The notes under the pieces are model-generated. The model saw only the letters and a program-made list of their open reading frames with translations. It made no database searches and had not been told where the DNA came from. From the NCBI GenBank assembly GCA_001464455.1, contig LNEI01000018.1, positions 411,343-475,342 on the forward strand: a stretch of DNA of 64,000 nt, given 5' to 3'. This document shows positions 1-64,000 of this stretch, in pieces. Every line of letters begins with the position of its first letter. Positions within the stretch are counted from its first letter, which is position 1. The translations under genes were made by a program, and so were the position numbers. The stretch comes from Acidobacteria bacterium Ga0077534 (GTDB lineage: Bacteria; Acidobacteriota; Blastocatellia; Pyrinomonadales; Pyrinomonadaceae).

Positions 1-428
1 TAGCCAAGCCCTTTGATTCCCCGCTCCTTGACAAGCCAATCGCGGCGTTCGAAGTGGCAATCGAAGCTTGTGAGTTTCTTACGCAGCTTTAATCCGTACT
101 CTTTGATAAGGAAATCGCGTGAGGTTGCGACATATTTCGAGCGGGCGTTTGGGTAGCGATGATGGCCTACCAAAGCCCGGGCAAGCTCGGGTTGATCGGC
201 GGTTAGGAGTATCGGCTTTACGGCTTCGAGCGAGGACAGGCCCATCTTTGCCGAGCAGCCGCCGGTAAAGAAGCAAAAGACCATCTCTTCGAGCAGATCA
301 ACGTCCGTTCCGTGCCGGCCTATAGCGGCAAATTCGCCTAATCGACGCCGTATCTCGCCCCGCCGTTTGCGATGCTCCGCGATGATGTTTTCGATCGTGA
401 CCGGGACCTGTTGCTTTCTCACTGGCAT
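1..428 (-). CDS. ogg: 8-oxoguanine DNA glycosylase/AP lyase, archaeal Ogg2 type (N-terminal part; gene runs off the left edge)
   Basis: Absent from the ORF track because it is open at the window edge. Minus-strand translation from ATG (cat 426-428) gives MPVRKQQVPVTIENIIAEHRKRRGEIRRRLGEFAAIGRHGTDVDLLEEMVFCFFTGGCSAKMG...HHRYPNARSKYVATSRDFLIKEYG...RDWLVKERGIKGLG. This parallels Ogg2-type HhH glycosylases as I remember them (cFCilTan.sA, HRf..kRa.Yi, ikGiG). Confidence 0.7.
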   Translation of the reverse strand, partial: MPVRKQQVPVTIENIIAEHRKRRGEIRRRLGEFAAIGRHGTDVDLLEEMVFCFFTGGCSAKMGLSSLEAVKPILLTADQPELARALVGHHRYPNARSKYVATSRDFLIKEYGLKLRKKLTSFDCHFERRDWLVKERGIKGLG

Positions 429-499
429 TAGAAGTGAAATTCTAGAGGCCGCATCCCAAAACTGTCAAAAGGACGCACGAGTCCGCTATACTATCGGCG

Positions 500-1795
500 A
501 TGGATCAAACTCGATCGGAAATCCCGCCCCCAAAGCTCATCTCTACGCTCAGGTCATACGATCTTTTGCCGGCAATTGTCTTTTTGCCGACAAGAAGGCG
601 TTGCGACGAGGCGGCTTCGGAAGTGGCAAACGATAAGTCGCAGTTTGTGGATGCGGAAAAGCAGCTTGTACGGCAAAAGATATTCGAAGAGTTTGCGGTC
701 GAAAGCCCAGAGGTCCGTGGGCACAAGCACGCCAAGCTGATCGTTAACGCAGGCGTTGCCGCACATCACGCCGGTCACATCCCGTCCTGGAAATTGCTGA
801 TCGAACGCATGATGTCCGGCGGCCTTTTGAACGCATTATTTGCCACGTCAACTGTGGCGGCCGGTGTTGACTTCCCCGCTCGGACGGTCGTTATCACCAA
901 CGCCGATACGAGGGGAAACGAAGGCTGGCGTTCGCTTACGGCAAGTGAACTGCAGCAGATGACCGGCAGGGCCGGACGGCGTGGCCGGGACAAGGTCGGG
1001 TTCGTCGTTCTCGCTCCGGGACAGTTTCAGAATCCGCGTAAGATCGCGGAGCTTCTGCGATCACCGCCCGATGCTCTGGAGAGCCGCTTTCGTGCGACCT
1101 ACACCAGCCTGCTCAATCTGCTTGATGCCTTTGGAAACTTCGAACAGGTTCGAGAGATCGCCGAGAAAAGCTACGCCTTTCGCTCGGAGATCTTTGACCG
1201 GCGGTCGAGACAGAATAATGAGCTGACGAGCGACCGTATCTGGCAGCCGTTCGAGAGGCGAGCGGCGGTGCTTGACCAGCTTGGGTATATAGATCGGGAA
1301 TCTGAAACGGTTACCGAATCAGGCAAGTGGCTCGCCGATCTGCGGATAGATCGCCCGCTGCTGATAGGTGAAGCCCTAAGAGAGGGCATCTTTGACGAGC
1401 TTAAAGCCTCGGAAGCTGCAGGATTAATGGCCTCAGTTGCCGCTGACGCTGACCGCAGCTACGGTGAGATGAGATCGTCAAGGCGAATGGTCGACATCCT
1501 TTCCGAGTTCGAAGACCTGGTGATATCGACATCTAATATTGAGTTGCGAAACGGCGTTATACCGAGTGAGGAGATCAATTACTCCGCTGCCGCTACCGCC
1601 GAACGCTGGACCGCCGGAATGGAATGGCAGGAGCTGGTTACGCGTACCAAGGCCGAAGAGGGCGACCTCGTCCGTCTGCTGTCTCGTACCGGAGAGGCGT
1701 TGCGGCAGCTTGCAAACCTCAGGGATTCGAACCCGACGGCGGCGGCCATCGCTCGTACGGCGGCAGAGACGATACTCCGCGACCCGATACGTTAG
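500..1795 (+). CDS. Ski2/HelY-like SF2 helicase, C-terminal half only (RecA2 plus C-terminal domains); fragment of a split gene
   Basis: ORF track 431 aa. Motifs IV-VI are present: LLPAIVFLPTRRRCDEAA, AAHHAGHIP, LFATSTVAAGVDFPARTVV, QMTGRAGRRGRD. Motifs I-III are absent. The frame is open back to 446 (in-frame tag at 443-445). There is no SD before ATG 500. The missing N-terminal half is at 30048..30935 on the other strand. Confidence 0.8.
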   Translation: MDQTRSEIPPPKLISTLRSYDLLPAIVFLPTRRRCDEAASEVANDKSQFVDAEKQLVRQKIFEEFAVESPEVRGHKHAKLIVNAGVAAHHAGHIPSWKLLIERMMSGGLLNALFATSTVAAGVDFPARTVVITNADTRGNEGWRSLTASELQQMTGRAGRRGRDKVGFVVLAPGQFQNPRKIAELLRSPPDALESRFRATYTSLLNLLDAFGNFEQVREIAEKSYAFRSEIFDRRSRQNNELTSDRIWQPFERRAAVLDQLGYIDRESETVTESGKWLADLRIDRPLLIGEALREGIFDELKASEAAGLMASVAADADRSYGEMRSSRRMVDILSEFEDLVISTSNIELRNGVIPSEEINYSAAATAERWTAGMEWQELVTRTKAEEGDLVRLLSRTGEALRQLANLRDSNPTAAAIARTAAETILRDPIR

Positions 1796-1869
1796 TTCCG
1801 TTTCCCTTGTCCATTTGATAAACTGTGCCTTGTGGCAACGACCGAACAAGGGGTCAAGGGTTAACGAAA

Positions 1870-2709
1870 ATGCAAGTTTTACTGGCAAATGAATACGGCT
1901 TCTGTTTCGGTGTCGAAAGGGCGGTCGAGATGGTCGAGAAAGCGATCGGTGAAGGGCAGACTGTTCGTGCCCTCGGCCCGCTGATCCACAACGAGCAGGA
2001 AATGCAGCGTCTCGCCCACGAAGGCGTTACCACGATAAACGCTCCCGTCCAGATACAGCGGAACGAGACGGCGGTCATCAGGGCACATGGCGTGACGCCG
2101 GAGGTGCAGCGTGAACTCGAAGAAAAAGCCGGAAGCGTGGTCGATGCGACCTGTCCGTTTGTCACACGTGTACAGAAATTGGCTTCACGTGCAGCTGCCG
2201 AAGATCGTCATGTCATAGTCGTCGGCAGCCCTGACCACCCTGAGATGATCGGCGTGCATGGATACGCACCGAACCACGCCTTCGTGATCCGTGACGAATC
2301 CGAGATCCACACGCTTCCACGCCTCAGAAGGCCGCTCGTCGTCTCGCAGACGACCATCAAGGCAAAGACCTTCTTCGACACGGCTGACGCCATTCGGGCA
2401 AAGACGGATGATACGGTCGAGGTGATAAACACGATCTGTTCCGCGACCCGCGACCGGCAGGAAGCCGCACGTGCTTTGGCAGGAATGGTCGATGCGTTTT
2501 ACATCATCGGCGGCAGACATTCGTCCAACAGCGTAAAACTCCTCGCCGTCTGCAAAGAGCAGTGCGAAAAGAGCTTCCTGATCGAGACCGAAGCCGAGAT
2601 AGATGCTTTTGACCTGATAGGTGTCGAGAAAGTCGGTGTAACTGCCGGAGCTTCGACGCCAAAATGGCTCATCGACAAGGTCGTAAAGCACCTCGAAGGC
2701 CTTGGCTGA
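1870..2709 (+). CDS. ispH: 4-hydroxy-3-methylbut-2-enyl diphosphate reductase
   Basis: ORF 1825..2709. From the internal ATG at 1870 it reads MQVLLANEYGFCFGVERAVEMVEKA..., with IRAHGV, DATCPFV, SQTT, NTICSAT and GGRHSSNS motifs typical of IspH/LytB. The 1825 GTG extension is not homologous. Confidence 0.9.
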   Translation: MQVLLANEYGFCFGVERAVEMVEKAIGEGQTVRALGPLIHNEQEMQRLAHEGVTTINAPVQIQRNETAVIRAHGVTPEVQRELEEKAGSVVDATCPFVTRVQKLASRAAAEDRHVIVVGSPDHPEMIGVHGYAPNHAFVIRDESEIHTLPRLRRPLVVSQTTIKAKTFFDTADAIRAKTDDTVEVINTICSATRDRQEAARALAGMVDAFYIIGGRHSSNSVKLLAVCKEQCEKSFLIETEAEIDAFDLIGVEKVGVTAGASTPKWLIDKVVKHLEGLG

Positions 2710-2736
2710 CCCGCTGGCGACATCAACACAAAAAAT

Positions 2737-2763
2737 ACGCCGCATCGTTTCCAGATGCGGCGT
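2737..2763 (+). terminator. stem-loop downstream of ispH
   Basis: acGCCGCATC-gtttcca-GATGCGGCgt forms an 8-10 bp stem 28 nt after the ispH stop. There is no clear U-tract. Confidence 0.45.
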
Positions 2764-2920
2764 CAACCTATTTCGGAGATTTCGAATAGACCTCTGGCGT
2801 TCCTCACAGGCCAAAAAATGTTTGCCACTGTGCTTTCCCACGCGTTAATTCCGTTCATCTAATACAAACTGCCATTCGGACAGAAGTTCCAGAAAGAAAA
2901 GAAAGACTTCCGCGATCTCT

Positions 2921-2996
2921 GTCTCAAGTGTCCCACCTGTCTCACCCTGAGACAGTGAGACGGATGAGACGGTGTGAAACGGATAAAACGGTGAAA
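2921..2996. repeat. GTCTCA/TGAGAC hairpin-iteron module (left copy)
   Basis: Sequence is gtctca-N12-gtctca-ccc-tgagac-ag-tgagac-gga-tgagac-gg, followed by degenerate 8-9-nt units (tgtgaaacg, gataaaacg, gtgaaat). CTGTCTCAcccTGAGACAG (2937-2955) is a perfect hairpin. Confidence 0.7.
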
Positions 2997-3023
2997 TAGT
3001 TTTCTTTGCCGCAGAGCGGCAAT

Positions 3024-3188
3024 CGAATTTAGCCGTGGGTTTCAACCCACGGTGAATCGAAAATAATGATCCAGCGTCGCGTAGCGACGAATCGAAATTA
3101 ACCGTTAACGTGCACGTTCGACCGTCGCTACGCGACGGAAACATTGAATTGACGGCTTTCCGTGGGTTGAAACCCACGGCTAAATTCG
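3024..3188. repeat. perfect 29-nt inverted repeat pair (REPIN-like doublet)
   Basis: cgaatttagccgtgggtttcaacccacgg (3024-3052) is the exact reverse complement of 3160-3188. The 107-nt spacer holds two family-B hairpins in opposite orientation and the palindromes CGTTAACG and ACGTGCACGT. Confidence 0.85.
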
Positions 3189-3476
3189 CTCTATCGCTAC
3201 GCGATGAAATTCGTTCCATCGTTCCGTCCTTCCCATTTTCCCGAAGTGGGACGAGTGGGAAATGTGGAACGCTAATTTTTATTTGTGAGACATAGGAAAG
3301 TTCACCGATCCGCGTTTCGCGGCACATAGCCACGTCCTTTAGGGCGTGGTCAGGGTCGAGAATATCTATCTCAGCCCGTTTCAACGGGCTTAACCATAAC
3401 GCGGCTTAGCCATCGGTGCTGAAGCGGTTTCGGTAAGGACGTTAAAATGCCCTCAGAACAAGCTCCGCAACGAAAA

Positions 3477-3776
3477 CCACGCCCTAAAGGACGTGGCTAT
3501 ATGCCCTTCGGGACGAGACAAACAGATATGCCGCGTAGCGCCGAGGTGATTGTAGCCGTGGGTGAAAACCCACGGTCAGCGGCGAGCCAAACATCCACGT
3601 CGCGTCCAGCGAGATTGAAACAACACGCCGCGATCATTCATCCGTCGCTGACGCGACGAAATTCCAAATGTGATCCCTTATCCGTGGGTTTTTACCCACG
3701 GCTACAATCATTCCATCGCTACGCGATCCGCCACAACAAGCACGCCCTAAAGGATGTGGCTATATGCCCTTCGGGA
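3477..3776. repeat. 36-nt direct repeat pair (family C plus tail)
   Basis: cacgccctaaaggaCgtggctatatgcccttcggga at 3478-3513 matches 3741-3776 at 35/36 positions. A partial inverted copy lies at 3321-3348 (ggcacatagccacgtcctttagggcgtg). Confidence 0.85.
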
Positions 3777-3809
3777 TAGACGGAAGCCCAAAGCAAACGA
3801 GAACAACCC

Positions 3810-3870
3810 GTCTCACTCCGTCTCACAAGCTCGTTCACTGAGACGATGAGACAGATGAGACGATGAGACG
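3810..3870. repeat. GTCTCA/TGAGAC hairpin-iteron module (right copy)
   Basis: Sequence is gtctca-ctcc-gtctca-N13-tgagac-ga-tgagac-aga-tgagac-ga-tgagac-g. It has the same architecture and orientation as 2921-2972. The reverse complement of 3808-3826 (gtgagacggagtgagacgg) nearly equals 2955-2972. Confidence 0.7.
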
Positions 3871-3906
3871 ATATGCCTCGGCTTTATCGCGAAATGAGAA
3901 GGTGAT

Positions 3907-3983
3907 TGGTGGTCCCGGCTGGATTCGAACCAGCGGCCTTCCACTTAGGAGGCGGACGCTCTATCCTGCTGAGCTACGGGACC
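3907..3983 (-). tRNA. tRNA-Arg (anticodon CCT), CCA encoded
   Basis: The reverse complement GGTCCCGTAGCTCAGCAGGATAGAGCGTCCGCCTCCTAAGTGGAAGGCCGCTGGTTCGAATCCAGCCGGGACCACCA folds as a cloverleaf. Acceptor stem GGTCCCG/CGGGACC; D arm GCTC/GAGC; anticodon stem TCCGC/GTGGA; loop CTCCTAA; T arm GCTGG-TTCGAAT-CCAGC. Confidence 0.93.
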
Positions 3984-4004
3984 AAGATGGGGAACGGTGA
4001 ACAA

Positions 4005-4035
4005 GGTAACGGTGACAGGGTTCGTCACCTGTTAC
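4005..4035 (-). terminator. stem-loop downstream of apt
   Basis: GGTAACgGTGAC-agggttc-GTCACctGTTACC lies immediately 3' of the apt stop on the minus strand. Confidence 0.45.
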
Positions 4036-4038
4036 CGT

Positions 4039-4560
4039 TTACTCACTATACTTTACCAGCGATTTGACATCGTAGCCGTCAAATTTGCTGCGGCCGTTGA
4101 GAAAATCGAGTTCGACGACGAAGAGAAGTGCTGCGACGGTTCCGCCGACGCTTTCGACCAGGTCGACCACGGCCCTTGCCGTGCCGCCGGTTGCAAGCAG
4201 GTCGTCGACGATCAGCACACGATGCCCTTCGCCGACCGCATCCTTATGCATCTCAAGCGTGTCCTGGCCATATTCCAGGTCGTACGAGATCGCAACCGTG
4301 TCGGACGGCAGTTTTTTTGGCTTTCGGACCGGTATAAATCCGGTTCCAAGCTTATACGCAAGCGGCGTAGCGAAAATAAACCCACGCGACTCGACGCCGA
4401 TGATGGTGTCGATATTCAGCCCTCGACACTGCTCTTCCAGAGCGTCGATGGTGTTCTCGAGACCTTCAGGGTCTTTCAAAAGTGTCGTGATGTCGTAAAA
4501 GTTGATGCCCGGTTTAGGAAAATCGGGGACTTCGCGAATTAGCTTCTTCAGGTTATCCAT
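4039..4560 (-). CDS. apt: adenine phosphoribosyltransferase
   Basis: 173 aa. [12 protein letters not shown] and the PRPP motif [14 protein letters not shown] are typical of Apt. Confidence 0.92.
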
Positions 4561-4572
4561 TCTTAAATAAGT

Positions 4573-4845
4573 TTAGCGTTCAATACGAAAATTTGAGTAA
4601 TGCCCGGTCGGGTCGATCACGAGTTCCTCGACCACCGTGACGGTCGCACTCAGCGGCCCTGCAGCGAGGTCTTGTCGAAACGTCTCGACCGCTTTCGCCG
4701 GGCCTTCGGCGAGCACTTCGACGCGGCCATCGTCGAGATTCTTAACATAACCTCGTATCTGATGCCTCGCAGAGGATCGCTGAGCAAAAAACCGGTAGCC
4801 GACGCCCTGAACCTCACCGCTGATATAAAACTTCCGTGCGATCAT
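4573..4845 (-). CDS. acyP: acylphosphatase
   Basis: ISGEVQGVGYRFF...RGYVKNLDDGRVEV is the acylphosphatase signature. The ORF track gives 4573..4887. I prefer ATG 4845 (MIARKF...), which forms an ATGA overlap with the upstream stop at 4842-4844. Confidence 0.8.
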   Translation of the reverse strand: MIARKFYISGEVQGVGYRFFAQRSSARHQIRGYVKNLDDGRVEVLAEGPAKAVETFRQDLAAGPLSATVTVVEELVIDPTGHYSNFRIER

Positions 4846-5603
4846 CCCAACGCGTCGAGGCATTCCATCAGGCTTCGCTGTCGGCACGTGTAAACCGGCA
4901 TGCCGCGAAGCGTCAGTTTACTGGCAGGCGTTTGTCGAAGCTCCTCGGCAAGTGCCAGGAAATCTCTCGGTTCATCAGTTTCAAACGAGATCAGATACTC
5001 GTTGTCAGTAAATCCAAACGCATGCGTGAGGTGTATCTTGATGTTCGGAAAACGCTTTCCGACCATGAAATTCTCCTCGATCAAAGCATCACGCTGATCG
5101 AGCGGCATCTCGAACCAGTCCTGATGCTTGGAGCACGGATAAAAGAAATGATATTTTGCCGTACCCGCAACAACCCGCTGGCGGTCATCACTTGGGGTGT
5201 CGACAAACATCATCCGCTTGGTTATCGAAAGATAATTGTCGACGGTCTCGAGATGGCTGCCAAGATTGGTGCGGTACAACTTCGCCGTCATTTCCTGCAC
5301 CCGGTCAAGCGAAGACCCTATCCGCCACAGCATCAGGTCCGCATTGGAATCGAAACCGACGAGCGAATAGCTGAAAAGCAAAAAATCATCCCGAAAAGAC
5401 TCAAAAACACTTGCAAATTCGCCCTTGTAGATCCGCTTCGCCTCAGAATCAAGCCGTCGCCACGCCGGATTTGCCCGGAGGAACATGAAGTTCACAAATT
5501 GCTTCTCGATCTCCTCCGGCTCGGGCACATCGGAGCGTTCCGGCACCAGGCGTAACTGGGCATCGGTCGCTTCTTTCTGGAATTGCAGAATGTCGTTAGT
5601 CAT
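4842..5603 (-). CDS. hemQ: chlorite dismutase-family protein, likely coproheme decarboxylase (HemQ/ChdC-like)
   Basis: 253 aa from MTNDILQ. Its size and the blocks FLLFSYSLVGFDSNADLMLW, AKYHFFYPCSKHQDWF and GFTDNEYLISFETDEP fit the Cld/HemQ fold. The track ORF extends to 5711, but that N-terminal extension is not protein-like and would remove the divergent promoter region. Confidence 0.6.
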   Translation of the reverse strand: MTNDILQFQKEATDAQLRLVPERSDVPEPEEIEKQFVNFMFLRANPAWRRLDSEAKRIYKGEFASVFESFRDDFLLFSYSLVGFDSNADLMLWRIGSSLDRVQEMTAKLYRTNLGSHLETVDNYLSITKRMMFVDTPSDDRQRVVAGTAKYHFFYPCSKHQDWFEMPLDQRDALIEENFMVGKRFPNIKIHLTHAFGFTDNEYLISFETDEPRDFLALAEELRQTPASKLTLRGMPVYTCRQRSLMECLDALG

Positions 5604-5720
5604 TTCAGGAGCAATCGTTTCCGGCAAGTTCAATTCTGCCGATTTAGAAGTTGATGTGCAAATCGAACGGGTTTTAAATCTGGCGTTTACAAAACCAGCA
5701 TATAGTGCCAAAATCGTGCT

Positions 5721-6584
5721 GTGCTGCGGTTTTGGTTCACATCGATATTGGTGCTCGCATCGGCTATCACTGCTTTTTCACAGCAGCGTCCGCTGCTGAC
5801 CGACGATGTCGATATCACGCCGCCAGGCTCGCTTCAGATAGGTGTCGGCGTGGATTTCTTTCAGAATGCGAAGTTCCCTCTATCTGGGATCAACGGCGAC
5901 CTGACGCGTGTCGGCGACATTCGCATCCGCACCGGTTTCTCGCCCAATGTCGAACTGCAGATCGAAGGCACGCTCCAAAATTATCTTGCGATCAATTCAC
6001 GCGGTCCATCTGCCATCCCGCTCAACGTCTCTGGCAACTCGACAAACGATTTTGACGATTTCACTGTTTCGGCCAAGGTAAAGCTGAGGAACGAGACACG
6101 TCTGCTGCCGGCGATCGGGATGAAATTTGGCTTCCAAATGCCAAACACCGATCAGGCACGAGGCATCGGCACGAACCAGATCAACGTTTTTTCGAAGATC
6201 ATCCTGCAGAAGAAGTTTGGTGATATCGTCGACAACACGCCGAAATTCAATGCGATGGGCAACATCGGACTCCAGATAATGACCGCACCGATCGAGCGTT
6301 TTACTCAGAATGATGTGATCATCTACGGCCTCGCGGGCATCTACCGCGTAACGGATCGAGTCAACGTCCTGGGCGAGGTCAATGGCCGTATTAACACAAG
6401 AAGCGGAGCGGCCCCACTCGGAACGGAAAGTGCCGGCCAGTTTCGTATCGGAACTCAGATCAAAGCTTCGGGCCTGCGGTTTGACACGGCGGCAGCATTC
6501 GGCCTGACAAAGTTTAGCCCACGAACGGGCGTTATCTTCGGCGTCACCTACCAATCGCCTAGTATCTTCAAACCCGCAAATTAA
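5721..6584 (+). CDS. outer-membrane beta-barrel protein (putative porin/transporter)
   Basis: GTG start. Signal peptide MLRFWFTSILVLASAITAFSQQ, alternating amphipathic beta-strand pattern, and an aromatic-rich C-terminal strand VIFGVTYQ. The family assignment is uncertain. Confidence 0.5.
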   Translation: MLRFWFTSILVLASAITAFSQQRPLLTDDVDITPPGSLQIGVGVDFFQNAKFPLSGINGDLTRVGDIRIRTGFSPNVELQIEGTLQNYLAINSRGPSAIPLNVSGNSTNDFDDFTVSAKVKLRNETRLLPAIGMKFGFQMPNTDQARGIGTNQINVFSKIILQKKFGDIVDNTPKFNAMGNIGLQIMTAPIERFTQNDVIIYGLAGIYRVTDRVNVLGEVNGRINTRSGAAPLGTESAGQFRIGTQIKASGLRFDTAAAFGLTKFSPRTGVIFGVTYQSPSIFKPAN

Positions 6585-6589
6585 TTACA

Positions 6590-7378
6590 TTAAATATTGA
6601 TCGGGGAATTGCCTTTACCGAGGCCCGGCGAGGTTCGTATTGCCTCATGCACAAAGGCTTTCGCGATCCGTACGGAATCTCGAAGCGTTTTGCCCTGTGC
6701 AAGATTCGCCGTGATCGAGGCCGCGAGAATGCAGCCAGTTCCATGGGTTGACGTGGTCTCGATATGTTCTGCCTCGAATGTCTCAAAGCTGTCACCATCA
6801 AATAAATGATCCACCGCTTTTTTGCCCGCAAGGTGTCCGCCCTTGATCAGCACAAATTTTGGACCAAGCGAATGCAGGCGGCGGGCGGCGAGTTTTATAT
6901 CATCTTCGCCGCGAATATTTAAGTGCGTTATCCGTTCGGCTTCAGGAATGTTCGGCGTCACGACCGTCGCCAGCGGAAACAACTGCTCCATGAGGGCAAG
7001 CAGAGCCTTATCATCGATCAGATCGAATCCTGAGGTCGAACGCACTACCGGGTCGACCACTATGTTCGCCGGCTTGTGCTCGTTGAGGACCTTCGCAACC
7101 ATTTCGATGATGCTCCGGGTCGGAAGCATCCCGGTCTTTACCGCCGCAACCTCGTAATCCGCGAAGACCGGCTCAACCTGTTTTCTTACCGAAGCGGCTG
7201 ACTGATGCACCGCCCCGAAAACGCCCTGAGTATTTTGGAACGTGACCGATGAAACGGCTGCCGCCGCGAAGCAGCCGAATGCTGTAAATGCCTTTACATC
7301 CGCAACGATCCCCGCACCGCCGGACGGATCAAGCCCGGCGATCGTCAAACAAACTGGCGGCTTTTCTCTACTTTCCAT
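6590..7378 (-). CDS. thiD: hydroxymethylpyrimidine/phosphomethylpyrimidine kinase
   Basis: LTIAGLDPSGGAGIVADVK, VKTGML, TPNIPEA and THGTGCILAASI are ThiD motifs. Confidence 0.9.
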   Translation of the reverse strand: MESREKPPVCLTIAGLDPSGGAGIVADVKAFTAFGCFAAAAVSSVTFQNTQGVFGAVHQSAASVRKQVEPVFADYEVAAVKTGMLPTRSIIEMVAKVLNEHKPANIVVDPVVRSTSGFDLIDDKALLALMEQLFPLATVVTPNIPEAERITHLNIRGEDDIKLAARRLHSLGPKFVLIKGGHLAGKKAVDHLFDGDSFETFEAEHIETTSTHGTGCILAASITANLAQGKTLRDSVRIAKAFVHEAIRTSPGLGKGNSPINI

Positions 7379-8003
7379 ATCCGAATTCTCGAACGATGCT
7401 CTTTAGCCTTTCCGCATCGTTTAACCATCTGATAGATGCCACACCCGCTGCTCCTGCATCAAGGACTTGCTCGAAATTACTCTCATCCACACCGCCCAGG
7501 CCAAGTATTGGAAACCCCGGAAACAACGAGCACATCCGCCGAAGCTCTTCGAGCCCAGTCGGCGGGCCTTTACCCGGAGTTTCGAAAACCGGTCCAAATA
7601 CCGCCAGATCAGCCCCGCCATCGATAGCCGCATTGACCTCTACCTCGGAATGCGTGGAAACGCCGATCAGTAAGCCCGGAAAATGCTTTCTAACAACATC
7701 GGCCTCCAGGGATCTGGAAGTAAGATGCACTCCGTCCGCCCCGACCGCCGCTGCTACATCAGCTCTGTCGTTGATCATCAACCTCGTAGTCGAATTTCTG
7801 GTGATGTTGAGAGCTTTTTCCGCCACACCGCAGAGGTCGCGAACTGAAAGGGCTTTCTCTCGCAACTGGACGAGCGGGATCTGTAAGTCGACCGCACAAT
7901 GAATGACGTCGAGCAGCTTACGCTCACTTTGGGCGAAATTCCCAGCGTTCATCTCACCGGTGGAGATCAAGTAAAGTAGCTTTTTGTCGGGAGAGAAGAT
8001 CAC
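7368..8003 (-). CDS. thiE: thiamine-phosphate synthase
   Basis: VQLREK, LMINDRADVAAAVGADGVHL, IGVSTH, FGPVFETPGK and LGLGGV are ThiE motifs. It overlaps thiD by 11 nt. Confidence 0.88.
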   Translation of the reverse strand: MIFSPDKKLLYLISTGEMNAGNFAQSERKLLDVIHCAVDLQIPLVQLREKALSVRDLCGVAEKALNITRNSTTRLMINDRADVAAAVGADGVHLTSRSLEADVVRKHFPGLLIGVSTHSEVEVNAAIDGGADLAVFGPVFETPGKGPPTGLEELRRMCSLFPGFPILGLGGVDESNFEQVLDAGAAGVASIRWLNDAERLKSIVREFGYGK

Positions 8004-8296
8004 TCGCCATCCTGCCCGCCGTTTGATTGGAGCATTTTTACGCTCTGGTTAAAGTGGACGATCTCCCAGAATGCGATGACCAGATTGAGCACGCCGAGAG
8101 CTGTCACGGCCCCGCGAAACCACGTCGAGGCAACGGTTCGCTGCAGCATTGGGGCTCCGGTCCTGTCGGCGAGAAAGACCAGCAAATAGTTCTCGCCCCA
8201 CGGGCCAAACAGGGCATCCCACGGCGACAGGATCAGATAGAATCCGAGCAGGAAGCAGAGGATAATAAAGAAAATGACGGTTAGCCTTTCGACCAT
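8000..8296 (-). CDS. small membrane protein, unknown function
   Basis: 98 aa with two to three hydrophobic helices (VIFFIILCFLLGFYLIL, AVTALGVLNLVIAFW). An ATGA overlap with thiE suggests co-translation. Confidence 0.5.
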   Translation of the reverse strand: MVERLTVIFFIILCFLLGFYLILSPWDALFGPWGENYLLVFLADRTGAPMLQRTVASTWFRGAVTALGVLNLVIAFWEIVHFNQSVKMLQSNGGQDGE

Positions 8297-8339
8297 ACCG
8301 CCTCAGTATAACTCTTTGTAAAAGATACGGACAAGACAG

Positions 8340-10388
8340 TTAGTGCGGACTGGCAACGAGATTGCGGACGCGTTCCGCTACGTCGCGAAAATCAACGTCC
8401 TCAGCGTAAACCTGTTCGAAGTATCGAATTGCCTCGCTATCATCGCCCGCAGCCTCATGAGCGGTCGCAAGTTCGTACCACAATCCGTGATGCTCTTCAG
8501 TCGAGATGTCCGGTGTTTCCAGGGCTCGCTCAAACCATTTAATGGCATGTTTCGGCTGGTCGTTTAACAGAAAGCAGTGTCCGAGCAGGTTGGCACAGGA
8601 GAAGAATCGCCTTGTTCCATCATGCATCTCGACCCTACTTACAGCCTCCTGATATTCACGTATGGCCTCTTCCATTAAGCCCATTTCCTGGTAAGCAACC
8701 CCCATGTGGTAATGCGTTTCGTAGTCCTCGTCGGAGGTATCTTCAGCGGTTTCAAGGCCGAACTCCGACCGGATCTGGTCGATACCGATCGTGCTCGCGG
8801 TCACCTCGGGCGTTGCTTGCTCGACGACAACGGACGCGGATATCTTGGCCGGCTCGTCAAACTCGGCACCTATACGCCTTCGCAGCACCGCAAACTCTTC
8901 GCGGTCGCCAAACTCGGCCGCCAATTCCGAAAGGGCCTTCTCTGCCAGATCGTTGTAATCGTTTTCGATGTAAAAGTCGATGCTCTCAAGTTCCTTTTGG
9001 ATCTTCAGCTGATCGGCATGCGATAGATCAGATGGCTCCGGCATCAACTCGACGGTCTCTGTTTCTCGATGAAACTCGAACCCTGACGATGTTTCGATGA
9101 CCGTTCCCTCGACGACTTCGCCATTCGAGTGCTCGCCCGGGTCATCAGGCCCGAATGCGGACAGCCCTTCTGACAGGAATTCCGTTGCCGTGGTTTCGGT
9201 ATCCCCTTCTTCAAATCCAAACTGTTCGTTGATCTCGTTCAAACGATCGCGAAAACGCGTCTCATGCGGTCGGAGTACAACAAGATGGTTAAGTGCAAAT
9301 CGCTCGTCATCGATCGACTGCTTACTCGATGCTGATGAATACAGCCTTTCAAGCGAAAGTCGAAAGCCGTTTTCATCCTTGAGCCATGAGTTGTAACGAA
9401 CAAGCAACCGAAGTCCGCCGAGGTGTGCCGGATCGCGTTCAAGTATCTCGTTGATCCATTTTCCGCACTCGTCAGACTGGCCGCCGGCGAGCATGTACTC
9501 GGCAGACATGGTCAATATCCGAGCGGCCGATTCCGGATCGTTCACATTCAGATAGATGCGGATCAGGTCGAGGAATTTGGGGTAGTTCGCCGGTTCGATC
9601 TCAACCAATTTTACAACGGCACGCTCAGCACCTGCCGCATTCTGCGAATCGATACAGCACTCGATCAGCAGATATAAAACATCACGATTGTACGGCTCGT
9701 TTTCCAGGATCTCTTCGAGAAGTGCGGACGCCTTCTGAGCACGGCCCAAGGCTGTCTGAGCTTTAACGAGGCCGTTCAAAATGCGTAGATCGGTCGACTT
9801 GAGGTCAAAACCCTTCATCAACGCCCTTATTGCCTCTTCGTTCTTGCCCTGACGGCTAAACCTCGCACCCGCCTCCGCGTAGGCTTCGAGGGCTTCATCT
9901 TTCTGATTCTCCCGAATATAAGAATCGGCCAGATTCATGCAGACTTCCGTATTATTGGGGTCGAGCAAAGCGATCTGTTTGTACATCGCCAAGGCTTCGA
10001 GGCGGCGGCCGTTTTTCTGGTAGTGTTCTGCGAGCGTAGTGTAATGCGAACGAGCCTCGGCCAGCGATCCCTTGTTCTTGTGGAGTTCGGCAAGCTTCGC
10101 CGAAACCTCTATAGAATCGGGCTGAATGCGGGTGATCTTGTTGTATATCGCGATAGCCTTCTGCGAAAATCCCTGGGTGTTGTAATGGTCTGCGACCTGG
10201 AGATAACAGGCGACCGCCTCCTTTTTCTCAGCGTTTTTGGCGTAAAGATCGCCCAGCATGTTGAGCGTAGCGATGTCGCGAGGGTCGTTATCAACCACCG
10301 ACCGGTACTCCGCGATGGCCGCACGAAGCTTGCCTTGCGCAACGAACCGCTCCGCATTTCGCATCGCTTTTGCTTTATCGAAACTCAT
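8340..10388 (-). CDS. tetratricopeptide-repeat protein
   Basis: 682 aa. Many 34-aa TPR-like units occur at both ends (A..Y..v...dP.....n.LgdlY...g...eA), with an acidic linker in the middle. Confidence 0.75.
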   Translation of the reverse strand: MSFDKAKAMRNAERFVAQGKLRAAIAEYRSVVDNDPRDIATLNMLGDLYAKNAEKKEAVACYLQVADHYNTQGFSQKAIAIYNKITRIQPDSIEVSAKLAELHKNKGSLAEARSHYTTLAEHYQKNGRRLEALAMYKQIALLDPNNTEVCMNLADSYIRENQKDEALEAYAEAGARFSRQGKNEEAIRALMKGFDLKSTDLRILNGLVKAQTALGRAQKASALLEEILENEPYNRDVLYLLIECCIDSQNAAGAERAVVKLVEIEPANYPKFLDLIRIYLNVNDPESAARILTMSAEYMLAGGQSDECGKWINEILERDPAHLGGLRLLVRYNSWLKDENGFRLSLERLYSSASSKQSIDDERFALNHLVVLRPHETRFRDRLNEINEQFGFEEGDTETTATEFLSEGLSAFGPDDPGEHSNGEVVEGTVIETSSGFEFHRETETVELMPEPSDLSHADQLKIQKELESIDFYIENDYNDLAEKALSELAAEFGDREEFAVLRRRIGAEFDEPAKISASVVVEQATPEVTASTIGIDQIRSEFGLETAEDTSDEDYETHYHMGVAYQEMGLMEEAIREYQEAVSRVEMHDGTRRFFSCANLLGHCFLLNDQPKHAIKWFERALETPDISTEEHHGLWYELATAHEAAGDDSEAIRYFEQVYAEDVDFRDVAERVRNLVASPH

Positions 10389-10524
10389 TTATTTTGACTG
10401 TAAAAAGTAGGACTGCGGAACGCCTCTCCGCCGAGCACGCCTGATGGGACGTCAAATTTTCTGTGAGGAGTGCACAGGTTTCTAGCCAACCTGTATCAAA
10501 TAATCTAACACGCAGTTTCCAGCA

Positions 10525-10554
10525 GTGTCAATGTATTTTATAAATGTTTATACT
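10525..10554 (+). promoter_or_regulatory. possible sigma70-type promoter for the sugar nucleotidyltransferase gene
   Basis: GTGTCA, an 18-nt spacer, then TATACT, about 77 nt upstream of ATG 10631. Pattern match only. Confidence 0.25.
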
Positions 10555-10630
10555 TTTTTAACGCGTTTTCGTCGGCCATCTTTGATTTTTTCATCGTGGT
10601 TCCTTAGTCTGAAACTCCCAGAGAATTCTT

Positions 10631-11671
10631 ATGCAAGCGTTGATACTCGCCGGAGGCAAAGGTACCAGACTCAGGCCGCTTACGGTTTATACGCCCAAAC
10701 CCGTCGTTCCGGTCGTTAATCGCCCTTTTCTGCTTTACCAGATCGATGTTCTCCGTTCTGCCGGGGTAACTGATATCACGCTCTCGCTCAGCTATCAGCC
10801 TGACAAGATCGAACATATTCTCGGCAACGGTTCGGAATTTGGGGTCAATCTTCGCTATATCACTGAGCCGAGCCCGATGGGAACTGGCGGGGCGTACAAA
10901 TTTGCCGCCGAATCGCTCGGCGATACCACTATTGTTTTCAACGGTGACATTCTGACCAACCTCGATCTCACGAGCCTGATCGAGTTTCATAGAGCGAAGC
11001 AGGCCGCCGCAACGCTGGCTGTCGTGCCGGTCGAAGACATTTCTCGCTACGGCGTGATCGACATCGACGGCGAAGGCCGCATTACCAAATTTATCGAGAA
11101 GCCGCAGGGCGACGAGCTTTCCTCGCTTGCAATAAATACTGTTAACGCGGGTATTTACATCTTGGAGCCGGCGATTCTCGACCTAATTCCGACGGCTGTG
11201 TCCCGCTCGTTCGAATATGAGGTATTCCCCGAAATACTCGAAAATGACTTGCCCTTTTTCGGATATAATATGTCCGGATCGTACTGGCAGGACATCGGGA
11301 CGCCCGAAAATTATCTCAAGGCTCATCAAGATTTCCTCGCAGGCAAGATCAGCGGCTTCGATCTTGAAAAAACTGCTGTTTATGACGTCGCAACGCGCTC
11401 CGAAATTGACAAAGTTTCGATCATCGGCGAAGGCTGTAGCATCAAGCCCGGCGTTCGTATTAAGAACTCCGTGATCGGCCCCGGCGTCTATCTTGACGAG
11501 CGTTGTGTGGTCGAAGATTCCGTAATTTGGGCACACACACGTGTTTCGACCGCAGCACACATCAGGTCGTCGATCGTCGGCCGCAGCTGCCACATTGGAC
11601 GCAACGCGGTGGTCAGCGAGGGTTCGGTACTCGGAGACAAGACCACGCTGACCGACTATACCCGCGTTTAA
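10631..11671 (+). CDS. NDP-sugar pyrophosphorylase (mannose-1-phosphate guanylyltransferase-like) with C-terminal left-handed beta-helix
   Basis: MQALILAGGKGTRLRPLT..PKP nucleotidyltransferase signature, followed by hexapeptide-repeat-like IGEGCSIKPGVRIKNSVIGPGV. Confidence 0.85.
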   Translation: MQALILAGGKGTRLRPLTVYTPKPVVPVVNRPFLLYQIDVLRSAGVTDITLSLSYQPDKIEHILGNGSEFGVNLRYITEPSPMGTGGAYKFAAESLGDTTIVFNGDILTNLDLTSLIEFHRAKQAAATLAVVPVEDISRYGVIDIDGEGRITKFIEKPQGDELSSLAINTVNAGIYILEPAILDLIPTAVSRSFEYEVFPEILENDLPFFGYNMSGSYWQDIGTPENYLKAHQDFLAGKISGFDLEKTAVYDVATRSEIDKVSIIGEGCSIKPGVRIKNSVIGPGVYLDERCVVEDSVIWAHTRVSTAAHIRSSIVGRSCHIGRNAVVSEGSVLGDKTTLTDYTRV

Positions 11672-11674
11672 GAT

Positions 11675-12508
11675 ATGCCTGAACTTCCGGAAGTTGAATC
11701 CATTTCTCGCTCACTCGACGCCCTGGTTCGCGGACGGAGGATCGCAGCCGCCGAATTGCTTCGACAGCGGCTTGCTCCGGATGTCACATTTGATGGTTTC
11801 GCGGCAACTCTGCGGGATCGCACGATCAATTTTGTCCACCGGCGCGGAAAGCACATTCTTTTTGACCTGACCGGCGACACCACTCTTATAGTTCATTTGA
11901 GAATGAGCGGCCGGTTTTCCCTGCTTCCGGCTGAGCGAGAGAACCCGAAGTTTACCCACGCCCAATTTCACCTGGACGGCGGTGACCGGCTTGTATTTGA
12001 CGACCAGCGACATTTTGGCTTGATGAAGATCGTACCGACCGCACAGCTTTTTGAGTCAAAAGAGCTGGCAAAACTTGCTCCGGAACCGTTCTCCGACGAG
12101 TTTTCGACCGGATATTTTTGTGGCGTTCTCAAAGCGTCTAAAAAGCCGCTAAAAGAGTTGCTACTCGATCAAACCAGAGTCTGCGGCGTCGGGAATATCT
12201 ACGCCAGCGAAGCGATGTTTGCTGCCGGCATTCATCCGGGTATCCGTGCCGAAGTGGTCTCGAAACCACGGGCGGCTCGCCTTCGCGAAGCGGTGATTGC
12301 CGTACTTCGTGAGGCAGTCGATTTTGCCGCGACACTCCCGGTCGACCCTGAGAATCTCGAAGGCAGCTATTTCAGCGGCAGCGATGACCCGAAGTGGTAC
12401 GTGTACGACCGTGAAAACGAGCCCTGTCGCAATTGCAATTCGCCGATAATTCGGATAAAACAAGCGGGTCGTTCGACATATTTTTGCCGCATATGCCAGC
12501 GGCGTTGA
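11675..12508 (+). CDS. mutM: formamidopyrimidine-DNA glycosylase
   Basis: N-terminal MPELPEVE, an H2TH region, and the C-terminal zinc finger CRNCNSPI...GRSTYFCRICQ. Confidence 0.93.
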   Translation: MPELPEVESISRSLDALVRGRRIAAAELLRQRLAPDVTFDGFAATLRDRTINFVHRRGKHILFDLTGDTTLIVHLRMSGRFSLLPAERENPKFTHAQFHLDGGDRLVFDDQRHFGLMKIVPTAQLFESKELAKLAPEPFSDEFSTGYFCGVLKASKKPLKELLLDQTRVCGVGNIYASEAMFAAGIHPGIRAEVVSKPRAARLREAVIAVLREAVDFAATLPVDPENLEGSYFSGSDDPKWYVYDRENEPCRNCNSPIIRIKQAGRSTYFCRICQRR

Positions 12509-12533
12509 GTTTTTCGCCGCGAAGGAGTTTCAA

Positions 12534-13172
12534 ATGCCTAAAAAGATTGCCAGCACACTGTTCTCGATCGTCTTGATCGCGCTTCTTTCCTCCGCAGCAC
12601 TTGCCTGTGCCTGCTGTGCAGAACGGGGAACGTATATCGTCTGGACCGGCAGAGTCGAGAGCTTTCAGGTCGATCTGCTCAAGGAGATGAAATTCTCGGA
12701 GAAGGCAGAACTCTACATGACCGAAGCGGGGTTTGATGGCATTACAGGCATCAATATGATCGAGGCGGACCTCGGCACCGGCCCCGAACCGCCGCTCGAT
12801 CTGGTTGACGCGTTTACGGGATCTGCGTGGACACTCCGATTCAAAACACCGACGGGCCGCGCTGGTTCCCTCGTCCTGCCCAGGCCGGCCCGCTTAACTG
12901 TTCGCAAGGTCGATTACCCCGACAATAACTCGACTGCGGCCAATGTGGTTCTTTACAAGGAGTTTATCTTCACCGGCCGCGTGCGTTCCGGTTCGGGCTT
13001 TTTCAAAGCAAGCGTGTCGAATTCACCGAAATTCACGCTCATCTTCATGGGCCGCGGCAACGGCTGCGACAACGCCGAAGACTTCACCAACTGGCATTTG
13101 GCTATCGACGGGACGAAGGCAGATTATGCTTTCTTTGGAAAAATGAAGGCAGCCGGATCAAACGCGCGATAA
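12534..13172 (+). CDS. hypothetical secreted protein
   Basis: Signal peptide MPKKIASTLFSIVLIALLSSAALA followed by CACCAERG. No recognisable domain. Confidence 0.5.
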   Translation: MPKKIASTLFSIVLIALLSSAALACACCAERGTYIVWTGRVESFQVDLLKEMKFSEKAELYMTEAGFDGITGINMIEADLGTGPEPPLDLVDAFTGSAWTLRFKTPTGRAGSLVLPRPARLTVRKVDYPDNNSTAANVVLYKEFIFTGRVRSGSGFFKASVSNSPKFTLIFMGRGNGCDNAEDFTNWHLAIDGTKADYAFFGKMKAAGSNAR

Positions 13173-13181
13173 ATTAAAAAA

Positions 13182-13215
13182 GACAGGGCCCGACGTGCTG
13201 CCGCCGGGCCCTGTC
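13182..13215. terminator. bidirectional stem-loop between convergent genes
   Basis: GACAGGGCCCG-N12-CGGGCCCTGTC forms an 11-bp stem. It is preceded by an A-run, so it is U-rich when read on the minus strand. Confidence 0.65.
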
Positions 13216-13232
13216 AAGAGTCGAACTGGAAG

Positions 13233-16200
13233 TTATTCCTGTCCAATAAAGTCAACGTTAGCCAGGCTATCGTTAACGTTCAGTACCCGCGATGCAAAGC
13301 GGTATCGTCGTGATGCCGCATTGACGATGTAAGTCCTACCGGACTCTACACCTTCAAACGTATACACGCCGAATGAGCTCGTTAGAGCAGTTCGGCGGAC
13401 TCCTTCCGAATCCGTCATAGCAACAGTCACGCCGCGAATGCCCTGACCGGCAGACGTTGTAACACGTCCCGTGACAGTTACATCAGCTGCAGTGGTGCCG
13501 CCGATGATGACGTTACCAACCTCAAAAGTGGTTGCAAGCAACACACCCTGCGCGTTCGAGACGCTCTGTACCGTCGGCGAACTGCTAAAGGTGATCGGGT
13601 ACGTTCCATTCGCAGCATTCGCCGCAACGTTGAACGTGATCGTTACCATCTGCCGGGTGCCGACGGCATAAGTATTAGTCGAATCGACCAAAATACCTAC
13701 CCTACCCGCTGCAACCTGGTTCAGGTTGGTATTGACCACCGACCCGCTTGGAACTCCCGAGCCGAGAGTTACAACCGGATTGCTCAACACCGTAGGATCG
13801 AAGTTGACGGTATAACTCGCCGAAGCTTCGTCACCCTGCGAATCGAGCTGGATCGTAACGACAACCGTTTGCCCCGCAACGCCGTTGGCATTGGTCGAAC
13901 GGATTATACGGCCCACAGCCTGACCGACTGGATCCGACTGAATTCCGGCAACCGAAGACGGTGTTGGAGTTGGAGTCGGCGTCGGTGTTGTGCTTGGGCC
14001 AGTTGGCCCACAGGCAGTTGTCGGCACCAAGGCACCAAGAATGAACTGACGAACAATAGTCACATCGGCCGCATTTATCATTCCGTCCCCGCACGTACCA
14101 TTAACATCGGCTCGCTGGAACTGGCTCGCATTGACCGGGGTCAAAGTGCCAAGAACAAACTGGCGGATTACCGATATGTCATTCGCGAGCACTCGCCCGT
14201 CACCGTTCGGCCCTCCGTCTGCGTCAACGACGTCACCCTCGAGAGCTGAAAACGGCGTCGGAGTTGCAACTGGCGTAGCTGTTGGTGAAGGCGTAGCCGT
14301 TGGTGTCGGCGTAGGTGTCGGCGTATTTGCCGGGGTTGGTGTCGGCGAGCCAGAGACGTCATCGTTGAAGATAGTCCCGATACCATTACCCTTAGTGATT
14401 ATCATTGCATCGTCGCCGCTGACGTATGTGAGTCTAACGGTAAACGTTTCGTCCGGTTCAAAGGCGGTATCGCCGTTGACCAGAACAGTGATCTTCTGCA
14501 CGGTATCAGTGCGTCTCGTAAACGTTAACGTTCCCGAAGTCGCCTGATAGTCATTGTTGGCTACCGCAGCAGTGCCGTCGATCGTCGTATATCCGATGAT
14601 GATGGACTGGCCCAGGGCCGGACGCGATGAGATATTCACATCGAAGACGAACTCGGTCGTTCCTGAGTTTCCCTCTCCCTTAAGGACGTCATTAATAAAT
14701 GCCGTCCTAACGGTCGGAGTTGGGGTAGGCGTTACAGTCGGCGTTGGGGTCGGCGTCGGCGTTGCCGTTGGTGTCGGCGTTGGTGTCGGCGTCGCCGAAC
14801 TTGCAAAACCGATCACTGCGGTGAGTCCGGTGCTGTCGCTGTTGTAGCTTGCATTTGCACCATAACCGACGCTGAAGTCGATGATGTCGCCCGCTGCCAA
14901 CGTAACTGCCGCCGTATTGAATGGCTCAACATCTCCAAAGCCGTCGACGTTGCCAGAGAAAAGCTCGATACCGTCTACTAAGCCTTCAGGAGCATTCAAC
15001 ACAGGCATTGCCGAACGCTGAATGACCCGCACGTCGGTCGTTGTTCCGCCCGTGTCTATCCCCTCAAACTGTCCGTTGATCGTATAGTTTCCAGCGACAG
15101 GAGCAGTGAATCTGACCACCGCACGCTCGCCGAGCGGTCCGGGATGCAGATTTAGTTCTAGCGGGTCCTGAACAATGGTGCCGTAAGTGATCGTCGTGTT
15201 TGTTCGATTAGCAAAGACGGCCGGCACGAGGTCTGCATCAGGCTCATCGCGATGCCATCTGTCGATACCCGCAACTGGCTCATTTGCACTTGCGAATGGG
15301 AACGTAAGCAGAGGCGAGCTTGGATCAGACGTAGTAGTATTGCCGTACGTATACTCGCAGTTCGGATTCGAAGCGAGCGAAAAATCGTCCGCTAGTTCGT
15401 AAGGTGCCGTGCTCGTCGTACAATCTCGCGGAAGATCCGGTGAGCACGCCGAAGGAGCAGTTAAGAACGGATCGAAATCAACATTGGTCGAAACCAGATC
15501 GCCGCTGCCCGGTCCAACCGGTCCCGGACCATTCGCTGCACCCCAGTAGTTGTTCTCGGCATTGGCGGATGTTGCACTTAGATTCTGAACACCAAACGTC
15601 GTATTGCCAAAAATGTTGTTCTGGTTAATGTTGATGCCGCCGACCGCTGTTGCTGAGACAAGAACGCCGATCGAGTTAGCGGTGAAATTGTTGCAGGTCA
15701 CATTCGAAACAACTGCGCCATCAGCTTGAAAGCCGGTTGCATTGCTGTTGAAACGGTTGTTCTGCACCAAAAGCCCTGTCGAAGAACCAGTGTTAAGGAT
15801 CTCGCTCCACAATCCGCGGGCGAGATCGGAGAGGTTGTTTCCGTTGATCGAAGCATTGACGACCGTACCGCGCAAACGAATTCCGTTGCTAGTCGCTCCG
15901 TCAATTCCGCTGATGCGGTTGCCGCTGACTACCGCATTTTCGATCGTACCCATCGTCTGGCTTGCTGCGATCGAGCCGTTCGAAAGCGATATACCGGTGC
16001 GGGTGGCCCCGAGAGCGGTGATCATATTGTCCGTGATCGAAACGTTTGAATAGCCGCCCGTCGAACCCTGGAATCCAGCAGAAAAGCTGATAGCGCCGGT
16101 ATTTGGACTATTGAAGGTGTTATTGGCAACACGTTGCTGGCCCGCGACGTTATTCCCGTCGTAGGTGAAGTTAAAATAACCGGTCGCAAAATTTCCTGAG

Positions 16201-17588
16201 ATCGTGTTGCTGAAAACATCAGTTGACGATTGCGGGCGTTCGATCAGGATCGGGTTGAACGCGTTGTTTAGAAATTCGTTGTTGTTGACGACGATCGGGC
16301 CGCGTGGACGATCTGTATAAAGACCGTAGTCGGCAAGGTTTACACCTTGAAACCTATTGTTAGCTATCGTGATGGTCGGATCCGGCGAAACCTGTTTCGC
16401 GAAGATCAGATATCGCGAACTGCCGGTCAGACCAGGCCCCCTAACCGTAAATCCTGAGAAACTAGCGTCGCCAGTCTCGGTCAACGGAAGGTCGATGCGC
16501 ACCAGGCCAGCAGATGCTAATGCAGCACCACCACCGTCGATGATCGTATTTTCAGATCCGGACCCGACAACTGCGATCGATTTTTGGATCAGAATCTGTG
16601 CTTCGTTGTATGTTCCGGGACAAACTTTTACCGTGTCGCCAGGATTTGCCGCATTCACCGCAGCCTGTATCGTTAGCTGCGCGACATCCGTTGCGTCACA
16701 ATCAGTCGCACTCGCCAAGCCATCATCATCTACAACTACAGTTGCATTGCCCGGCTCAAAATCGTAGACAGTTCCGTTAAAGTTGAAAAGATCGGTCTCC
16801 ACATTGTAGCTCTGATTGAACGTTCCAACCTGCACTCCGTAGCCGATCACGACGGCATTTGGAAACGTCGTCTGGATGAACGAAAGCGAATAGAATGGCG
16901 GTCCACCGGCTCCCGCAACGACCGACGGGCTGCCCGGATCAGCCGGACAAGTCACGCTGCGTGAAGAATAGAACATTCCCTGGTCGACGTCCTGAAATTC
17001 GAAAACGCCCGGAACTATTGGCGGATTCGGCCCCGTACCATTCTTCTGGTAAGGCTCATAAACCAGCGTCGTAAAGCCCGTCGTTCCGCCGCAAAGGTAA
17101 ATCGGCAGTTGGAATGACGGTGCCGCAACTGGCGGGCCGCTAACCTGCTTTGTGTAATAACTTAGGTCGGTGACACTGGTCAGAAGCGTACCCGAGGGAG
17201 CGGCATGCGAGAAATTTGCTCGTGCTGTATTGGTTGCATCGGTTGTCATCCGCAATGCACCTCGGCCCGCCGGAGCTGTGGCATCAAAAACAAAATCGAT
17301 GGCCCCGCCCGCAGTGGTTGAGGATACCCATCCCTGCAGGTCAGCCGGTGTAACGACAATATTAGCAGGCGCTCCTGCTGGCCTTGTGTCGTCAGCCGCT
17401 GCACTTACATTGCTGGTTGTATTGAATAATGATGTGAATGATTCAAAAAATGACGGCGAAGCGGCGCTAGCCGCCGCGGCCGAGAATGTTAAAATAGAAA
17501 TGCCTATCACGGCAATCAAACCCCATACGGTTCGATTTCGGATAGACCGAACATAAGACGCCATGAGCGCTAAGTTTTTTGTACGCAT
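13233..17588 (-). CDS. giant secreted multidomain protein: parallel beta-helix (PbH1) region, Calx-beta, dockerin-like, cohesin-like, CarboxypepD_reg-like, joined by PT linkers
   Basis: 1451 aa. N-terminal signal/TM segment. The beta-helix region has repeated N..I.GN / N.F..N units (about 15490-16690). Calx-beta: VLKGEGNSGTTEFVFDV...DYQATSGTLTF...EPDETFTVRL (about 14350-14710). Dockerin duplicated segment: DADGGPNGDGRVLANDISVIRQFVLG and ADVNGTCGDGMINAADVTIVRQFILG (about 14010-14250). Cohesin-like: GQTVVVTIQLDS...YTVNFDPTVL...GTRQMVTITFNVAANAANGTYPITF (about 13500-13955). C-terminal VTVTGRVTTSAGQGIRGVTVAM...FGVYTFEGV. Confidence 0.8.
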   Translation of the reverse strand: MRTKNLALMASYVRSIRNRTVWGLIAVIGISILTFSAAAASAASPSFFESFTSLFNTTSNVSAAADDTRPAGAPANIVVTPADLQGWVSSTTAGGAIDFVFDATAPAGRGALRMTTDATNTARANFSHAAPSGTLLTSVTDLSYYTKQVSGPPVAAPSFQLPIYLCGGTTGFTTLVYEPYQKNGTGPNPPIVPGVFEFQDVDQGMFYSSRSVTCPADPGSPSVVAGAGGPPFYSLSFIQTTFPNAVVIGYGVQVGTFNQSYNVETDLFNFNGTVYDFEPGNATVVVDDDGLASATDCDATDVAQLTIQAAVNAANPGDTVKVCPGTYNEAQILIQKSIAVVGSGSENTIIDGGGAALASAGLVRIDLPLTETGDASFSGFTVRGPGLTGSSRYLIFAKQVSPDPTITIANNRFQGVNLADYGLYTDRPRGPIVVNNNEFLNNAFNPILIERPQSSTDVFSNTISGNFATGYFNFTYDGNNVAGQQRVANNTFNSPNTGAISFSAGFQGSTGGYSNVSITDNMITALGATRTGISLSNGSIAASQTMGTIENAVVSGNRISGIDGATSNGIRLRGTVVNASINGNNLSDLARGLWSEILNTGSSTGLLVQNNRFNSNATGFQADGAVVSNVTCNNFTANSIGVLVSATAVGGININQNNIFGNTTFGVQNLSATSANAENNYWGAANGPGPVGPGSGDLVSTNVDFDPFLTAPSACSPDLPRDCTTSTAPYELADDFSLASNPNCEYTYGNTTTSDPSSPLLTFPFASANEPVAGIDRWHRDEPDADLVPAVFANRTNTTITYGTIVQDPLELNLHPGPLGERAVVRFTAPVAGNYTINGQFEGIDTGGTTTDVRVIQRSAMPVLNAPEGLVDGIELFSGNVDGFGDVEPFNTAAVTLAAGDIIDFSVGYGANASYNSDSTGLTAVIGFASSATPTPTPTPTATPTPTPTPTVTPTPTPTVRTAFINDVLKGEGNSGTTEFVFDVNISSRPALGQSIIIGYTTIDGTAAVANNDYQATSGTLTFTRRTDTVQKITVLVNGDTAFEPDETFTVRLTYVSGDDAMIITKGNGIGTIFNDDVSGSPTPTPANTPTPTPTPTATPSPTATPVATPTPFSALEGDVVDADGGPNGDGRVLANDISVIRQFVLGTLTPVNASQFQRADVNGTCGDGMINAADVTIVRQFILGALVPTTACGPTGPSTTPTPTPTPTPSSVAGIQSDPVGQAVGRIIRSTNANGVAGQTVVVTIQLDSQGDEASASYTVNFDPTVLSNPVVTLGSGVPSGSVVNTNLNQVAAGRVGILVDSTNTYAVGTRQMVTITFNVAANAANGTYPITFSSSPTVQSVSNAQGVLLATTFEVGNVIIGGTTAADVTVTGRVTTSAGQGIRGVTVAMTDSEGVRRTALTSSFGVYTFEGVESGRTYIVNAASRRYRFASRVLNVNDSLANVDFIGQE
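14253..14350 (-). repeat. Pro/Thr linker-coding low-complexity repeat
   Basis: (ACN CCN)n, encoding SPTPTPANTPTPTPTPTATPSPTATPVATPTP. A third, shorter linker lies at about 13957-14010. Confidence 0.8.
14712..14795 (-). repeat. Pro/Thr linker-coding low-complexity repeat
   Basis: Encodes ATPTPTPTPTATPTPTPTPTVTPTPTPT. It shows up as poly-GV in the plus-strand shadow ORF 14554..14847. Confidence 0.8.
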
Positions 17589-17958
17589 AAATTACTGATC
17601 CCCCTGGAACGAATATCAAACTACCGTGCAGACGGTGCCAAACGCCCGCCTACGAACTCACCGGCCATTTCTGTACCGTAATTTAGCGATTTGAACATTA
17701 GGGAAAGCATTAGTCTGTGCGACAGCAAACTTATCGGATAATAAGTTTCAATTATACAGCCTTGGCCAGCTTGATTGGCGTCCGTCAGCCGGGCACCGTG
17801 ACACGCTTGACAGTATTAACTGAAAAGAACATCATCGTATCTAATCTTCGTGGTGAGTTAATGCGACTTGCGACCACGTTAAATAATCCGCTAAACAGCT
17901 TAAAAGACATCGTTTGTAAGAAAGGTCTCGCTGTTTATCGGCGGGGCTTTTCTCTTGG

Positions 17959-18035
17959 GATCTTTGACCTTGGACCTTTGATCTTTGACTGGAACAAAGA
18001 TCGAAGTTCTAAGATCAAAGATCAAAGATCAAAAA
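17959..18035 (+). promoter_or_regulatory. GATC-rich heptamer repeat / imperfect long hairpin abutting the yitJ-like start codon
   Basis: Six GATC sites fall within 72 nt. Three tandem AAGATCA units lie at 18011-18031. Inverse copies GATCTTTGA (17959-17967) and TTTGATCTTTGA (17977-17988) lie upstream. The inner stem is GATCTTTG-actggaa-CAAAGATC. Confidence 0.4.
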
Positions 18036-19928
<1,893 letters not shown>

Positions 19929-19935
19929 CGAGGAT

Positions 19936-20898
19936 CTAGGGGATCAGGACGATCTTTCCGAGTGCTTTGCTTTCCATGACCTGATGGTGAGACGACGCGG
20001 CTTCACTAAGCGGGATCGATAGGCGAATGACCGGGTCCAGGCTTCCCCGCGATAAACCCTCGAAGACCGCCCGGTGTATCTCGTCTCGTTCGTCTTGAGA
20101 CGAATTGAATAGCGACATTCCGTAGATCGTTGCATCCTTGGTCATCGCGAGACGCGGTGTGAATTGCAGCGAACCGCGACTACCGACGACGGTGATGCGG
20201 CCACGCATCGCAAGGCAGTCAAAATCGCGTTCGAGGTTGACGTTGGCAAGCATTTCGACGATCACATCAACGCCTCGTCCACCCGTAAACTCTTTTATCT
20301 GCGCGAAATGCGTTTCGTCGGTGTGGTCGAAGGCCGCATTTCCACCATTCGCGTGGATCAGATCCAGACCGTCTTTTGAACTGGCTGTGCCAATGACCGT
20401 GTAACCATTTCCCGCCAGCCACTGGATAGCCGCGATCCCGACACCGCCTGAGGCACCGTGTACTAGGACGGTTTCGCCAGGTTTCGCGGCGGCTTTTTGA
20501 AACAAAGCTCTGTAGCCAGTCGCGTAGGGCGTCCAGATACCTGCACCTTGTTCAAAAGTGACGTTGTCCGGCAAGCGGCCGAGGTCGGCCTCCTCGCAAA
20601 GGCAGTACTCAGCGTACGTTCCCGTGATCGAATTCGCAGTATAGACGCGGTCGCCGCCCTTCCATCTCGTCACCGCATCGCCGACAGCCTCAACCACCCC
20701 TGCGCCGTCCTTACCGGGCGTGTAGGGAAGTTTTGGCGGGTTTGGGTAAATGCCGGTTCGCAAGTACGTTTCGACCGGGTTAACACCAGCAGCATTAAGG
20801 CGCACGAGCACCTGCGACCCCGAAGGCCGCGGCGTCTCGACCTCTTCTATCTTCATTACCTCGGGTTCACCAAATTCACGGACGACGATCGCTTTCAT
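19936..20898 (-). CDS. qor: NADPH:quinone oxidoreductase (zeta-crystallin-like MDR family)
   Basis: MKAIVVREFGEPEVMK...GVNPVETY..R.G.Y....PYTPGKDGAGVV and the GASGGVG Rossmann motif. The track start at 20964 adds a non-homologous leader. Confidence 0.85.
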   Translation of the reverse strand: MKAIVVREFGEPEVMKIEEVETPRPSGSQVLVRLNAAGVNPVETYLRTGIYPNPPKLPYTPGKDGAGVVEAVGDAVTRWKGGDRVYTANSITGTYAEYCLCEEADLGRLPDNVTFEQGAGIWTPYATGYRALFQKAAAKPGETVLVHGASGGVGIAAIQWLAGNGYTVIGTASSKDGLDLIHANGGNAAFDHTDETHFAQIKEFTGGRGVDVIVEMLANVNLERDFDCLAMRGRITVVGSRGSLQFTPRLAMTKDATIYGMSLFNSSQDERDEIHRAVFEGLSRGSLDPVIRLSIPLSEAASSHHQVMESKALGKIVLIP

Positions 20899-20992
20899 AT
20901 TCCGAGTATCGCAAGAATTCTTAACCCGGCAAAACTGTCTTCGCGCGAGTCTGTGCATCGGCATCGCAAATTGATTAATCTAATCTCAATCT

Positions 20993-22264
20993 ATGCTCAA
21001 GCCCATATCAATATTGCTTCGGTCGTTTCTGATGTTCGCGTTTGTTTCTATCGCGGTTCCATTATTTGCGGCTTCGGCCCAGAAGCGGTTTTTGGTCACC
21101 GATTTCGGAGCTGTCGGCGATGGATCGACGCTAAATACACCCAAGATACAGTCAGCCATAGATCAGATCTCGTCGAAAGGCGGTGGAACGCTGGTCATTC
21201 CAAAGGGCGTGTTTATGAGCGGGGCGATCTTTTTGAAGCCGCGTGTGCATTTGCACCTCGACGAAGGTGCGGTCATCAAGGGCTCGGTCGATCGCAAAGA
21301 TTACCCTAAAATGCTCACTCGGATCGAAGGCCAGCAGATCGAATGGCTGCCCGCTCTAATCAATGCCGATAAGGTTGATGGCTTGCGGATCACAGGTTCT
21401 GGAACGTTAGACGGCAATGGTGTGCCGTTTTGGGAAGAGTTCTGGACGCGGCGGCGGGCTAATCCGGCGACGACAAATCTCGACGTCGAACGGCCGCGGC
21501 TCGCTCTGATCCAGAATTCAAAGGACGTCAAGATCAGCGGCATTACGTTCAAAGATTCCGGCTTTTGGAACCTGCACATATACCGCTGCAAAGGCGTCGT
21601 CGTCGAAAATGCTAAATTTGAGGTGAAGGACGGTCTGCGGGCTCCCAGTTCTGACGGGATCGATATTGATAGCTCGCAGAATGTGACCATCCGCGGCTGC
21701 ACGTTTCGGGTGGACGACGATGCGATCGCTCTAAAGGGCACAAAAGGGCCGTTCGCGATGGCTGATAAAAACAGCCCACCGGTCGAAAACATCCGCGTGA
21801 TCGACTGCGTCTTCGAACGCGGCCACGGCGTTTTGACGCTCGGCAGCGAGGGCACGATCATTCGGAATGTCGTGATCGAGCGAGCCACGGTCGTCGGCCC
21901 CATCGTCCTGATGCGGCTCAAACTCCGCCCTGACACGCCGCAGCAATACGAAAATATTCATTACCGCGACATCACCGTGAACAGCACGGGAGCCCTGATC
22001 GAGGTCCGGCCATGGCGGCAATTCTTCGACCTCAAAGGCCAGCCGCCGCCAAATTCCATCGTGCGAAACATCTCGATGACCAACGTCAAAGGCTCCTACG
22101 GCTCATTTGGCGAGATCCAGGGCAATCCCAACCAGACAACGATCAGCAACATCAAGCTCGAAAATATCGACGTGCAGCTCAAAACCGAGACTTTGAAGGC
22201 CGTGGGTGTAAAAGATCTGAGGCTGAAAAATGTAAAGGTGAACGGGAAACCGTTCACCTTATAA
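20993..22264 (+). CDS. glycoside hydrolase family 28-like (polygalacturonase/pectate-lyase fold) secreted protein
   Basis: Signal peptide. FGAVGDGSTLNT..IQ.AID, the catalytic-region pattern SSDGIDIDSSQNVTIRGCTF.VDDDAIALK, and a parallel beta-helix repeat pattern. Confidence 0.7.
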   Translation: MLKPISILLRSFLMFAFVSIAVPLFAASAQKRFLVTDFGAVGDGSTLNTPKIQSAIDQISSKGGGTLVIPKGVFMSGAIFLKPRVHLHLDEGAVIKGSVDRKDYPKMLTRIEGQQIEWLPALINADKVDGLRITGSGTLDGNGVPFWEEFWTRRRANPATTNLDVERPRLALIQNSKDVKISGITFKDSGFWNLHIYRCKGVVVENAKFEVKDGLRAPSSDGIDIDSSQNVTIRGCTFRVDDDAIALKGTKGPFAMADKNSPPVENIRVIDCVFERGHGVLTLGSEGTIIRNVVIERATVVGPIVLMRLKLRPDTPQQYENIHYRDITVNSTGALIEVRPWRQFFDLKGQPPPNSIVRNISMTNVKGSYGSFGEIQGNPNQTTISNIKLENIDVQLKTETLKAVGVKDLRLKNVKVNGKPFTL

Positions 22265-22272
22265 ATTGGACC

Positions 22273-22289
22273 GCAGGCTTCCAGCCTGC
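22273..22289 (+). terminator. stem-loop after the GH28-like gene
   Basis: GCAGGC-ttcca-GCCTGC, 9 nt after the stop. Confidence 0.35.
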
Positions 22290-22298
22290 AAGTTTCGG

Positions 22299-22315
22299 GC
22301 GGGCAGGATGCCCGC
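22299..22315 (-). terminator. stem-loop after glmS
   Basis: GCGGGCA-gga-TGCCCGC, 8 nt beyond the glmS stop on the minus strand. Confidence 0.35.
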
Positions 22316-22322
22316 GCTCCAG

Positions 22323-24185
22323 TTACTCCACCGTCACCGATTTCGCCAGATTTCTCGGCTGGTCGACGTCGCAGCCGCGGCGGACGGCGATGTGATAGGA
22401 AAGCAGCTGGAGCGGCACGATCGAGAGGATCGGGCCGAGCAGATCGCTGGTTTCCGGGATCTCGATGACGTGATTCGAAACCTTCGAACTCATCGTGTCG
22501 CCTTCGGTCAGAACGGTTACGATGATGCCATCGCGGGATTTTACCTCGACGATGTTTGAGTGCGTTTTTTCGTAGCGAAGTTCGCTCGCGGTATTGCCTT
22601 TTTCGCGGGTGTTGATGACAACGACGGGTAATTTTTCGTCGATCAGTGCGTTGGGGCCGTGCTTCATTTCGCCAGCGGGGTAGCCTTCGGCGTGGATGTA
22701 GCTGATCTCTTTGAGTTTCAACGCACCCTCGAGAGCGACCGGGAAGTTGATGCCGCGTCCCAAATACAGGAAGTCCTGGACACGGAAAAACTCTTTAGAA
22801 AGCTCTTCGATCGAATCGGCGTCGTTGAGAAGCTGCTCGATCTTCAGCGGTAATTCGGCGAGATCCTGTGCGAGCTTTTTGGCCCGTTCTTCGTCGATGG
22901 TGCCACGAACCTCGCCGAGATACATCGCAAACAGGTACAACGCAACCATTTGCGCCGTAAACGCCTTCGTCGAAGCAACGCCGATCTCTGGTCCCGCGTG
23001 CGTCAAGATGGTGCCATCGGCTTCGCGGGTGATCATCGAACCCTGCACATTACAAATCGCGAGGATCTTGCATCCGGCCTGTTTCGCCTCACGCATGGCG
23101 GCGATCGTGTCCGCAGTTTCGCCAGATTGCGAGATCACGATTATCAGATCGGTCTCGCTCAAAACGGGTTCGCGATAGCGGAACTCCGAAGCATAATCGA
23201 CCTCGACCGGCACACGAGCAAGCGCTTCGATCATATACTTTCCGGCAAGCCCGGCGTGCCATGAGGTTCCGCAGGCGGCGATCTTGACTGACGTTATCGC
23301 CTTCAGATCATCAGCCGAAATGTCCATCGGGTCGAGATATACGCGACCCGTATCGAGCGAAACGCGGCCCTGAACGGTATCGCGAACCGCACGCGGCTGT
23401 TCGTATATCTCCTTCAGCATGAAGTGTTTAAAGCCGCCTTTCTCCGCCATGATCGGGTCCCACGTGATCCGCTGCTGGGTTGGCTGAACGGTGTTCCCGT
23501 CAAAATCGGTGACACGAACCGATTCCTTCGTCAGGATCGCGATCTCGCGGTCACCGAGGAAAAACACGTCTCGCGTATGCTGCAAGATCGGCGGAATGTC
23601 GGACGCGACAAAAAATTCCCCATCGCCCATTCCGATAACGACCGGCGGGCCTTCGCGAACCGAGATGATCATGTCCGGCTCATCGACCGAGATGATCGAG
23701 AGGGCAAAAATGCCGCGCAGTTCCTTCACCGATTTACGAACGGCCAATTCAAGCGACAGGTTTTCCGTGTCTTTGTAATGGCCGATGAGGTGAGCGACTA
23801 CCTCCGTATCGGTCTCGGTGTCGAACTTGTGACCTTCGCCCTCGAGACGTTCTTTGAGAGTCAGATAATTCTCGATAATGCCGTTGTGGACGACAACAAC
23901 TTTACCGGACTGATCGCGGTGCGGGTGAGCATTTTCCTCGGTCGGACGCCCGTGCGTCGCCCAGCGGGTGTGGCCGATCCCGTAATTGCCATCGAGCGGA
24001 TTCAGCCGGATCACTTCCTCAAGATTTCGCAGTTTCCCCTCGGCCCGCCGCAGGCTCAGGTGATTTGCATCATCGATCACCGCGATCCCCGCCGAGTCAT
24101 AACCGCGATACTCGAGCTTACGCAAACCGTCGATGATCAACGGTACAACTTGTTTATTTCCAACGTATCCAACTATTCCGCACAT
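22323..24185 (-). CDS. glmS: glutamine--fructose-6-phosphate aminotransferase
   Basis: Starts MCGIVGYVG (Ntn Cys), has two SIS domains, and ends KSVTVE. Confidence 0.95.
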
Positions 24186-24189
24186 AATT

Positions 24190-24642
24190 TTATTGGGACT
24201 GTCTAACCGCAGTTAGAAACTCGTAAGGATCGACAATTTTCAGATTTGGGTAAGTTGCGACTAAAGTGTCGTCGCCAGACAATTCGAGCAGGTCTTTATC
24301 CCTTGAAACCAGATATTCGGCACGGGTTGCGATCGCAAGATCAACGATCATCGCATCATCTGGATCACGGTCAAGCTGGAACAACCTTTCAGTCGATGGC
24401 ACCCAAGTCCCATACTTCCTGATCTTCCGTACCAGATCAGCCGTGGAAGGCGACCGCACTCTCCAGTACTTCTCCCGCACCTTTGGTCGTAACAGGAAAT
24501 CGTCGACCTCCTGAAGAATTTCAGGGCGAACGAAAACCAGGATACGCCCGGCAAATAGTTCATTGACACAAGCACTACCCGGACCCGTTTCGCTGAGTAT
24601 CGCCTGAATGAAGATATTTGTGTCAAATACCGCCGAGATCAT
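24190..24642 (-). CDS. PIN-domain toxin (PIN_3 / TIGR00305-like)
   Basis: 150 aa. VFDTNIF (first acidic residue), [19 protein letters not shown] and [10 protein letters not shown] match the PIN acidic quartet layout. An ATGA overlap links it to the upstream small ORF. Confidence 0.75.
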
Positions 24643-24893
24643 TTGGCGAGAAGTCGTCGCTCCTGGCGAACCGCGGCAAGTTCCGTATCTATGAGTTCGT
24701 CAAGTTCGGCGTCGGTTATGCCCAACCGCTTGGTCTCCGCATGAAAGGGAGCTACTAGCTCATCCCATGTCGGTTCTTTCGCTCCCCGTTCGACCATTTC
24801 TCTGACAAAAACATCGAACGATTTTCCGTTGCTCTTAGCTTGCTGCTTAAGCCTCGTCTCCGCTTCCTTTGAAATTTCAATCGTGATACTCAT
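24639..24893 (-). CDS. putative antitoxin partner of the PIN toxin
   Basis: 84 aa, acidic C-terminal half, and a 4-nt overlap with the PIN gene. No recognised DNA-binding motif by eye. Confidence 0.55.
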   Translation of the reverse strand: MSITIEISKEAETRLKQQAKSNGKSFDVFVREMVERGAKEPTWDELVAPFHAETKRLGITDAELDELIDTELAAVRQERRLLAK

Positions 24894-24928
24894 AGCCTTA
24901 GTTAGCCCAGTTTAACATACGACAATCT

Positions 24929-26296
24929 CTATCGGCGCAAGCTTTTGGCTGGCACACCCACGACCAATTCATTCTCCGCGACGTCCTTGGTCACCACGCT
25001 TCCCGCTCCCGTACTAGCTCCATCGCCCACAGTTATTGGAGCGACAAGCATCGTATCCGAACCAATCTTTACGCCGTCACCGATGACGGTGGCGTGTTTG
25101 TTTTTGCCGTCGTAATTGCAGGTTATGGTGCCCGCACCGATGTTGGTTTTTTCGCCGATGGTGGCGTCGCCGAGGTAAGTTAGGTGGCTGGCTTTGGAGC
25201 CTTTTCCTAGCGTGGTTTTCTTTAGTTCTACGAAATTTCCCACTTTTGATCCCTCGACCATAACGGCGTGGCCGCGGAGATGGGCCATGGGACCGACGGA
25301 GCAGGTGTCGCCGACGGTGGAATCGGTTATAAAGGAGTTGTCTTTGATCTCGACGTTGTTACCGATGGTCGAATTAACTATGCGAACACCGGGGCGGATC
25401 GTGCAGTTTTCTCCGATCACCGTTTTGCCTTCGATAGTGACGTTTTGGCTGATAACCGTGTCGCGTCCGATGGAGGCTTTCGCGCTGATGTAGGCGGATT
25501 TTGGATCTATGAAGGAGACACCGCTTTCAAGCATCAGTTTTTCGACGGTGCGGCGACGGATGACCTTTTCCATCGCAGAGAGCTGACGACGGTCATTGAC
25601 GCCTTCGACCTCGCGGGGATCGTTGCAGACGTGAATGGCGATGGTTTCGCCGTCACCCGCGAGGATCTGCGGAACGTCGGTCAGATAATATTCGCCCTGA
25701 GCATTGCTGTTTCCGACGCGTGACAGTGCGGCGTAGAGTTTTCGCGTGTCGAAACAATAGATACCCGAATTAATCTCGGAAACTTTTCTTTGTTCGTCGG
25801 TCGCATCTTTTTGCTCGACGATCTGCTGGAAATTGTTTTCCGAATTTCTGATGACCCGCCCGTATCCGGACGGATCTTTTAGGTGGACAGAAAGAACCGT
25901 ACACGCCGCACCGCTTTCCGAGTGAACTCTGACGAGCGCCGCCAGTGTCTCAGCCGTAATCATCGGCACATCGCCTGACAAAACAAGCAGCGTCGAATCG
26001 TCATTTTCCAAAAACTCACGAGCCGCGTTCACCGCATCGCCGGTTCCGAGCTGCTGTTTTTGCAGTGCAAATCGGGCCTTGTCTTCGGTGAGTTCATTTA
26101 AGACCGCAGCTTTCACGTCGTCGGCCTGATGCCCAACGACCGTGTAGATCGAACGCGGCGAAAGTTCCGACGCGGTTTCGCAGACGTGATTAATGAGCGG
26201 CCGGCCGTCGAGTTTGTGAAGCACCTTGGCGAGGTTAGACCTCATTCGGGTGCCGAGTCCGGCGGCGAGGATCAGGATGTTGAGGTTAGGGTTCAT
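24929..26296 (-). CDS. glmU: bifunctional UDP-N-acetylglucosamine pyrophosphorylase / glucosamine-1-phosphate N-acetyltransferase
   Basis: ILAAGLGTRMRS..AKVLH at the N-terminus and a long hexapeptide-repeat C-terminal domain ending in NYDG..K..T.IGD. Confidence 0.93.
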   Translation of the reverse strand: MNPNLNILILAAGLGTRMRSNLAKVLHKLDGRPLINHVCETASELSPRSIYTVVGHQADDVKAAVLNELTEDKARFALQKQQLGTGDAVNAAREFLENDDSTLLVLSGDVPMITAETLAALVRVHSESGAACTVLSVHLKDPSGYGRVIRNSENNFQQIVEQKDATDEQRKVSEINSGIYCFDTRKLYAALSRVGNSNAQGEYYLTDVPQILAGDGETIAIHVCNDPREVEGVNDRRQLSAMEKVIRRRTVEKLMLESGVSFIDPKSAYISAKASIGRDTVISQNVTIEGKTVIGENCTIRPGVRIVNSTIGNNVEIKDNSFITDSTVGDTCSVGPMAHLRGHAVMVEGSKVGNFVELKKTTLGKGSKASHLTYLGDATIGEKTNIGAGTITCNYDGKNKHATVIGDGVKIGSDTMLVAPITVGDGASTGAGSVVTKDVAENELVVGVPAKSLRR

Positions 26297-26307
26297 ATCG
26301 CGTCGGA

Positions 26308-26392
26308 ACCGGGAACGAAAGTGACCGGGGTCTTAAAGATTACACTCCGTGTACTGAGAGTTCAGAGAGCCCCGGTCACTATCGTTCCCGGT
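26308..26392 (-). promoter_or_regulatory. 23-bp near-perfect inverted repeat between the yvcK end and the glmU start
   Basis: ACCGGGAACGAAAGTGACCGGGG (26308-26330) matches the reverse complement of 26370-26392 (ACCGGGAACGATAGTGACCGGGG) at 22/23 positions. The loop is 39 nt. One arm encodes the last residues of YvcK (PGTIVTGA). The other arm ends 12 nt upstream of the glmU ATG. Confidence 0.75.
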
Positions 26393-27435
26393 ACTGACTC
26401 TCGGATCGGCATTCTTTCTCTTGGCTGTAAAGCACACAACAAAAGGACTTGGGCGAGCTTTGCCGGATGATGCCGCACCTTTTCGCCGTCGTCTAAAAGG
26501 TTACCATAGACGATCTCGGCGCCCTCGATGGTTTCGGGCGAGATCGAGCCGTGGACGCCTATCTGCTCGGCACCTTCTTCGGTATAAAGCTGCTGCTGAT
26601 GCTCGGTGATCGGGCGGTTATTGACTATAACGTAGTCAAATTCGAGATTCGGAGCGTACTGTTTGACGATCTCTATGTGAGCCCGAGCCGATAGCCCATC
26701 GGTCTCGCCCGGTTGGGTCATCAGATTGCAGACGAAGATCTTGACCGCCCGCGAATGCGATATCGCATCCGCGACCCCGTCTACCAGGATCGGCGGCAAA
26801 AGACTCGTATAGAGCGAGCCGGGGCCGATCGAGATAACATCGGCTTCGGCAATTGCCGTCAGGGTCTCAGGCATCGGTTTGCAGTCGCGCGGTTCGAGAT
26901 ATAGCCGCTTTATCGCCTGCCCGACCTTGCCGATCCGCGTCTCGCCGCGAATAACCGTCCCGTCATAAAGTTGTGCCGCGAGTCGCGCGTCGGCGACGGT
27001 GGCCGGATAGATGTGGCCTTTGCTGGCAAGTATCTCGGACGAGAGTTTTACCGCTTCGGCAAAATCACCAGTGATCTCGGACAGGGCCGCAAGAAAAATA
27101 TTACCGAAACTATGCCCGCCGAGGTCACCATCGCCACGAAAGCGATGCTGAAAAAGCTGCGACAGCAGCCGCGAATCCTCGCTGAGAGCCACCATGCAAT
27201 TTCGAATGTCGCCCGGCGGCAGCATTTGCAGCTCGTCACGGAGCCTTCCTGAGCTTCCACCGTCATCGGTCACCGCAACGATGGCCGAAAGATTGTCGAG
27301 CCAGATCGGCTCCATCACGCTCGCGTTTACGAACCGCTTTAGCCCCGACAAAAGAGTCGACAGCCCGTTCCCGCCACCGATGGCAACGAAGTTCAAGCCT
27401 GTCGAATTGTCCGAAAATAAGTGGTTCTTCATCAA
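26362..27435 (-). CDS. yvcK: YvcK/GlmR-family gluconeogenesis factor (CofD-like, UPF0052)
   Basis: VAIGGGNGLSTLLSGLK, TDDGGSSGRLR, PPGDIRNC and IGPGSLYTSLLP are YvcK hallmarks. Confidence 0.88.
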   Translation of the reverse strand: MMKNHLFSDNSTGLNFVAIGGGNGLSTLLSGLKRFVNASVMEPIWLDNLSAIVAVTDDGGSSGRLRDELQMLPPGDIRNCMVALSEDSRLLSQLFQHRFRGDGDLGGHSFGNIFLAALSEITGDFAEAVKLSSEILASKGHIYPATVADARLAAQLYDGTVIRGETRIGKVGQAIKRLYLEPRDCKPMPETLTAIAEADVISIGPGSLYTSLLPPILVDGVADAISHSRAVKIFVCNLMTQPGETDGLSARAHIEIVKQYAPNLEFDYVIVNNRPITEHQQQLYTEEGAEQIGVHGSISPETIEGAEIVYGNLLDDGEKVRHHPAKLAQVLLLCALQPRERMPIRESVPGTIVTGAL

Positions 27436-27805
27436 ACGCCAGAAGATAGCCGCTGTCGGGCTGCCTACGAGAATAGATTATGCTTTTTTCGAGTTTAGTG
27501 GGCGAACAAGGAGGATGAAAAATGTGGGATTGCCGAAACCCGGCAAAATGATAGTAACATCCCGCTGTGATCTTCCGCAAGATTTTTTCCCACGATCCGT
27601 TGAAGCATTTCGCTGCTTGTTTCTCGAAGCGCGAACGGAAGCGAAAGCATTTCTCAGCTTGACTTTTAGTTGCATCTATGCAACACTCTCTTAACGCTCG
27701 CGGTCGTGCTCGCGATGAAGATCTTTGAGAATGTAATAGAACGATTCGGCTTTCGCGATTGATCGAAAAAAATCGTTCCGGAACGCCTTTGATCATTTTT
27801 CACAA

Positions 27806-27858
27806 GTGGAACGATATTTTCGCGTAACCCTCGCTAACCCAACAGTTACGCGTTCCAC
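27806..27858. other. two-helix stem-loop in a long intergenic region
   Basis: GTGGAAC g-atattttc-GCGTAAC, a 16-nt loop, then GTTACGC GTTCCAC. This gives 14 paired bases with one 8-9 nt bulge. Confidence 0.4.
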
Positions 27859-28059
27859 TTTCAGCAGGCATGTGGAACGGCCCTCAGATCTAATTTCGGA
27901 ACTAGACATCTTTTGTTATTTCGCAAGTGAGACGATTTGATAGCCGCCTGCGGTGCCGAATATTCGAGAAGGAAATTGCGTCGCGATCCGGGGCTCAACA
28001 ATAAAACGGCCCACCAAGCGAACACAGCAATTCCCTGTATCAGGTAATAAATAAATGCG

Positions 28060-28746
28060 TTGATCCCAGCAAAAATGTCTGAAACCGCGATCTTATCGAT
28101 GAGCCGACACATCTCCTTAAACGAGCAAAGCCTTAAGCAGGCGTGCCTTGAGTTGTCCCGTGCCCACCCGGAGATGAAGCTCGTTTATGAGTCATACGGA
28201 GCACCGCCGATGTGGGACCGGCCGCCCGGCTTTCCTACTTTGTTGAATATCATTCTGGAACAGCAGGTTTCGCTGGCTTCGGCAAAGGCTTGTTTTGATA
28301 AGCTGACGGCGTTTATTGGCGAGATCACGCCGGAAAATTTGTTGAAATTAAACGACACCGAATTGAAGACAATTGGCTTCAGCCGACAAAAAACCGCGTA
28401 CGGCAGGCATTTGGCAGAAGCGTTGATCGATAAGCGATTCGATTTTGAATCGATCCACCTGCTGCCCGACGAGGAAGTTAAGGCGGAGATGCTAAAGCTC
28501 AAAGGCGTCGGCGAGTGGACATGCGATGTCTACCTGCTAATGGCGATGCTCCGGCCAGACGTGATGCCGCGGGGGGATATTGCTTTACACGCCGCTTATC
28601 AGAAGCTGACCGCCATGGAGAAACGTCCCGGTTCAGACGAATTTATTGCGATCGCCGAGAAATGGCGGCCGTTTCGTTCGGTTGCGGCAAGGCTGTTGTG
28701 GCATTTTTATTTAAGCGAACGCGCCGCGAAGCAAGGGCGATACTAA
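28060..28746 (+). CDS. alkA: DNA-3-methyladenine glycosylase II family (AlkA-like HhH-GPD)
   Basis: FPTLLNIILEQQVSLASA, the helix-hairpin-helix LKGVGEWTCDVYLL, and the catalytic-region D in MPRGDIAL. The start is uncertain (28060, 28075 or 28099). Confidence 0.8.
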   Translation: MIPAKMSETAILSMSRHISLNEQSLKQACLELSRAHPEMKLVYESYGAPPMWDRPPGFPTLLNIILEQQVSLASAKACFDKLTAFIGEITPENLLKLNDTELKTIGFSRQKTAYGRHLAEALIDKRFDFESIHLLPDEEVKAEMLKLKGVGEWTCDVYLLMAMLRPDVMPRGDIALHAAYQKLTAMEKRPGSDEFIAIAEKWRPFRSVAARLLWHFYLSERAAKQGRY

Positions 28747-28887
28747 CAACGGGCGGGCTTTCGCGATCGTTGTTAACAAAATCCCCCGTGCATTCGTCAT
28801 TTAGTTCGGTTATTATCGGCAACACTAACGAACATTGCCGCATCTTTTACGTAAAGAGAATCGACTTAGGTTTTATCGAGGTTTTTC

Positions 28888-29937
28888 ATGAGAATTAAAT
28901 TGTTTTCGACAGCCACTCTGGCGGTACTTTTGTTCAATGTTGCGGCCTTTTCGGTGGGCGATGCTCGTTCTGCACGGATAAAGAAAGCTGAGGTTTCGCG
29001 GCTCGTAGCAATGCTTCCGGCTTCCGACGGCGTGGTGGTGTTTGATTCAAAGCGTTTTGTAAACGACGCTTTGCCAAAGATCCTTTCATCAAATCAAACG
29101 ATGCTCACCGAGGTGATGGCAAAGATCACCGAAATGGAGACGACAACCGGCATCGACCTCAAGAAATTTGACCAGCTCGCGGTCGGCGTTGCTATCAAAA
29201 AGATCTCGGCAAAAGAGTATGATTTCGAGCCAGTCGCTCTCGCAAATGGCGATATAAACTCGGGAGCCTTGATCTCCGTCGCGAAACTTGCCTCGAAAGG
29301 CACCTACCGTGAAGAAAAGATCGGCGAAAAAACTGTCTATATTTTCGCAGCGAAGGACCTCATCGAAAAGAATGCAAAGCCGGCTAATTCCGCGGTCGCC
29401 GGCATGCTCGACAAGGGTTTGAAGGGCATGGCGAAGGACGTCGCGGTAGCAGCGATTGATAAAAACACGATCGCGATCGGGTCGGTACCGCGTATTCGAC
29501 AGACCATCGCAGGCGGCACCAGGATCGGAGCTGATGTGACGTCGCTATTATCAGTAAAAGAGACCTCGGTGATGAGTTTCGCGATGAAGTCGCCCGGCGG
29601 CATGGCGTCGCTGCTTCCGCTCGACAATGACGAACTTGGAGCCAATATCGATGCTATAGATTATCTCGCCGGCTCGATGGATGTCGCAGCGACCGGAACC
29701 ACGCTCGGCGTCATCGCCCGAACCAAAAAGACCGAGCAGGCACAAGGCCTGAAAGACACGCTCGACGGCCTGAAGATGGTGGGCGGAGCGATCTTCGGCG
29801 GCTCAAAACGAGCAGATCAACAGATCTACGGCCGACTGATCAAAAATGCCAAAGTTGATCTGCGAGGCAATGATGTTTCCCTCGACCTGACCATCGCCCA
29901 AACGGATATCGATGGGCTGATCGGCGGGATAAAGTAG
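28888..29937 (+). CDS. hypothetical secreted protein
   Basis: 349 aa with signal peptide MRIKLFSTATLAVLLFNVAAFS. Coding-like composition, no recognised domain. Confidence 0.55.
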   Translation: MRIKLFSTATLAVLLFNVAAFSVGDARSARIKKAEVSRLVAMLPASDGVVVFDSKRFVNDALPKILSSNQTMLTEVMAKITEMETTTGIDLKKFDQLAVGVAIKKISAKEYDFEPVALANGDINSGALISVAKLASKGTYREEKIGEKTVYIFAAKDLIEKNAKPANSAVAGMLDKGLKGMAKDVAVAAIDKNTIAIGSVPRIRQTIAGGTRIGADVTSLLSVKETSVMSFAMKSPGGMASLLPLDNDELGANIDAIDYLAGSMDVAATGTTLGVIARTKKTEQAQGLKDTLDGLKMVGGAIFGGSKRADQQIYGRLIKNAKVDLRGNDVSLDLTIAQTDIDGLIGGIK

Positions 29938-30047
29938 CTTCGGTTCGCAGTTGCGACGAGCCTTAGCTGGCGCGTTCAAATGGGTGGCGAAGAGGCTTTA
30001 GCAAAACGGATAAGTTGTGCTGAAGCCTTTTCTCTCGATTGGGCTTT

Positions 30048-30935
30048 TCAGCGTCGTCTCCGGAAACCGCCGCTTCCCTGCCTCGCAAACTGCTCGAGAT
30101 CACGATTGAACCCGCCATCCGGGCCGAGGAGCGGGAAAAGCTGGAGATCGCTTGAAAGATATGCGGCGCGAAGCTCGACCGGGCGTGGGCCGGCTTTTAT
30201 GACGCGGACTCGTGTCCCGCGGATCTCTTCGATCCACGAGGCGAATTCCTGAGCTTTTCCGACCGTAGCCGATAGAAGCAAGAGCCGGATTCGCGGCGGC
30301 GAGAGGATTATCGCCTCTTCCCAGACATGGCCGCGTTCTTCGTCTGAGAGGTAATGGGCTTCGTCGAGAATGACGAGATCGGCCTCGACCTGGCCGCCTT
30401 CGCGCAGGGCGTCGAAGAGTTGGTTTCGATAGATCTCGGTCGTTCCGACGATGATCGGGGCGTCGCTGTTTTCTTTGCGGTCGCCGGTCAGGATGCCGAC
30501 ATTTTCGGCACCGAACTCGAGCTGGAATTCGGCATATTTTGAATTCGTGAGGGCTTTCAACGGTGTGGTGTACCATGACCGCTTGCCCTGCTCGAGCAGT
30601 CGACGGATCTCCTCGCGGGCGATCCATGTTTTGCCGCTGCCGGTCGGAGCCGTGACGAGAACGTCCTCAGTCTCGATCGCCGAGAGGGCTTCGAGTTGAA
30701 ACGGATCGGGCTTGAAGGGCTTTGGCTCGGGCACGCCCAGGCCGCTCAAAAGCTTTTCAACGGCCTTAAGCTGTGCCAAAGTCTGAGCTTGAGGCGGCCG
30801 ACTCATTGAACTTTTGCCGTACTTATCTCGTTTATCTCTGTGCTCGCCCTGTGGACGGGAATGTCCGGATGAGGATCTTCGGCGACGGTTGCGGTCAGGT
30901 CTTCGCGGCATGGTGGAGATATTAGCACGTTTCAC
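30048..30935 (-). CDS. Ski2/HelY-like SF2 helicase, N-terminal half only (RecA1); fragment of a split gene
   Basis: 295 aa. Motif I APTGSGKTW, Ia TTPLKALTNSKY, Ib GTTEIYRN, II LDEAHYL (DEAH), III LLSATVG, then RPVEL. It stops directly after GSGGFRRRR, and motifs IV-VI are missing. They are found at 500..1795 on the plus strand. Confidence 0.8.
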   Translation of the reverse strand: MKRANISTMPRRPDRNRRRRSSSGHSRPQGEHRDKRDKYGKSSMSRPPQAQTLAQLKAVEKLLSGLGVPEPKPFKPDPFQLEALSAIETEDVLVTAPTGSGKTWIAREEIRRLLEQGKRSWYTTPLKALTNSKYAEFQLEFGAENVGILTGDRKENSDAPIIVGTTEIYRNQLFDALREGGQVEADLVILDEAHYLSDEERGHVWEEAIILSPPRIRLLLLSATVGKAQEFASWIEEIRGTRVRVIKAGPRPVELRAAYLSSDLQLFPLLGPDGGFNRDLEQFARQGSGGFRRRR

Positions 30936-31144
30936 CAGATCTCCTCGCGAGACCTTGTGGTAAACACAGAATTTTTTCGCAAAGTTAGCTATGACAGCAA
31001 AGGAAGGCCAGGACGAAAACTATTCCTTTCAATCGGCTTAACTTGGTGTTAAAATGCCAGATTGCCTGCAACATTTGTAGCGGGCTGTGCGTCTAAGTTT
31101 GGGACAAAAGTTATTAGGCTTAGGTACGCAGGATTTATACAGTT

Positions 31145-32521
31145 ATGTTTGAGCAGTCATTATACGAACAGCCGCAAATGCCGACGCAAACCGACGACGA
31201 AAAGCTGTTTGAGAACTACGAGATCCGAACGTGGGATGTCAGTTCGCGCATTTATAAGATATTAGGGATTTCAGCGATCGCGAACGTTCTCGCGGTTGCC
31301 GTTATCGCCCAGACTTCCCTGCTGACGATGAAGGGCTGCGACAGCCCCCTGGTCGGCCGCGTTTGCTCGGTTTTGGACACGGTCTACGTTAGCAGCATGC
31401 TCTTTGGGACTGATCGCGAATACATCGATGCGGCATACGATCAGACGAAGATCGACGACATGGAAGTGACGTTTATCGATGTAAGCAATGTAGACCCGGG
31501 CCTGAATTACCCGGAAAGCTTTGTCGATGCTACTACGGGTGCGACCGTGCCGATGCTGCCTCGTTTTGCGGTCCAGGACCCGATGCTCGCGATGAACAAC
31601 GGCATGCCGGACATCGACCTCGGCAGCATGCCGAATCAGTTCCCGATGCCGACCACCGGCGGAAGCTTGCTGGACACACCTCAAGTATTGCCGAAGGAAA
31701 ATCCGAACGTCATCAGCGGCGATCTGCCAAGCTTTAACAACGGCTCGACATCGACCTACACGCCGCCAAAACCGAGACGAACCCCAAGGCCTAAGAATCC
31801 GAACAATTTGCCTGATCTCGACGACAACGATGTCGCTGAGGCAAAACCATCGCCGACACCGACACCTGAAGCTCTGCCGACGCCGATGACCGATGCCGAC
31901 ATTAAAAATGTCCCGATCAACAAGCGGCCGCTGGTTGAGTTCGCCGACGGCGTCGCTGAGAAATGGGAAAGCAAGGAAGTCGATCTCAATCAACCGTTTA
32001 CGGTCGTATTGAACGGCGTCCTGGCGGCAGACGGCTCGCTAGACCCGAAAGCGTCTAAGTTTGACGTAGCTAAGCAGAAAGGCGATGAGAAAATGATAGA
32101 TGTGGGTAAGGCTGCTCTTGAAGCTCTCGGTAAGAGCGGTTATCTGACCTATCTCAAGAATCTAAACGTTGATAAATTCAACGCGACGCTCGTTCAGGAC
32201 GAGAACCAGATAACGGTTGTTATTTCATCGGCTCAAAAAACCCCTGAAGCTGCAAAGACAGTCGCCAGCGGACTCGGCGTCGCTATCTCAGTCGGAAAAC
32301 AGATCACTGACGACCCGAGCGACGAAAGAACGCTCCTCAATGGTGCAAAAGTCACGGCAGACGGCAAGAACTTTACGCTGAATTTTGCGATCCCGAAACC
32401 GATCGCTCAGGAAATGATCAATCGAAAGTTGAAAGAAGCCGCGATGAAACGTGCCGCCCAGCCTAAACCAAGCGGCACCAATCCGGCTCGTTCTGCGAAT
32501 ACTTCGGCAGCGTTAAAATAA
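31145..32521 (+). CDS. hypothetical membrane-anchored protein with Pro-rich linker
   Basis: 458 aa. One TM helix (ILGISAIANVLAVAVIAQ) and a PKPRRTPRPKNPNN...PSPTPTPEALPTP linker. No recognised domain. Confidence 0.55.
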   Translation: MFEQSLYEQPQMPTQTDDEKLFENYEIRTWDVSSRIYKILGISAIANVLAVAVIAQTSLLTMKGCDSPLVGRVCSVLDTVYVSSMLFGTDREYIDAAYDQTKIDDMEVTFIDVSNVDPGLNYPESFVDATTGATVPMLPRFAVQDPMLAMNNGMPDIDLGSMPNQFPMPTTGGSLLDTPQVLPKENPNVISGDLPSFNNGSTSTYTPPKPRRTPRPKNPNNLPDLDDNDVAEAKPSPTPTPEALPTPMTDADIKNVPINKRPLVEFADGVAEKWESKEVDLNQPFTVVLNGVLAADGSLDPKASKFDVAKQKGDEKMIDVGKAALEALGKSGYLTYLKNLNVDKFNATLVQDENQITVVISSAQKTPEAAKTVASGLGVAISVGKQITDDPSDERTLLNGAKVTADGKNFTLNFAIPKPIAQEMINRKLKEAAMKRAAQPKPSGTNPARSANTSAALK

Positions 32522-32524
32522 GAT

Positions 32525-33256
32525 TTGAGTAAACAAAAAGCACAAAATCCGATCCTTGTCATCGCGACACTCGGCGTCTACTTCGGGCTTATCATGTCCG
32601 GGGCGGCGCCGTCGGTGTTGGCGAATGCGGCTCTGACGCGGCCGTTTGACGTAAAGGATGAGATCGAACTGCTTGATGATCTCGACACCAAACCGGACGA
32701 CGAACGCTCGCCAATTACGGCATCTGTCCAGATTTACCCTGAAGATGTTGAGTATTTTCTCGCAAGTCTTGCGAGGCTAAATAAAGATCGCCGGTTCGAT
32801 CCGCGTGCTGACACGTACCACGTCGCTCAAAACACGTCGCTCCCCTATATCGACGGCAACAGGGCCGGACGTTTTACGCCCATCAGTTTTGAAACCTCGA
32901 ACCTTTCGTCGAAGTCGGCTCTCGAGTACTTCAGCCGCGGAATGGTTTATGGGTATTCGCTCGGTGACTGCTTTGCGACGCGGGAATTTGACATCTCGGT
33001 GGCGGAATCAAAATTCGCTTTCTCACTCGATGGCAAGGCCCGGACGGTCAATGTCTCGGTGAAAAAAGATTCGAACGTGCGGGCCATCGACCTCGCTCGC
33101 GATCTAGAAACGACCGCAGAACTTTACTCCGCGAAGGCCAGCAGTAAGCTCAGTCAGGCGGTCATCCGCAATACACGATTCATCTCCAAAGACGACCAGG
33201 TGATGGTCGTTACACGCCTTCCTCGTGCCGGGCTCATTTCGCTGCTTAGCGTCTAG
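32525..33256 (+). CDS. hypothetical membrane-anchored protein
   Basis: TTG start 4 nt after the preceding stop. One N-terminal TM helix (ILVIATLGVYFGLIMSGAAP). Confidence 0.5.
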   Translation: MSKQKAQNPILVIATLGVYFGLIMSGAAPSVLANAALTRPFDVKDEIELLDDLDTKPDDERSPITASVQIYPEDVEYFLASLARLNKDRRFDPRADTYHVAQNTSLPYIDGNRAGRFTPISFETSNLSSKSALEYFSRGMVYGYSLGDCFATREFDISVAESKFAFSLDGKARTVNVSVKKDSNVRAIDLARDLETTAELYSAKASSKLSQAVIRNTRFISKDDQVMVVTRLPRAGLISLLSV

Positions 33257-33368
33257 CTTAAGCGGCGAGAAACTTCCTCGCCATTTCCATTAACCGATAA
33301 AATTCAGGCGTTTGTTACGCCGGAAGAGTTGCACGCGTAAACGAGTTGCTCTTACCAGAGAGGGAATC

Positions 33369-36176
<2,808 letters not shown>

Positions 36177-36180
36177 ACAC

Positions 36181-36726
36181 ATGAAAGGTAGACGACCTTT
36201 TCTTAGTTTGGGATTGATTTTCCTTTTCCTTGGCTCGACGTTGGCTCAGTCGAACCTTGACGAAGGGATAGCGTTGTATCAATCAAAAGAGTTTGAGCGA
36301 GGATCACAGACTCTAATCGAGGCGACCAAACTCGATAATAAGGATGCCGTTGCGTGGTTGTACTTAGGGGCATCCTACCTACAAATGGGAAAAGAAAAGG
36401 ATGCACTTAAGGCCTTTCGAAAAGGTAAAGTTCGAAAAAAGGATGAGCTAGGCGGAAATGCGTATCGGGCCGAAATCATCGAAAGACCCCGGCCAAGGTA
36501 TACCGATCTTGCGAGAGCAAATAAGACCACCGGAACGGTTCGACTCGCCGTAGAATTAAAGGCTGATGGTAGTATCGGGTTTGTATTCGTGATTCAAGCT
36601 TTGCCGAATGGTTTGACAGAATACTCCATAGCTGCAGCAAGGGCAATTAAATTTAGGCCGCCCTTGAAACAGAACAGGCCTGTGACGACGATCGAATTAA
36701 TTGAGAACGTGTTTGAGATCCGTTGA
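36181..36726 (+). CDS. TonB C-terminal-domain protein with N-terminal TPR-like segment
   Basis: ATG at 36181 inside track ORF 35818..36726. Signal peptide MKGRRPFLSLGLIFLFLGSTLAQS. The TonB_C-like block is PRPRYTDLARANKTTGTVRLAVELKADGSI...AAARAIKFRP. Confidence 0.65.
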   Translation: MKGRRPFLSLGLIFLFLGSTLAQSNLDEGIALYQSKEFERGSQTLIEATKLDNKDAVAWLYLGASYLQMGKEKDALKAFRKGKVRKKDELGGNAYRAEIIERPRPRYTDLARANKTTGTVRLAVELKADGSIGFVFVIQALPNGLTEYSIAAARAIKFRPPLKQNRPVTTIELIENVFEIR

Positions 36727-37182
36727 GTGCAGAAAAATACATAACATGCGGGAAAGATCGGTTTTTTCTGGTCTTGCTTTTTTGTGCTCTTTTTGAAGCA
36801 TGAGGTTTACGCGACAATCTCCCACATTTGTGAACGCCCAGAAGCTGGCCTTCATATGGGCTCGGTACGCGGCGACGTTTTGCCCGCCGATTCCCTTCTT
36901 CGATAATCGACTCAGTCAAGTCCGACATAATAACCCTCTTGGCCGTCGCTCACATGAGTCATAGATGAATATTATGGGGCCAGTCATCGTGGCGAAAATT
37001 AATGGAGATTTTCGTTAGGAGTTTCCAAAACCTAGTGAGGCAGCCTTTAAATTTCCCGAGGTTTTATATTCCGGAACATAATTCCTACACAAATTTATTG
37101 AACCCGTGCAAGGTAGCTTGAATAGCCGCGTTCAAGCTCTGACAGACAAAATTTTTAACGCCGTATGGCGTCGGAGGTGTGA

Positions 37183-39153
37183 ATGATGAGAAAGATTTTT
37201 GCGATCGGGTTAGTGGTTCTGATCACGGGTATTTTTGGATATTCGTTTTCTAGTTATTTTCTGCGGGCTTCGATGAACGATCCGGCGGTTGAGCCGGAGG
37301 TTGCGGAGGTTAGTAAACCGGAGAAGACGATGAAACCGTTTGTCTCTGAAGATGCTCTGAAGGAGCATTTCAAAAAGATCGCCGAAAAGCAGCAGCGTGA
37401 CCGGCGTGAGATGCAAAAATCGGCGAGCAATACAGCCGGACTGAGCCAGCCATCGCCTGCTTCGTCGATGGCCGATAGCGTGTCAACAAAGGCCGAAGAA
37501 TCGAAATCGAGCAAGGACGACGAAAGCATAACGAACAATCAGCACGCCGGCGTTGACGAGGGCGGGATCGTGAAGGTTCATGGCGATCACCTTGTGATTC
37601 TGCGTCGCGGGCGTTTGTTTACGGTAAAGGTCGGCTCGAATTCGCTCGCTCCGGTTTCGTCGGTCAATGCCTACGCTCCGGGAGTGAATCCATCGAACGA
37701 CTGGTACGACGAGATGCTCGTTTCGAAGAATACTGTTGTCGTCATCGGCTATTCATACGGCCGCGGCGGGACGGAGATAAATCTTTTTGACATCAATGGC
37801 GGGAGCCTAAAGTTCCGGTCGAGCTATCATTTAAAATCGAACGATTACTACTCGTCGCGAAACTACGCGAGCCGTCTTATCGGCGATAAGCTTGTGTTTT
37901 ACACGCCGCAGTACATTGGCTACGGCGATCCGACATCGCAATTCCCCGCCGTCAGAAAATGGCATAAGGGTGCGACGAATGACGAATTCAAGAAGATCGT
38001 GTCGGCAACCCGTGTCTACCGTTCACCTCGCAGCGAGGAATCTGCGAATTCTTCGTCCGCTCTACACACCGTAACCGTTTGCGATCTTGCCTCGAAAGAT
38101 ATGCAGTGCGAAGGCACCGCGATCCTTGGCTCGCCGGGCCGTATCTTTTACGTTTCTGCGAAGTCGGTCTATGTGTGGACAAGCGAATGGGATCGTCTCG
38201 GAGGCGACACCACCACTAGTTCCATGGTTTACAGCATGCCTCTTGACGGTTCGGCACCGAGTGCTCTGGGCGTTTCGGGCGTGCCGATCGACCAGTTCTC
38301 TTTTCTCGAAAGTGATGACCAGCACTTGAATGTACTTGTCCGCAGCCAAGGTAATGGCGAGCAAATGTGGGGCTCGGAGCGAACAGCGGGCGACGTCGCA
38401 TTATTCCGCACCTCGCTCGACGCATTCAATGACGGCAGCGTGTCGGCTTCGCGTGAAAGCTACAGGAATCTACCAAACGTCGAAGGCTACACGATGCAGA
38501 ATCGCTTTGTGGGCGACCACATTTTGTACGGTGCGGGCAACGGATGGGGCCGACAGAAAAACACGGACGGTGCAAATCTATACGCCGTCAACTGGAAAAC
38601 CGGCGGAACGAGCAGCTTGTACCTTGATCATTCAGTCGACCGTATCGAGCAGATGGGCGGCGACGCAGTCATCGTCGGCACGAACGGAGCTGACCTTTAT
38701 TTTTCGCCGATCGATCTGAGCCGAATGCCGAGCGTCAAACCGAGCTTTATTCGAAAGAATGCCTCGCAGGGCGAGCTTAGGAGCCACGGATTCTTTTACA
38801 AACCTGACGGTAACGAAAGCGGCATTCTCGGTCTGCCCATAGCACGCTCGGGCCGTTCCGGATATCGGCACTTGGTTGAAGGTTCAGCCGCCGTCGTTTT
38901 TATCCGCAACCGCGACATGCACCTAAAAGAAGTCGGCGAACTTGAAGCCAAGAACATCTCGACAGCCGATAACTGTAGGGCCTCTTGCGTCGACTGGTAC
39001 GGCAACGCCCGCCCGATCTTCCTCCGAGGTCGAGTGTTTGCACTGCTTGGCTACGAACTAGTCGAGGGCCGTCTAGACGACGAACGAATGCGGGAAGTCC
39101 GGCGTGTCAACTATTCGCCCGGAATGCGTATGGTTGAAATGACAGAGGAGTAA
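37183..39153 (+). CDS. secreted beta-propeller domain protein (PF09826-like)
   Basis: 656 aa. N-terminal TM/signal segment, Ser/Lys-rich linker, then NNQHAGVDEGGIVKVHGDHLVIL, typical of the Beta_propel family as I recall it. Confidence 0.55.
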   Translation: MMRKIFAIGLVVLITGIFGYSFSSYFLRASMNDPAVEPEVAEVSKPEKTMKPFVSEDALKEHFKKIAEKQQRDRREMQKSASNTAGLSQPSPASSMADSVSTKAEESKSSKDDESITNNQHAGVDEGGIVKVHGDHLVILRRGRLFTVKVGSNSLAPVSSVNAYAPGVNPSNDWYDEMLVSKNTVVVIGYSYGRGGTEINLFDINGGSLKFRSSYHLKSNDYYSSRNYASRLIGDKLVFYTPQYIGYGDPTSQFPAVRKWHKGATNDEFKKIVSATRVYRSPRSEESANSSSALHTVTVCDLASKDMQCEGTAILGSPGRIFYVSAKSVYVWTSEWDRLGGDTTTSSMVYSMPLDGSAPSALGVSGVPIDQFSFLESDDQHLNVLVRSQGNGEQMWGSERTAGDVALFRTSLDAFNDGSVSASRESYRNLPNVEGYTMQNRFVGDHILYGAGNGWGRQKNTDGANLYAVNWKTGGTSSLYLDHSVDRIEQMGGDAVIVGTNGADLYFSPIDLSRMPSVKPSFIRKNASQGELRSHGFFYKPDGNESGILGLPIARSGRSGYRHLVEGSAAVVFIRNRDMHLKEVGELEAKNISTADNCRASCVDWYGNARPIFLRGRVFALLGYELVEGRLDDERMREVRRVNYSPGMRMVEMTEE

Positions 39154-39163
39154 CAGATTCAAT

Positions 39164-39195
39164 TGGACCGCAAACTCAGGGTTTGCGGTCCTTTT
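39164..39195. terminator. bidirectional rho-independent terminator
   Basis: GGACCGCAAAC-tcagg-GTTTGCGGTCC followed by TTTTT. It lies between the convergent genes ending at 39153 and 39199. Confidence 0.8.
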
Positions 39196-39198
39196 TGA

Positions 39199-40467
39199 TC
39201 ACTTCAGCTTTTTCAAGCTCCCACCTGCGCTGATCTGGCGGTTACCGGCAGCTTTTTCCATTTGAGTCATCGCCCGCAGGAGATTCTCGCCGAGAACTTT
39301 TCTTATCTCGGTTTCGGTATAACCGCGGCGTAGCATTTCGTAGGTGACAAGTGCCAGGTCTTCGGCACCTTGCATTGGTTTAGGGAGAAATGGCACGCCG
39401 TCATAGTCTGAACCAATTCCCGCGTGGTCGATACCGGCTACCTTCTTGATGTGGTCGATGTGGTCGACTATTCGCTTGTAATCGGCGATGTAGATCGGAT
39501 TTGCGGCCATTAGGTCGTTCTCGGCTTTGACGAAAGCGGCGTTGTCGTCTTTGTATTTTTCGCGAAGGGCATCAACCTGCGGTTTGAGCCGAGCCGAGCG
39601 TTCGTTTTCTTCGCGATTGGTTCGCTCGTCAAGAAATGACGGATAGAAGACGACCATTATCACCCCTCCGTTCTGCGGCAGGCGCTTTAGGACGCTGTCG
39701 GAGACATTGCGGGTATGGTCGTTTACACCGCGAACTCCAGAGTGTGAAGCGATCAGGGGTGCCTTCGTGATGTCGAGCACGTCGTGCATAACCTTTTCCG
39801 ACACGTGCGAAATATCAACGAACATCCCGAGCCGATTCATTTCGCGAACCACCTCTTTGCCGAAGTCGGTCAAGCCGTTGTGTTTAATATCGCGATGAGC
39901 ATCGGCCCAGGCAGTCGCGACGTTGTGGGTCAATGTCATGTAGCGAACGCCAAGGCGGTAAAAATTCCGCAGAGCGTATAGCGAATTTTCGATCGCGTAG
40001 CCCCCTTCTATGCCCATCAAAAAGCATATCTTGCCGCCCTTCTTTGCCTGCCGTATCTCGTTGGCGGTCGTGCACGTGACGATATCCTCGTGCCGCTCGG
40101 CCTCGCGATTTGTGGCATCGATCAGATCCATTGCCCGGCGCATAGAGCCGCCGGTTGCGAGCGTCGAGCCGGAAACGTATATCGACATAAACTCACCCGT
40201 TATCCCGCTTTTCTTCAACCGCGAAAGATCGGTATGTATCGGGTCACCACCAAGTTGGATCATCCCGCGCGTATCGGTGGCTAAATTAAGATCCTGGTCG
40301 ACCATCGGTCCGGTTATATCGTTGTGACCATCGATAATGATCGCTTTCTTATGAATGTTAAGAGCTCGAGCCCAGAGTTTCGGATCTGCCCCTTCCGGCA
40401 TGGTTTGAGAAAAAGCAGAAAAAGAAAGAACCAGAAGCAAAGCCGATGCAAGATATGTCATTTTCAT
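39199..40467 (-). CDS. membrane dipeptidase (peptidase family M19)
   Basis: Signal peptide. IIDGHNDI, LTHN and ASHSG motifs match the renal-dipeptidase family. Confidence 0.85.
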   Translation of the reverse strand: MKMTYLASALLLVLSFSAFSQTMPEGADPKLWARALNIHKKAIIIDGHNDITGPMVDQDLNLATDTRGMIQLGGDPIHTDLSRLKKSGITGEFMSIYVSGSTLATGGSMRRAMDLIDATNREAERHEDIVTCTTANEIRQAKKGGKICFLMGIEGGYAIENSLYALRNFYRLGVRYMTLTHNVATAWADAHRDIKHNGLTDFGKEVVREMNRLGMFVDISHVSEKVMHDVLDITKAPLIASHSGVRGVNDHTRNVSDSVLKRLPQNGGVIMVVFYPSFLDERTNREENERSARLKPQVDALREKYKDDNAAFVKAENDLMAANPIYIADYKRIVDHIDHIKKVAGIDHAGIGSDYDGVPFLPKPMQGAEDLALVTYEMLRRGYTETEIRKVLGENLLRAMTQMEKAAGNRQISAGGSLKKLK

Positions 40468-40714
40468 AATGTTCCTATGATACTACCTACCAAAGGGGGT
40501 CGCCAGATAAACATATCGAACGAAAAAAGATTGCCAAACAATGTTTATTTGATGTTACAATATTGACGAGGCCGCATTGTGCCCTCCTGCCAGTGAATTG
40601 TCGCAAAAGATCTGCTTTCCGCTAAACTCATGTAAACAAGGCCTTTAGTTCTCTCCTCGTTCGATCTTCTACCTAGGTCCTAAGCCAGCGATACCCGCAC
40701 CTCAAAGTCAGGCT

Positions 40715-43700
40715 ATGCCGAAAAATTCCACAAAAGACACGATCGCCTCCGTAGCGACATCGCTCGATGAAGGAACGTTTCGCGGCTTTATCGAAAATCT
40801 CCCCGTGATGTTCTACGCGGTCGGCCCGACCCCGCCTCACCGCCCACTATATATAAGCCCGACGTTCGACCGCTTTGGCTATCCGATGAACGAATGGTTG
40901 ACGGACCCTGATATCTGGGACCGCGTTATCCATGTCGAAGACCGCGACCGGGTCTTGAAGGCGACGAGGTCCGCGATGAAGAAAGGGGAAAGCGTTGACT
41001 TCGAGTATCGAGCCGTGTGCCGTGACGGCGAGATAGTTTGGGTCCGTGATCGAAGTTGTTTCATTTACGACTCAAACGGAGAGAAAGTATGCTGGCAGGG
41101 TGTGATCTTGGACATCACAAAGCGTGTAGTCATCGAAGAGGAGCTTTCTCGGCGAGAGAGTCTATATCACACGCTTGCGTCGCATATAAAGCGAAATGAC
41201 GTTATGTTGTTCGACCGCGACCTTCGATATACGCTCGCGGAAGGTGAGCGCCTTCGACTCGGACGATACAAGCGCGAAGACTACGTTGGAAAGACACTGT
41301 ATGAAGGCTTCCCTGCTGAAGCGGTTGAATACTGGGAACCATTGTATTTGAGAACGCTAGCTGGTGAGGAAAGTTCGTTCGAGTACGAAAATGAGCATGG
41401 CTTTTTCCACGTAGACCTGCAGCCTGTAAGGGATGAAAGAGGTGAGACATTTGCCGGGATGGTAATGTGGGAGGAGATCACCGAGCGAAAACGAGCAGAA
41501 GCCGCACTTCGAGAGAGCGAAGCCCGATACCGACAGCTTTTCGAGAACGCAAACGACATCATTTACGTCCACGACCTAGAAGGAAATTACATTTCGATCA
41601 ATCAAGCGGGCGAGCGGATATTTGGGTACACGCGTGATGAGGTACTGTCCCTCAATATGTCGACGGTGGTTGCTCCTGAACACGTCGAGATGGTCAAGCA
41701 CCAGCTCGACAGAAAGGTAGCCGGGGATATCGAACAAACGGTTTACGAAGTCGATTGTTTGCGGAAAGATGGTTCGCGAGCAACGCTTGAGGTTAACAGC
41801 AGCGTTGTACTGCAAGACGGCAAGCCTGTCGCAGTTCAGGGCATCGCCCGCGATATTACGGAACGGAAGGCAACCGAGCAGGCTCTTCGTCGAAGCGAGG
41901 AAAACCTCGCGGCCGCGCAGCGCATTACACATCTTGGCAGTTGGGAACTTGAGATCCTGGATGTAAACGACTCGACAAAAAACGTTATAACTTGTTCGGA
42001 CGAGGTCTATCGTATTTTCGGATACGATCCTCAAGCTGTCGATGTGTCAACAGAGTTTGTGTATCGTGCACTGCATGAAGATGACCTGGACAACGTCAGC
42101 AAGGCATTCTCCCATGCTGTAAATGAACGGAGTTTCCTGGATATCGAATCGCGGATCGTTCTGCCAAGCGGAGAAATAAGACTCGTGAACGCAAAGGCAG
42201 AAACAGTTTACTCCGAAACCGATAATTCGCCGGTAAAAATGATCGGAACGATCCAGGACATCACGGAAAGGCACAATTCCGAAGAAGCCGTAAAGCAAAG
42301 TGAAGCCCGGTTCCGTGACCTTTTTGAAAATGCGAATGACCTGATCTATACGCATGACCTGAATGGAAATTTTACATCACTGAACCGGGCCGGTGAGCTG
42401 ATCACGGGCTATTCTCGTGAAGAGGCTATGACCATGAATATCACGCAGGTTGTAGCACCGGAGTTTCTGCGGCCGACACGTACGATAACAGCGCGTGGTT
42501 CGTCCGGACTCGACAAACCTCGAACCTACGAGATAGAGATCATCGCAAAGCATGGAAATCGCGTGGCGCTTGAGATAAGCACCCGCATGATCGTTATTGA
42601 TGGATTGCCAGCGGGCGTCCAGGGCATCGGCAGAGATATTTCCGAGCGAAGAAACGCCGAGTCTTCCCTGCACCGAGCTCTCTCGCTGCTTACATCGACA
42701 TTCGAATCAACTGCCGACGGTATCGTGGTAATGAGCCTCGACCGCGAGATCGTAACCTGTAACCGAAAGTTTGTGGAGATGTGGGGGATCGATGATTCGA
42801 TCATTGAAGGAAAAAGCGGAGAACGATTGATCGCTGTCCTTTGTGAACAGATAAAAGACAGCGAAGAGTTCAGACGGCAACTTGAAGATGTTTATTCCGA
42901 TCCGGAAGCGATCGCGACCGCTACCCTTGAATTAAAGGACGGCCGAATCTTTGAACGCTATTCGCAGCCACAGTATCTTGAAGGTAAAGCTGTGGGGCGT
43001 GTTGCTTGTTTTCGCGACATTACCGAACGAAAATATGCCGAAGAAAAACTTAGGCACTATGCTCTTCACGATACGCTCACAGAACTCCCAAACCGCGCAG
43101 CATTCATGGATCACCTTCGCCAGGCGGTAGAACGAGCCGGCAGCAGCGACTACTCAAAATTTGCTGTGCTGTTTCTCGACCTTGATAGATTTAAGGTCAT
43201 AAACGACAGCCTTGGCCATGCTGTGGGGGACAAGCTTCTAATAGCGATCGCCTCGCGCCTGACAAGCTGCGTGCGTCCGGGCGACGTGGTCGCACGATTG
43301 GGTGGTGACGAGTTTACCATCCTGCTTAATCGGAGCGGCGGACTGGACGAGGTGATCGGGGTCGCGGAGCGATTACAGGCTCGTATCTCGGAGCCCTTCA
43401 AGATAGATAATTACGAAGTTTTCACGACGGCTAGTATCGGGATAATCGCGTCGGGCGGTGCTGCTCGCGAGGCGGAAGAATATCTTCGCGATGCGGACGC
43501 TGCAATGTACCGTGCAAAGGAAGCTGGAAAGGCACGTCACGAGGTGTTCGACCAGGAAATGCACGTCAGAAATATGAATCTGCTTCAGGTCGAGACCGAT
43601 CTTAGGCATGCAGTCGATCGCGGCGAATTTGAGGTGCTGTATCAACCGATAATCGATATGCGGACCGGGTCGGTTACCGAATTTGAGGCGTTGATAAGGT

Positions 43701-44419
43701 GGAGGCATCCCGTGCACGGGCTTGTGGGGCCGGACGAGTTCATCCACGTCGCCGAAGAGACAGGGCTGATAATACAGATCGGCAAGTGGATAATCGAAGA
43801 ATCGTGCCGCCAAGTGGCCGAATGGCAGCGGACGTGCGGGAACAGGCTTTCGGTAAGCGTCAATCTTTCGGCAAAGCAGTTAATGCATCCAAACCTTACC
43901 ATGCAGGTCGCCGAGATCCTCCTCGAAACCGGTCTGGAGCCAATTCAACTAAAGCTCGAAGTAACCGAAAGCACTGTCATGGAACACAGTGAGCGTTCGC
44001 TGAAGGTTCTATCAGACCTCGACCGTCTCGGCATCAGCCTCTCAACCGATGACTTTGGGACTGGCTATTCTTCCCTCAGCTACTTGCAAAGATTTCCATT
44101 CGAGCGCCTTAAGATCGACAGGTCATTTATAAACGTAATGGACTCAGAAGAAAAAAGCGGAGCCATTGTTAAGACGATACTTATGCTTGGCGAGAACCTC
44201 GGAATCGAGGTTGTTGCCGAGGGCATTGAGACAGTGTCGCAACTCGAAAAACTTCGGTCACTTGGATGCACCATGGGCCAGGGCTACTTATTCTCAAGAC
44301 CTATCGACCGAGAGTCAGCTTCCGCGTTTCTTGACGCGGGTGGCAATATTTTTGCAGATAATCCGGCTCTGGCCTTCCGTAACCCAACACCGATGATCGA
44401 AGTAAACGATATTCAGTAA
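40715..44419 (+). CDS. multi-PAS sensor diguanylate cyclase/phosphodiesterase (PAS x5-6, GGDEF, EAL)
   Basis: 1234 aa. Repeated PAS/PAC blocks (..RDITERK..), GGDEF (RLGGDEFTIL), and an EAL domain (FEALIRW, DDFGTGYSSL, KIDRSF, EGIET). Confidence 0.9.
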   Translation: MPKNSTKDTIASVATSLDEGTFRGFIENLPVMFYAVGPTPPHRPLYISPTFDRFGYPMNEWLTDPDIWDRVIHVEDRDRVLKATRSAMKKGESVDFEYRAVCRDGEIVWVRDRSCFIYDSNGEKVCWQGVILDITKRVVIEEELSRRESLYHTLASHIKRNDVMLFDRDLRYTLAEGERLRLGRYKREDYVGKTLYEGFPAEAVEYWEPLYLRTLAGEESSFEYENEHGFFHVDLQPVRDERGETFAGMVMWEEITERKRAEAALRESEARYRQLFENANDIIYVHDLEGNYISINQAGERIFGYTRDEVLSLNMSTVVAPEHVEMVKHQLDRKVAGDIEQTVYEVDCLRKDGSRATLEVNSSVVLQDGKPVAVQGIARDITERKATEQALRRSEENLAAAQRITHLGSWELEILDVNDSTKNVITCSDEVYRIFGYDPQAVDVSTEFVYRALHEDDLDNVSKAFSHAVNERSFLDIESRIVLPSGEIRLVNAKAETVYSETDNSPVKMIGTIQDITERHNSEEAVKQSEARFRDLFENANDLIYTHDLNGNFTSLNRAGELITGYSREEAMTMNITQVVAPEFLRPTRTITARGSSGLDKPRTYEIEIIAKHGNRVALEISTRMIVIDGLPAGVQGIGRDISERRNAESSLHRALSLLTSTFESTADGIVVMSLDREIVTCNRKFVEMWGIDDSIIEGKSGERLIAVLCEQIKDSEEFRRQLEDVYSDPEAIATATLELKDGRIFERYSQPQYLEGKAVGRVACFRDITERKYAEEKLRHYALHDTLTELPNRAAFMDHLRQAVERAGSSDYSKFAVLFLDLDRFKVINDSLGHAVGDKLLIAIASRLTSCVRPGDVVARLGGDEFTILLNRSGGLDEVIGVAERLQARISEPFKIDNYEVFTTASIGIIASGGAAREAEEYLRDADAAMYRAKEAGKARHEVFDQEMHVRNMNLLQVETDLRHAVDRGEFEVLYQPIIDMRTGSVTEFEALIRWRHPVHGLVGPDEFIHVAEETGLIIQIGKWIIEESCRQVAEWQRTCGNRLSVSVNLSAKQLMHPNLTMQVAEILLETGLEPIQLKLEVTESTVMEHSERSLKVLSDLDRLGISLSTDDFGTGYSSLSYLQRFPFERLKIDRSFINVMDSEEKSGAIVKTILMLGENLGIEVVAEGIETVSQLEKLRSLGCTMGQGYLFSRPIDRESASAFLDAGGNIFADNPALAFRNPTPMIEVNDIQ

Positions 44420-44428
44420 TAAAGTTAG

Positions 44429-44854
44429 CTATCTTTCGCTCGGCTTAAAAAAGAAGAAAAAGAAGATCGCGGCATGACGTTGGTCTACCTTGCTGGCGTA
44501 ACCTTTGGTTCGCCGCGAGCTGTCCTCGACCGATCCGTTTGAGTTCACATAGCCGAGCGTTGTGCGACTTGCATTCTCGACCGTTCCGTTCGACTTAATG
44601 TAGCCAAGCGTTCTTCGGCTGCTATCCTCGACCGTTCCGTTCGAGCTAAGGTAACCGAGCGTTCTTCGGCTGCTGTCCTCGATAGAGCCGTTCGAATTAA
44701 TGTAACCGAGTGTGCGCCGGCTCGAATCCTCAACGGTCCCGTTTGACGAGATATATCCGATCGTCCGCCGACTGCTATCTTCGATCGTCTGACCCGCTGC
44801 GGTTAGGCTCAACGCCGTCGTAAGCAGCAAAAGTATCGCGAAAGTTCTTTTCAT
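44429..44854 (-). CDS. small secreted tandem-repeat protein (5.7 x 17 aa)
   Basis: Signal peptide MKRTFAILLLLTTALSLTAAGQ, then EDSSRRTLGYI.SNG.V repeated. An ATGA overlap links it to the upstream permease gene. The C-terminus is an odd AAIFFFFFFKPSER. Confidence 0.65.
   Translation of the reverse strand: MKRTFAILLLLTTALSLTAAGQTIEDSSRRTIGYISSNGTVEDSSRRTLGYINSNGSIEDSSRRTLGYLSSNGTVEDSSRRTLGYIKSNGTVENASRTTLGYVNSNGSVEDSSRRTKGYASKVDQRHAAIFFFFFFKPSER
44492..44782 (-). repeat. 51-nt tandem repeat (coding)
   Basis: Five full units (44782-44528) plus a 36-nt partial unit. Unit boundaries were checked codon by codon. Confidence 0.85.
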
Positions 44855-46167
44855 TCTGGTTTATTTTCCTCCTCAACCCTAGTAGAACGGCCAAAGATCC
44901 GAAAACCTGCGAAAAGAATCAAACCGATGACTGCAGCGATCAGGATCTTGACCCCTTCCTTGGCGAAATCAACATTCGCCAGCAGCCAAATGATCAATCC
45001 GATCGAAAGGAGGGCGGCGATAACTCCGAGCGGAACCGCAAACGGCGCGGGCTGCGGCATCGAGTTTCTTCGCCTAAATATTGGTAGGGCGAGACAGGTG
45101 GTCGCATAAACGATCAGTCGAGTGATCGTCGCGATCGCTACAGCGGTCAAAAATGACGACTGGATCGTCAGGATAAGTATTACTATGGCAGTTGCGAGGA
45201 TCGCGACGTACGGGGTTTTGTATTTCTCATGGGTCTTTTCAAAAATTGCCGGGAGATCTCGTTGTTCGCTCATTGCAAACAGCATTCGGGTCGAAGCCAG
45301 AACACCGACGTTCAAATTGCCAAAAATAGAGATCAAAGCCCCTATCGTAATGAACGCGGCTCCGAACGAACCTAGAAAGACAGCAGCGGCGTCCGCTAAT
45401 GGCCGCTCGGATTTGGCTAGTTCCGGCAACGTTCCTATGCTGACGATCTGAATCATTATATAAAATGCAGCAACAATAATGATCCCGGCGATCAATCCGA
45501 ACGGGATGGTCCTGCCTGGTTCCTTTGTCTCGCCGGCCAGAACTACCGACGCTTCAAAGCCTACAAATGCATAGATCAGCAGCAATACCGCTGTCGAAAA
45601 TGTTCCATATTCCGGGACTGCATCGAAGCTAAAATTGTCCGGCGAAACAAAGAACATCCCGACAAGCGCAAATATGAACAACGGTACCAGTTTGCCAATC
45701 GTAAAAACGTTCGTTACCACCGATGATTCCCTGATCCCCATTAGGTTGACGGCAGTTATGATTATCACAACCAGGCAGACGAGAGCGATACGCATCGCGC
45801 CCTCGTTGGCGCCGGGGATAAAAAAGCCCAGGTAGGTGATAAGCAGATTACAGTTCGCTGCAAAGGTCGCCACCCGCACGATCCAATACAGCCATCCGAC
45901 CTCGAAGCCAACGACCGATCCAAACGCCTCTCTTGCGTAGAGATACGGGCCGCCAGTTACGGAAAAGCGGCTCGCAACCTCAGCGTAACAAAGCACGATC
46001 AGCCCCACGATCAGCGCACATGCCACAAACGCAAACAGGCTATACGACCCGATCTGTGCGTAGACCTTGGCTGGCAGCCCAAATATACCCGCACCGATGA
46101 TCGTGTTAACAACGACTGCCGTAAAATCCCACCGGCCAAGGCCGCGAACGAGTTTTCCTTCGCTCAT
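44851..46167 (-). CDS. APC-superfamily amino acid permease
   Basis: 438 aa, about 12 TM helices. The N-terminal LGRWDFTAVVVNTIIGAGIFGLP motif is typical of APC transporters. Confidence 0.85.
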   Translation of the reverse strand: MSEGKLVRGLGRWDFTAVVVNTIIGAGIFGLPAKVYAQIGSYSLFAFVACALIVGLIVLCYAEVASRFSVTGGPYLYAREAFGSVVGFEVGWLYWIVRVATFAANCNLLITYLGFFIPGANEGAMRIALVCLVVIIITAVNLMGIRESSVVTNVFTIGKLVPLFIFALVGMFFVSPDNFSFDAVPEYGTFSTAVLLLIYAFVGFEASVVLAGETKEPGRTIPFGLIAGIIIVAAFYIMIQIVSIGTLPELAKSERPLADAAAVFLGSFGAAFITIGALISIFGNLNVGVLASTRMLFAMSEQRDLPAIFEKTHEKYKTPYVAILATAIVILILTIQSSFLTAVAIATITRLIVYATTCLALPIFRRRNSMPQPAPFAVPLGVIAALLSIGLIIWLLANVDFAKEGVKILIAAVIGLILFAGFRIFGRSTRVEEENKPE

Positions 46168-46332
46168 ATTTTTTTAGGCCGCGATCCGCAGTCGATCCGC
46201 TACATTTCTTGACACGAGATCGCTCAGACCGCAGTTAGGTCAAAGCACAATTTAGGGGGAGCCTTTTTTGGATGACGGAATTCGGATATACTTTGAAGAC
46301 CGCGTCCGTAAAAGATAACACAGGTAAGAAAA

Positions 46333-47310
46333 ATGAGAATAATCAGCTCGATCCTGGCAATTGTTTGCTGTAGTGTTTCGTTCGTTATCGCCCAGGGCGG
46401 CGAGATCGTTAAGCCAAGAGATTACCGGGCTCCGACCATGCGGCCGTCGATTGAACTCAAGGCGATCGTCGACAACGCGGCACGCGAGGCATTACAGGCG
46501 TTCAGCGCTCGTAATATCAAGGCAACCGACTTTGCCATTACGGTCATTGATCTTCGCGAACCGGCAAAATTCAATTGGGCTGAGTACCGCGGCGAGGAGA
46601 AGATCTATCCGGCAAGTGTTGTGAAGATGTTCTTCATGGCCGCTTTGGAGCGACAGCTCGAGGACAAAAAGGTGACGTTCACCCCGGAACTTGAACGCGG
46701 TCTGAAGGACATGATCGTCGATTCTTCGAATGAAGCGACGCAGTACATTCTCGACGTTCTTACGGAGACGGCGAGCGGTGCGGAAATGCCGCAGAAGCAA
46801 TTTGAGGAATGGCAGTATAAGCGAAATCGGTTAAATCGCTGGTTTTCGTCGATGGGCTATACCAACATCAACGTAAATCAGAAGACCTTTTGTGAGGACG
46901 CCTACGGCATCGAACAGCAATCACGAAACTATAAGGGCCAGAACCGCAACATGATCACAACCAACGCGACTGCTCGCCTGCTGGCTGAGATCGTTACCGG
47001 AAACATGAATACGCCGGAGCGCACGGCCCGAATGACCGCTCTTATGAAGCGTGATCCTTTTGCAAAAACTAACGATCCGGACAGCCAGGCGACCGCCTTT
47101 ACTGGGAAGATGCTCATTGACCGCAAAATTACGGATGCAAAACTCTGGTCGAAAGCCGGTTGGACAAGTCGAACCCGCCACGATGCGGCTTATATCGAGA
47201 CCGGTGATGGGATGAAGTTAGTGATCGCGATCTATACGGAAAATCATTCGAACGAGAAAGACGTAATTCCGTTCATCGCAGGGAAACTCTTGGATGGGAT
47301 CAGGAAGTAA
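46333..47310 (+). CDS. class A beta-lactamase-fold serine hydrolase
   Basis: Signal peptide. SxxK (ASVVKMF), SxN (DSSNEAT) and KxG (SKAGWT) motifs occur in the right order and spacing. Confidence 0.7.
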   Translation: MRIISSILAIVCCSVSFVIAQGGEIVKPRDYRAPTMRPSIELKAIVDNAAREALQAFSARNIKATDFAITVIDLREPAKFNWAEYRGEEKIYPASVVKMFFMAALERQLEDKKVTFTPELERGLKDMIVDSSNEATQYILDVLTETASGAEMPQKQFEEWQYKRNRLNRWFSSMGYTNINVNQKTFCEDAYGIEQQSRNYKGQNRNMITTNATARLLAEIVTGNMNTPERTARMTALMKRDPFAKTNDPDSQATAFTGKMLIDRKITDAKLWSKAGWTSRTRHDAAYIETGDGMKLVIAIYTENHSNEKDVIPFIAGKLLDGIRK

Positions 47311-47349
47311 CACGAAAAATATTCAATCAGTTTGTTTAGGAGAATTTTG

Positions 47350-49782
47350 ATGAGAATTAGATATGCACTTTTGGTTTTGATGTTGGTTTTGCCGGCAAGT
47401 TTCTTTGGCCAAGGCTCATATAAACAGCCGCCTAAGGAAATAATGGACGTCCTCAAGGCTCCGGTTACCCCGACAACATCGATCTCACCGGCTCGCGACA
47501 AGATCGCGATGTTTCAGCCGCTTCGCTATCCACCAATTGCCGAATTTGCTCAGCCTTTGCTGCGCATCGCCGGGCTTCGCATAAATCCGAGCACGAACGG
47601 CCAATATCGTCCGTCTTATTCAGTCGCTTTGACGCTGAAGAATGTTTCGGATGGAAAAGAGACAAAGGTTGCGGTTCCTGCCGGAGCTCAACTTATCTCT
47701 CCGTCATGGTCGCCTGACGGCAAACACATCGCCGTTGGCAACGTTACGCCGACCGGCGTCGAGCTTTGGATCGTTGATACGGCGACCGCGAGAGCGAGAA
47801 AAGTTAATGGAGTACAGGTAAATACTGCTTTCGGGGGATTTAACTGGGAAGACTCGAAAACCATTTCGGCCACGCTCGTTCCTTCGAAACGCGGCCCGGC
47901 ACCCGCCTATCAGAACGTGATCCCGTCAGAGCCGAACATTCAGGAAACCTCTGGCCGAAGCGGTGCCATCGCAACGGTCCAAGACCTTTTGAAAACACCA
48001 AATGACGAGCGACTTTTTGAATATTACTGCTCATCGCAGATCGCTTTGATCGGGGTGGATGGAAAGGTCCGCGAGATCGGCACGCCCGCCCTTTACGATA
48101 ATGTCAGCTTCTCGCCCGACGGCAAATACCTCCTGGTATCTCGGATCGAGCGGCCATTTTCTTACCTTTTTGCTTATAACCGCTTTCCACGAAAGGTTGA
48201 GGTTTGGGATTCGAGTGGAAAATTAGTAACGACCATCGCATCGATCCCGCTACAGGACAGCCTGCCTTCGGGCGGCGTGCCGACCGGGCCGCGCGGATAT
48301 AACTGGATACCCGTCGAACCCGCGACACTTATGTGGACAGAGGCTCTCGACGGTGGAAATCCGCGAACGAAAGTTGCACATCGCGATAAGCTAATGAAAT
48401 TTTCGGCTCCGTTTAGCGGTTCAGCGTCCGAGGTTCTGAAGACCGAGCATCGTTTTCAGGGGCGTCAGTTTGGCGAGAAGGATGGAATGATGTGGTTTGG
48501 CGATTTCAATCGTGACACCGCGACTCGCCGTGCCTTCGTTACCGACTACCGCAACCCGACCGAGGTTCGAAAGATCCTCGAACTGAACGTCAACGATCGC
48601 TACAACGACATCGGTCAGCCGGTGACGAAAACGCTTCCGAACGGTGTGACGGTGATCAGGCAGAATGGCGATGAGGTTTTCCTCACGGGTGCGGGTGCTT
48701 CACCGCAGGGTGACCGGCCTTTCTTCCGCCGCATGAATGTCAAAACCCTCAAGGTCGACGAGATCTGGAGAGCCGGCACGGAGGAGTACGAGAGTTTTGC
48801 GGGAATGATCGATGACAACGGGATGAATTTCTTTACGCGGAAAGAGTCATTGCTCGAGCCGTCGAACATCTTTATCCGCCAGGTCTGCCCCGCGGGTCAA
48901 ACGTGTACGGCTCTCGCCTATCGACAGATAACAGAATTCAAGGATCCTGCACCGCAGCTTCGCGGGATCAAGAAACAGCGTGTCGAATACAAACGTGCTG
49001 ACGGCGTGCCGCTCTCATTTACACTTTATTTGCCGCCGGGTTACAAAGAAGGAACGCGGCTTCCGGCTGTGGTATGGGCATATCCTGAGAGCTTCACGGA
49101 TGGTTCGCTCGCCGGACAGGTTTCGGGCTCGACCAATCGGTTCACGCAGATCGGCGGAACGTCACATTTGTTCATGCTACTAAGCGGCTATGCTGTTTTG
49201 GATAACGTTTCTATGCCCATCGTCGGGACTCCGGAGACAAAGAACGACACCTTTGTGAAACAGATCGTTGACGCGGCCCAAGCCGCTATTGATAAGGGAG
49301 TTGAAATGGGCGTCGTCGACCGCGAGCGCGTCGGCGTCGGTGGCCACAGCTATGGAGCTTTTATGACTGCTAACCTCCTCGCACACAGCGATTTGTTCCG
49401 GGCTGGCATCGCACGCAGCGGCGCCTATAATCGAACCCTCACGCCTTTCGGTTTTCAGGATGAGCAGCGTAATTTTTGGGAAGCAACGAACGTCTACACT
49501 TCGGTTTCGCCGTTCTTTTTTGCTAATAAGATAAACGAACCTATCCTGCTCATCCACGGTGAGGCGGACAACAATCAGGGAACGTTCCCGATCCAGTCGG
49601 AACGCCTATACGCCGCGATCAGCGGCAATGGCGGCACAGCTCGTCTAGTGATGCTGCCGCTCGAATCTCATGGATACGCCGCCAAAGAATCGACCGAGCA
49701 CACGCTTTACGAGATGGTCAATTGGATGGATAAGTACGTGAAAAATGCTCAGCCTCGTTCAAATCGAACGGCGGGCAAATAG
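47350..49782 (+). CDS. S9 prolyl-oligopeptidase-family serine peptidase with N-terminal beta-propeller
   Basis: AGGAG lies 7 nt before ATG 47350. Signal peptide MRIRYALLVLMLVLPASFFGQ. Nucleophile elbow GGHSYGAFM, and a C-terminal HGEADNN...ESHGY. Confidence 0.85.
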   Translation: MRIRYALLVLMLVLPASFFGQGSYKQPPKEIMDVLKAPVTPTTSISPARDKIAMFQPLRYPPIAEFAQPLLRIAGLRINPSTNGQYRPSYSVALTLKNVSDGKETKVAVPAGAQLISPSWSPDGKHIAVGNVTPTGVELWIVDTATARARKVNGVQVNTAFGGFNWEDSKTISATLVPSKRGPAPAYQNVIPSEPNIQETSGRSGAIATVQDLLKTPNDERLFEYYCSSQIALIGVDGKVREIGTPALYDNVSFSPDGKYLLVSRIERPFSYLFAYNRFPRKVEVWDSSGKLVTTIASIPLQDSLPSGGVPTGPRGYNWIPVEPATLMWTEALDGGNPRTKVAHRDKLMKFSAPFSGSASEVLKTEHRFQGRQFGEKDGMMWFGDFNRDTATRRAFVTDYRNPTEVRKILELNVNDRYNDIGQPVTKTLPNGVTVIRQNGDEVFLTGAGASPQGDRPFFRRMNVKTLKVDEIWRAGTEEYESFAGMIDDNGMNFFTRKESLLEPSNIFIRQVCPAGQTCTALAYRQITEFKDPAPQLRGIKKQRVEYKRADGVPLSFTLYLPPGYKEGTRLPAVVWAYPESFTDGSLAGQVSGSTNRFTQIGGTSHLFMLLSGYAVLDNVSMPIVGTPETKNDTFVKQIVDAAQAAIDKGVEMGVVDRERVGVGGHSYGAFMTANLLAHSDLFRAGIARSGAYNRTLTPFGFQDEQRNFWEATNVYTSVSPFFFANKINEPILLIHGEADNNQGTFPIQSERLYAAISGNGGTARLVMLPLESHGYAAKESTEHTLYEMVNWMDKYVKNAQPRSNRTAGK

Positions 49783-49808
49783 ATCGTAACCCGTCGTAAC
49801 AAACAATC

Positions 49809-49851
49809 CTGCGGTCTTCGCGTTTCCAGCTAGGTAAAACGAAGACCGCAG
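49809..49851. terminator. stem-loop between convergent genes
   Basis: CTGCGGTCTTCG-N19-CGAAGACCGCAG forms a 12-bp perfect stem. Confidence 0.6.
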
Positions 49852-49876
49852 AAGTTTGTATGAAGCGGGAAAACGC

Positions 49877-50938
49877 CTATTTAAAGACACTCCCGCCCAA
49901 AACAGTCTCGCGAATGTAAGCGACGGTATCCTGTAGAGTTTCCTGCGGATCGCGGGGAGCAAACCCTAACTCATCGTGAGCCTTTGTCGAGTCGAAATAC
50001 CAGAAATACTCTGCCTGCTCGACCTCATTCGGAGCAACCGGCGACGGTTTCCCCCAATTCTTGTACAGCGAACTTACAATGCTCGAGCCTGCCATAGCGA
50101 GCTTTTTCGGCACTCTCAGCATCGGGGCCGAAACACCGCTCAGTCTTTCAAGTCGGCCAAAAAACTGCGCAAAGGTCATGTTTTCTGCTCCCAGCAGATA
50201 ACGTTCCCGATGCCTTCCCTTCTCAAGAGCACCTATAAAAACTGCCGCGGCATCACGGACGTCGACAAAATTTAATCCGCCGCTCGGCGTGTACGGGATC
50301 TTGCGGGCAAGAAAATCGAGCACCGGCTTTGTCGAACTCAACCGCTCGTCGCCCGGGCCGAGCAGAAGCGATGGATTCATGATGACTAGCCTCTGCCCCT
50401 CGCCACTGAAATTCTCAAGAGCAGTCCTTTCCTGAAAATACTTGGAGGCGTAATACGACCAGCGCGTCAAGATATCTATCGGCTGAGGATACGTCTCATC
50501 AACTACCTGGTCAGCCTCGCTTACGGCGATCGTTCCGCTCGACGACGCGAGGATCATCGTTGCGATCCCGGCTTCCGTTGCCGCCTCACACAGCAGTCGC
50601 GTACCTTCCAGGTGAACCCGATTCATTGCAGCAGCATCGTCGTTGTCACGCGAGACCTTTCCAGCGAGATGGAAGATCGAGGAGACGTTCTTGCAAGCCT
50701 TAGCGAGATCGTCGCGATCGGTCACCGAACCTTCAACGGCCTTGACCCCGGCGTCCTTCATCCACTCGGGCACGCTTGACGCAAAAACCTTCAGGTTCGT
50801 CTCGCCCGCATCGAGAAACTGCTGAACTACGTGGGTTCCAAGAAAACCAGTCCCGCCCGTTATCAGTATCCGCTTTTTCTCAGCCTTATCTGTCTTAGCT
50901 AGTGCCTTTGTCTTAGCCATATGAGCAAATCCCGTCAA
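49877..50938 (-). CDS. NAD-dependent epimerase/dehydratase (extended SDR)
   Basis: ILITGGTGFLGTHVV Rossmann motif and the YxxxK region (YYASKYFQE). It starts 4 nt after the GH47 gene stop. An alternative start is at 50920. Confidence 0.8.
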   Translation of the reverse strand: MTGFAHMAKTKALAKTDKAEKKRILITGGTGFLGTHVVQQFLDAGETNLKVFASSVPEWMKDAGVKAVEGSVTDRDDLAKACKNVSSIFHLAGKVSRDNDDAAAMNRVHLEGTRLLCEAATEAGIATMILASSSGTIAVSEADQVVDETYPQPIDILTRWSYYASKYFQERTALENFSGEGQRLVIMNPSLLLGPGDERLSSTKPVLDFLARKIPYTPSGGLNFVDVRDAAAVFIGALEKGRHRERYLLGAENMTFAQFFGRLERLSGVSAPMLRVPKKLAMAGSSIVSSLYKNWGKPSPVAPNEVEQAEYFWYFDSTKAHDELGFAPRDPQETLQDTVAYIRETVLGGSVFK

Positions 50939-50942
50939 AGTA

Positions 50943-52400
50943 CTATTTCCACGTCTTTCGTATAGGATGTGCCTCTGTATTGAACACGACTTTGTTAATA
51001 TCCAGAGTCTTATCCGGAGCGAACAGCAAATAGAAATACTTGAACGTCTCCGCCAGCAGGAAGCTGTGCATATAGTCGGTCTTTTCCTTGGTGACGACGT
51101 CTTTCAGACCCGCGTAGGCGACGTCGTGTCGGCAATGTTTAACAAAATCCTCAAACATCTGCTTACCCATCGCCAGGTATTTCGGATCTTTTGTGAACTG
51201 ATAGAGGATATACGTCGATTCGACTATCTCAGGTCGTAGGGGATAGCCCCCATTGATGACTTTTCCCGCTTTATAATCGTAAACTTCCGGCTCGATGCCG
51301 TGGGCTTGCCACATCTTGAACATCGAGTCCTGCAAAGCCCTCGCACGGTTTAAGTCGCCGTCTAGAGCGAGAACCCCGGGAAAGAATGCATCCAGAGCCC
51401 CGGTGACTGTCGCTGTTCGTCGGCCTGTATTCATGTCGACGCGGCCGTACCAAAGGTCGCCGACTTTCACGCTTCCCGTGCGGCTCGGGTTGATCATGTC
51501 CGTGCCTTCGTCTGCCAGATAAGAATGGACCTTTGATATCGAGTCCTCCCACATGTCGCGGCAATCTTTGTCGCCAAAGAGGATCGAGCATTTCAACAGG
51601 TATTCGTAATACGAATCGATCTCAGCGCTAACGTGGCTCTCAGTCTTGGTCCACTTGCCGGTTTCGACGTCGATGTTCGTCCCGACAAGGCCTATCGGCG
51701 AACGACGTTTGTACGTTTCGACCAATGCCCGTTTTGCTTTGTCGTAATATATCGGCTTATTTGTCAGTTTGCTAAGTGTGCCGAATTCCAGCAGCAGAGT
51801 TCCCGTTTCCGCCGGATTCGAAATGTTTCCGCTCGTTTTGCCGGTTTTGAGATTGACGTATTTGTAAGGCAAACCCGTTGGCGAATCGAACACCGGAAGG
51901 AGGCGTGTTCCAAGATCGTCGGCGAGAGCAAGCAGCTTCTTGTCGTTCGTCATCTGATAGCTCGTGATCAGTCCACCAAGAATGCGAATTACTATCTCGA
52001 AATTCTGTACTGAGATATCCTTATCAAACGAAAGATTCTCGGTGATGTACTTTCGCGTAGCATCTCCTTCCTTCTTAAACCCGAGCATGTAAAGCGAATC
52101 GAGCGAGTCGACAGGCGTCATCAGTATCGACTGCCCGTACCAATCACGACAGGTTTTCGTCAGGGGCTTCAGGTCGTCGCGGCCCCAGCAATACTGCTTG
52201 TAGCCGTTCCACGCATGAAGGAATTCTACTTTCACCTTCTCAGCGAGTTCTTTACGGTCAACGGTCTGAGCGTCCGCCGATACTGAAAAGATGAGCGTGA
52301 CCACCACGGCAACGGCTATCAACAGACCCAGTGCTCGGAAATTATTCTGCATATCCAAGGATATTAACCGGAGTGGCCCGAAAATCGATAATTGGCCCAT
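50943..52400 (-). CDS. glycoside hydrolase family 47 (class I alpha-1,2-mannosidase-like)
   Basis: FLHAWNGYKQYCWGRDDLKP, NFEIVIRILGGLITSYQMT, GTLLLEFGTLSKLT and EVYDY...YPLRPE(I)VES are GH47 blocks as I remember them. The likely true start is MQNNF at 52352, which gives a signal anchor. Confidence 0.75.
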   Translation of the reverse strand: MGQLSIFGPLRLISLDMQNNFRALGLLIAVAVVVTLIFSVSADAQTVDRKELAEKVKVEFLHAWNGYKQYCWGRDDLKPLTKTCRDWYGQSILMTPVDSLDSLYMLGFKKEGDATRKYITENLSFDKDISVQNFEIVIRILGGLITSYQMTNDKKLLALADDLGTRLLPVFDSPTGLPYKYVNLKTGKTSGNISNPAETGTLLLEFGTLSKLTNKPIYYDKAKRALVETYKRRSPIGLVGTNIDVETGKWTKTESHVSAEIDSYYEYLLKCSILFGDKDCRDMWEDSISKVHSYLADEGTDMINPSRTGSVKVGDLWYGRVDMNTGRRTATVTGALDAFFPGVLALDGDLNRARALQDSMFKMWQAHGIEPEVYDYKAGKVINGGYPLRPEIVESTYILYQFTKDPKYLAMGKQMFEDFVKHCRHDVAYAGLKDVVTKEKTDYMHSFLLAETFKYFYLLFAPDKTLDINKVVFNTEAHPIRKTWK

Positions 52401-52423
52401 CAGTTTCTGACTGGGCTTAAAGC

Positions 52424-52482
52424 CACATAGGAACAGAGATCACATAGCATCCAAAAACTATGTTCATCTATGTTCCTATGTG
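52424..52482. promoter_or_regulatory. nested inverted repeat between the M16 peptidase stop and the GH47 start
   Basis: CACATAGGAACA (52424-52435) pairs with TGTTCCTATGTG (52471-52482), a perfect 12 bp. An inner ACATAG/CTATGT pair is present. It could be a terminator of the upstream gene or an operator. Confidence 0.5.
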
Positions 52483-52496
52483 TTAATAAGCGAATC

Positions 52497-55304
52497 CTAC
52501 TTAGTAAGTAAGACCGGATCACCAAACCCGAGTTCCTTCAACCGCGGCAACTGGGTCTTAGCGTCGCCGACGACAAGCCAGTACATTTTGTTCGGATCGA
52601 AGTACTTCGCAGCGATCTCTCTGATACGAGCCACCGTCATATCCTTGACGATCTGCTCACGTCCCTTTACGTAGTCGTACTTCCATCCGTATTTGCTGAT
52701 GTTCTCGAGCATGTTCAGCTTCGCCCCAGCGGTCTCGAAAGCACGAGCATTACTCTTGATAAGAAAACTCTTCGTAGTTTCGAGATCTTTGTCCGAGTAA
52801 TTCTTACCGTAGTTTTCAAGGATGTCCTTGATCAACTGAAGCGATTCGAGCGTTACATTCGCCCTGACGCCGCTGGCGATAGTGAAAGTTCCGCCTGCGG
52901 CCGTGCCGTCAAAATCTGACCCAATACCGTAGGTATACCCTTTACCTTCGCGGAGCTGCTGGGTCAACTGCGACGCAAATCCGCCACCGCCGAGGATGTA
53001 GTTTGCTACGTCCGCCGGATAAAATTCCTTGTCGGTCACCGGGAGTGCCGGATAACCGATGCGTAGGATAGATTGCTTCGCATCAGGAACGTCGTAGAAG
53101 TATACGGTTGGCTTGGTTGGCGGGGCCGGAGCCTTGTAAACAGGTATGGTCACAGACTTTGCCTTCCACTTGCTTTCTATGCCCTTTAACGAACTTGCGA
53201 CCTTCACCTTATCGATCGCTCCGACGACGTGCATCCTGGCAACCGACGGTGAAATTGCCTTAGCGTAGAACGCTTTCAGATCTTCGATCGTGATCGAATT
53301 GACCGAATCGACCGTGCCGAGAATGCTGCGCGAACGCATGTTGTCCTTTCCGTATATCAGCCTGCCAAAGTTGAGTGCGGCGACCGTGTTCGGGTTGGCA
53401 TCCTGCTGACGGATCGAGCTGATGGTACTTTGTTTGATCAGCTCAAATTCCTTAGCGTCCCAGCGCGGTTCGAGTAGGATCTCTTCGACCAAAGCAAGCG
53501 TCGCGTCGTAGTTCTTAGCCAGCGTATTTGCCGTGATCCGAACATCCTCGGTATCCGCAGAAACATTGATCGAGGCACCCAGCTGCTGGATCGCCTCTTC
53601 GAGTTCCTGCGGAGTTCGCTTTGCGGTTCCCTGCGTCATCATGCGTGCCATCATGTTGGCGACGCCGACCTTGTTGATGTCATCCAGGAGCTGGCCGCCA
53701 TCGATCGCGATCTCAAACTGAACAAGCGGCACTTCGCGATTATCTATTCCATATATTCGCAAGCCGTTCGACAGCTTTCCTTCCCATATAGTCGGTATTT
53801 TGACCGCGGGTGTAGGGCCATACGGCGGCTCGACCGTGCGGTCAAAAGTCGACGGGGTCTTCTCATATTTTGCGTCGACTTTCGGATCGACGGCGTCTTC
53901 GGCTCCCTGAACGATCTTCTCCTCAACGACGTCGGCTTTCTTAGAACCTTCGAGAGCAAGCTCGACCTTGCCCTTTGGCACGAAGCTTGTCGCGATAAAA
54001 TTCTTGCCTTTGATGTACTTTCCGTACACGCGGGTCACATCCGCGGGAGTAACAGCCTGAATACTCTTGATGTCGTTCTCGATGCAGCCCGGATCGCCCG
54101 CGAAGATATTGCACTGAGTAAGCTGAACACCCTTGCCGAGAACGCTCGAAAGCGAGTTGTAAAACTGCGTCTCCTGCCCTGCTTTGATTCGGTCGAGGTC
54201 CTTAACGGCGATCCCTTCCTTTTCAAACTTCGCGAAAGCCTCACCTACAGCCGCCGCAACCTCATCGAGGTCCTTGTCTGGAAAAGCCCTGATCGAAAGC
54301 TGAAGCTGACCTGCAAGTTCCGAGGTTCGATTGAACATCCCGGCTCCGGCGGCGAGCTTCTTGTCCTCGACAATAACCTGGTAGAAAGGAGCCCGCTTTC
54401 CGCGTGTCAGGTATTGCGAAAGCACGGCTAGTGCGTACGAATCAGGATGATACTGCTCTACGCTCGGCCACGTCATAGTGAGTTCGGGCAGGCGAGCGAA
54501 ATTGTCCTCGTGATAAAGCTTGACCGTTTCTTTTACGACGCCAGGCCGCTTTTGAAGCGGTGTGATAATTTCGCCACGTTTGATCTCGCTGAAGTATTTC
54601 TCGACCCACTTTTTCGCTTGAGCTGTATCGAAATCGCCCGCGACGGTTAATGTCACGTTATTCGGCACATACCAGCGGCGGAAAAATTCTTTAACATCTT
54701 CCAACGTTGCATTTTGAAGATCTTCAAGCGAGCCGATGACCTGCCAGTTGTACGGATGATCGGCGGGATAAAGGGCCTTGTCGATTACATATGACGTGTG
54801 TCCGTACGGCTGATTGTCGACGCCCTGACGCTTTTCGTTCTTTACGACCTGTTTCTCTTTCGCCAAGACCGGTTCCGTAACAGTATTGATAAACCAGCCG
54901 AGCTTATCCGCTTCGGCCCACAGCATTTTCTCAAGTGCGTCCTTCGGCACGGTCTGGAGATAATTTGTTCGGTCGCGGTTTGTTGAACCATTAGCCCCCG
55001 AACCTCCGATCCGTGCCGTCATCGCATCGAGTCCGCCTTTGCCGAGATTCTCCGATTCGAGAAAAAGGAGATGCTCGAACATGTGAGCAAAGCCCGTTCG
55101 CCCCGTTTTCTCGCGGGCAGAACCGACGTGAGCAGTAAGCGACACAGCAACTACCGGATCACTGCGGTCGACATGAAAGATCACTTCAAGGCCGTTCGGC
55201 AGCGTGAATTTTTCGTACTCGACCTTGAGAGCCGGACCCTGACCAAAACTGAGCGTCGACACGACGGCGACGACTAGCGACATTGAAAATATCTTTTTTA
55301 ACAT
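52497..55304 (-). CDS. M16 (pitrilysin/insulinase) family zinc peptidase, double-length four-domain form
   Basis: 935 aa. Signal peptide, the inverted zinc motif HMFEH (HxxEH), and a second non-catalytic M16 half. Confidence 0.85.
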   Translation of the reverse strand: MLKKIFSMSLVVAVVSTLSFGQGPALKVEYEKFTLPNGLEVIFHVDRSDPVVAVSLTAHVGSAREKTGRTGFAHMFEHLLFLESENLGKGGLDAMTARIGGSGANGSTNRDRTNYLQTVPKDALEKMLWAEADKLGWFINTVTEPVLAKEKQVVKNEKRQGVDNQPYGHTSYVIDKALYPADHPYNWQVIGSLEDLQNATLEDVKEFFRRWYVPNNVTLTVAGDFDTAQAKKWVEKYFSEIKRGEIITPLQKRPGVVKETVKLYHEDNFARLPELTMTWPSVEQYHPDSYALAVLSQYLTRGKRAPFYQVIVEDKKLAAGAGMFNRTSELAGQLQLSIRAFPDKDLDEVAAAVGEAFAKFEKEGIAVKDLDRIKAGQETQFYNSLSSVLGKGVQLTQCNIFAGDPGCIENDIKSIQAVTPADVTRVYGKYIKGKNFIATSFVPKGKVELALEGSKKADVVEEKIVQGAEDAVDPKVDAKYEKTPSTFDRTVEPPYGPTPAVKIPTIWEGKLSNGLRIYGIDNREVPLVQFEIAIDGGQLLDDINKVGVANMMARMMTQGTAKRTPQELEEAIQQLGASINVSADTEDVRITANTLAKNYDATLALVEEILLEPRWDAKEFELIKQSTISSIRQQDANPNTVAALNFGRLIYGKDNMRSRSILGTVDSVNSITIEDLKAFYAKAISPSVARMHVVGAIDKVKVASSLKGIESKWKAKSVTIPVYKAPAPPTKPTVYFYDVPDAKQSILRIGYPALPVTDKEFYPADVANYILGGGGFASQLTQQLREGKGYTYGIGSDFDGTAAGGTFTIASGVRANVTLESLQLIKDILENYGKNYSDKDLETTKSFLIKSNARAFETAGAKLNMLENISKYGWKYDYVKGREQIVKDMTVARIREIAAKYFDPNKMYWLVVGDAKTQLPRLKELGFGDPVLLTK

Positions 55305-55483
55305 ATGGCTTTTCTAAAACAGACGTAGAAAGTTTCAACAGGCATTTACGTTTACCGACGCCGCAATGTTTTGCGGGAAAAAATAATTTCGAACCGGATG
55401 ATGCAATTTTTGATATCTCTACGCACTCTATTGTGGATGGCAGAGATTGCTTTCCTATCTCAATAAGTTAAGGAGTAATAATA

Positions 55484-55606
55484 ATGAAAAACAATAACGA
55501 TCAAAAAGACATCTTGGGCTTCACTCTCATCGAACTGCTCGTAGTGTCCGCAGGTGTCATGGTTCTGATCGGCTTGCTTTTGCCTGCAATTCAGAACGCG
55601 AGGTAG
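55484..55606 (+). CDS. 40-aa prepilin-type N-terminal cleavage/methylation peptide (pilin stub)
   Basis: Too short for the ORF track. AAGGAG lies 8 nt upstream of the ATG. Translation is MKNNNDQKDILGFTLIELLVVSAGVMVLIGLLLPAIQNAR. G/FTLIELLVV is the class III signal peptide with Glu+5, and LLLPAIQNAR mirrors the DUF1559-type LLLPAVQ.AR. A 12-bp terminator hairpin follows. Confidence 0.55.
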   Translation: MKNNNDQKDILGFTLIELLVVSAGVMVLIGLLLPAIQNAR

Positions 55607-55622
55607 GCGGTCGCTAGATAAC

Positions 55623-55652
55623 GCGAGTGGCTTCGTATTCGGAGCCGCTCGC
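55623..55652. terminator. bidirectional stem-loop
   Basis: GCGAGTGGCTTC-gtattc-GGAGCCGCTCGC forms 12 bp, including two G-U pairs. It lies between the pilin-stub stop (55606) and the megasynthase stop (55657). Confidence 0.6.
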
Positions 55653-55656
55653 CTTC

Positions 55657-58600
55657 TTAGTCTTCAATAACCGGCTCCTGCTTTCTCGACCGCCGCCGCT
55701 CGGCTTTCCATTGCTTTCTTAACGCTTCGACATCGAACATTTGACGTGAACCGTCCCGAAGATTCTCAACCTCGTGTTGGACGCGTGCTGCGATCAAACG
55801 ATAAGCTTCCGCATTCGGAACACCCCCGGTCATCTTGCGAAGTTCCTCATGCTCTAGAAATCGTCCGACTTTCGCCCCGACTCTGGCCCCGATACTCGAA
55901 CTCTTCGGGATTATCATCCCTTTTGGAAACGCCTCGTAGGTCCCCCAGATATAGATCGGGAGGATACCGATCTTTTGATTCAGCGCCAAATAGCCAATTA
56001 TCGGCTTGAACTCAGCGATCTGCCCGGATTCCTGACGTCCGCCTTCTGGAAAAATGAGCGCGTTATACCCTTCGTTCAATATCTGCGTTACATGCCGCAG
56101 CGACTGACGCAAACTGCCCGTTCGTTCGATGGGAACGAGAGTAGTAAAGTTGTTCATGTACGCACGTTTGTACTTAGTATCAAACCAGTAATCAGCCGCC
56201 GCAACCGCGACCGTTTGCTCGGCCGCGTCTTTACCAAGAGCGCGTTTCACAAGTCCGGTATCAATGTGCGACGTGTGATTTGGAGCAACAATGAAATTAA
56301 CATGCGGCGGCACGTTGGATTCACCCTCGATCGAGGTCTCGAGCACGCTCGAGTAGAGCGTGTCCTGAGCAAAATCGACGACCGCATTGCCCACCCTGCG
56401 GACAATGCCGGGGACGTAAAGCTCATCTTCTTCCTTCTTTTCTTCGAGCTTCGGCTCGTCGGCAAGTCTTTTGGACTTGTCGATCCGCTGAATGACAGTA
56501 AGGAGTTCGCGAACCGTTTGCACTTCGTTCAAAGTATCCGGCGACAGAACACGCCCGCCGGCATCCTCGATTGCGGCTTGCAACTCGACAAACATTAGCG
56601 AGTCAAACCCGAGATCGGCAAGCTTATCTTCGATAGCGACATCGGATAGAGTTCGGCTCGACACGCTGGCGACGACCTTCCGGATCCAGACGGTATTGTC
56701 GTCGCCTTTCGCCTCGACCTGTGTTTTTGATCTCGATTTGGAACGCTCCTCGAGTGTCTGGATCATCTCGACAACAATCGGACGCTTTACCTTACGCGTC
56801 GCAGTGCGTGGCAACTCGAACGGTGTGACATGCAGGACTTTTACGCGCTTAAAAAACGGTAGCCCGGACGAAACTTCACGGAAATGCGCCTCAACCTTTT
56901 TGTTCGTCTCCGAACGCGTAAACGCAATATCGTGCTCGTAATCCGGCACGACAAGAGCCGCGATCTTCTCGCCCCCGTCCTGATCTTGCAGCCCGACGAC
57001 GCTCATTTCCTTTATGAATCCTGATTTCGAATAAAGATCCTCGATCTCGTCTGGGTAAATGTTCTTTCCATTCGAATCGATGATCACATCTTTCGACCGG
57101 CCGACGATAAAGAGATTTCCATCATCGTCGATCCGACCAAGATCACCCGTTCGAAGCCACCTATCCTGAAGCACTGCCTCGGTCGCGGCTTCGTTATTGA
57201 AGTAGCCGACCATCACATTCTGGCCGCGAGCCAAAACCTCACCGACACCCTTCTCATCCGGTGCATCGATCTTGACCTCGACACCGGGCAGAGGCTTTCC
57301 GACGCTCCCGCGCAATAGCTTATTGCCCGGCCGGGCTACTGTAAGAACCGGCGAGCTTTCGGTCAATCCATACCCCTCAAGCACCGTGAATCCAAGTCCG
57401 TGCAAGTCTTTTTGTACTTTTTCTGACAAAGCAGATCCGCCAGAGATCAGATATCGCATCTTGCCGCCCATGCCCTGATGGATCGGGAAAAAGACGATCG
57501 GGCCGAGGTTGAACGGCGTGTTATCACGTATCCACGCGTTAAATTCGATGACGTTATCAGCAAGATCCGCGATCCAGTCGCCTTTCTCACGAAGTCGCGT
57601 TTTAATCCTGCGGTGCAGCATCTCCCACAAAGCCGGAACTCCAACGAGCCCTGTGACGTGGCTGTTTTCAATAGTCCGGGCGAGGTCTTCGGCCGTCAGT
57701 TCATTCAAATAGGTGATCTGCGTGCCGTTCGAGAAAGGCGTGAGGAAACCCGCCGAAAACTCAAACGTGTGGTGCATCGGAAGCACACTTAGAACACCGT
57801 CGGTAATGTCCATCTCGAGCACCGATGAGAGCATCGAGATCATGTTGACAAAGTTCTTATGGGACAGCATCACCGCCTTCGGCGTACCCGTAGTACCCGA
57901 AGTAAAGATCAGCGACGCGACCGCGTTCGAAGGGATCTTAGCTGGAAGCAAAGCATTCCGCTTCGCCTCCTCCGTCTCCGACTGCATCTCGAAAATTTCG
58001 TCGAAAGTCCAGACGACTGGAGCCGAACTCCCCTCCTTGGATAAGGAGGGGTGGCCGCCGCCCTGGGCGGACGGGGTGGTTTGAAATGCCGCGGACAATC
58101 TCGAAGCAAGTTCAGGATTTTCCACTGCCAGTTTCGGCGAAATCACCACCGCAGAAGCCTCGCCCGCTTTAGCAAACGCAATGATCTCATCCACCGTCGA
58201 AGCGGGATCGATCGGTATCGCGGTCGCTCCGGCTTTCAGGATGCCAAAATACGTCATGCCCCATTCAGGCATGTTGTTTGAAAACAAGATCACACGTTCC
58301 CCGGTCGCGATACCATTCTTCGCAAAAAATCCGGCCGCTCGATAGGTCAATTCTCGAACATCTTCGTACGTGTACTGCTCTTTTCTGCCTTCACGCTCGA
58401 TCCGCATCGCGACGCGAGTCGGAAAACGCTTGACCGAGGTTTCGAAGAGATCATTTAGGTCTTTGTATGTGTAGGCCCGTTTCTCGACCCCCTTGAGCTC
58501 TTCTTCGAGAGCGGGTAAAACCCATTTCCGCATGCCCGGAAAATGTACGTTCAACCAGTAGTCGTACCAGTCCAGCCGCTCGGGATACCAAGGCAGGAGA

Positions 58601-60135
58601 TGTTTTTCTTTATCTCTGATGACCGATTGAAGAGCTCGCACGTTATCGGAGCGATAAAGATACTCGTTATCGATCATGAACGGTTTGAACATTGAAAAAG
58701 CGTCCATCGTCGCCTGTGTCGACTCTTTAAAACTCTCAGTCGATTTTTTGAGATCAGAAACAATATTACCGATACGCCCACCGCCCCAACGTGGAGTTGC
58801 CCAGTCCATGAGGTTGTCGGCCCTTTTGGCCAGCTTGTTTAGCATGGGCGCGGACGCCAGCTCGTAGGTTCGCTGCTTGACTGGGATCGCCTCTACCATT
58901 CCGGCGAGTTTGTTGGTAATTTTGTTTCCGGTCTCTTTGTCTTCAAAATGCTGACGCTTGTACAGGCCCACGAGCCCGACGATGCGTTTCATGTCATTCG
59001 GATTCGAATCGCCTGACGATGCCTGAAACACCAGCGGCGGATTTGGATCGACCAGCACATTCATGGCCGCCGCCAGAATCGCCCCCGCGACCATGTCGAC
59101 TGGAATAATATCGAGGATCAGCTTCTCGTTTACCGGAATGATCGGCTGCCCGCGAAGCGCGATAAGAATGAGCGGAGCGGTCGTCGTAAAGCCTTCGTTC
59201 CAACCCGGAAACGGATACGCCTGCGAAGACTCCACGATCGACGGTCGCACGAGCGTTTTCACAATGTCGTCCTGCGACGCGATGATCTGCTCGGCCAGCG
59301 ACTTCGAATAAGTATAAATATTCGTCCAGCCCCAATACTCAGCTCGCTCGGCCCCAAGTTCGGTCGTACGCTCGCGGATCCACATTTTTCGCTCGCGAAA
59401 TATCGCAGATTTTAGTTCCGCTTCGTCGTCGGGATCACGCCCCTCTTCTACAAACCGATTCCGTGCCTGCTCGCGGAATTTCGCGTGCTGTACCGCGTCG
59501 TCAGCTTCCTGCCGTGCTTGCTCGGACAAACGAGCACAGTCCTCGACCTCGCGATTTACGTCGAATTTCGTTCCAACCAGCTCATCTTTTCGTGGGAAAT
59601 ATCCGACAACCGGCTCGTTCTCCCAGATCGGCCCTGATTTCTTCCCCGCCACGAAACACGTCGAAACGTGAACCAGTCGTGGCTTCTTCATCATGCGAGC
59701 GAGTTTGATTATGTTGTTCGAACCATTGATATTGGTCCGCAAGGCAGATTCGAGTGGCGGATTAAAGGTTACATTTCCGGCGCCATTTATAATGACGTCC
59801 GTATCACGCATAATCTTCTTCGCCTCTTTCTCATCCAGCCCCAGATACTCGTTCCCGACGTCGCCATTCACCGGCACAACTTTCGATCGAATAAAGTCCT
59901 CAAACCCATCCCCGTACTTTTCCCGCAAAGGATCAAACGTCGGACTCGTGACGATGCTCGTCCAAAACCGTATCTTCGACTCATTAGCGTCCCGAGCCCG
60001 AACCGTTGCATAAACCTTCCCGATATCCGGAAAATTATGCAGTAGCATCGACAAGGTAACCTTCCCGACAAAGCCCGTTCCGCCAATAAAGAAGACCTTC
60101 TTACCCTTAAATATTTCTGTTGGTGATAGTTTCAT
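55657..60135 (-). CDS. four-domain lipid megasynthase: fatty acyl reductase (NAD_binding_4 + FAR_C), acyl-AMP/CoA ligase, ACP, 1-acylglycerol-3-phosphate acyltransferase (ElbD-like)
   Basis: 1492 aa. FAR domain at aa 14-500: FFIGGTGFVGKV, YTYSK. AMP-binding domain at aa ~575-1110: LIFTSGTTGTPKAV, GYGLTE, TGDLG, ATRKVKR. ACP at aa ~1150-1217: LGFDSL, Ser1179. PlsC domain at aa ~1265-1400: HX4D as NHTSHID, and FPEGGR. Confidence 0.85.
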   Translation of the reverse strand: MKLSPTEIFKGKKVFFIGGTGFVGKVTLSMLLHNFPDIGKVYATVRARDANESKIRFWTSIVTSPTFDPLREKYGDGFEDFIRSKVVPVNGDVGNEYLGLDEKEAKKIMRDTDVIINGAGNVTFNPPLESALRTNINGSNNIIKLARMMKKPRLVHVSTCFVAGKKSGPIWENEPVVGYFPRKDELVGTKFDVNREVEDCARLSEQARQEADDAVQHAKFREQARNRFVEEGRDPDDEAELKSAIFRERKMWIRERTTELGAERAEYWGWTNIYTYSKSLAEQIIASQDDIVKTLVRPSIVESSQAYPFPGWNEGFTTTAPLILIALRGQPIIPVNEKLILDIIPVDMVAGAILAAAMNVLVDPNPPLVFQASSGDSNPNDMKRIVGLVGLYKRQHFEDKETGNKITNKLAGMVEAIPVKQRTYELASAPMLNKLAKRADNLMDWATPRWGGGRIGNIVSDLKKSTESFKESTQATMDAFSMFKPFMIDNEYLYRSDNVRALQSVIRDKEKHLLPWYPERLDWYDYWLNVHFPGMRKWVLPALEEELKGVEKRAYTYKDLNDLFETSVKRFPTRVAMRIEREGRKEQYTYEDVRELTYRAAGFFAKNGIATGERVILFSNNMPEWGMTYFGILKAGATAIPIDPASTVDEIIAFAKAGEASAVVISPKLAVENPELASRLSAAFQTTPSAQGGGHPSLSKEGSSAPVVWTFDEIFEMQSETEEAKRNALLPAKIPSNAVASLIFTSGTTGTPKAVMLSHKNFVNMISMLSSVLEMDITDGVLSVLPMHHTFEFSAGFLTPFSNGTQITYLNELTAEDLARTIENSHVTGLVGVPALWEMLHRRIKTRLREKGDWIADLADNVIEFNAWIRDNTPFNLGPIVFFPIHQGMGGKMRYLISGGSALSEKVQKDLHGLGFTVLEGYGLTESSPVLTVARPGNKLLRGSVGKPLPGVEVKIDAPDEKGVGEVLARGQNVMVGYFNNEAATEAVLQDRWLRTGDLGRIDDDGNLFIVGRSKDVIIDSNGKNIYPDEIEDLYSKSGFIKEMSVVGLQDQDGGEKIAALVVPDYEHDIAFTRSETNKKVEAHFREVSSGLPFFKRVKVLHVTPFELPRTATRKVKRPIVVEMIQTLEERSKSRSKTQVEAKGDDNTVWIRKVVASVSSRTLSDVAIEDKLADLGFDSLMFVELQAAIEDAGGRVLSPDTLNEVQTVRELLTVIQRIDKSKRLADEPKLEEKKEEDELYVPGIVRRVGNAVVDFAQDTLYSSVLETSIEGESNVPPHVNFIVAPNHTSHIDTGLVKRALGKDAAEQTVAVAAADYWFDTKYKRAYMNNFTTLVPIERTGSLRQSLRHVTQILNEGYNALIFPEGGRQESGQIAEFKPIIGYLALNQKIGILPIYIWGTYEAFPKGMIIPKSSSIGARVGAKVGRFLEHEELRKMTGGVPNAEAYRLIAARVQHEVENLRDGSRQMFDVEALRKQWKAERRRSRKQEPVIED
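58025..58081. repeat. palindromic element embedded in frame in the ligase domain
   Basis: CCCCTCCTT-ggat-AAGGAGGGG (58030-58051) is followed by the GC-rich palindrome CCGCCCtGGGCGG (58058-58070) and GGGGTGGTT. It encodes TTPSAQGGGHPSLSKEGSSAP (aa 686-706). Confidence 0.6.
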
Positions 60136-60158
60136 TTCAAAACGGTGTTCAAGGCGTT

Positions 60159-60941
60159 TTAGAGTCGCTCACTCATTGCGAGAGACGTTTCGGTCAGGGT
60201 TGTATTCTTGCTAAAAAAGATCATCTCTCCCGAATACCCGTGATCAGTTGGAATTGAAATCTTGTTCAGGCATCCATTGCTCTCAAGCAATTTCGCAACC
60301 CGCCCCATATCGTAAGAATACATCGGAATAAAAGGACGTTTCTCACGCTTTACCAAACTCAGCACCCGATGAGCGAATGGGATGTCGCGATAAACCCGCG
60401 AACGCAAGCGCTTAAATATCGGAGCGACGTCGGTATGCGTCAGATGTATCATACCGACACCGCCCGGTTTTAGGCTCTTAAGCATTTTTTCAATGATCCG
60501 ATAGCCGATTAGCGGCTCGACGTGCTGTAAAACAATGTAGGTATGAACCAGATCGAACTCGGCATCTTTACCCGCGACAAACTCTTGGTCCGTTCGCAGT
60601 TCGAAAGCCTCAAGACCCGCAACATCTATATTTCTTCGACACTCTTCCAGCATTCCGGCGGATATATCGACGCCGACGACAGATCCGCAACGCTCGGCTA
60701 GCGGCAGAAGCACGCGGCCAACGCCGCAGCCGTAATCGAGAGCCTTTGTGGGCTTTCCCAGGGAACCGAAAGCGCTTTCGAGTTCGGTGAATACGAGATC
60801 CACATGCTCGCGGCCGCTTTCAAAAAACTCTGCCTTCGCTTTCTCATCGAGCCCGCCGGCAAGATACTTGTCGTAGGTCGCGACGCCGAAATAAGCTTCG
60901 CGCGCAGCGATCTCCTCCCATATCTCTTTTCCGTTGGCCAT
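60159..60941 (-). CDS. class I SAM-dependent methyltransferase
   Basis: Motif I LDYGCGVGRV, then VVGVDIS..ML, with Rossmann-like spacing. It ends 23 nt upstream of the megasynthase start. Confidence 0.8.
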   Translation of the reverse strand: MANGKEIWEEIAAREAYFGVATYDKYLAGGLDEKAKAEFFESGREHVDLVFTELESAFGSLGKPTKALDYGCGVGRVLLPLAERCGSVVGVDISAGMLEECRRNIDVAGLEAFELRTDQEFVAGKDAEFDLVHTYIVLQHVEPLIGYRIIEKMLKSLKPGGVGMIHLTHTDVAPIFKRLRSRVYRDIPFAHRVLSLVKREKRPFIPMYSYDMGRVAKLLESNGCLNKISIPTDHGYSGEMIFFSKNTTLTETSLAMSERL

Positions 60942-61058
60942 TTATTAGTTATATTGCCCCCGCAAATGAACAGGCACCCACAGGATCGCGACATACCGTG
61001 TCATCGTTCAGGGTCCAGATTGCAACACTCTTTGCACAGTGGGCACTTCGTCAAAAAA

Positions 61059-62615
61059 CTATTCAGGCAGATTCATACGTTTCAACATGGCTTTGAATCG
61101 TGGCTCAGACCGCAAGTCATCAACATCCGGCAAAACGCCCAAATAGATCGCATTAAATGAGTGACTCGATACTTCTCGTTCAAGTTCGTTCAAGGCCTTC
61201 TCTTTCTCTCCGAGCCCGATGTATACAACCGCCAATGTACTCGGCCGAACATAAACTTCGCTCGCTGCCTTTTTCAGCTCGGCAAGGATCTTCACTGCTT
61301 CTTCGCGGTTACCGGATTTTCCCAGCCATAATGCCAAATACCCTTTTATGAAAAACGTGTTATTTAGTTCGAGCGCAGTGCGCGCCTCAGTTATGGCTTC
61401 CGTATACATTCCCTTTGATCCGTATGCCCAGCCCAAATAACTATGAGCTCGAGAGAAATTCGGGTCTCGAACAAGCGTGCGTTTAAATTGGGCGATCGCT
61501 TCATCGTATCTACGGGCAAATACCAACGTGGCTCCGAGATCCGTGCCGATGTCGGGCGAAAGCGGATCGAACTCCTCGGCTAGTCTTTGTTCGGCCAGTG
61601 CTTCGTCAAAACGTTTGACCACCGTGAGATTCGCAGCGAACCATTGATGAGCAGTGGCGTAATTAGGCTTGAGTTCGATGGCACGGCGAAACTCCTTTTC
61701 CGATCGATCCAAGTCATATTCAAAAAGCATTAGATAATACCCGAGAGCCGTATGGGCCTCAGCCAATGAATCATCGATCTCTAACGCACGCAAGGCAGCC
61801 GCCTTCGCCAACGGCATACTGTCATCCGCCGACGCGACATTGTTAGCTCCAAAGAGGACATAAGTTTCAGCCAAACCAGAAAAGGCAAGCGCGTAGTTCG
61901 GGTCTTTCTCGATCGCCTTTCTGTAAAATTCAGCGGAGCGTTTGAGATCGTTGCCTGTTCGTTTGTTCCAGAAGAACTTTCCCTTCAGATAAAGCTGATA
62001 AGCTTCCGCATTCTCCGTATGACGTCTGAGTACAGCCGTTTTCTCCTCCCCGAGCAGCTTCACCTTTAGGGCTTCGACCACCGCCAACGTGATCTCGTCC
62101 TGTATCTCAAAGATGTCCCGCATGTCACGGTCGTAGCGTTCCGACCAAAGGTGGAAACCGTCGGATGCGTTGATCAGCTGGACGGTTATCCGAACGCGGC
62201 TTCCCGCTTTTCGAACACTGCCTTCGAGAATCGAGCTGACATTTAGCACCCGCCCGATCTCGCCCATCGATGCGGTTTTGCCCCGAAATGAGAACGCCGC
62301 AGTACGGGCTGCTACTTTAAGATCGTCGATCTTGGCGAGTGCGTTCATCAACTCCTCCGCCAGCCCGTCGCAAAAATATTCGTTGTCCGCGTCCGAGCTC
62401 ATATTCACGAACGGGAGCACGGCGATCGAGTTCGCTTGCCCCGATTTTCCGTTCTTTGGGTTGAGCATGATAAGCGTGCCCTGGGCGTCTGACCGATCCG
62501 AAATGACCGCAGTCTCCGCGTCGAACGCGGTCTTGCTCCTTAGAGGAGTACCGTCCTCAAGACAGAAGCTCATCGTAAGATCAAATGCGCGGCCACACTT
62601 GGGGCATACCATCAT
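61059..62615 (-). CDS. zinc-ribbon / TolB-N-like (IAVLPF) / TPR protein
   Basis: N-terminal CPKCG...C zinc-ribbon-like segment. IAVLPFVNMSSDADNEYFCDGLAEELMNALAKI is the module often found C-terminal to Ser/Thr kinases or cyclases. About 7 TPR units follow. Confidence 0.7.
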   Translation of the reverse strand: MMVCPKCGRAFDLTMSFCLEDGTPLRSKTAFDAETAVISDRSDAQGTLIMLNPKNGKSGQANSIAVLPFVNMSSDADNEYFCDGLAEELMNALAKIDDLKVAARTAAFSFRGKTASMGEIGRVLNVSSILEGSVRKAGSRVRITVQLINASDGFHLWSERYDRDMRDIFEIQDEITLAVVEALKVKLLGEEKTAVLRRHTENAEAYQLYLKGKFFWNKRTGNDLKRSAEFYRKAIEKDPNYALAFSGLAETYVLFGANNVASADDSMPLAKAAALRALEIDDSLAEAHTALGYYLMLFEYDLDRSEKEFRRAIELKPNYATAHQWFAANLTVVKRFDEALAEQRLAEEFDPLSPDIGTDLGATLVFARRYDEAIAQFKRTLVRDPNFSRAHSYLGWAYGSKGMYTEAITEARTALELNNTFFIKGYLALWLGKSGNREEAVKILAELKKAASEVYVRPSTLAVVYIGLGEKEKALNELEREVSSHSFNAIYLGVLPDVDDLRSEPRFKAMLKRMNLPE

Positions 62616-62630
62616 GAGTTTCGCGTTCTC

Positions 62631-64000
62631 CTAATCTGTCACACTGCACAGGCCGATCATCGGCTGGTGCAGCATCGTTATTTCCGCGTTACGGCCCATG
62701 TAGCTGCGGGCCATCGCTATCGCGTCCGTCAGATTATCGGCTCGTTCCCAGCCGAGCATTTCGGGCACGTGAGCGTTTTCCGCACCGGCGACGATCACCT
62801 TACCGATATGCTGACGCCCATTTTCGCCCCAGTACCACATAAAGAACGGATGGGCCCCGTGATATGCATTGCCGCGACGGTACATCTCGATATACGCGGG
62901 ATTGGTCGCGAATTCGCGTTCGTACTTTTCACGGAGATAGAACGCGTCTCGCGATTCGGGCAGCAGGCGATGAAAAAATTCGATGTAGCTCGGGTGAAAA
63001 TTGTGATCAAATTCGTCAAAGCACGGATGCGTGATGATCATCACTCCGCCCGTTCGCAGCAAAGGCTTGTTGCGATACATGTTGAAGTGATACCCGAGCG
63101 CCATCACCTGTACGAGCAAAGGGTTAAGGGCCGAATAAACGTTGTACGGCGAAATATCGGGAATTCCCGAGATCAGGATGTCACACTGGCCCTTGACCGG
63201 GATCTCGTACTGCCGGTAGTTCATCTCGAGGATCTTCTCGTGAACCGGCTCGGTCGAACCTGCATAACAAGCGATCAGTTCATACTGAGCCGGGATCGCA
63301 TGAAGCATCTTTCGCCGCGCAGCTCTCGGCATTTTGGAGAATGTCCGGGCCATCGCTTCCCATTTCAGACGGTCGGCGAACGAGAATTCGTCCTCGTTCC
63401 TAGTCAGAATGTCGTAACCCTCGGGAAACATCTTATTATTCAGGGCGGTCTCGATGTGAAAGACCTTGCAGTTTTCGTCTACCAGTTTCCCAAGGCGGAT
63501 GACCTTGTGATTTAGCACGGACCGAGGCGGATCCATGTATGAGTTCGAATCGCGAATCGTCTGAGGTTCGTGATGGGCCCGCAGAGACTCGTAGTCACAC
63601 AGCCCTACAGCTACCGATTTATGCCCGCCATCCATCGGAACCAGATTGATATTGAGATAGATGAGCAGGTCGCTCTCGATCGCTCGTTTATTTACACGCA
63701 GCGGTTCGTTGTGACGCGTGTGGCCGAGAACGATCAGATTGTCGTCGTCCTCGGCGTCGTGGTTGTAATAGCGGTCAGGGTAATATTCGTCAAAGATCGT
63801 CGACCCGACCATGCGTTTCATTTCCCACGCCGTCATTTTGCGATGCAGCGAGTTCGCGATGATCAGATGCACGTCATCGACGCCGTTCGCACCGCACATA
63901 TCCAGAACGACCTCGAGCATCGTTTGCCGGAGATCCGGCGTAGCCATCGGCGGCAGCGGAAGACTAATGTCGTCCATCGCGATCGTCACCCGCATCCCAG
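62631..64000 (-). CDS. LarA-like (lactate racemase N-terminal domain, DUF2088) protein; 5' end beyond the right edge
   Basis: The frame stays open to base 64000. [13 protein letters not shown]...[14 protein letters not shown] aligns in my memory with LarA IVIISSDHTRPVP...ILVATGFHRPST. About 75 N-terminal residues are expected to be missing. Confidence 0.6.

Follow-up and report, generated by a model that had tools for sequence, protein, structure and literature searches.

Genes for the two halves of a Ski2/Mtr4/HelY-type helicase in Acidobacteria: probable subunits of a naturally split enzyme

Two open reading frames located on opposite strands of the window (the whole 64,000-nt stretch of DNA analysed here) are, we conclude with good confidence, subunit genes of a naturally split SF2 helicase of the Ski2/Mtr4/HelY type, with a history in which the gene was first split in place and its halves were parted afterwards. 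A two-subunit enzyme is probable because the lineage has long kept this RNA-helicase gene as two separate genes. The first-pass annotation had likewise assigned both frames to one HelY/Ski2-type helicase, and this identification stands; its explanation, a recent inversion that inactivated the gene or else a faulty assembly, does not.

The two genes and their junctions

The N-terminal half is encoded on the minus strand. The open frame 30935..30048 opens with a GTG at 30935, and the ATG at 30911 is the likely true start, giving a RecA1 subunit of 287 aa (30048..30911). It contains a basic N-terminal extension, the Q motif and motifs I (APTGSGKT), Ia, Ib, II (DEAH) and III (SAT), with a Pfam match to PF00270 (1.8e-21). 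Our ORF and motif check agrees with the earlier reading of this half, including its end at ...QGSGGFRRRR followed by TGA at 30050-30048. The tail (FARQGSGGFRRRR) is conserved, with the TGA directly after it, and the Arg-rich C-terminus is conserved among N-halves. The C-terminal half lies on the plus strand, in a frame open from 446, downstream of a TAG at 443-445, as had also been read correctly. Its gene (500..1795; ATG at 500, stop at 1793-1795) encodes 431 aa comprising RecA2, a winged helix and the ratchet/DSHCT domain. Motifs IV, V and VI (QMTGRAGRRG) are present, Pfam matches were obtained to PF08148 (DSHCT, 2.5e-27) and PF00271, and the conserved start is MDQTRSEIPPPKLI.

Aligned with full-length homologues, the joined protein gives two HSPs and leaves subject residues ~500-700 unmatched. 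Compared with the closest full-length homologues it is short by ~190 aa, owing to the absence of an arch domain from the C-half; the first-pass annotation had overlooked this shortfall. In place of the arch/KOW (stalk) insertion, a usual feature of the Mtr4/Ski2/HelY subgroup, there is a deletion scar at C-half residues ~228 to ~245 (1175..1235, plus strand; ...SYAFRSEIFDRRSRQNNE...). The C-halves of the clade with dispersed genes all align as a single HSP; adjacent or continuous relatives all show a gap of ~580 nt that corresponds to the arch.

Restoration of a reading frame by re-inversion had been offered as evidence for an inversion, with positions 446-499 read as part of the linker. This linker reading is wrong: 446-499 is a divergent promoter region with promoter-like boxes for both genes, within an intergenic stretch (429..499) that includes the proposed breakpoint at 445/446. 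The 18 codons concerned (RPHPKTVKRTHESAILSA) have no counterpart in any homologue, the linker alignment leaves no room for them, and in the BLASTP alignment of the joined protein a gap of ~25 residues appears at this place. The halves join in frame because the cut had been set at codon boundaries beside two stop codons. Among 27 relatives, the open stretch 5' of the C-half ATG ranges from 0 to 79 codons and is unconserved. On the plus strand, a -10-like box, TATACT (487..492), is located 7 nt upstream of the C-half ATG, and TATACT or TATAAT is found at an equal distance (7-8 nt) in about 20 of the 28 dispersed-clade loci. This position suggests a leaderless transcript. In L018, L029, L030, L032 and L093, the C-half ATG is instead overlapped by the coaX stop. 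On the minus strand, a promoter-like site for ogg (439..468; TTGACA at 468-463, an 18-nt spacer, TAGAAT at 444-439) has 11 of 12 matches and ends 10 nt before the ogg ATG at 428-426, where shuffled sequences yield 0.4 sites in the region. The window holds the 5' part of this 8-oxoguanine DNA glycosylase gene (Ogg-HhH; 1..428, minus strand), and the full gene, taken from L001, matches PF22175 (3e-44).

Only the window, L010 and L023 have ogg beside the C-half; in most relatives coaX lies upstream of the C-half, with an amidase gene between them or absent. Judged by gene order, the ogg block moved beside the C-half later, in this subclade, and the left junction is a secondary local rearrangement; position 445/446 had been taken for the original breakpoint. 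Similarly, the co-directional alkA-hyp-ogg order obtained after re-inversion is coincidental, because the ogg block came to its place later. The right junction is old, since the 349-aa hypothetical gene convergent with the N-half (hyp349; 28888..29937, plus strand) is the same neighbour in L092 and L095. The alkA-like HhH-GPD gene (28060-28746) is also conserved in L092. Between hyp349 and the N-half gene lies a hairpin (29989..30032; 19-nt arms, 84% complementary, -17.5 kcal/mol, z = -2.2), likely a bidirectional terminator. On the outer sides, h458, h243 and secA (31145..36173, plus strand), divergent from the N-half, are the ancestral 5' neighbours and flank the helicase gene in almost all relatives, and ispH (LYTB; 1870..2709, plus strand), the ancestral 3' neighbour, is still found 3' of the C-half.

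A recent illegitimate inversion of 29.6 kb (446..30050), breaking an intact helicase gene into two decaying pseudogene halves, would account for halves lying 29.6 kb apart on opposite strands and for the retention of the outer ancestral neighbours (secA/h458 by the N-half, ispH by the C-half). It would also fit the lack of switch machinery. No inverted repeat links the junctions beyond chance (one shared 7-mer against 1.4 expected) and no recombinase, integrase, transposase or IS domain is annotated in or beside the segment; with repeats and recombinase absent, the earlier argument against a programmed switch holds. We nevertheless regard such an inversion as very improbable, given that the left junction is secondary and that 446-499 is not homologous to any linker. 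The distribution of the halves, their conservation and the state of the sister lineages, presented below, also speak against it.

Assembly support and conservation of the separate halves

The odd geometry alone would favour a contig joined in the wrong orientation or an artificially rearranged window, as had been considered earlier; the chance of either is negligible. The window matches NCBI JALHQX010000003.1 (423 kb) and JGI AADWTP_10000021 (715 kb), produced by different pipelines, with zero mismatches. Both junctions are spanned at 100% identity by the Logan/ENA contigs of six run-level assemblies (L002, L003 and L006-L009), and the short contigs crossing them come from SRR28154522, SRR28154526, SRR28154527, SRR28154528, SRR28154529 and SRR2905840. 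A single orientation was found in 8/8 public assemblies. Moreover, the right-junction gene order recurs in the diverged L092 and L095, and that of the left junction in L010 and L023.

In related genomes the two halves are conserved as genes of their own, an observation that the first-pass annotation had itself named as refuting its reading. Besides the window, the C-half occurs without an N-half within 10 kb in 26 GTDB species representatives, where the split has identical ends. Stand-alone halves, clustered at 90% identity, form at least 120 clusters each (N-half, 284-299 aa and 75-96% identity; C-half, 422-457 aa and 74-87% identity). In the dispersed clade the ends are fixed in position, with an N tail of ...RRRR before the stop codon and a C head of MDxxxxEIPPP. 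Relatives with at least 70% C-half identity all have split and dispersed genes, and in the closest of the remaining ones, L011-13, the gene is split in place. The split genomes are all MAGs; in the sole isolate of the set, Pyrinomonas methylaliphatogenes K22 (L061), the gene is continuous.

Both halves are under purifying selection, which is incompatible with the proposed inactivation of the helicase and with decaying pseudogenes. pN/pS is 0.18 for the C-half and 0.19 for the N-half, similar to the 0.14 of the neighbouring ispH, with synonymous sites saturated (pS ~0.7). The coding sequences compared (28 C-half, 5 N-half) are free of internal stops. The motifs are preserved in 116-120 of 120 clusters: APTGSGKT, TPLKAL, TTE, DEAH and SAT occur in the window N-half and in 119-120/120 N-half clusters, FAT.T.A.G[VI][DN] and QM.GRAGRRG in 120/120 C-half clusters.

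Both halves were demonstrated within one genome in four genomes only, and the distance between them ranges from 29 kb in the window to 1.95 Mb. The spacing is 177 kb in Ga0119883_1000021 and, with both halves on the same strand, 1.76 Mb in CAVTYF010000001.1; in JADJTD010000001.1 the halves are on opposite strands at a distance of 1.95 Mb. Such spacings (0.18-1.95 Mb outside the window), with one case on the same strand, do not fit an inversion of 29.6 kb.

Splitting in place and separation of the halves

Stop codons interrupt the linker in 28 of the 54 loci with adjacent halves, which carry 1-7 stops of all three types and a conserved restart Met. These adjacent-split loci, drawn from the top-80 tblastn list, represent 28 species-level lineages, namely L011-13, the closest relatives of the window clade, and 25 further Pyrinomonadaceae lineages, all split within the same linker. 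Their N-halves end in ...RRR[Y/F/W] before the stop and their C-halves start with M-K-L-x-M-P-E-M/I-P-P. N tail and C head together partition the ancestral linker, and no foreign sequence is present at either end. The same linker is likewise split into adjacent ORFs in the unrelated lineages L097 and L101. In a neighbour-joining tree (416 columns), the dispersed clade is monophyletic with 100% bootstrap, and its sister group is the adjacent-split L011-13 (76%).

Because L011-13 and the 25 further lineages carry an in-place split at this linker, the split preceded the separation of the halves. The first-pass annotation, which had a rearrangement cut an intact gene, thus had the order of events wrong, and sister lineages already split in place speak against a recent inversion. 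We propose that the in-place split occurred in an ancestor of Pyrinomonadaceae-like Acidobacteria, within the variable Arg/Gly-rich linker between RecA1 and RecA2, producing two adjacent ORFs. In the ancestor of the window clade, a rearrangement with its breakpoint in the spacer between these ORFs then parted the halves, and the arch domain (~190 aa) was lost in the same ancestor. In this scenario, expression of the C-half came to depend on a leaderless-type promoter of its own or on coupling to coaX. Later rearrangements set the distance between the halves (29 kb to ~2 Mb) and put the ogg block upstream of the C-half in the window subclade.

It might be argued that the halves are rejoined, by split-intein trans-splicing, RNA trans-splicing, stop-codon read-through or programmed DNA inversion. 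A possible hint of read-through is that the ORF pair shares one frame in 28/28 adjacent-split loci retrieved. However, this probably reflects a bias in how the tblastn list ranks its hits; L096, L097 and L101, which were found independently, are out of frame, and many spacers hold 2-7 stops of all three types. Only ~10 aa of N tail follow the last conserved helix and 6 aa of C head precede the conserved EIPPP, so that intein halves cannot fit. Pfam revealed no intein domains at the halves, and Rfam no intron or ribozyme in the window. As the split ends lack intein fragments, no protein trans-splicing is expected. Inversion would lack both inverted repeats and a recombinase, and could not restore halves that lie up to 2 Mb apart and on the same strand. 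Rejoining by any of these routes is thus highly unlikely.

The split helicase core and known systems

SF2 helicases bind their nucleotide in a cleft formed by RecA1 and RecA2, domains that as a rule are tethered within a single polypeptide. Here the helicase core is on two polypeptides, each gene having its own stop and start, and this arrangement is conserved in the clade. A fused single-chain model (pLDDT 79.7, pTM 0.75) shows disorder limited to the N-terminal extension, the split point and the arch scar, the latter appearing as low pLDDT at residues 513-529; the two halves thus end in a disordered loop. Its top Foldseek match is the arch-less human MTR4 6c90_A (TM 0.78/0.80), and the winged helix and the ratchet/DSHCT bundle that close the ring are present (PF08148; model match to arch-less MTR4). 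The best PDB sequence matches are Mtr4/Dob1, SKI2 and FRH (E 1e-38), and relatives are annotated at source as 'ATP-dependent RNA helicase HelY'. We infer that the RecA1 subunit and the RecA2-winged helix-ratchet subunit associate without a covalent link. Given such association, the ATPase cleft would be formed in trans, with motifs I/II on one chain and the motif VI arginines on the other, and the associated halves would most likely act as an arch-less 3'-5' RNA helicase of Mtr4/HelY type.

Alternatively, both halves may be kept without cooperating any longer, each in a separate role, for example a RecA1-only nucleotide/RNA binder and a RecA2-ratchet RNA binder with other partners. The genes are indeed unlinked, with different promoters and variable genomic contexts. 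The arch is lost, and relative to L011-13 the ratchet region (54-56% identity) has diverged more than RecA2 (75-77%). The two halves show similar pairwise divergences, which are only loosely correlated (r = 0.23, 6 pairs). Against this, catalytic residues that are meaningful only jointly are invariant, Walker A/B and SAT on one chain and QMTGRAGRRG of motif VI on the other. Both halves also evolve at the same overall rate, and adjacent-split relatives retain the ORFs as a co-oriented pair. We consider separate roles unlikely, although less so than the other alternatives, and keep to two cooperating subunits. On balance, we also favour the broader view that these genes define an undescribed two-subunit Ski2-like family with its ATPase site in trans, stable for a long time in many Acidobacteria, present as adjacent ORFs in 28 lineages, unlinked in at least 27 genomes including the window, and recurring in the unrelated bacteria L097/L101.

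If this is correct, RecA domains on separate proteins have been selected in dozens of species, and the Ski2-type ring of winged helix and ratchet holds the core together without a covalent linker. Such an enzyme would offer a ready-made system to label or titrate the two motor domains separately, and in its unlinked, arch-less form, with separate promoters, helicase activity could be controlled via subunit supply. As regards annotation, the 'half' helicase ORFs of these Acidobacteria represent genuine genes and should not be marked as pseudogenes, misassemblies or frameshifts, and a frame-restoring 're-inversion', however tidy, is no evidence of a recent event.

The Mtr4/Ski2/HelY group (COG4581; mycobacterial HelY, yeast and human Mtr4, Ski2) shares the DExH RecA1/RecA2 core, winged helix and ratchet/DSHCT domain with the proteins described here, which differ by being two polypeptides cut between RecA1 and RecA2, by lacking the arch/KOW insertion and by having unlinked genes. 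Only with engineered arch-less SKI2/MTR4 PDB chains (6c90_A, 9g8r_A, 4buj, 8qcf_M) does the C-half align over its full length (residues 11-13 to 406-428). Those are laboratory deletions in single chains, whereas here the deletion is natural, fixed in the clade and accompanied by a split core. Hel308/Hjm, the archaeal arch-less Ski2-like DNA helicases, have the same four-domain ring without arch (TM 0.60-0.66); they are however much more distant in sequence (E ~1e-13 to 1e-17, against 1e-38 for Mtr4/Ski2), and are single chains with an extra HhH domain 5. Genes for enzyme halves located far apart, sometimes on opposite strands, are known from split-intein systems such as cyanobacterial dnaE-n/dnaE-c ('fractured genes'; PMC2677866), but no intein fragments are found at the helicase split ends. 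The split reverse gyrases of Nanoarchaeum equitans and Methanopyrus kandleri are encoded by two genes whose products associate into an active heterodimer, with a split that separates the helicase module from the topoisomerase module in N. equitans and lies within the topoisomerase domain in M. kandleri (PMC4117796). Both helicase fragments described here are conserved as separate genes across species; in contrast to the gyrases, it is the pair of RecA domains forming the ATPase site that is divided.

Two half-genes and the sequence between them

The N-half ORF (minus strand, 30935..30048) encodes a complete RecA1 domain preceded by a basic N-terminal extension. Its translation contains the Q motif, APTGSGKT, TPLKAL, TTE, DEAH and SAT, and it ends with ...FARQGSGGFRRRR before a TGA at 30050-30048. 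From the ATG at 30911, which corresponds to the Met where homologues begin, the protein is 287 aa long. The C-half ORF (plus strand, ATG 500 to 1795) encodes RecA2, with motifs IV-VI, and a DSHCT domain; its frame is open from 446, after a TAG at 443-445, and its neighbour in the window is ogg (minus strand, start at 428). Retranslation of both ORFs confirmed the coordinates and translations of the first-pass annotation. Neither half scored above the cut-off of any NCBIfam family.

The first-pass annotation had considered a mis-oriented contig join or an artificial rearrangement as possible causes of this arrangement. Over 11.8 and 21 kb, not a single mismatch separates the window from NCBI JALHQX010000003.1 (GCA_022841755.1) and JGI 3300002461 AADWTP_10000021. 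Separate assemblies of SRR28154522, SRR28154526, SRR28154527, SRR28154528, SRR28154529 and SRR2905840 gave short contigs, of which L002 and L003 cross the left junction at 100% identity, L006, L007 and L009 cross the right junction at 100% identity, and L008 reaches 30010. Since both junctions are identical in independently assembled contigs, an artefact can be discarded.

It had also been proposed that re-inverting 446..30050 restores a 744-aa ORF. That the reverse complement of 30051 onwards joins position 446 in frame is a product of where the cuts were made, at codon boundaries next to two stop codons, and a joining of this sort is possible for any two ORFs. In BLASTP, the alignment of the 744-aa join crosses the junction, but a gap of ~25 residues opens exactly there; the closest homologues of full length measure 870-997 aa. 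In the linker alignment, the 18 codons 446-499 have no counterpart in any relative's linker, and the open stretch 5′ of the orthologous C-half ATG varies from 0 to 79 codons across 27 relatives. Instead of coding sequence, promoter-like sites occupy this interval: a TATACT box at 487-492, 7 nt 5′ of ATG 500, and on the opposite strand to the C-half a TTGACA-N18-TAGAAT element (11/12 match) whose end lies 10 nt 5′ of the ogg ATG. The stretch upstream of ATG 500 is therefore not a coding linker; its sites mark it as a divergent promoter region for the C-half and ogg. The two genes carry separate signals: a conserved -10 box or coupling to coaX for the C-half, and for the N-half the ancestral upstream region together with a terminator hairpin at 29989-30032 (-17.5 kcal/mol).

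Conservation and selection of the separate halves

One genome per GTDB species was scanned, and the best 80 of 535 related loci were taken. In 26 of these 80 loci the C-half is found with no N-half within 10 kb. These lone C-halves (~424-434 aa, 70-88% identity) share the same start Met and are followed by ispH. As stand-alone proteins, the N-half (284-299 aa, 75-96% identical to the window) forms at least 120 clusters at 90% identity, and the C-half (422-457 aa, 74-87% identical) at least 120 clusters as well. The termini are fixed, with N-halves ending in ...DQFARQRSxGFxRRRR* and C-halves starting with MDxxxxEIPPPKLI, and each catalytic motif is kept in 116-120 of 120 clusters. A search of the representative library with the N-half mixed true short proteins with contig-end fragments; its matches served as leads only, and the gene context was checked for four of them.

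Synonymous sites are saturated across the clade (pS ~0.7) and many dS values were undefined. For this reason dN/dS was dropped, and pN/pS was compared with that of the neighbouring ispH gene. The values are 0.18 for the C-half, 0.19 for the N-half and 0.14 for ispH. In a mirror-tree style comparison of the few paired genomes, the divergences of the two halves are similar but only loosely correlated (r = 0.23 over 6 pairs). The same split, with fixed ends, in 26 lone-C-half loci and at least 120 clusters per half is incompatible with the recent inversion that had been suggested, and the pN/pS values close to that of ispH, together with the retained motifs, contradict the idea that the helicase was inactivated.

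Splitting in place and later dispersal

We re-examined the 54 loci, among the best 80 of 535, in which both parts are adjacent. The ORF is continuous in 26 of them, and the linker is interrupted in the other 28. In the latter, the N-half ends with ...RRR(Y/F/W)*. The spacer behind it measures 3-200 nt and contains 1-7 in-frame stops (the first being TGA in 13 cases, TAA in 9 and TAG in 6), and the C-half restarts at a conserved M-K-L-x-M-P-E-M-P-P, with the arch still inside. In a neighbour-joining tree of the C-half region (100 bootstraps), the dispersed, arch-less clade is monophyletic (100% bootstrap) and its sister group is formed by the adjacent-split loci L011-13 (76%). The continuous locus L027 falls outside both (100%), and the remaining adjacent-split lineages form a grade around a continuous clade (73%). 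The N-half tail and C-half head of the window partition the ancestral linker with no foreign sequence, as expected if the breakpoint fell in the spacer of two ORFs that were separate already. On the evidence of tree and linker, the split arose first, in place, before the halves were separated.

Adjacent ORFs of a HelY-like helicase divided at the same linker are also present in unrelated bacteria: L097 (50% GC, 2419-3484), with a 53-nt spacer containing stops in all frames, and L101 (30% GC, 6001-8408), with an ATGA overlap and an arch-less C-half of 469 aa. The N-half protein of L101 was found on four contigs. L096, where the ORFs overlap beside a GGGGG run, is ambiguous. All 28 adjacent-split pairs among the best 80 of 535 (for example L011-L013, L034, L036 and L040) share one reading frame across spacers of 3-200 nt, as would be expected if the stop codons were read through. 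We attribute this shared frame more simply to the way the top-80 list is ranked: tblastn reports an in-frame pair as a single long segment, and split pairs that were found independently are out of frame. Stop-codon read-through is an unlikely alternative.

In the dispersed clade, the distance and relative orientation of the two genes vary: they lie 1.76 Mb apart on the same strand in CAVTYF010000001.1 (4.5 Mb), 1.95 Mb apart on opposite strands in JADJTD010000001.1 (4.15 Mb), and 177 kb apart on opposite strands in JGI Ga0119883_1000021. The secA gene of CAVTYF010000001.1 is fragmented into several short ORFs (L090, 4006-6816), which suggests uncorrected indel errors in the assembly; its gene order was used and its reading frames were not relied on. 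The 5′ neighbours of the N-half are always h458, h243 and secA. In Ga0119883_1000021, a type II CRISPR-Cas module (Cas9, Cas1, Cas2; L095, 25-4324) adjoins secA, a few kb from the N-half. The window shares with L092 and L095 a convergent hyp349/350 gene 3′ of the N-half, which makes the right junction an old one.

In about 20 of the best 80 loci, the genes upstream of the C-half are MT33-BPL-VanW-h108-coaX. Either the coaX stop overlaps the C-half ATG, or the two genes are kept apart by a divergent amidase gene or by other inserted DNA of 0.3-4.4 kb. This gap (L014-L039, L066, L071; window contig L001, 4220-9929) ranges from 0 nt to 4.4 kb, or holds the ogg block, and its contents include an amidase of 523-530 aa, a 394-aa secreted-looking protein and a 222-aa membrane protein. 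GCGGATTATAnCAGAGA, which recurs there 5′ of many C-halves, was considered as a new element and rejected: the opposite strand shows it to be the divergent amidase gene's own TATAAT promoter.

On the window's contig the coaX block is 5.8 kb upstream, with GSDH-like, m238, m154, TPR-protease and ogg genes in between, an arrangement shared with L010 and L023; L066 and L071 have the ogg block downstream of ispH instead. Because the coaX block adjoins the C-half elsewhere and the ogg block varies in position, the ogg|C-half junction is a later, local rearrangement. The co-directional alkA-hyp-ogg order produced by re-inversion, which had been taken as support for it, is then a coincidence. The first separation may have been one inversion with its ends in the helicase spacer and at a junction of convergent hyp350 and coaX genes; at the outgroup loci, none of these genes lies within 10 kb.

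Other differences between close relatives suggest frequent small rearrangements around the region downstream of ispH. In L010 (15237-21345), window block 8343-19925 (8.3-19.9 kb) has been relocated beside ispH in inverted orientation, and the 238-aa gene m238 is flipped between L001 and L010/L023. The rearranged stretch contains a tRNA-Arg(CCT) (3907-3983, minus strand), the sole tRNA of the window.

Several other features of the region were recorded. A SAM_alpha (SAM-II) riboswitch match (17840-17915, plus strand; Rfam 41.4 bits, gathering score 36) lies ~70 nt 5′ of a 647-aa ORF (17985-19928) with S-methyltransferase and MTHFR domains; this family, named for Alphaproteobacteria, is here on an acidobacterial contig. 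A 1451-aa protein (13233-17588, minus strand) has beta-helix, Calx-beta, dockerin and cohesin domains, and just upstream of the window a 491-aa glucose/sorbosone dehydrogenase carries a dockerin (L001, 4220-5695, minus strand). In bacteria that do not form cellulosomes, cohesin-dockerin pairs are unusual. Between glmS-like and glmU-like genes, a 150-aa PIN-domain protein and an overlapping 84-aa upstream ORF (24190-24893, minus strand) look like a toxin-antitoxin pair.

Predicted product and comparison with known split enzymes

The N-half matches Mtr4/Dob1 and Ski2 at ~1e-38. End to end, the C-half aligns only with engineered arch-deleted SKI2/MTR4 chains (9g8r_A, 6c90_A, 4buj_A). AlphaFold gave a pLDDT of 35 for the fused sequence without an alignment. 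With an alignment of 44 full-length homologues, the halves fused head to tail reached a pLDDT of 79.7 and a pTM of 0.75, with low confidence only at the N-terminal extension (1-43), 194-196, the split point (280-291) and the arch scar (513-529). The top structural match of this model is arch-less human MTR4 (6c90_A; TM 0.78/0.80, rmsd 3.8 Å). Other lineages have arch-less relatives of 650-740 aa that are single chains, which shows that losing the arch does not depend on the split. Two independently encoded and selected proteins are shown to make up jointly a complete arch-less Ski2-like core.

Rejoining of the halves is excluded or unlikely: inteins have no room, no Rfam intron was found in the window, and inverted repeats at the junctions and a recombinase were both looked for and, in agreement with the first-pass annotation, not found. 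We propose that the two subunits associate, with RecA1 packed against the C-half's WH and ratchet domains in the manner of Mtr4. HelY and Mtr4 translocate 3′-5′ on RNA with ATP hydrolysis; by analogy, the complex would hydrolyse ATP at a composite site and move 3′-5′ on RNA.

The helicase halves first recognized in the window are therefore real, and their explanation by a recent inversion, misjoin or artefact is refuted by the conserved separate halves and the identical independent assemblies. The window carries one member of a widespread, apparently undescribed two-gene form of HelY/Mtr4-like helicase, which in the window's clade has unlinked genes and lacks the arch. A literature search of incomplete coverage returned no case of a Ski2-like core, or of any other SF2 core, cut between the two RecA domains, which is absence of evidence only. 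Reverse gyrase is naturally split at the helicase-module boundary or elsewhere in the enzyme (PMC4117796), and DISARM/YprA is split likewise. In these systems, as in the phage RNAP and Pol III splits, the cut falls at the helicase-module boundary or outside it, whereas the helicase of the window, unlike reverse gyrase or DISARM/YprA, is cut between the RecA domains themselves.

What the first reader, a model, noticed from the sequence alone, without database searches (positions are those of the whole stretch)
55657..60135. 1492-aa FAR / acyl-AMP ligase / ACP / PlsC fusion: an ElbD-like ether-lipid (alkylglycerol) megasynthase
- All four domains keep their catalytic signatures: the GGTGFVG and YxxxK reductase motifs, the SGTTGxPK adenylation core, the DSL phosphopantetheine site, and the HX4D plus FPEGG acyltransferase motifs.
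- The logic is self-contained. A fatty acid is activated, loaded on the ACP, reduced to aldehyde or alcohol, and combined with a glycerol-phosphate backbone.
- From memory, this architecture matches ElbD of the Myxococcus xanthus elb (ether lipid biosynthesis) locus.
- Also from memory, elb homologues have been linked to ether-bound iso-diabolic acid lipids in some Acidobacteria, the suspected source of brGDGT membrane lipids.
- The enzymology of the ether-forming step is still poorly defined, so this locus is the best candidate system in the window.
Basis: partly seen in the sequence, partly recalled or inferred. Interest (0 to 1): 0.7.

Follow-up and report, generated by a model that had tools for sequence, protein, structure and literature searches.

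The report
ElbD-type ether-lipid synthase gene
This is an intact ElbD gene, the large four-domain enzyme that myxobacteria need to make ether-linked membrane lipids, and it sits in a soil acidobacterium with its usual partner genes; that makes it a correct but already documented kind of find.

Summary
Window 55657-60135 (-) is one intact 1492-aa ORF with four domains in the order reductase (FAR), acyl-AMP/CoA ligase, ACP, PlsC-type acyltransferase.

The interpretation also holds:
- The protein aligns end to end with ElbD of Myxococcus stipitatus (43% identity over 1479 residues).
- Its neighbours are orthologues of ElbC (60%), ElbE (46.5%) and ElbB (47%, just past the window end).
- The same HAD / Lar_N / ElbD / epimerase module recurs in about 50 Pyrinomonadaceae genomes. 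It also occurs in Anaeromyxobacteraceae and in MAGs labelled Gemmatimonadaceae and Deltaproteobacteria.

The window comes from a Pyrinomonadaceae (Acidobacteria subdivision 4) genome. The literature already reports the elb cluster in that group, and the identical protein is already in public databases. So this is a new member of a known kind.

- The enzyme is not self-contained. It belongs to a four-gene module.
- The adjacent methyltransferase is a passenger in an insertion hot spot.
- The link to brGDGT lipids remains unproven.

Side lead: ElbC, described as of unknown function, is a LarA-family protein. The nickel-pincer cofactor residues are invariant in it.

The parts
55657..60135 (-). 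elbD orthologue, 1492 aa, four-domain enzyme (FAR - acyl-AMP/CoA ligase - ACP - acyltransferase)
   Evidence: ORF. Pfam domains. 100% identical to public protein P0001. 43% identity end to end with M. stipitatus ElbD. Under purifying selection.
58501..60135 (-). N-terminal fatty acyl reductase region (aa 1-545): NAD_binding_4 plus Sterile/FAR_C, with Rossmann GGTGFVG (aa 18) and Y274/K278
   Evidence: Pfam. Motifs. ST...YxxxK conserved in 26 family members. Best solved relative is 7eoz, a fatty acyl-CoA reductase, E 3e-48.
56770..58446 (-). Adenylate-forming fatty-acid ligase domain (aa 564-1122), core motifs A3, A5, A7, A8 and A10 intact
   Evidence: Pfam AMP-binding and AMP-binding_C. Motifs. 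NCBIfam long-chain fatty-acid ligase models hit below their cut-offs.
56497..56688 (-). Acyl carrier (PP-binding) domain (aa 1150-1213), phosphopantetheine serine in GFDSL (S1179)
   Evidence: Pfam PP-binding E 3e-11. The D-S motif is conserved in 25 of the 26 family members aligned.
55945..56331 (-). PlsC-type glycerolipid acyltransferase domain (aa 1269-1397), HX4D (H1287, D1292) and FPEGG (1362)
   Evidence: Pfam Acyltransferase E 6e-18. Blocks I-IV conserved. FPEGGR rather than FPEGTR is a lineage trait, seen in 113 of the 120 closest relatives.
62631..64000 (-). elbC orthologue (Lar_N / DUF2088, LarA superfamily). It is cut by the window end; the full gene has 533 aa and runs to window-equivalent position 64232.
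   Evidence: Pfam Lar_N. 60% identity over 520 aa with M. stipitatus ElbC. Nickel-pincer cofactor residues invariant in 59 orthologues.
49877..50920 (-). elbE orthologue, NAD-dependent extended short-chain dehydrogenase ('epimerase/dehydratase' family), 347 aa as called
   Evidence: Pfam Epimerase. 46.5% identity over 329 aa with M. stipitatus ElbE, against only 28% with ElbA. Lies directly after elbD in relatives L002 and L087. Present in 51 of 57 loci with enough downstream DNA.
60159..60941 (-). SAM-dependent methyltransferase, 260 aa, 23 nt upstream of elbD. Judged an accessory or passenger gene, not a core part.
   Evidence: Pfam Methyltransf_25/11/12. This type occurs in only 3 of about 60 related loci. 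A different, non-orthologous methyltransferase fills the same slot in 8 others, and many loci have none.
61059..62615 (-). TPR protein inserted between elbC and the methyltransferase; passenger
   Evidence: Pfam TPR. Similar proteins sit in this slot in only 4 related loci.
50943..55304 (-). M16 peptidase (52497-55304) and GH47 glycosidase (50943-52400), inserted between elbD and elbE. Frequent in this family but absent from compact versions of the cluster.
   Evidence: Pfam. Present in many Pyrinomonadaceae loci, absent in L002, L028, L029, L083, L084, L087, L088 and Myxococcus.
55623..55652 (.). 13-bp G+C-rich hairpin 5 nt after the elbD stop codon, without a T tract
   Evidence: It may mark the 3' end of the transcript; function untested.

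Best explanation
The ORF is the ElbD orthologue of an uncultured Pyrinomonadaceae bacterium (Acidobacteria subdivision 4). It is the central enzyme of a conserved four-gene ether-lipid module: elbB (HAD phosphatase-like, just outside the window), elbC (LarA-like), elbD, and elbE (NAD-dependent SDR).

Likely mechanism:
1. The ligase domain adenylates a long-chain, probably iso-branched, fatty acid and loads it as a thioester on ElbD's own ACP. This step has been shown in vitro for M. xanthus ElbD.
2. The N-terminal reductase reduces the tethered or CoA-bound acyl group with NAD(P)H to the aldehyde or alcohol. This is inferred; an i15:0 aldehyde disappears in M. xanthus elbD mutants.
3. The C-terminal PlsC-type domain acylates a glycerol-3-phosphate or DHAP backbone. 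This is inferred and has never been shown.
4. The alkyl group replaces or joins at sn-1 to give a 1-O-alkylglycerol lipid, with help from ElbC, ElbE and ElbB. This step is unknown.

The expected product is the sn-1 monoalkyl glycerol ether reported in cultured subdivision-4 acidobacteria.
For: **The protein itself**
- Four domains in the published ElbD order.
- End-to-end 43% identity with Myxococcus stipitatus ElbD, 1227 bits.
- All catalytic motifs conserved across 26 diverse homologues of the same clade.
- Strong purifying selection on each domain.

**Partner genes**
- Orthologues of ElbC (60%), ElbE (46.5%) and ElbB (47%) lie on the same strand.
- The module is present in 50 of 52 related loci with enough upstream DNA and 51 of 57 with enough downstream DNA.
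- It is also present in Anaeromyxobacteraceae and in MAGs labelled Gemmatimonadaceae and Deltaproteobacteria.

**Function, from the literature**
- M. xanthus elbD mutants lose alkyl and vinyl ether lipids, and its ligase and ACP activities are shown in vitro (PMC9131029; PMC13012113).
- Subdivision-4 acidobacteria make alkyl ether lipids, carry the elb cluster and lack Ger homologues.
Against: - No lipid data exist for this organism, which is known only as a MAG.
- The reductase and acyltransferase activities of ElbD have never been demonstrated.
- Presence of elbD homologues does not guarantee ether lipids: Pontiella has homologues but no ether lipids were detected.
- In this window the cluster is broken up by unrelated genes (M28, TPR, methyltransferase, M16, GH47), and a hairpin follows elbD. 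Co-transcription with elbE or elbC is therefore not assured.
- The M. xanthus protein itself (Q1DC43) could not be fetched, so a congeneric orthologue was used instead.
Confidence: 0.78

Rival explanations
1. A fatty aldehyde or fatty alcohol producer for neutral lipids such as wax esters or signalling lipids. It would work like a carboxylic-acid reductase (adenylate, load on carrier, reduce), with the acyltransferase domain making esters only. No ether bond would depend on it in this organism.
For: - Only adenylation and ACP loading are shown for ElbD, and an aldehyde is the only intermediate tied to it.
- The reductase is a FAR-type NAD_binding_4 plus Sterile domain, closest to a solved fatty acyl-CoA reductase.
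- Some organisms with elbD homologues show no ether lipids.
Against: - M. xanthus genetics link elbD specifically to alkyl and vinyl ether lipids.
- The tight, cross-phylum association with elbB, elbC and elbE is not expected for a plain alcohol producer.
- No wax synthase gene lies in the window.
Confidence: 0.1
2. An Aas-like lysophospholipid re-acylation enzyme (acyl-ACP synthetase plus acyltransferase) that recycles membrane lipids and has acquired an extra reductase domain.
For: - NCBIfam models for acyl-[ACP]--phospholipid O-acyltransferase hit at E 1e-61 and 6e-44.
- Shorter ElbD-like proteins without the reductase (about 900 aa, ligase-ACP-AT) are common.
Against: - Scores are far below the curated cut-offs (209 against 1221 bits) and cover mostly the ligase.
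- The domain order differs from Aas.
- The reductase domain is intact and is the most constrained part in the two closest of the four comparisons.
- The protein is full-length orthologous to ElbD.
Confidence: 0.04
3. The direct ester-to-ether converter that builds tetraether (brGDGT-type) membrane-spanning lipids in Acidobacteria.
For: The literature proposes ElbD as the possible ether-forming step on iso-diabolic acid lipids in subdivision 4.
Against: - The role is stated to be unproven.
- A FAR/acyltransferase route is expected to give sn-1 mono-ethers only (my inference).
- No tetraether synthase, Mss or radical SAM gene is in the window.
- The brGDGT producer Solibacter usitatus lacks ElbD.
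Confidence: 0.08

Closest known systems
ElbD of the Myxococcus xanthus elbABCDE operon (MXAN_1528, UniProt Q1DC43), represented here by the Myxococcus stipitatus orthologue P0392
   Same: - Same four domains in the same order and similar length (1492 against 1474 aa).
- 43% identity from end to end.
- Same catalytic motifs.
- Same neighbours: elbB (HAD), elbC (Lar_N) and elbE (SDR).
   Different: - No elbA.
- The cluster is interrupted by unrelated genes (M28 peptidase, TPR, methyltransferase, M16, GH47).
- Lineage-specific motif variants (PKAV for PKGV, FPEGGR for FPEGTR).
- A low-complexity insert of about 25 aa in the ligase domain.
- No carF-type desaturase is evident in the window, so alkyl rather than vinyl ethers are expected (inference).
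Eukaryotic/myxobacterial FARAT (FAR fused to GNPAT; MXAN_1675 type), acting with AGPS
   Same: A fatty acyl reductase is fused to a glycerolipid acyltransferase, and both serve sn-1 alkyl ether lipid synthesis.
   Different: FARAT has no ligase or ACP and depends on a separate flavoenzyme, AGPS, for ether formation. No AGPS gene lies in the window or in the elb clusters examined.
Carboxylic acid reductases and NRPS-like A-T-R enzymes
   Same: Same chemical logic for the first steps: adenylate a carboxylic acid, tether it to a phosphopantetheine arm, and reduce it with an NAD_binding_4-type reductase (established knowledge of the family; Pfam).
   Different: The reductase is N-terminal and of the FAR type with a Sterile domain. 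A PlsC-type acyltransferase is appended.
LarA-like nickel-pincer enzymes with a single catalytic histidine (LarA_Sp 9q2u, LarA_Bw 9q3j); closest relatives of the partner protein ElbC
   Same: - Best solved relatives of ElbC (E 6e-36).
- The catalytic His, the cofactor-tethering Lys and the nickel-ligand His are all conserved.
   Different: - Only about 28% identity.
- The loop carrying the His-to-Asn position is deleted in ElbC, and His306 is replaced by Pro.
- The gene context is lipid, not carbohydrate.

Membership tests
ElbD (bacterial ether lipid biosynthesis multidomain enzyme) | Single polypeptide with FAR - acyl-CoA/AMP ligase - ACP - AGPAT-like acyltransferase, in that order | tested here: met
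   Pfam domains at aa 18-353/467-540, 564-1115, 1150-1213 and 1269-1397. The order is as described for M. xanthus ElbD.
ElbD (bacterial ether lipid biosynthesis multidomain enzyme) | Significant full-length similarity to Myxococcus ElbD | tested here: met
   BLASTP against M. stipitatus ElbD: 43% identity over 1479 columns, 1227 bits, query aa 2-1468. The M. xanthus sequence itself was not available. The M. stipitatus gene sits in an elbA-E operon laid out as published.
ElbD (bacterial ether lipid biosynthesis multidomain enzyme) | Catalytic residues of all four domains intact | tested here: met
   GxxGxxG, S/T...YxxxK; A3, A5, A7, A8 and A10; the D-S-L serine; HX4D and FPEG are present and aligned with the homologues.
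ElbD (bacterial ether lipid biosynthesis multidomain enzyme) | Genomic linkage with elbB (HAD), elbC and elbE (NAD-dependent SDR) | tested here: met
   - Orthologues at 47%, 60% and 46.5% identity lie on the same strand within about 6 kb on each side.
- Linkage is conserved in 50/52 and 51/57 related loci.
- elbB lies just beyond the window end.
ElbD (bacterial ether lipid biosynthesis multidomain enzyme) | Required for alkyl (and vinyl) glycerol ether lipid formation | not testable with these tools
   Genetic evidence exists only for M. xanthus. The role in Acidobacteria is stated to be unproven.
ElbD (bacterial ether lipid biosynthesis multidomain enzyme) | Host organism produces alkyl glycerol ethers | not testable with these tools
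   The source is a MAG (GCA_022841755.1). Cultured subdivision-4 acidobacteria are reported to make alkyl ethers.
Aas (acyl-ACP synthetase / lysophospholipid acyltransferase) | Score above the NCBIfam equivalog cut-off and the Aas domain order (acyltransferase N-terminal, ligase C-terminal) | tested here: not met
   PRK08633 scores 208.7 bits against a cut-off of 1221; PRK06814 scores 150 against 1349. The domain order is reversed and a reductase is added.
LarA superfamily, nickel-pincer nucleotide enzymes (for the partner ElbC) | Lar_N fold with catalytic His, cofactor-tethering Lys and nickel-ligand His | tested here: met
   Pfam Lar_N. His130, Lys205 and His221 align with His115, Lys195 and His211 of LarA_Sp and are invariant in 59 ElbC orthologues.
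LarA superfamily, nickel-pincer nucleotide enzymes (for the partner ElbC) | Second catalytic histidine (His174 of L. plantarum LarA) | tested here: not met
   The loop is shortened and no His or Asn aligns there. This resembles, but is not identical to, the single-histidine subfamily.
LarA superfamily, nickel-pincer nucleotide enzymes (for the partner ElbC) | Cofactor biosynthesis genes larB, larC and larE in the same genome | not tested
   None is seen in the 64-kb window.

The most novel reading that the evidence does not exclude
ElbC may be the missing ether-forming or ether-enabling enzyme of the oxygen-tolerant bacterial pathway. It would be a nickel-pincer-nucleotide 'hidden redox' enzyme.

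One possible mechanism: ElbC transiently oxidises the sn-2 hydroxyl of the 1-acyl-glycerol-phosphate made by ElbD's acyltransferase. The acyl group could then be exchanged for the alcohol or aldehyde from ElbD's reductase, and the ketone would be re-reduced. ElbC would thus replace the flavoenzyme AGPS.

ElbC is the best conserved gene of the module, and a 2022 review still describes it as of unknown function. The cofactor-binding residues are invariant and ElbC travels with ElbD across phyla. I found no paper in the searchable library that connects the two.
Probability: 0.2. Interest if true: 0.8.

Novelty: new member of a known kind. Interest (0 to 1): 0.35.

Why it matters
Ether-linked bacterial lipids underlie widely used palaeoclimate proxies (brGDGTs). 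They also bear on the 'lipid divide' between Bacteria and Archaea. The aerobic ether-forming chemistry of the elb pathway is still unsolved.

This locus adds no new kind of system. It does show three things:
- The whole elbB-C-D-E module is near-universal in Pyrinomonadaceae. At least 301 species-level genomes encode a relative of ElbD.
- The module's core can be separated cleanly from passenger genes.
- ElbC, the module's least understood and most conserved member, carries the hallmarks of a nickel-pincer enzyme. That gives a concrete, testable candidate for the missing step.

Tried and rejected
- **Query length.** Residues 1-1195 were used instead.
- **Taxon names.** Two cluster look-ups yielded almost no organism names. 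A second homology search seeded with the distant representative P0146 finally gave named myxobacterial ElbD proteins.
- **M. xanthus ElbD.** The M. xanthus protein itself (Q1DC43 / ABF88003.1) could not be retrieved, so M. stipitatus served as proxy.
- **Methyltransferase.** I considered the methyltransferase 23 nt upstream of elbD as a lipid methylase belonging to the system. I rejected this for three reasons:
  - its type occurs in only 3 related loci;
  - an unrelated methyltransferase fills the slot in 8 others, and many loci have none;
  - the same elbC-elbD gap (6 to 4563 nt) carries proteins that, by my reading of their sequences, look like MazF, PIN, KilA-N and ORF6N types. That pattern points to an insertion hot spot.
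- **Other ether or tetraether genes.** I looked through the rest of the window for AGPS, PlsA/Ger, Tes/Mss or radical SAM, carF and larBCE genes. None was found.
- **Signals.** Promoter-like sites were no more frequent than in shuffled sequence. The hairpin after elbD lacks a T tract, so the transcription units remain undefined.
- **Aas-type assignment.** Rejected on the NCBIfam cut-offs.
Full report
**1. The observation**

Pfam finds four domains in a row:

| Domain | Residues | E-value |
|---|---|---|
| NAD_binding_4 ('male sterility' fatty acyl reductase) | 18-353 | 1e-51 |
| Sterile / FAR_C | 467-540 | 2e-07 (below Pfam's cut-off) |
| AMP-binding | 564-979 | 1e-72 |
| AMP-binding_C | 1030-1115 | 8e-07 |
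| PP-binding | 1150-1213 | 3e-11 |
| Acyltransferase | 1269-1397 | 6e-18 |

- Reductase: GGTGFVG (aa 18) and YTYSK (aa 274).
- Ligase: SGTTGTPK (746), GYGLTE (921), TGD (996), GRSKD (1012) and PRTATRK (1109).
- Carrier domain: GFDSL (1176).
- Acyltransferase: HTSHID (1287) and FPEGG (1362).

The gene is clearly constrained. Against four orthologues, nonsynonymous differences are 0.05-0.22 per site in each domain, while synonymous sites are saturated at about 0.7-0.85.

**2. Source organism**

- An identical protein (P0001) is already in NCBI, JGI and ENA.
- The window matches contig JALHQX010000003.1 of assembly GCA_022841755.1.
- The 120 closest proteins (85-91% identity, same architecture) are labelled Pyrinomonadaceae, Blastocatellia, Acidobacteriota or 'Chloracidobacterium sp.' where a name is given.
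- A scan of one genome per species found 301 genomes encoding a relative. The best 80 (75-89% identity) are all MAGs labelled Pyrinomonadaceae/Pyrinomonadales, Blastocatellia/Blastocatellaceae, Acidobacteriota or 'Chloracidobacterium sp.'.
- The window therefore comes from Acidobacteria subdivision 4.

**3. Is it ElbD?**

Published descriptions give M. xanthus ElbD an N-terminal FAR1-like domain, then acyl-CoA synthetase, ACP and an AGPAT-like acyltransferase. It lies in an operon elbA (NAD epimerase family), elbB (HAD phosphohydrolase), elbC (unknown), elbD and elbE (NAD epimerase family) (PMC9131029; PMC13012113).

I could not fetch the M. xanthus protein, so I worked towards a close proxy:
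- A search of cluster representatives with residues 1-1195 showed a large family of 1400-1700-aa proteins at 31-52% identity.
- Seeding a second search with one of these returned named ElbD-like proteins from Myxococcus, Corallococcus, Archangium, Hyalangium, Melittangium and Anaeromyxobacteraceae.
- The Myxococcus stipitatus protein (P0392, 1474 aa) lies in a locus reading epimerase - HAD - Lar_N - four-domain protein - epimerase. That is the published elbABCDE layout, and it shows that elbC encodes a Lar_N/DUF2088 protein.
- The window protein aligns with it from residue 2 to 1468 at 43% identity, 1227 bits.
- In an alignment of 26 family members, the catalytic motifs of all four domains are conserved within this clade.

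**4. Surroundings**

In the window and the 6 kb beyond its end, the gene order on one strand is:

HAD - M28 peptidase - Lar_N - TPR - methyltransferase - ElbD - M16 peptidase - GH47 - epimerase

Identity to the M. stipitatus proteins:

| Window protein | M. stipitatus partner | Identity |
|---|---|---|
| HAD | ElbB | 47% |
| Lar_N protein | ElbC | 60% |
| Epimerase | ElbE | 46.5% |
| Epimerase | ElbA | 28% |

Related genomes show the compact form, HAD - Lar_N - (methyltransferase) - ElbD - epimerase.

Synteny across related loci:
- Of 52 related loci with more than 7 kb upstream, 50 carry both Lar_N and HAD.
- Of 57 with more than 8 kb downstream, 51 carry the ElbE-like gene.
- The same four-gene module occurs in Anaeromyxobacteraceae.
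- Starting from ElbC homologues, it also appears in MAGs labelled Gemmatimonadaceae and Deltaproteobacteria.
- A Planctomycetota homologue stands alone.

So the real unit is elbB-C-D-E, which extends beyond the coordinates given. elbE is at 49877-50920, elbC at 62631 to the window end, and elbB lies just outside.

**5. What does not belong**

The methyltransferase 23 nt upstream of elbD looked like a candidate lipid methylase, but the comparison argues against it:
- Its type is found in only 3 related loci.
- A non-orthologous methyltransferase (35% identity over 94 aa) sits in the same slot in 8 others, and many loci have none.
- The elbC-elbD gap varies from 6 to 4563 nt. Judging from their sequences, the proteins it carries look like MazF, PIN, KilA-N and ORF6N types.

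I read this gap as an insertion hot spot. The M16-GH47 pair between elbD and elbE is common in this family but absent from compact clusters and from Myxococcus.

The rest of the window is housekeeping. It holds no AGPS, PlsA/Ger, tetraether synthase, Mss, CarF or larBCE gene.

**6. How it most likely works**

Shown elsewhere:
- M. xanthus elbD mutants lose alkyl and vinyl ether lipids.
- The ligase and ACP domains are active in vitro.
- An i15:0 aldehyde is present in wild type but not in elbD mutants.
- The reductase and acyltransferase activities were not detected in vitro.

Inferred for this protein:
1. The ligase adenylates a long-chain fatty acid and loads it on the ACP.
2. The reductase takes it to the aldehyde or alcohol.
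3. The PlsC-type domain acylates a glycerol phosphate or DHAP backbone.
4. The ether bond at sn-1 is formed with the help of the partner proteins.

By analogy with the eukaryotic pathway, ElbE could act as the alkyl-DHAP reductase and ElbB as a phosphatase. This is my inference only.

The four domains alone do not account for ether formation, so 'self-contained' is too strong.

**7. A side lead: ElbC**

- ElbC is the most conserved protein of the module: 60% identity between Myxococcus and the window, and 93% within the family against 87% for ElbD.
- Its closest solved relatives are LarA_Sp (9q2u, E 6e-36) and LarA_Bw (9q3j). These are nickel-pincer-nucleotide enzymes with a single catalytic histidine and unknown substrate (PMC12611868).
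- In 59 ElbC orthologues, three residues are invariant: His130 (catalytic His), Lys205 (cofactor-tethering Lys) and His221 (nickel-ligand His).
- The loop that carries the second catalytic residue is deleted.
- Myxococcota are among the phyla with the highest prevalence of LarA homologues.
- A search of the paper library for 'nickel-pincer' together with 'ether lipid' found nothing relevant.

A hidden-redox enzyme acting on the sn-2 hydroxyl would be a chemically sensible substitute for AGPS. This remains speculation until larBCE co-occurrence, nickel dependence and an elbC deletion are tested.

**8. Comparison with what is known, and verdict**

- ElbD homologues and the elb cluster have already been reported in subdivision-4 Acidobacteria. 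They have been proposed, without proof, to make the ether bonds of iso-C15 and iso-diabolic acid glycerol ethers.
- Subdivision-4 genomes lack Ger homologues.
- The brGDGT producer Solibacter usitatus lacks ElbD.
- Homologues exist in organisms without detectable ether lipids.
- The brGDGT link is therefore unproven. A FAR/acyltransferase route would be expected to give sn-1 mono-ethers only (my inference).

The finding is correct and well read, but it is a new member of a known kind in a lineage where it was expected. Interest is moderate to low for ElbD itself. It would be higher if the ElbC lead proves right.

Noticed in passing
window 62631-64000 (-), full gene L001 5904-7505: - The elbC orthologue is a LarA/DUF2088 protein.
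- The nickel-pincer cofactor residues (His130, Lys205, His221) are invariant in 59 orthologues from the loci examined.
- It is nearest to the uncharacterised single-histidine LarA subfamily (9q2u, 9q3j).
- It is better conserved than ElbD.
   Followed up: partly
window 60136-62630; loci L002-L084 between Lar_N and ElbD: - The elbC-elbD intergenic slot varies from 6 to 4563 nt among related genomes.
- It carries unrelated cargo: two non-orthologous methyltransferase types, TPR proteins, and proteins that look like MazF, PIN, KilA-N and ORF6N types.
- This looks like a recurrent insertion hot spot inside a conserved cluster.
   Followed up: partly
window 55484-55606 (+): A 40-aa ORF, MKNNNDQKDILGFTLIELLVVSAGVMVLIGLLLPAIQNAR, lies antisense between elbD and the M16 gene. 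It looks like a bare prepilin-type N-terminal cleavage/methylation segment and is also called as a gene in the public assembly.
   Followed up: no
proteins P0157, P0161, P0164, P0165, P0185, P0186 and others (representatives): - A second clade of ElbD-like four-domain proteins includes Poribacteria and Fervidibacterota. It is marked by a GW(I/L)(D/E)G.RM.DP reductase motif.
- Its adenylation P-loop is degenerate (A3 intact in 0 of 20, against 21 of 25 in the ElbD clade).
- It often lacks the A10 lysine.
- Its ligase domain may therefore work differently or be inactive.
   Followed up: partly
proteins P0127-P0153: At least 17 of the 67 long representatives carry an extra C-terminal extension of about 100 aa. 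Its conserved ending (C-V-hydrophobic-K-T ... K-T-N-D ... F) resembles an SCP2-type lipid-binding domain. The window protein and Myxococcus ElbD lack it.
   Followed up: no
window 50943-55304 (-): An M16 peptidase plus a GH47 glycosidase are wedged between elbD and elbE in many Pyrinomonadaceae genomes. From memory, GH47 is mostly a eukaryotic alpha-mannosidase family.
   Followed up: no
window 55657-60135, aa 746-755 and 1362-1367: Lineage-specific motif variants: SGTTGxPKAV instead of PKGV in 119 of 120 close relatives, and FPEGGR instead of FPEGTR in 113 of 120. From memory, the latter resembles the PlsB/GPAT form of block III.
   Followed up: partly
window 13233-17588 (-): A 1451-aa protein combines Calx-beta, cohesin, dockerin and beta-helix domains, an unusual mix for an acidobacterium.
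   Followed up: no
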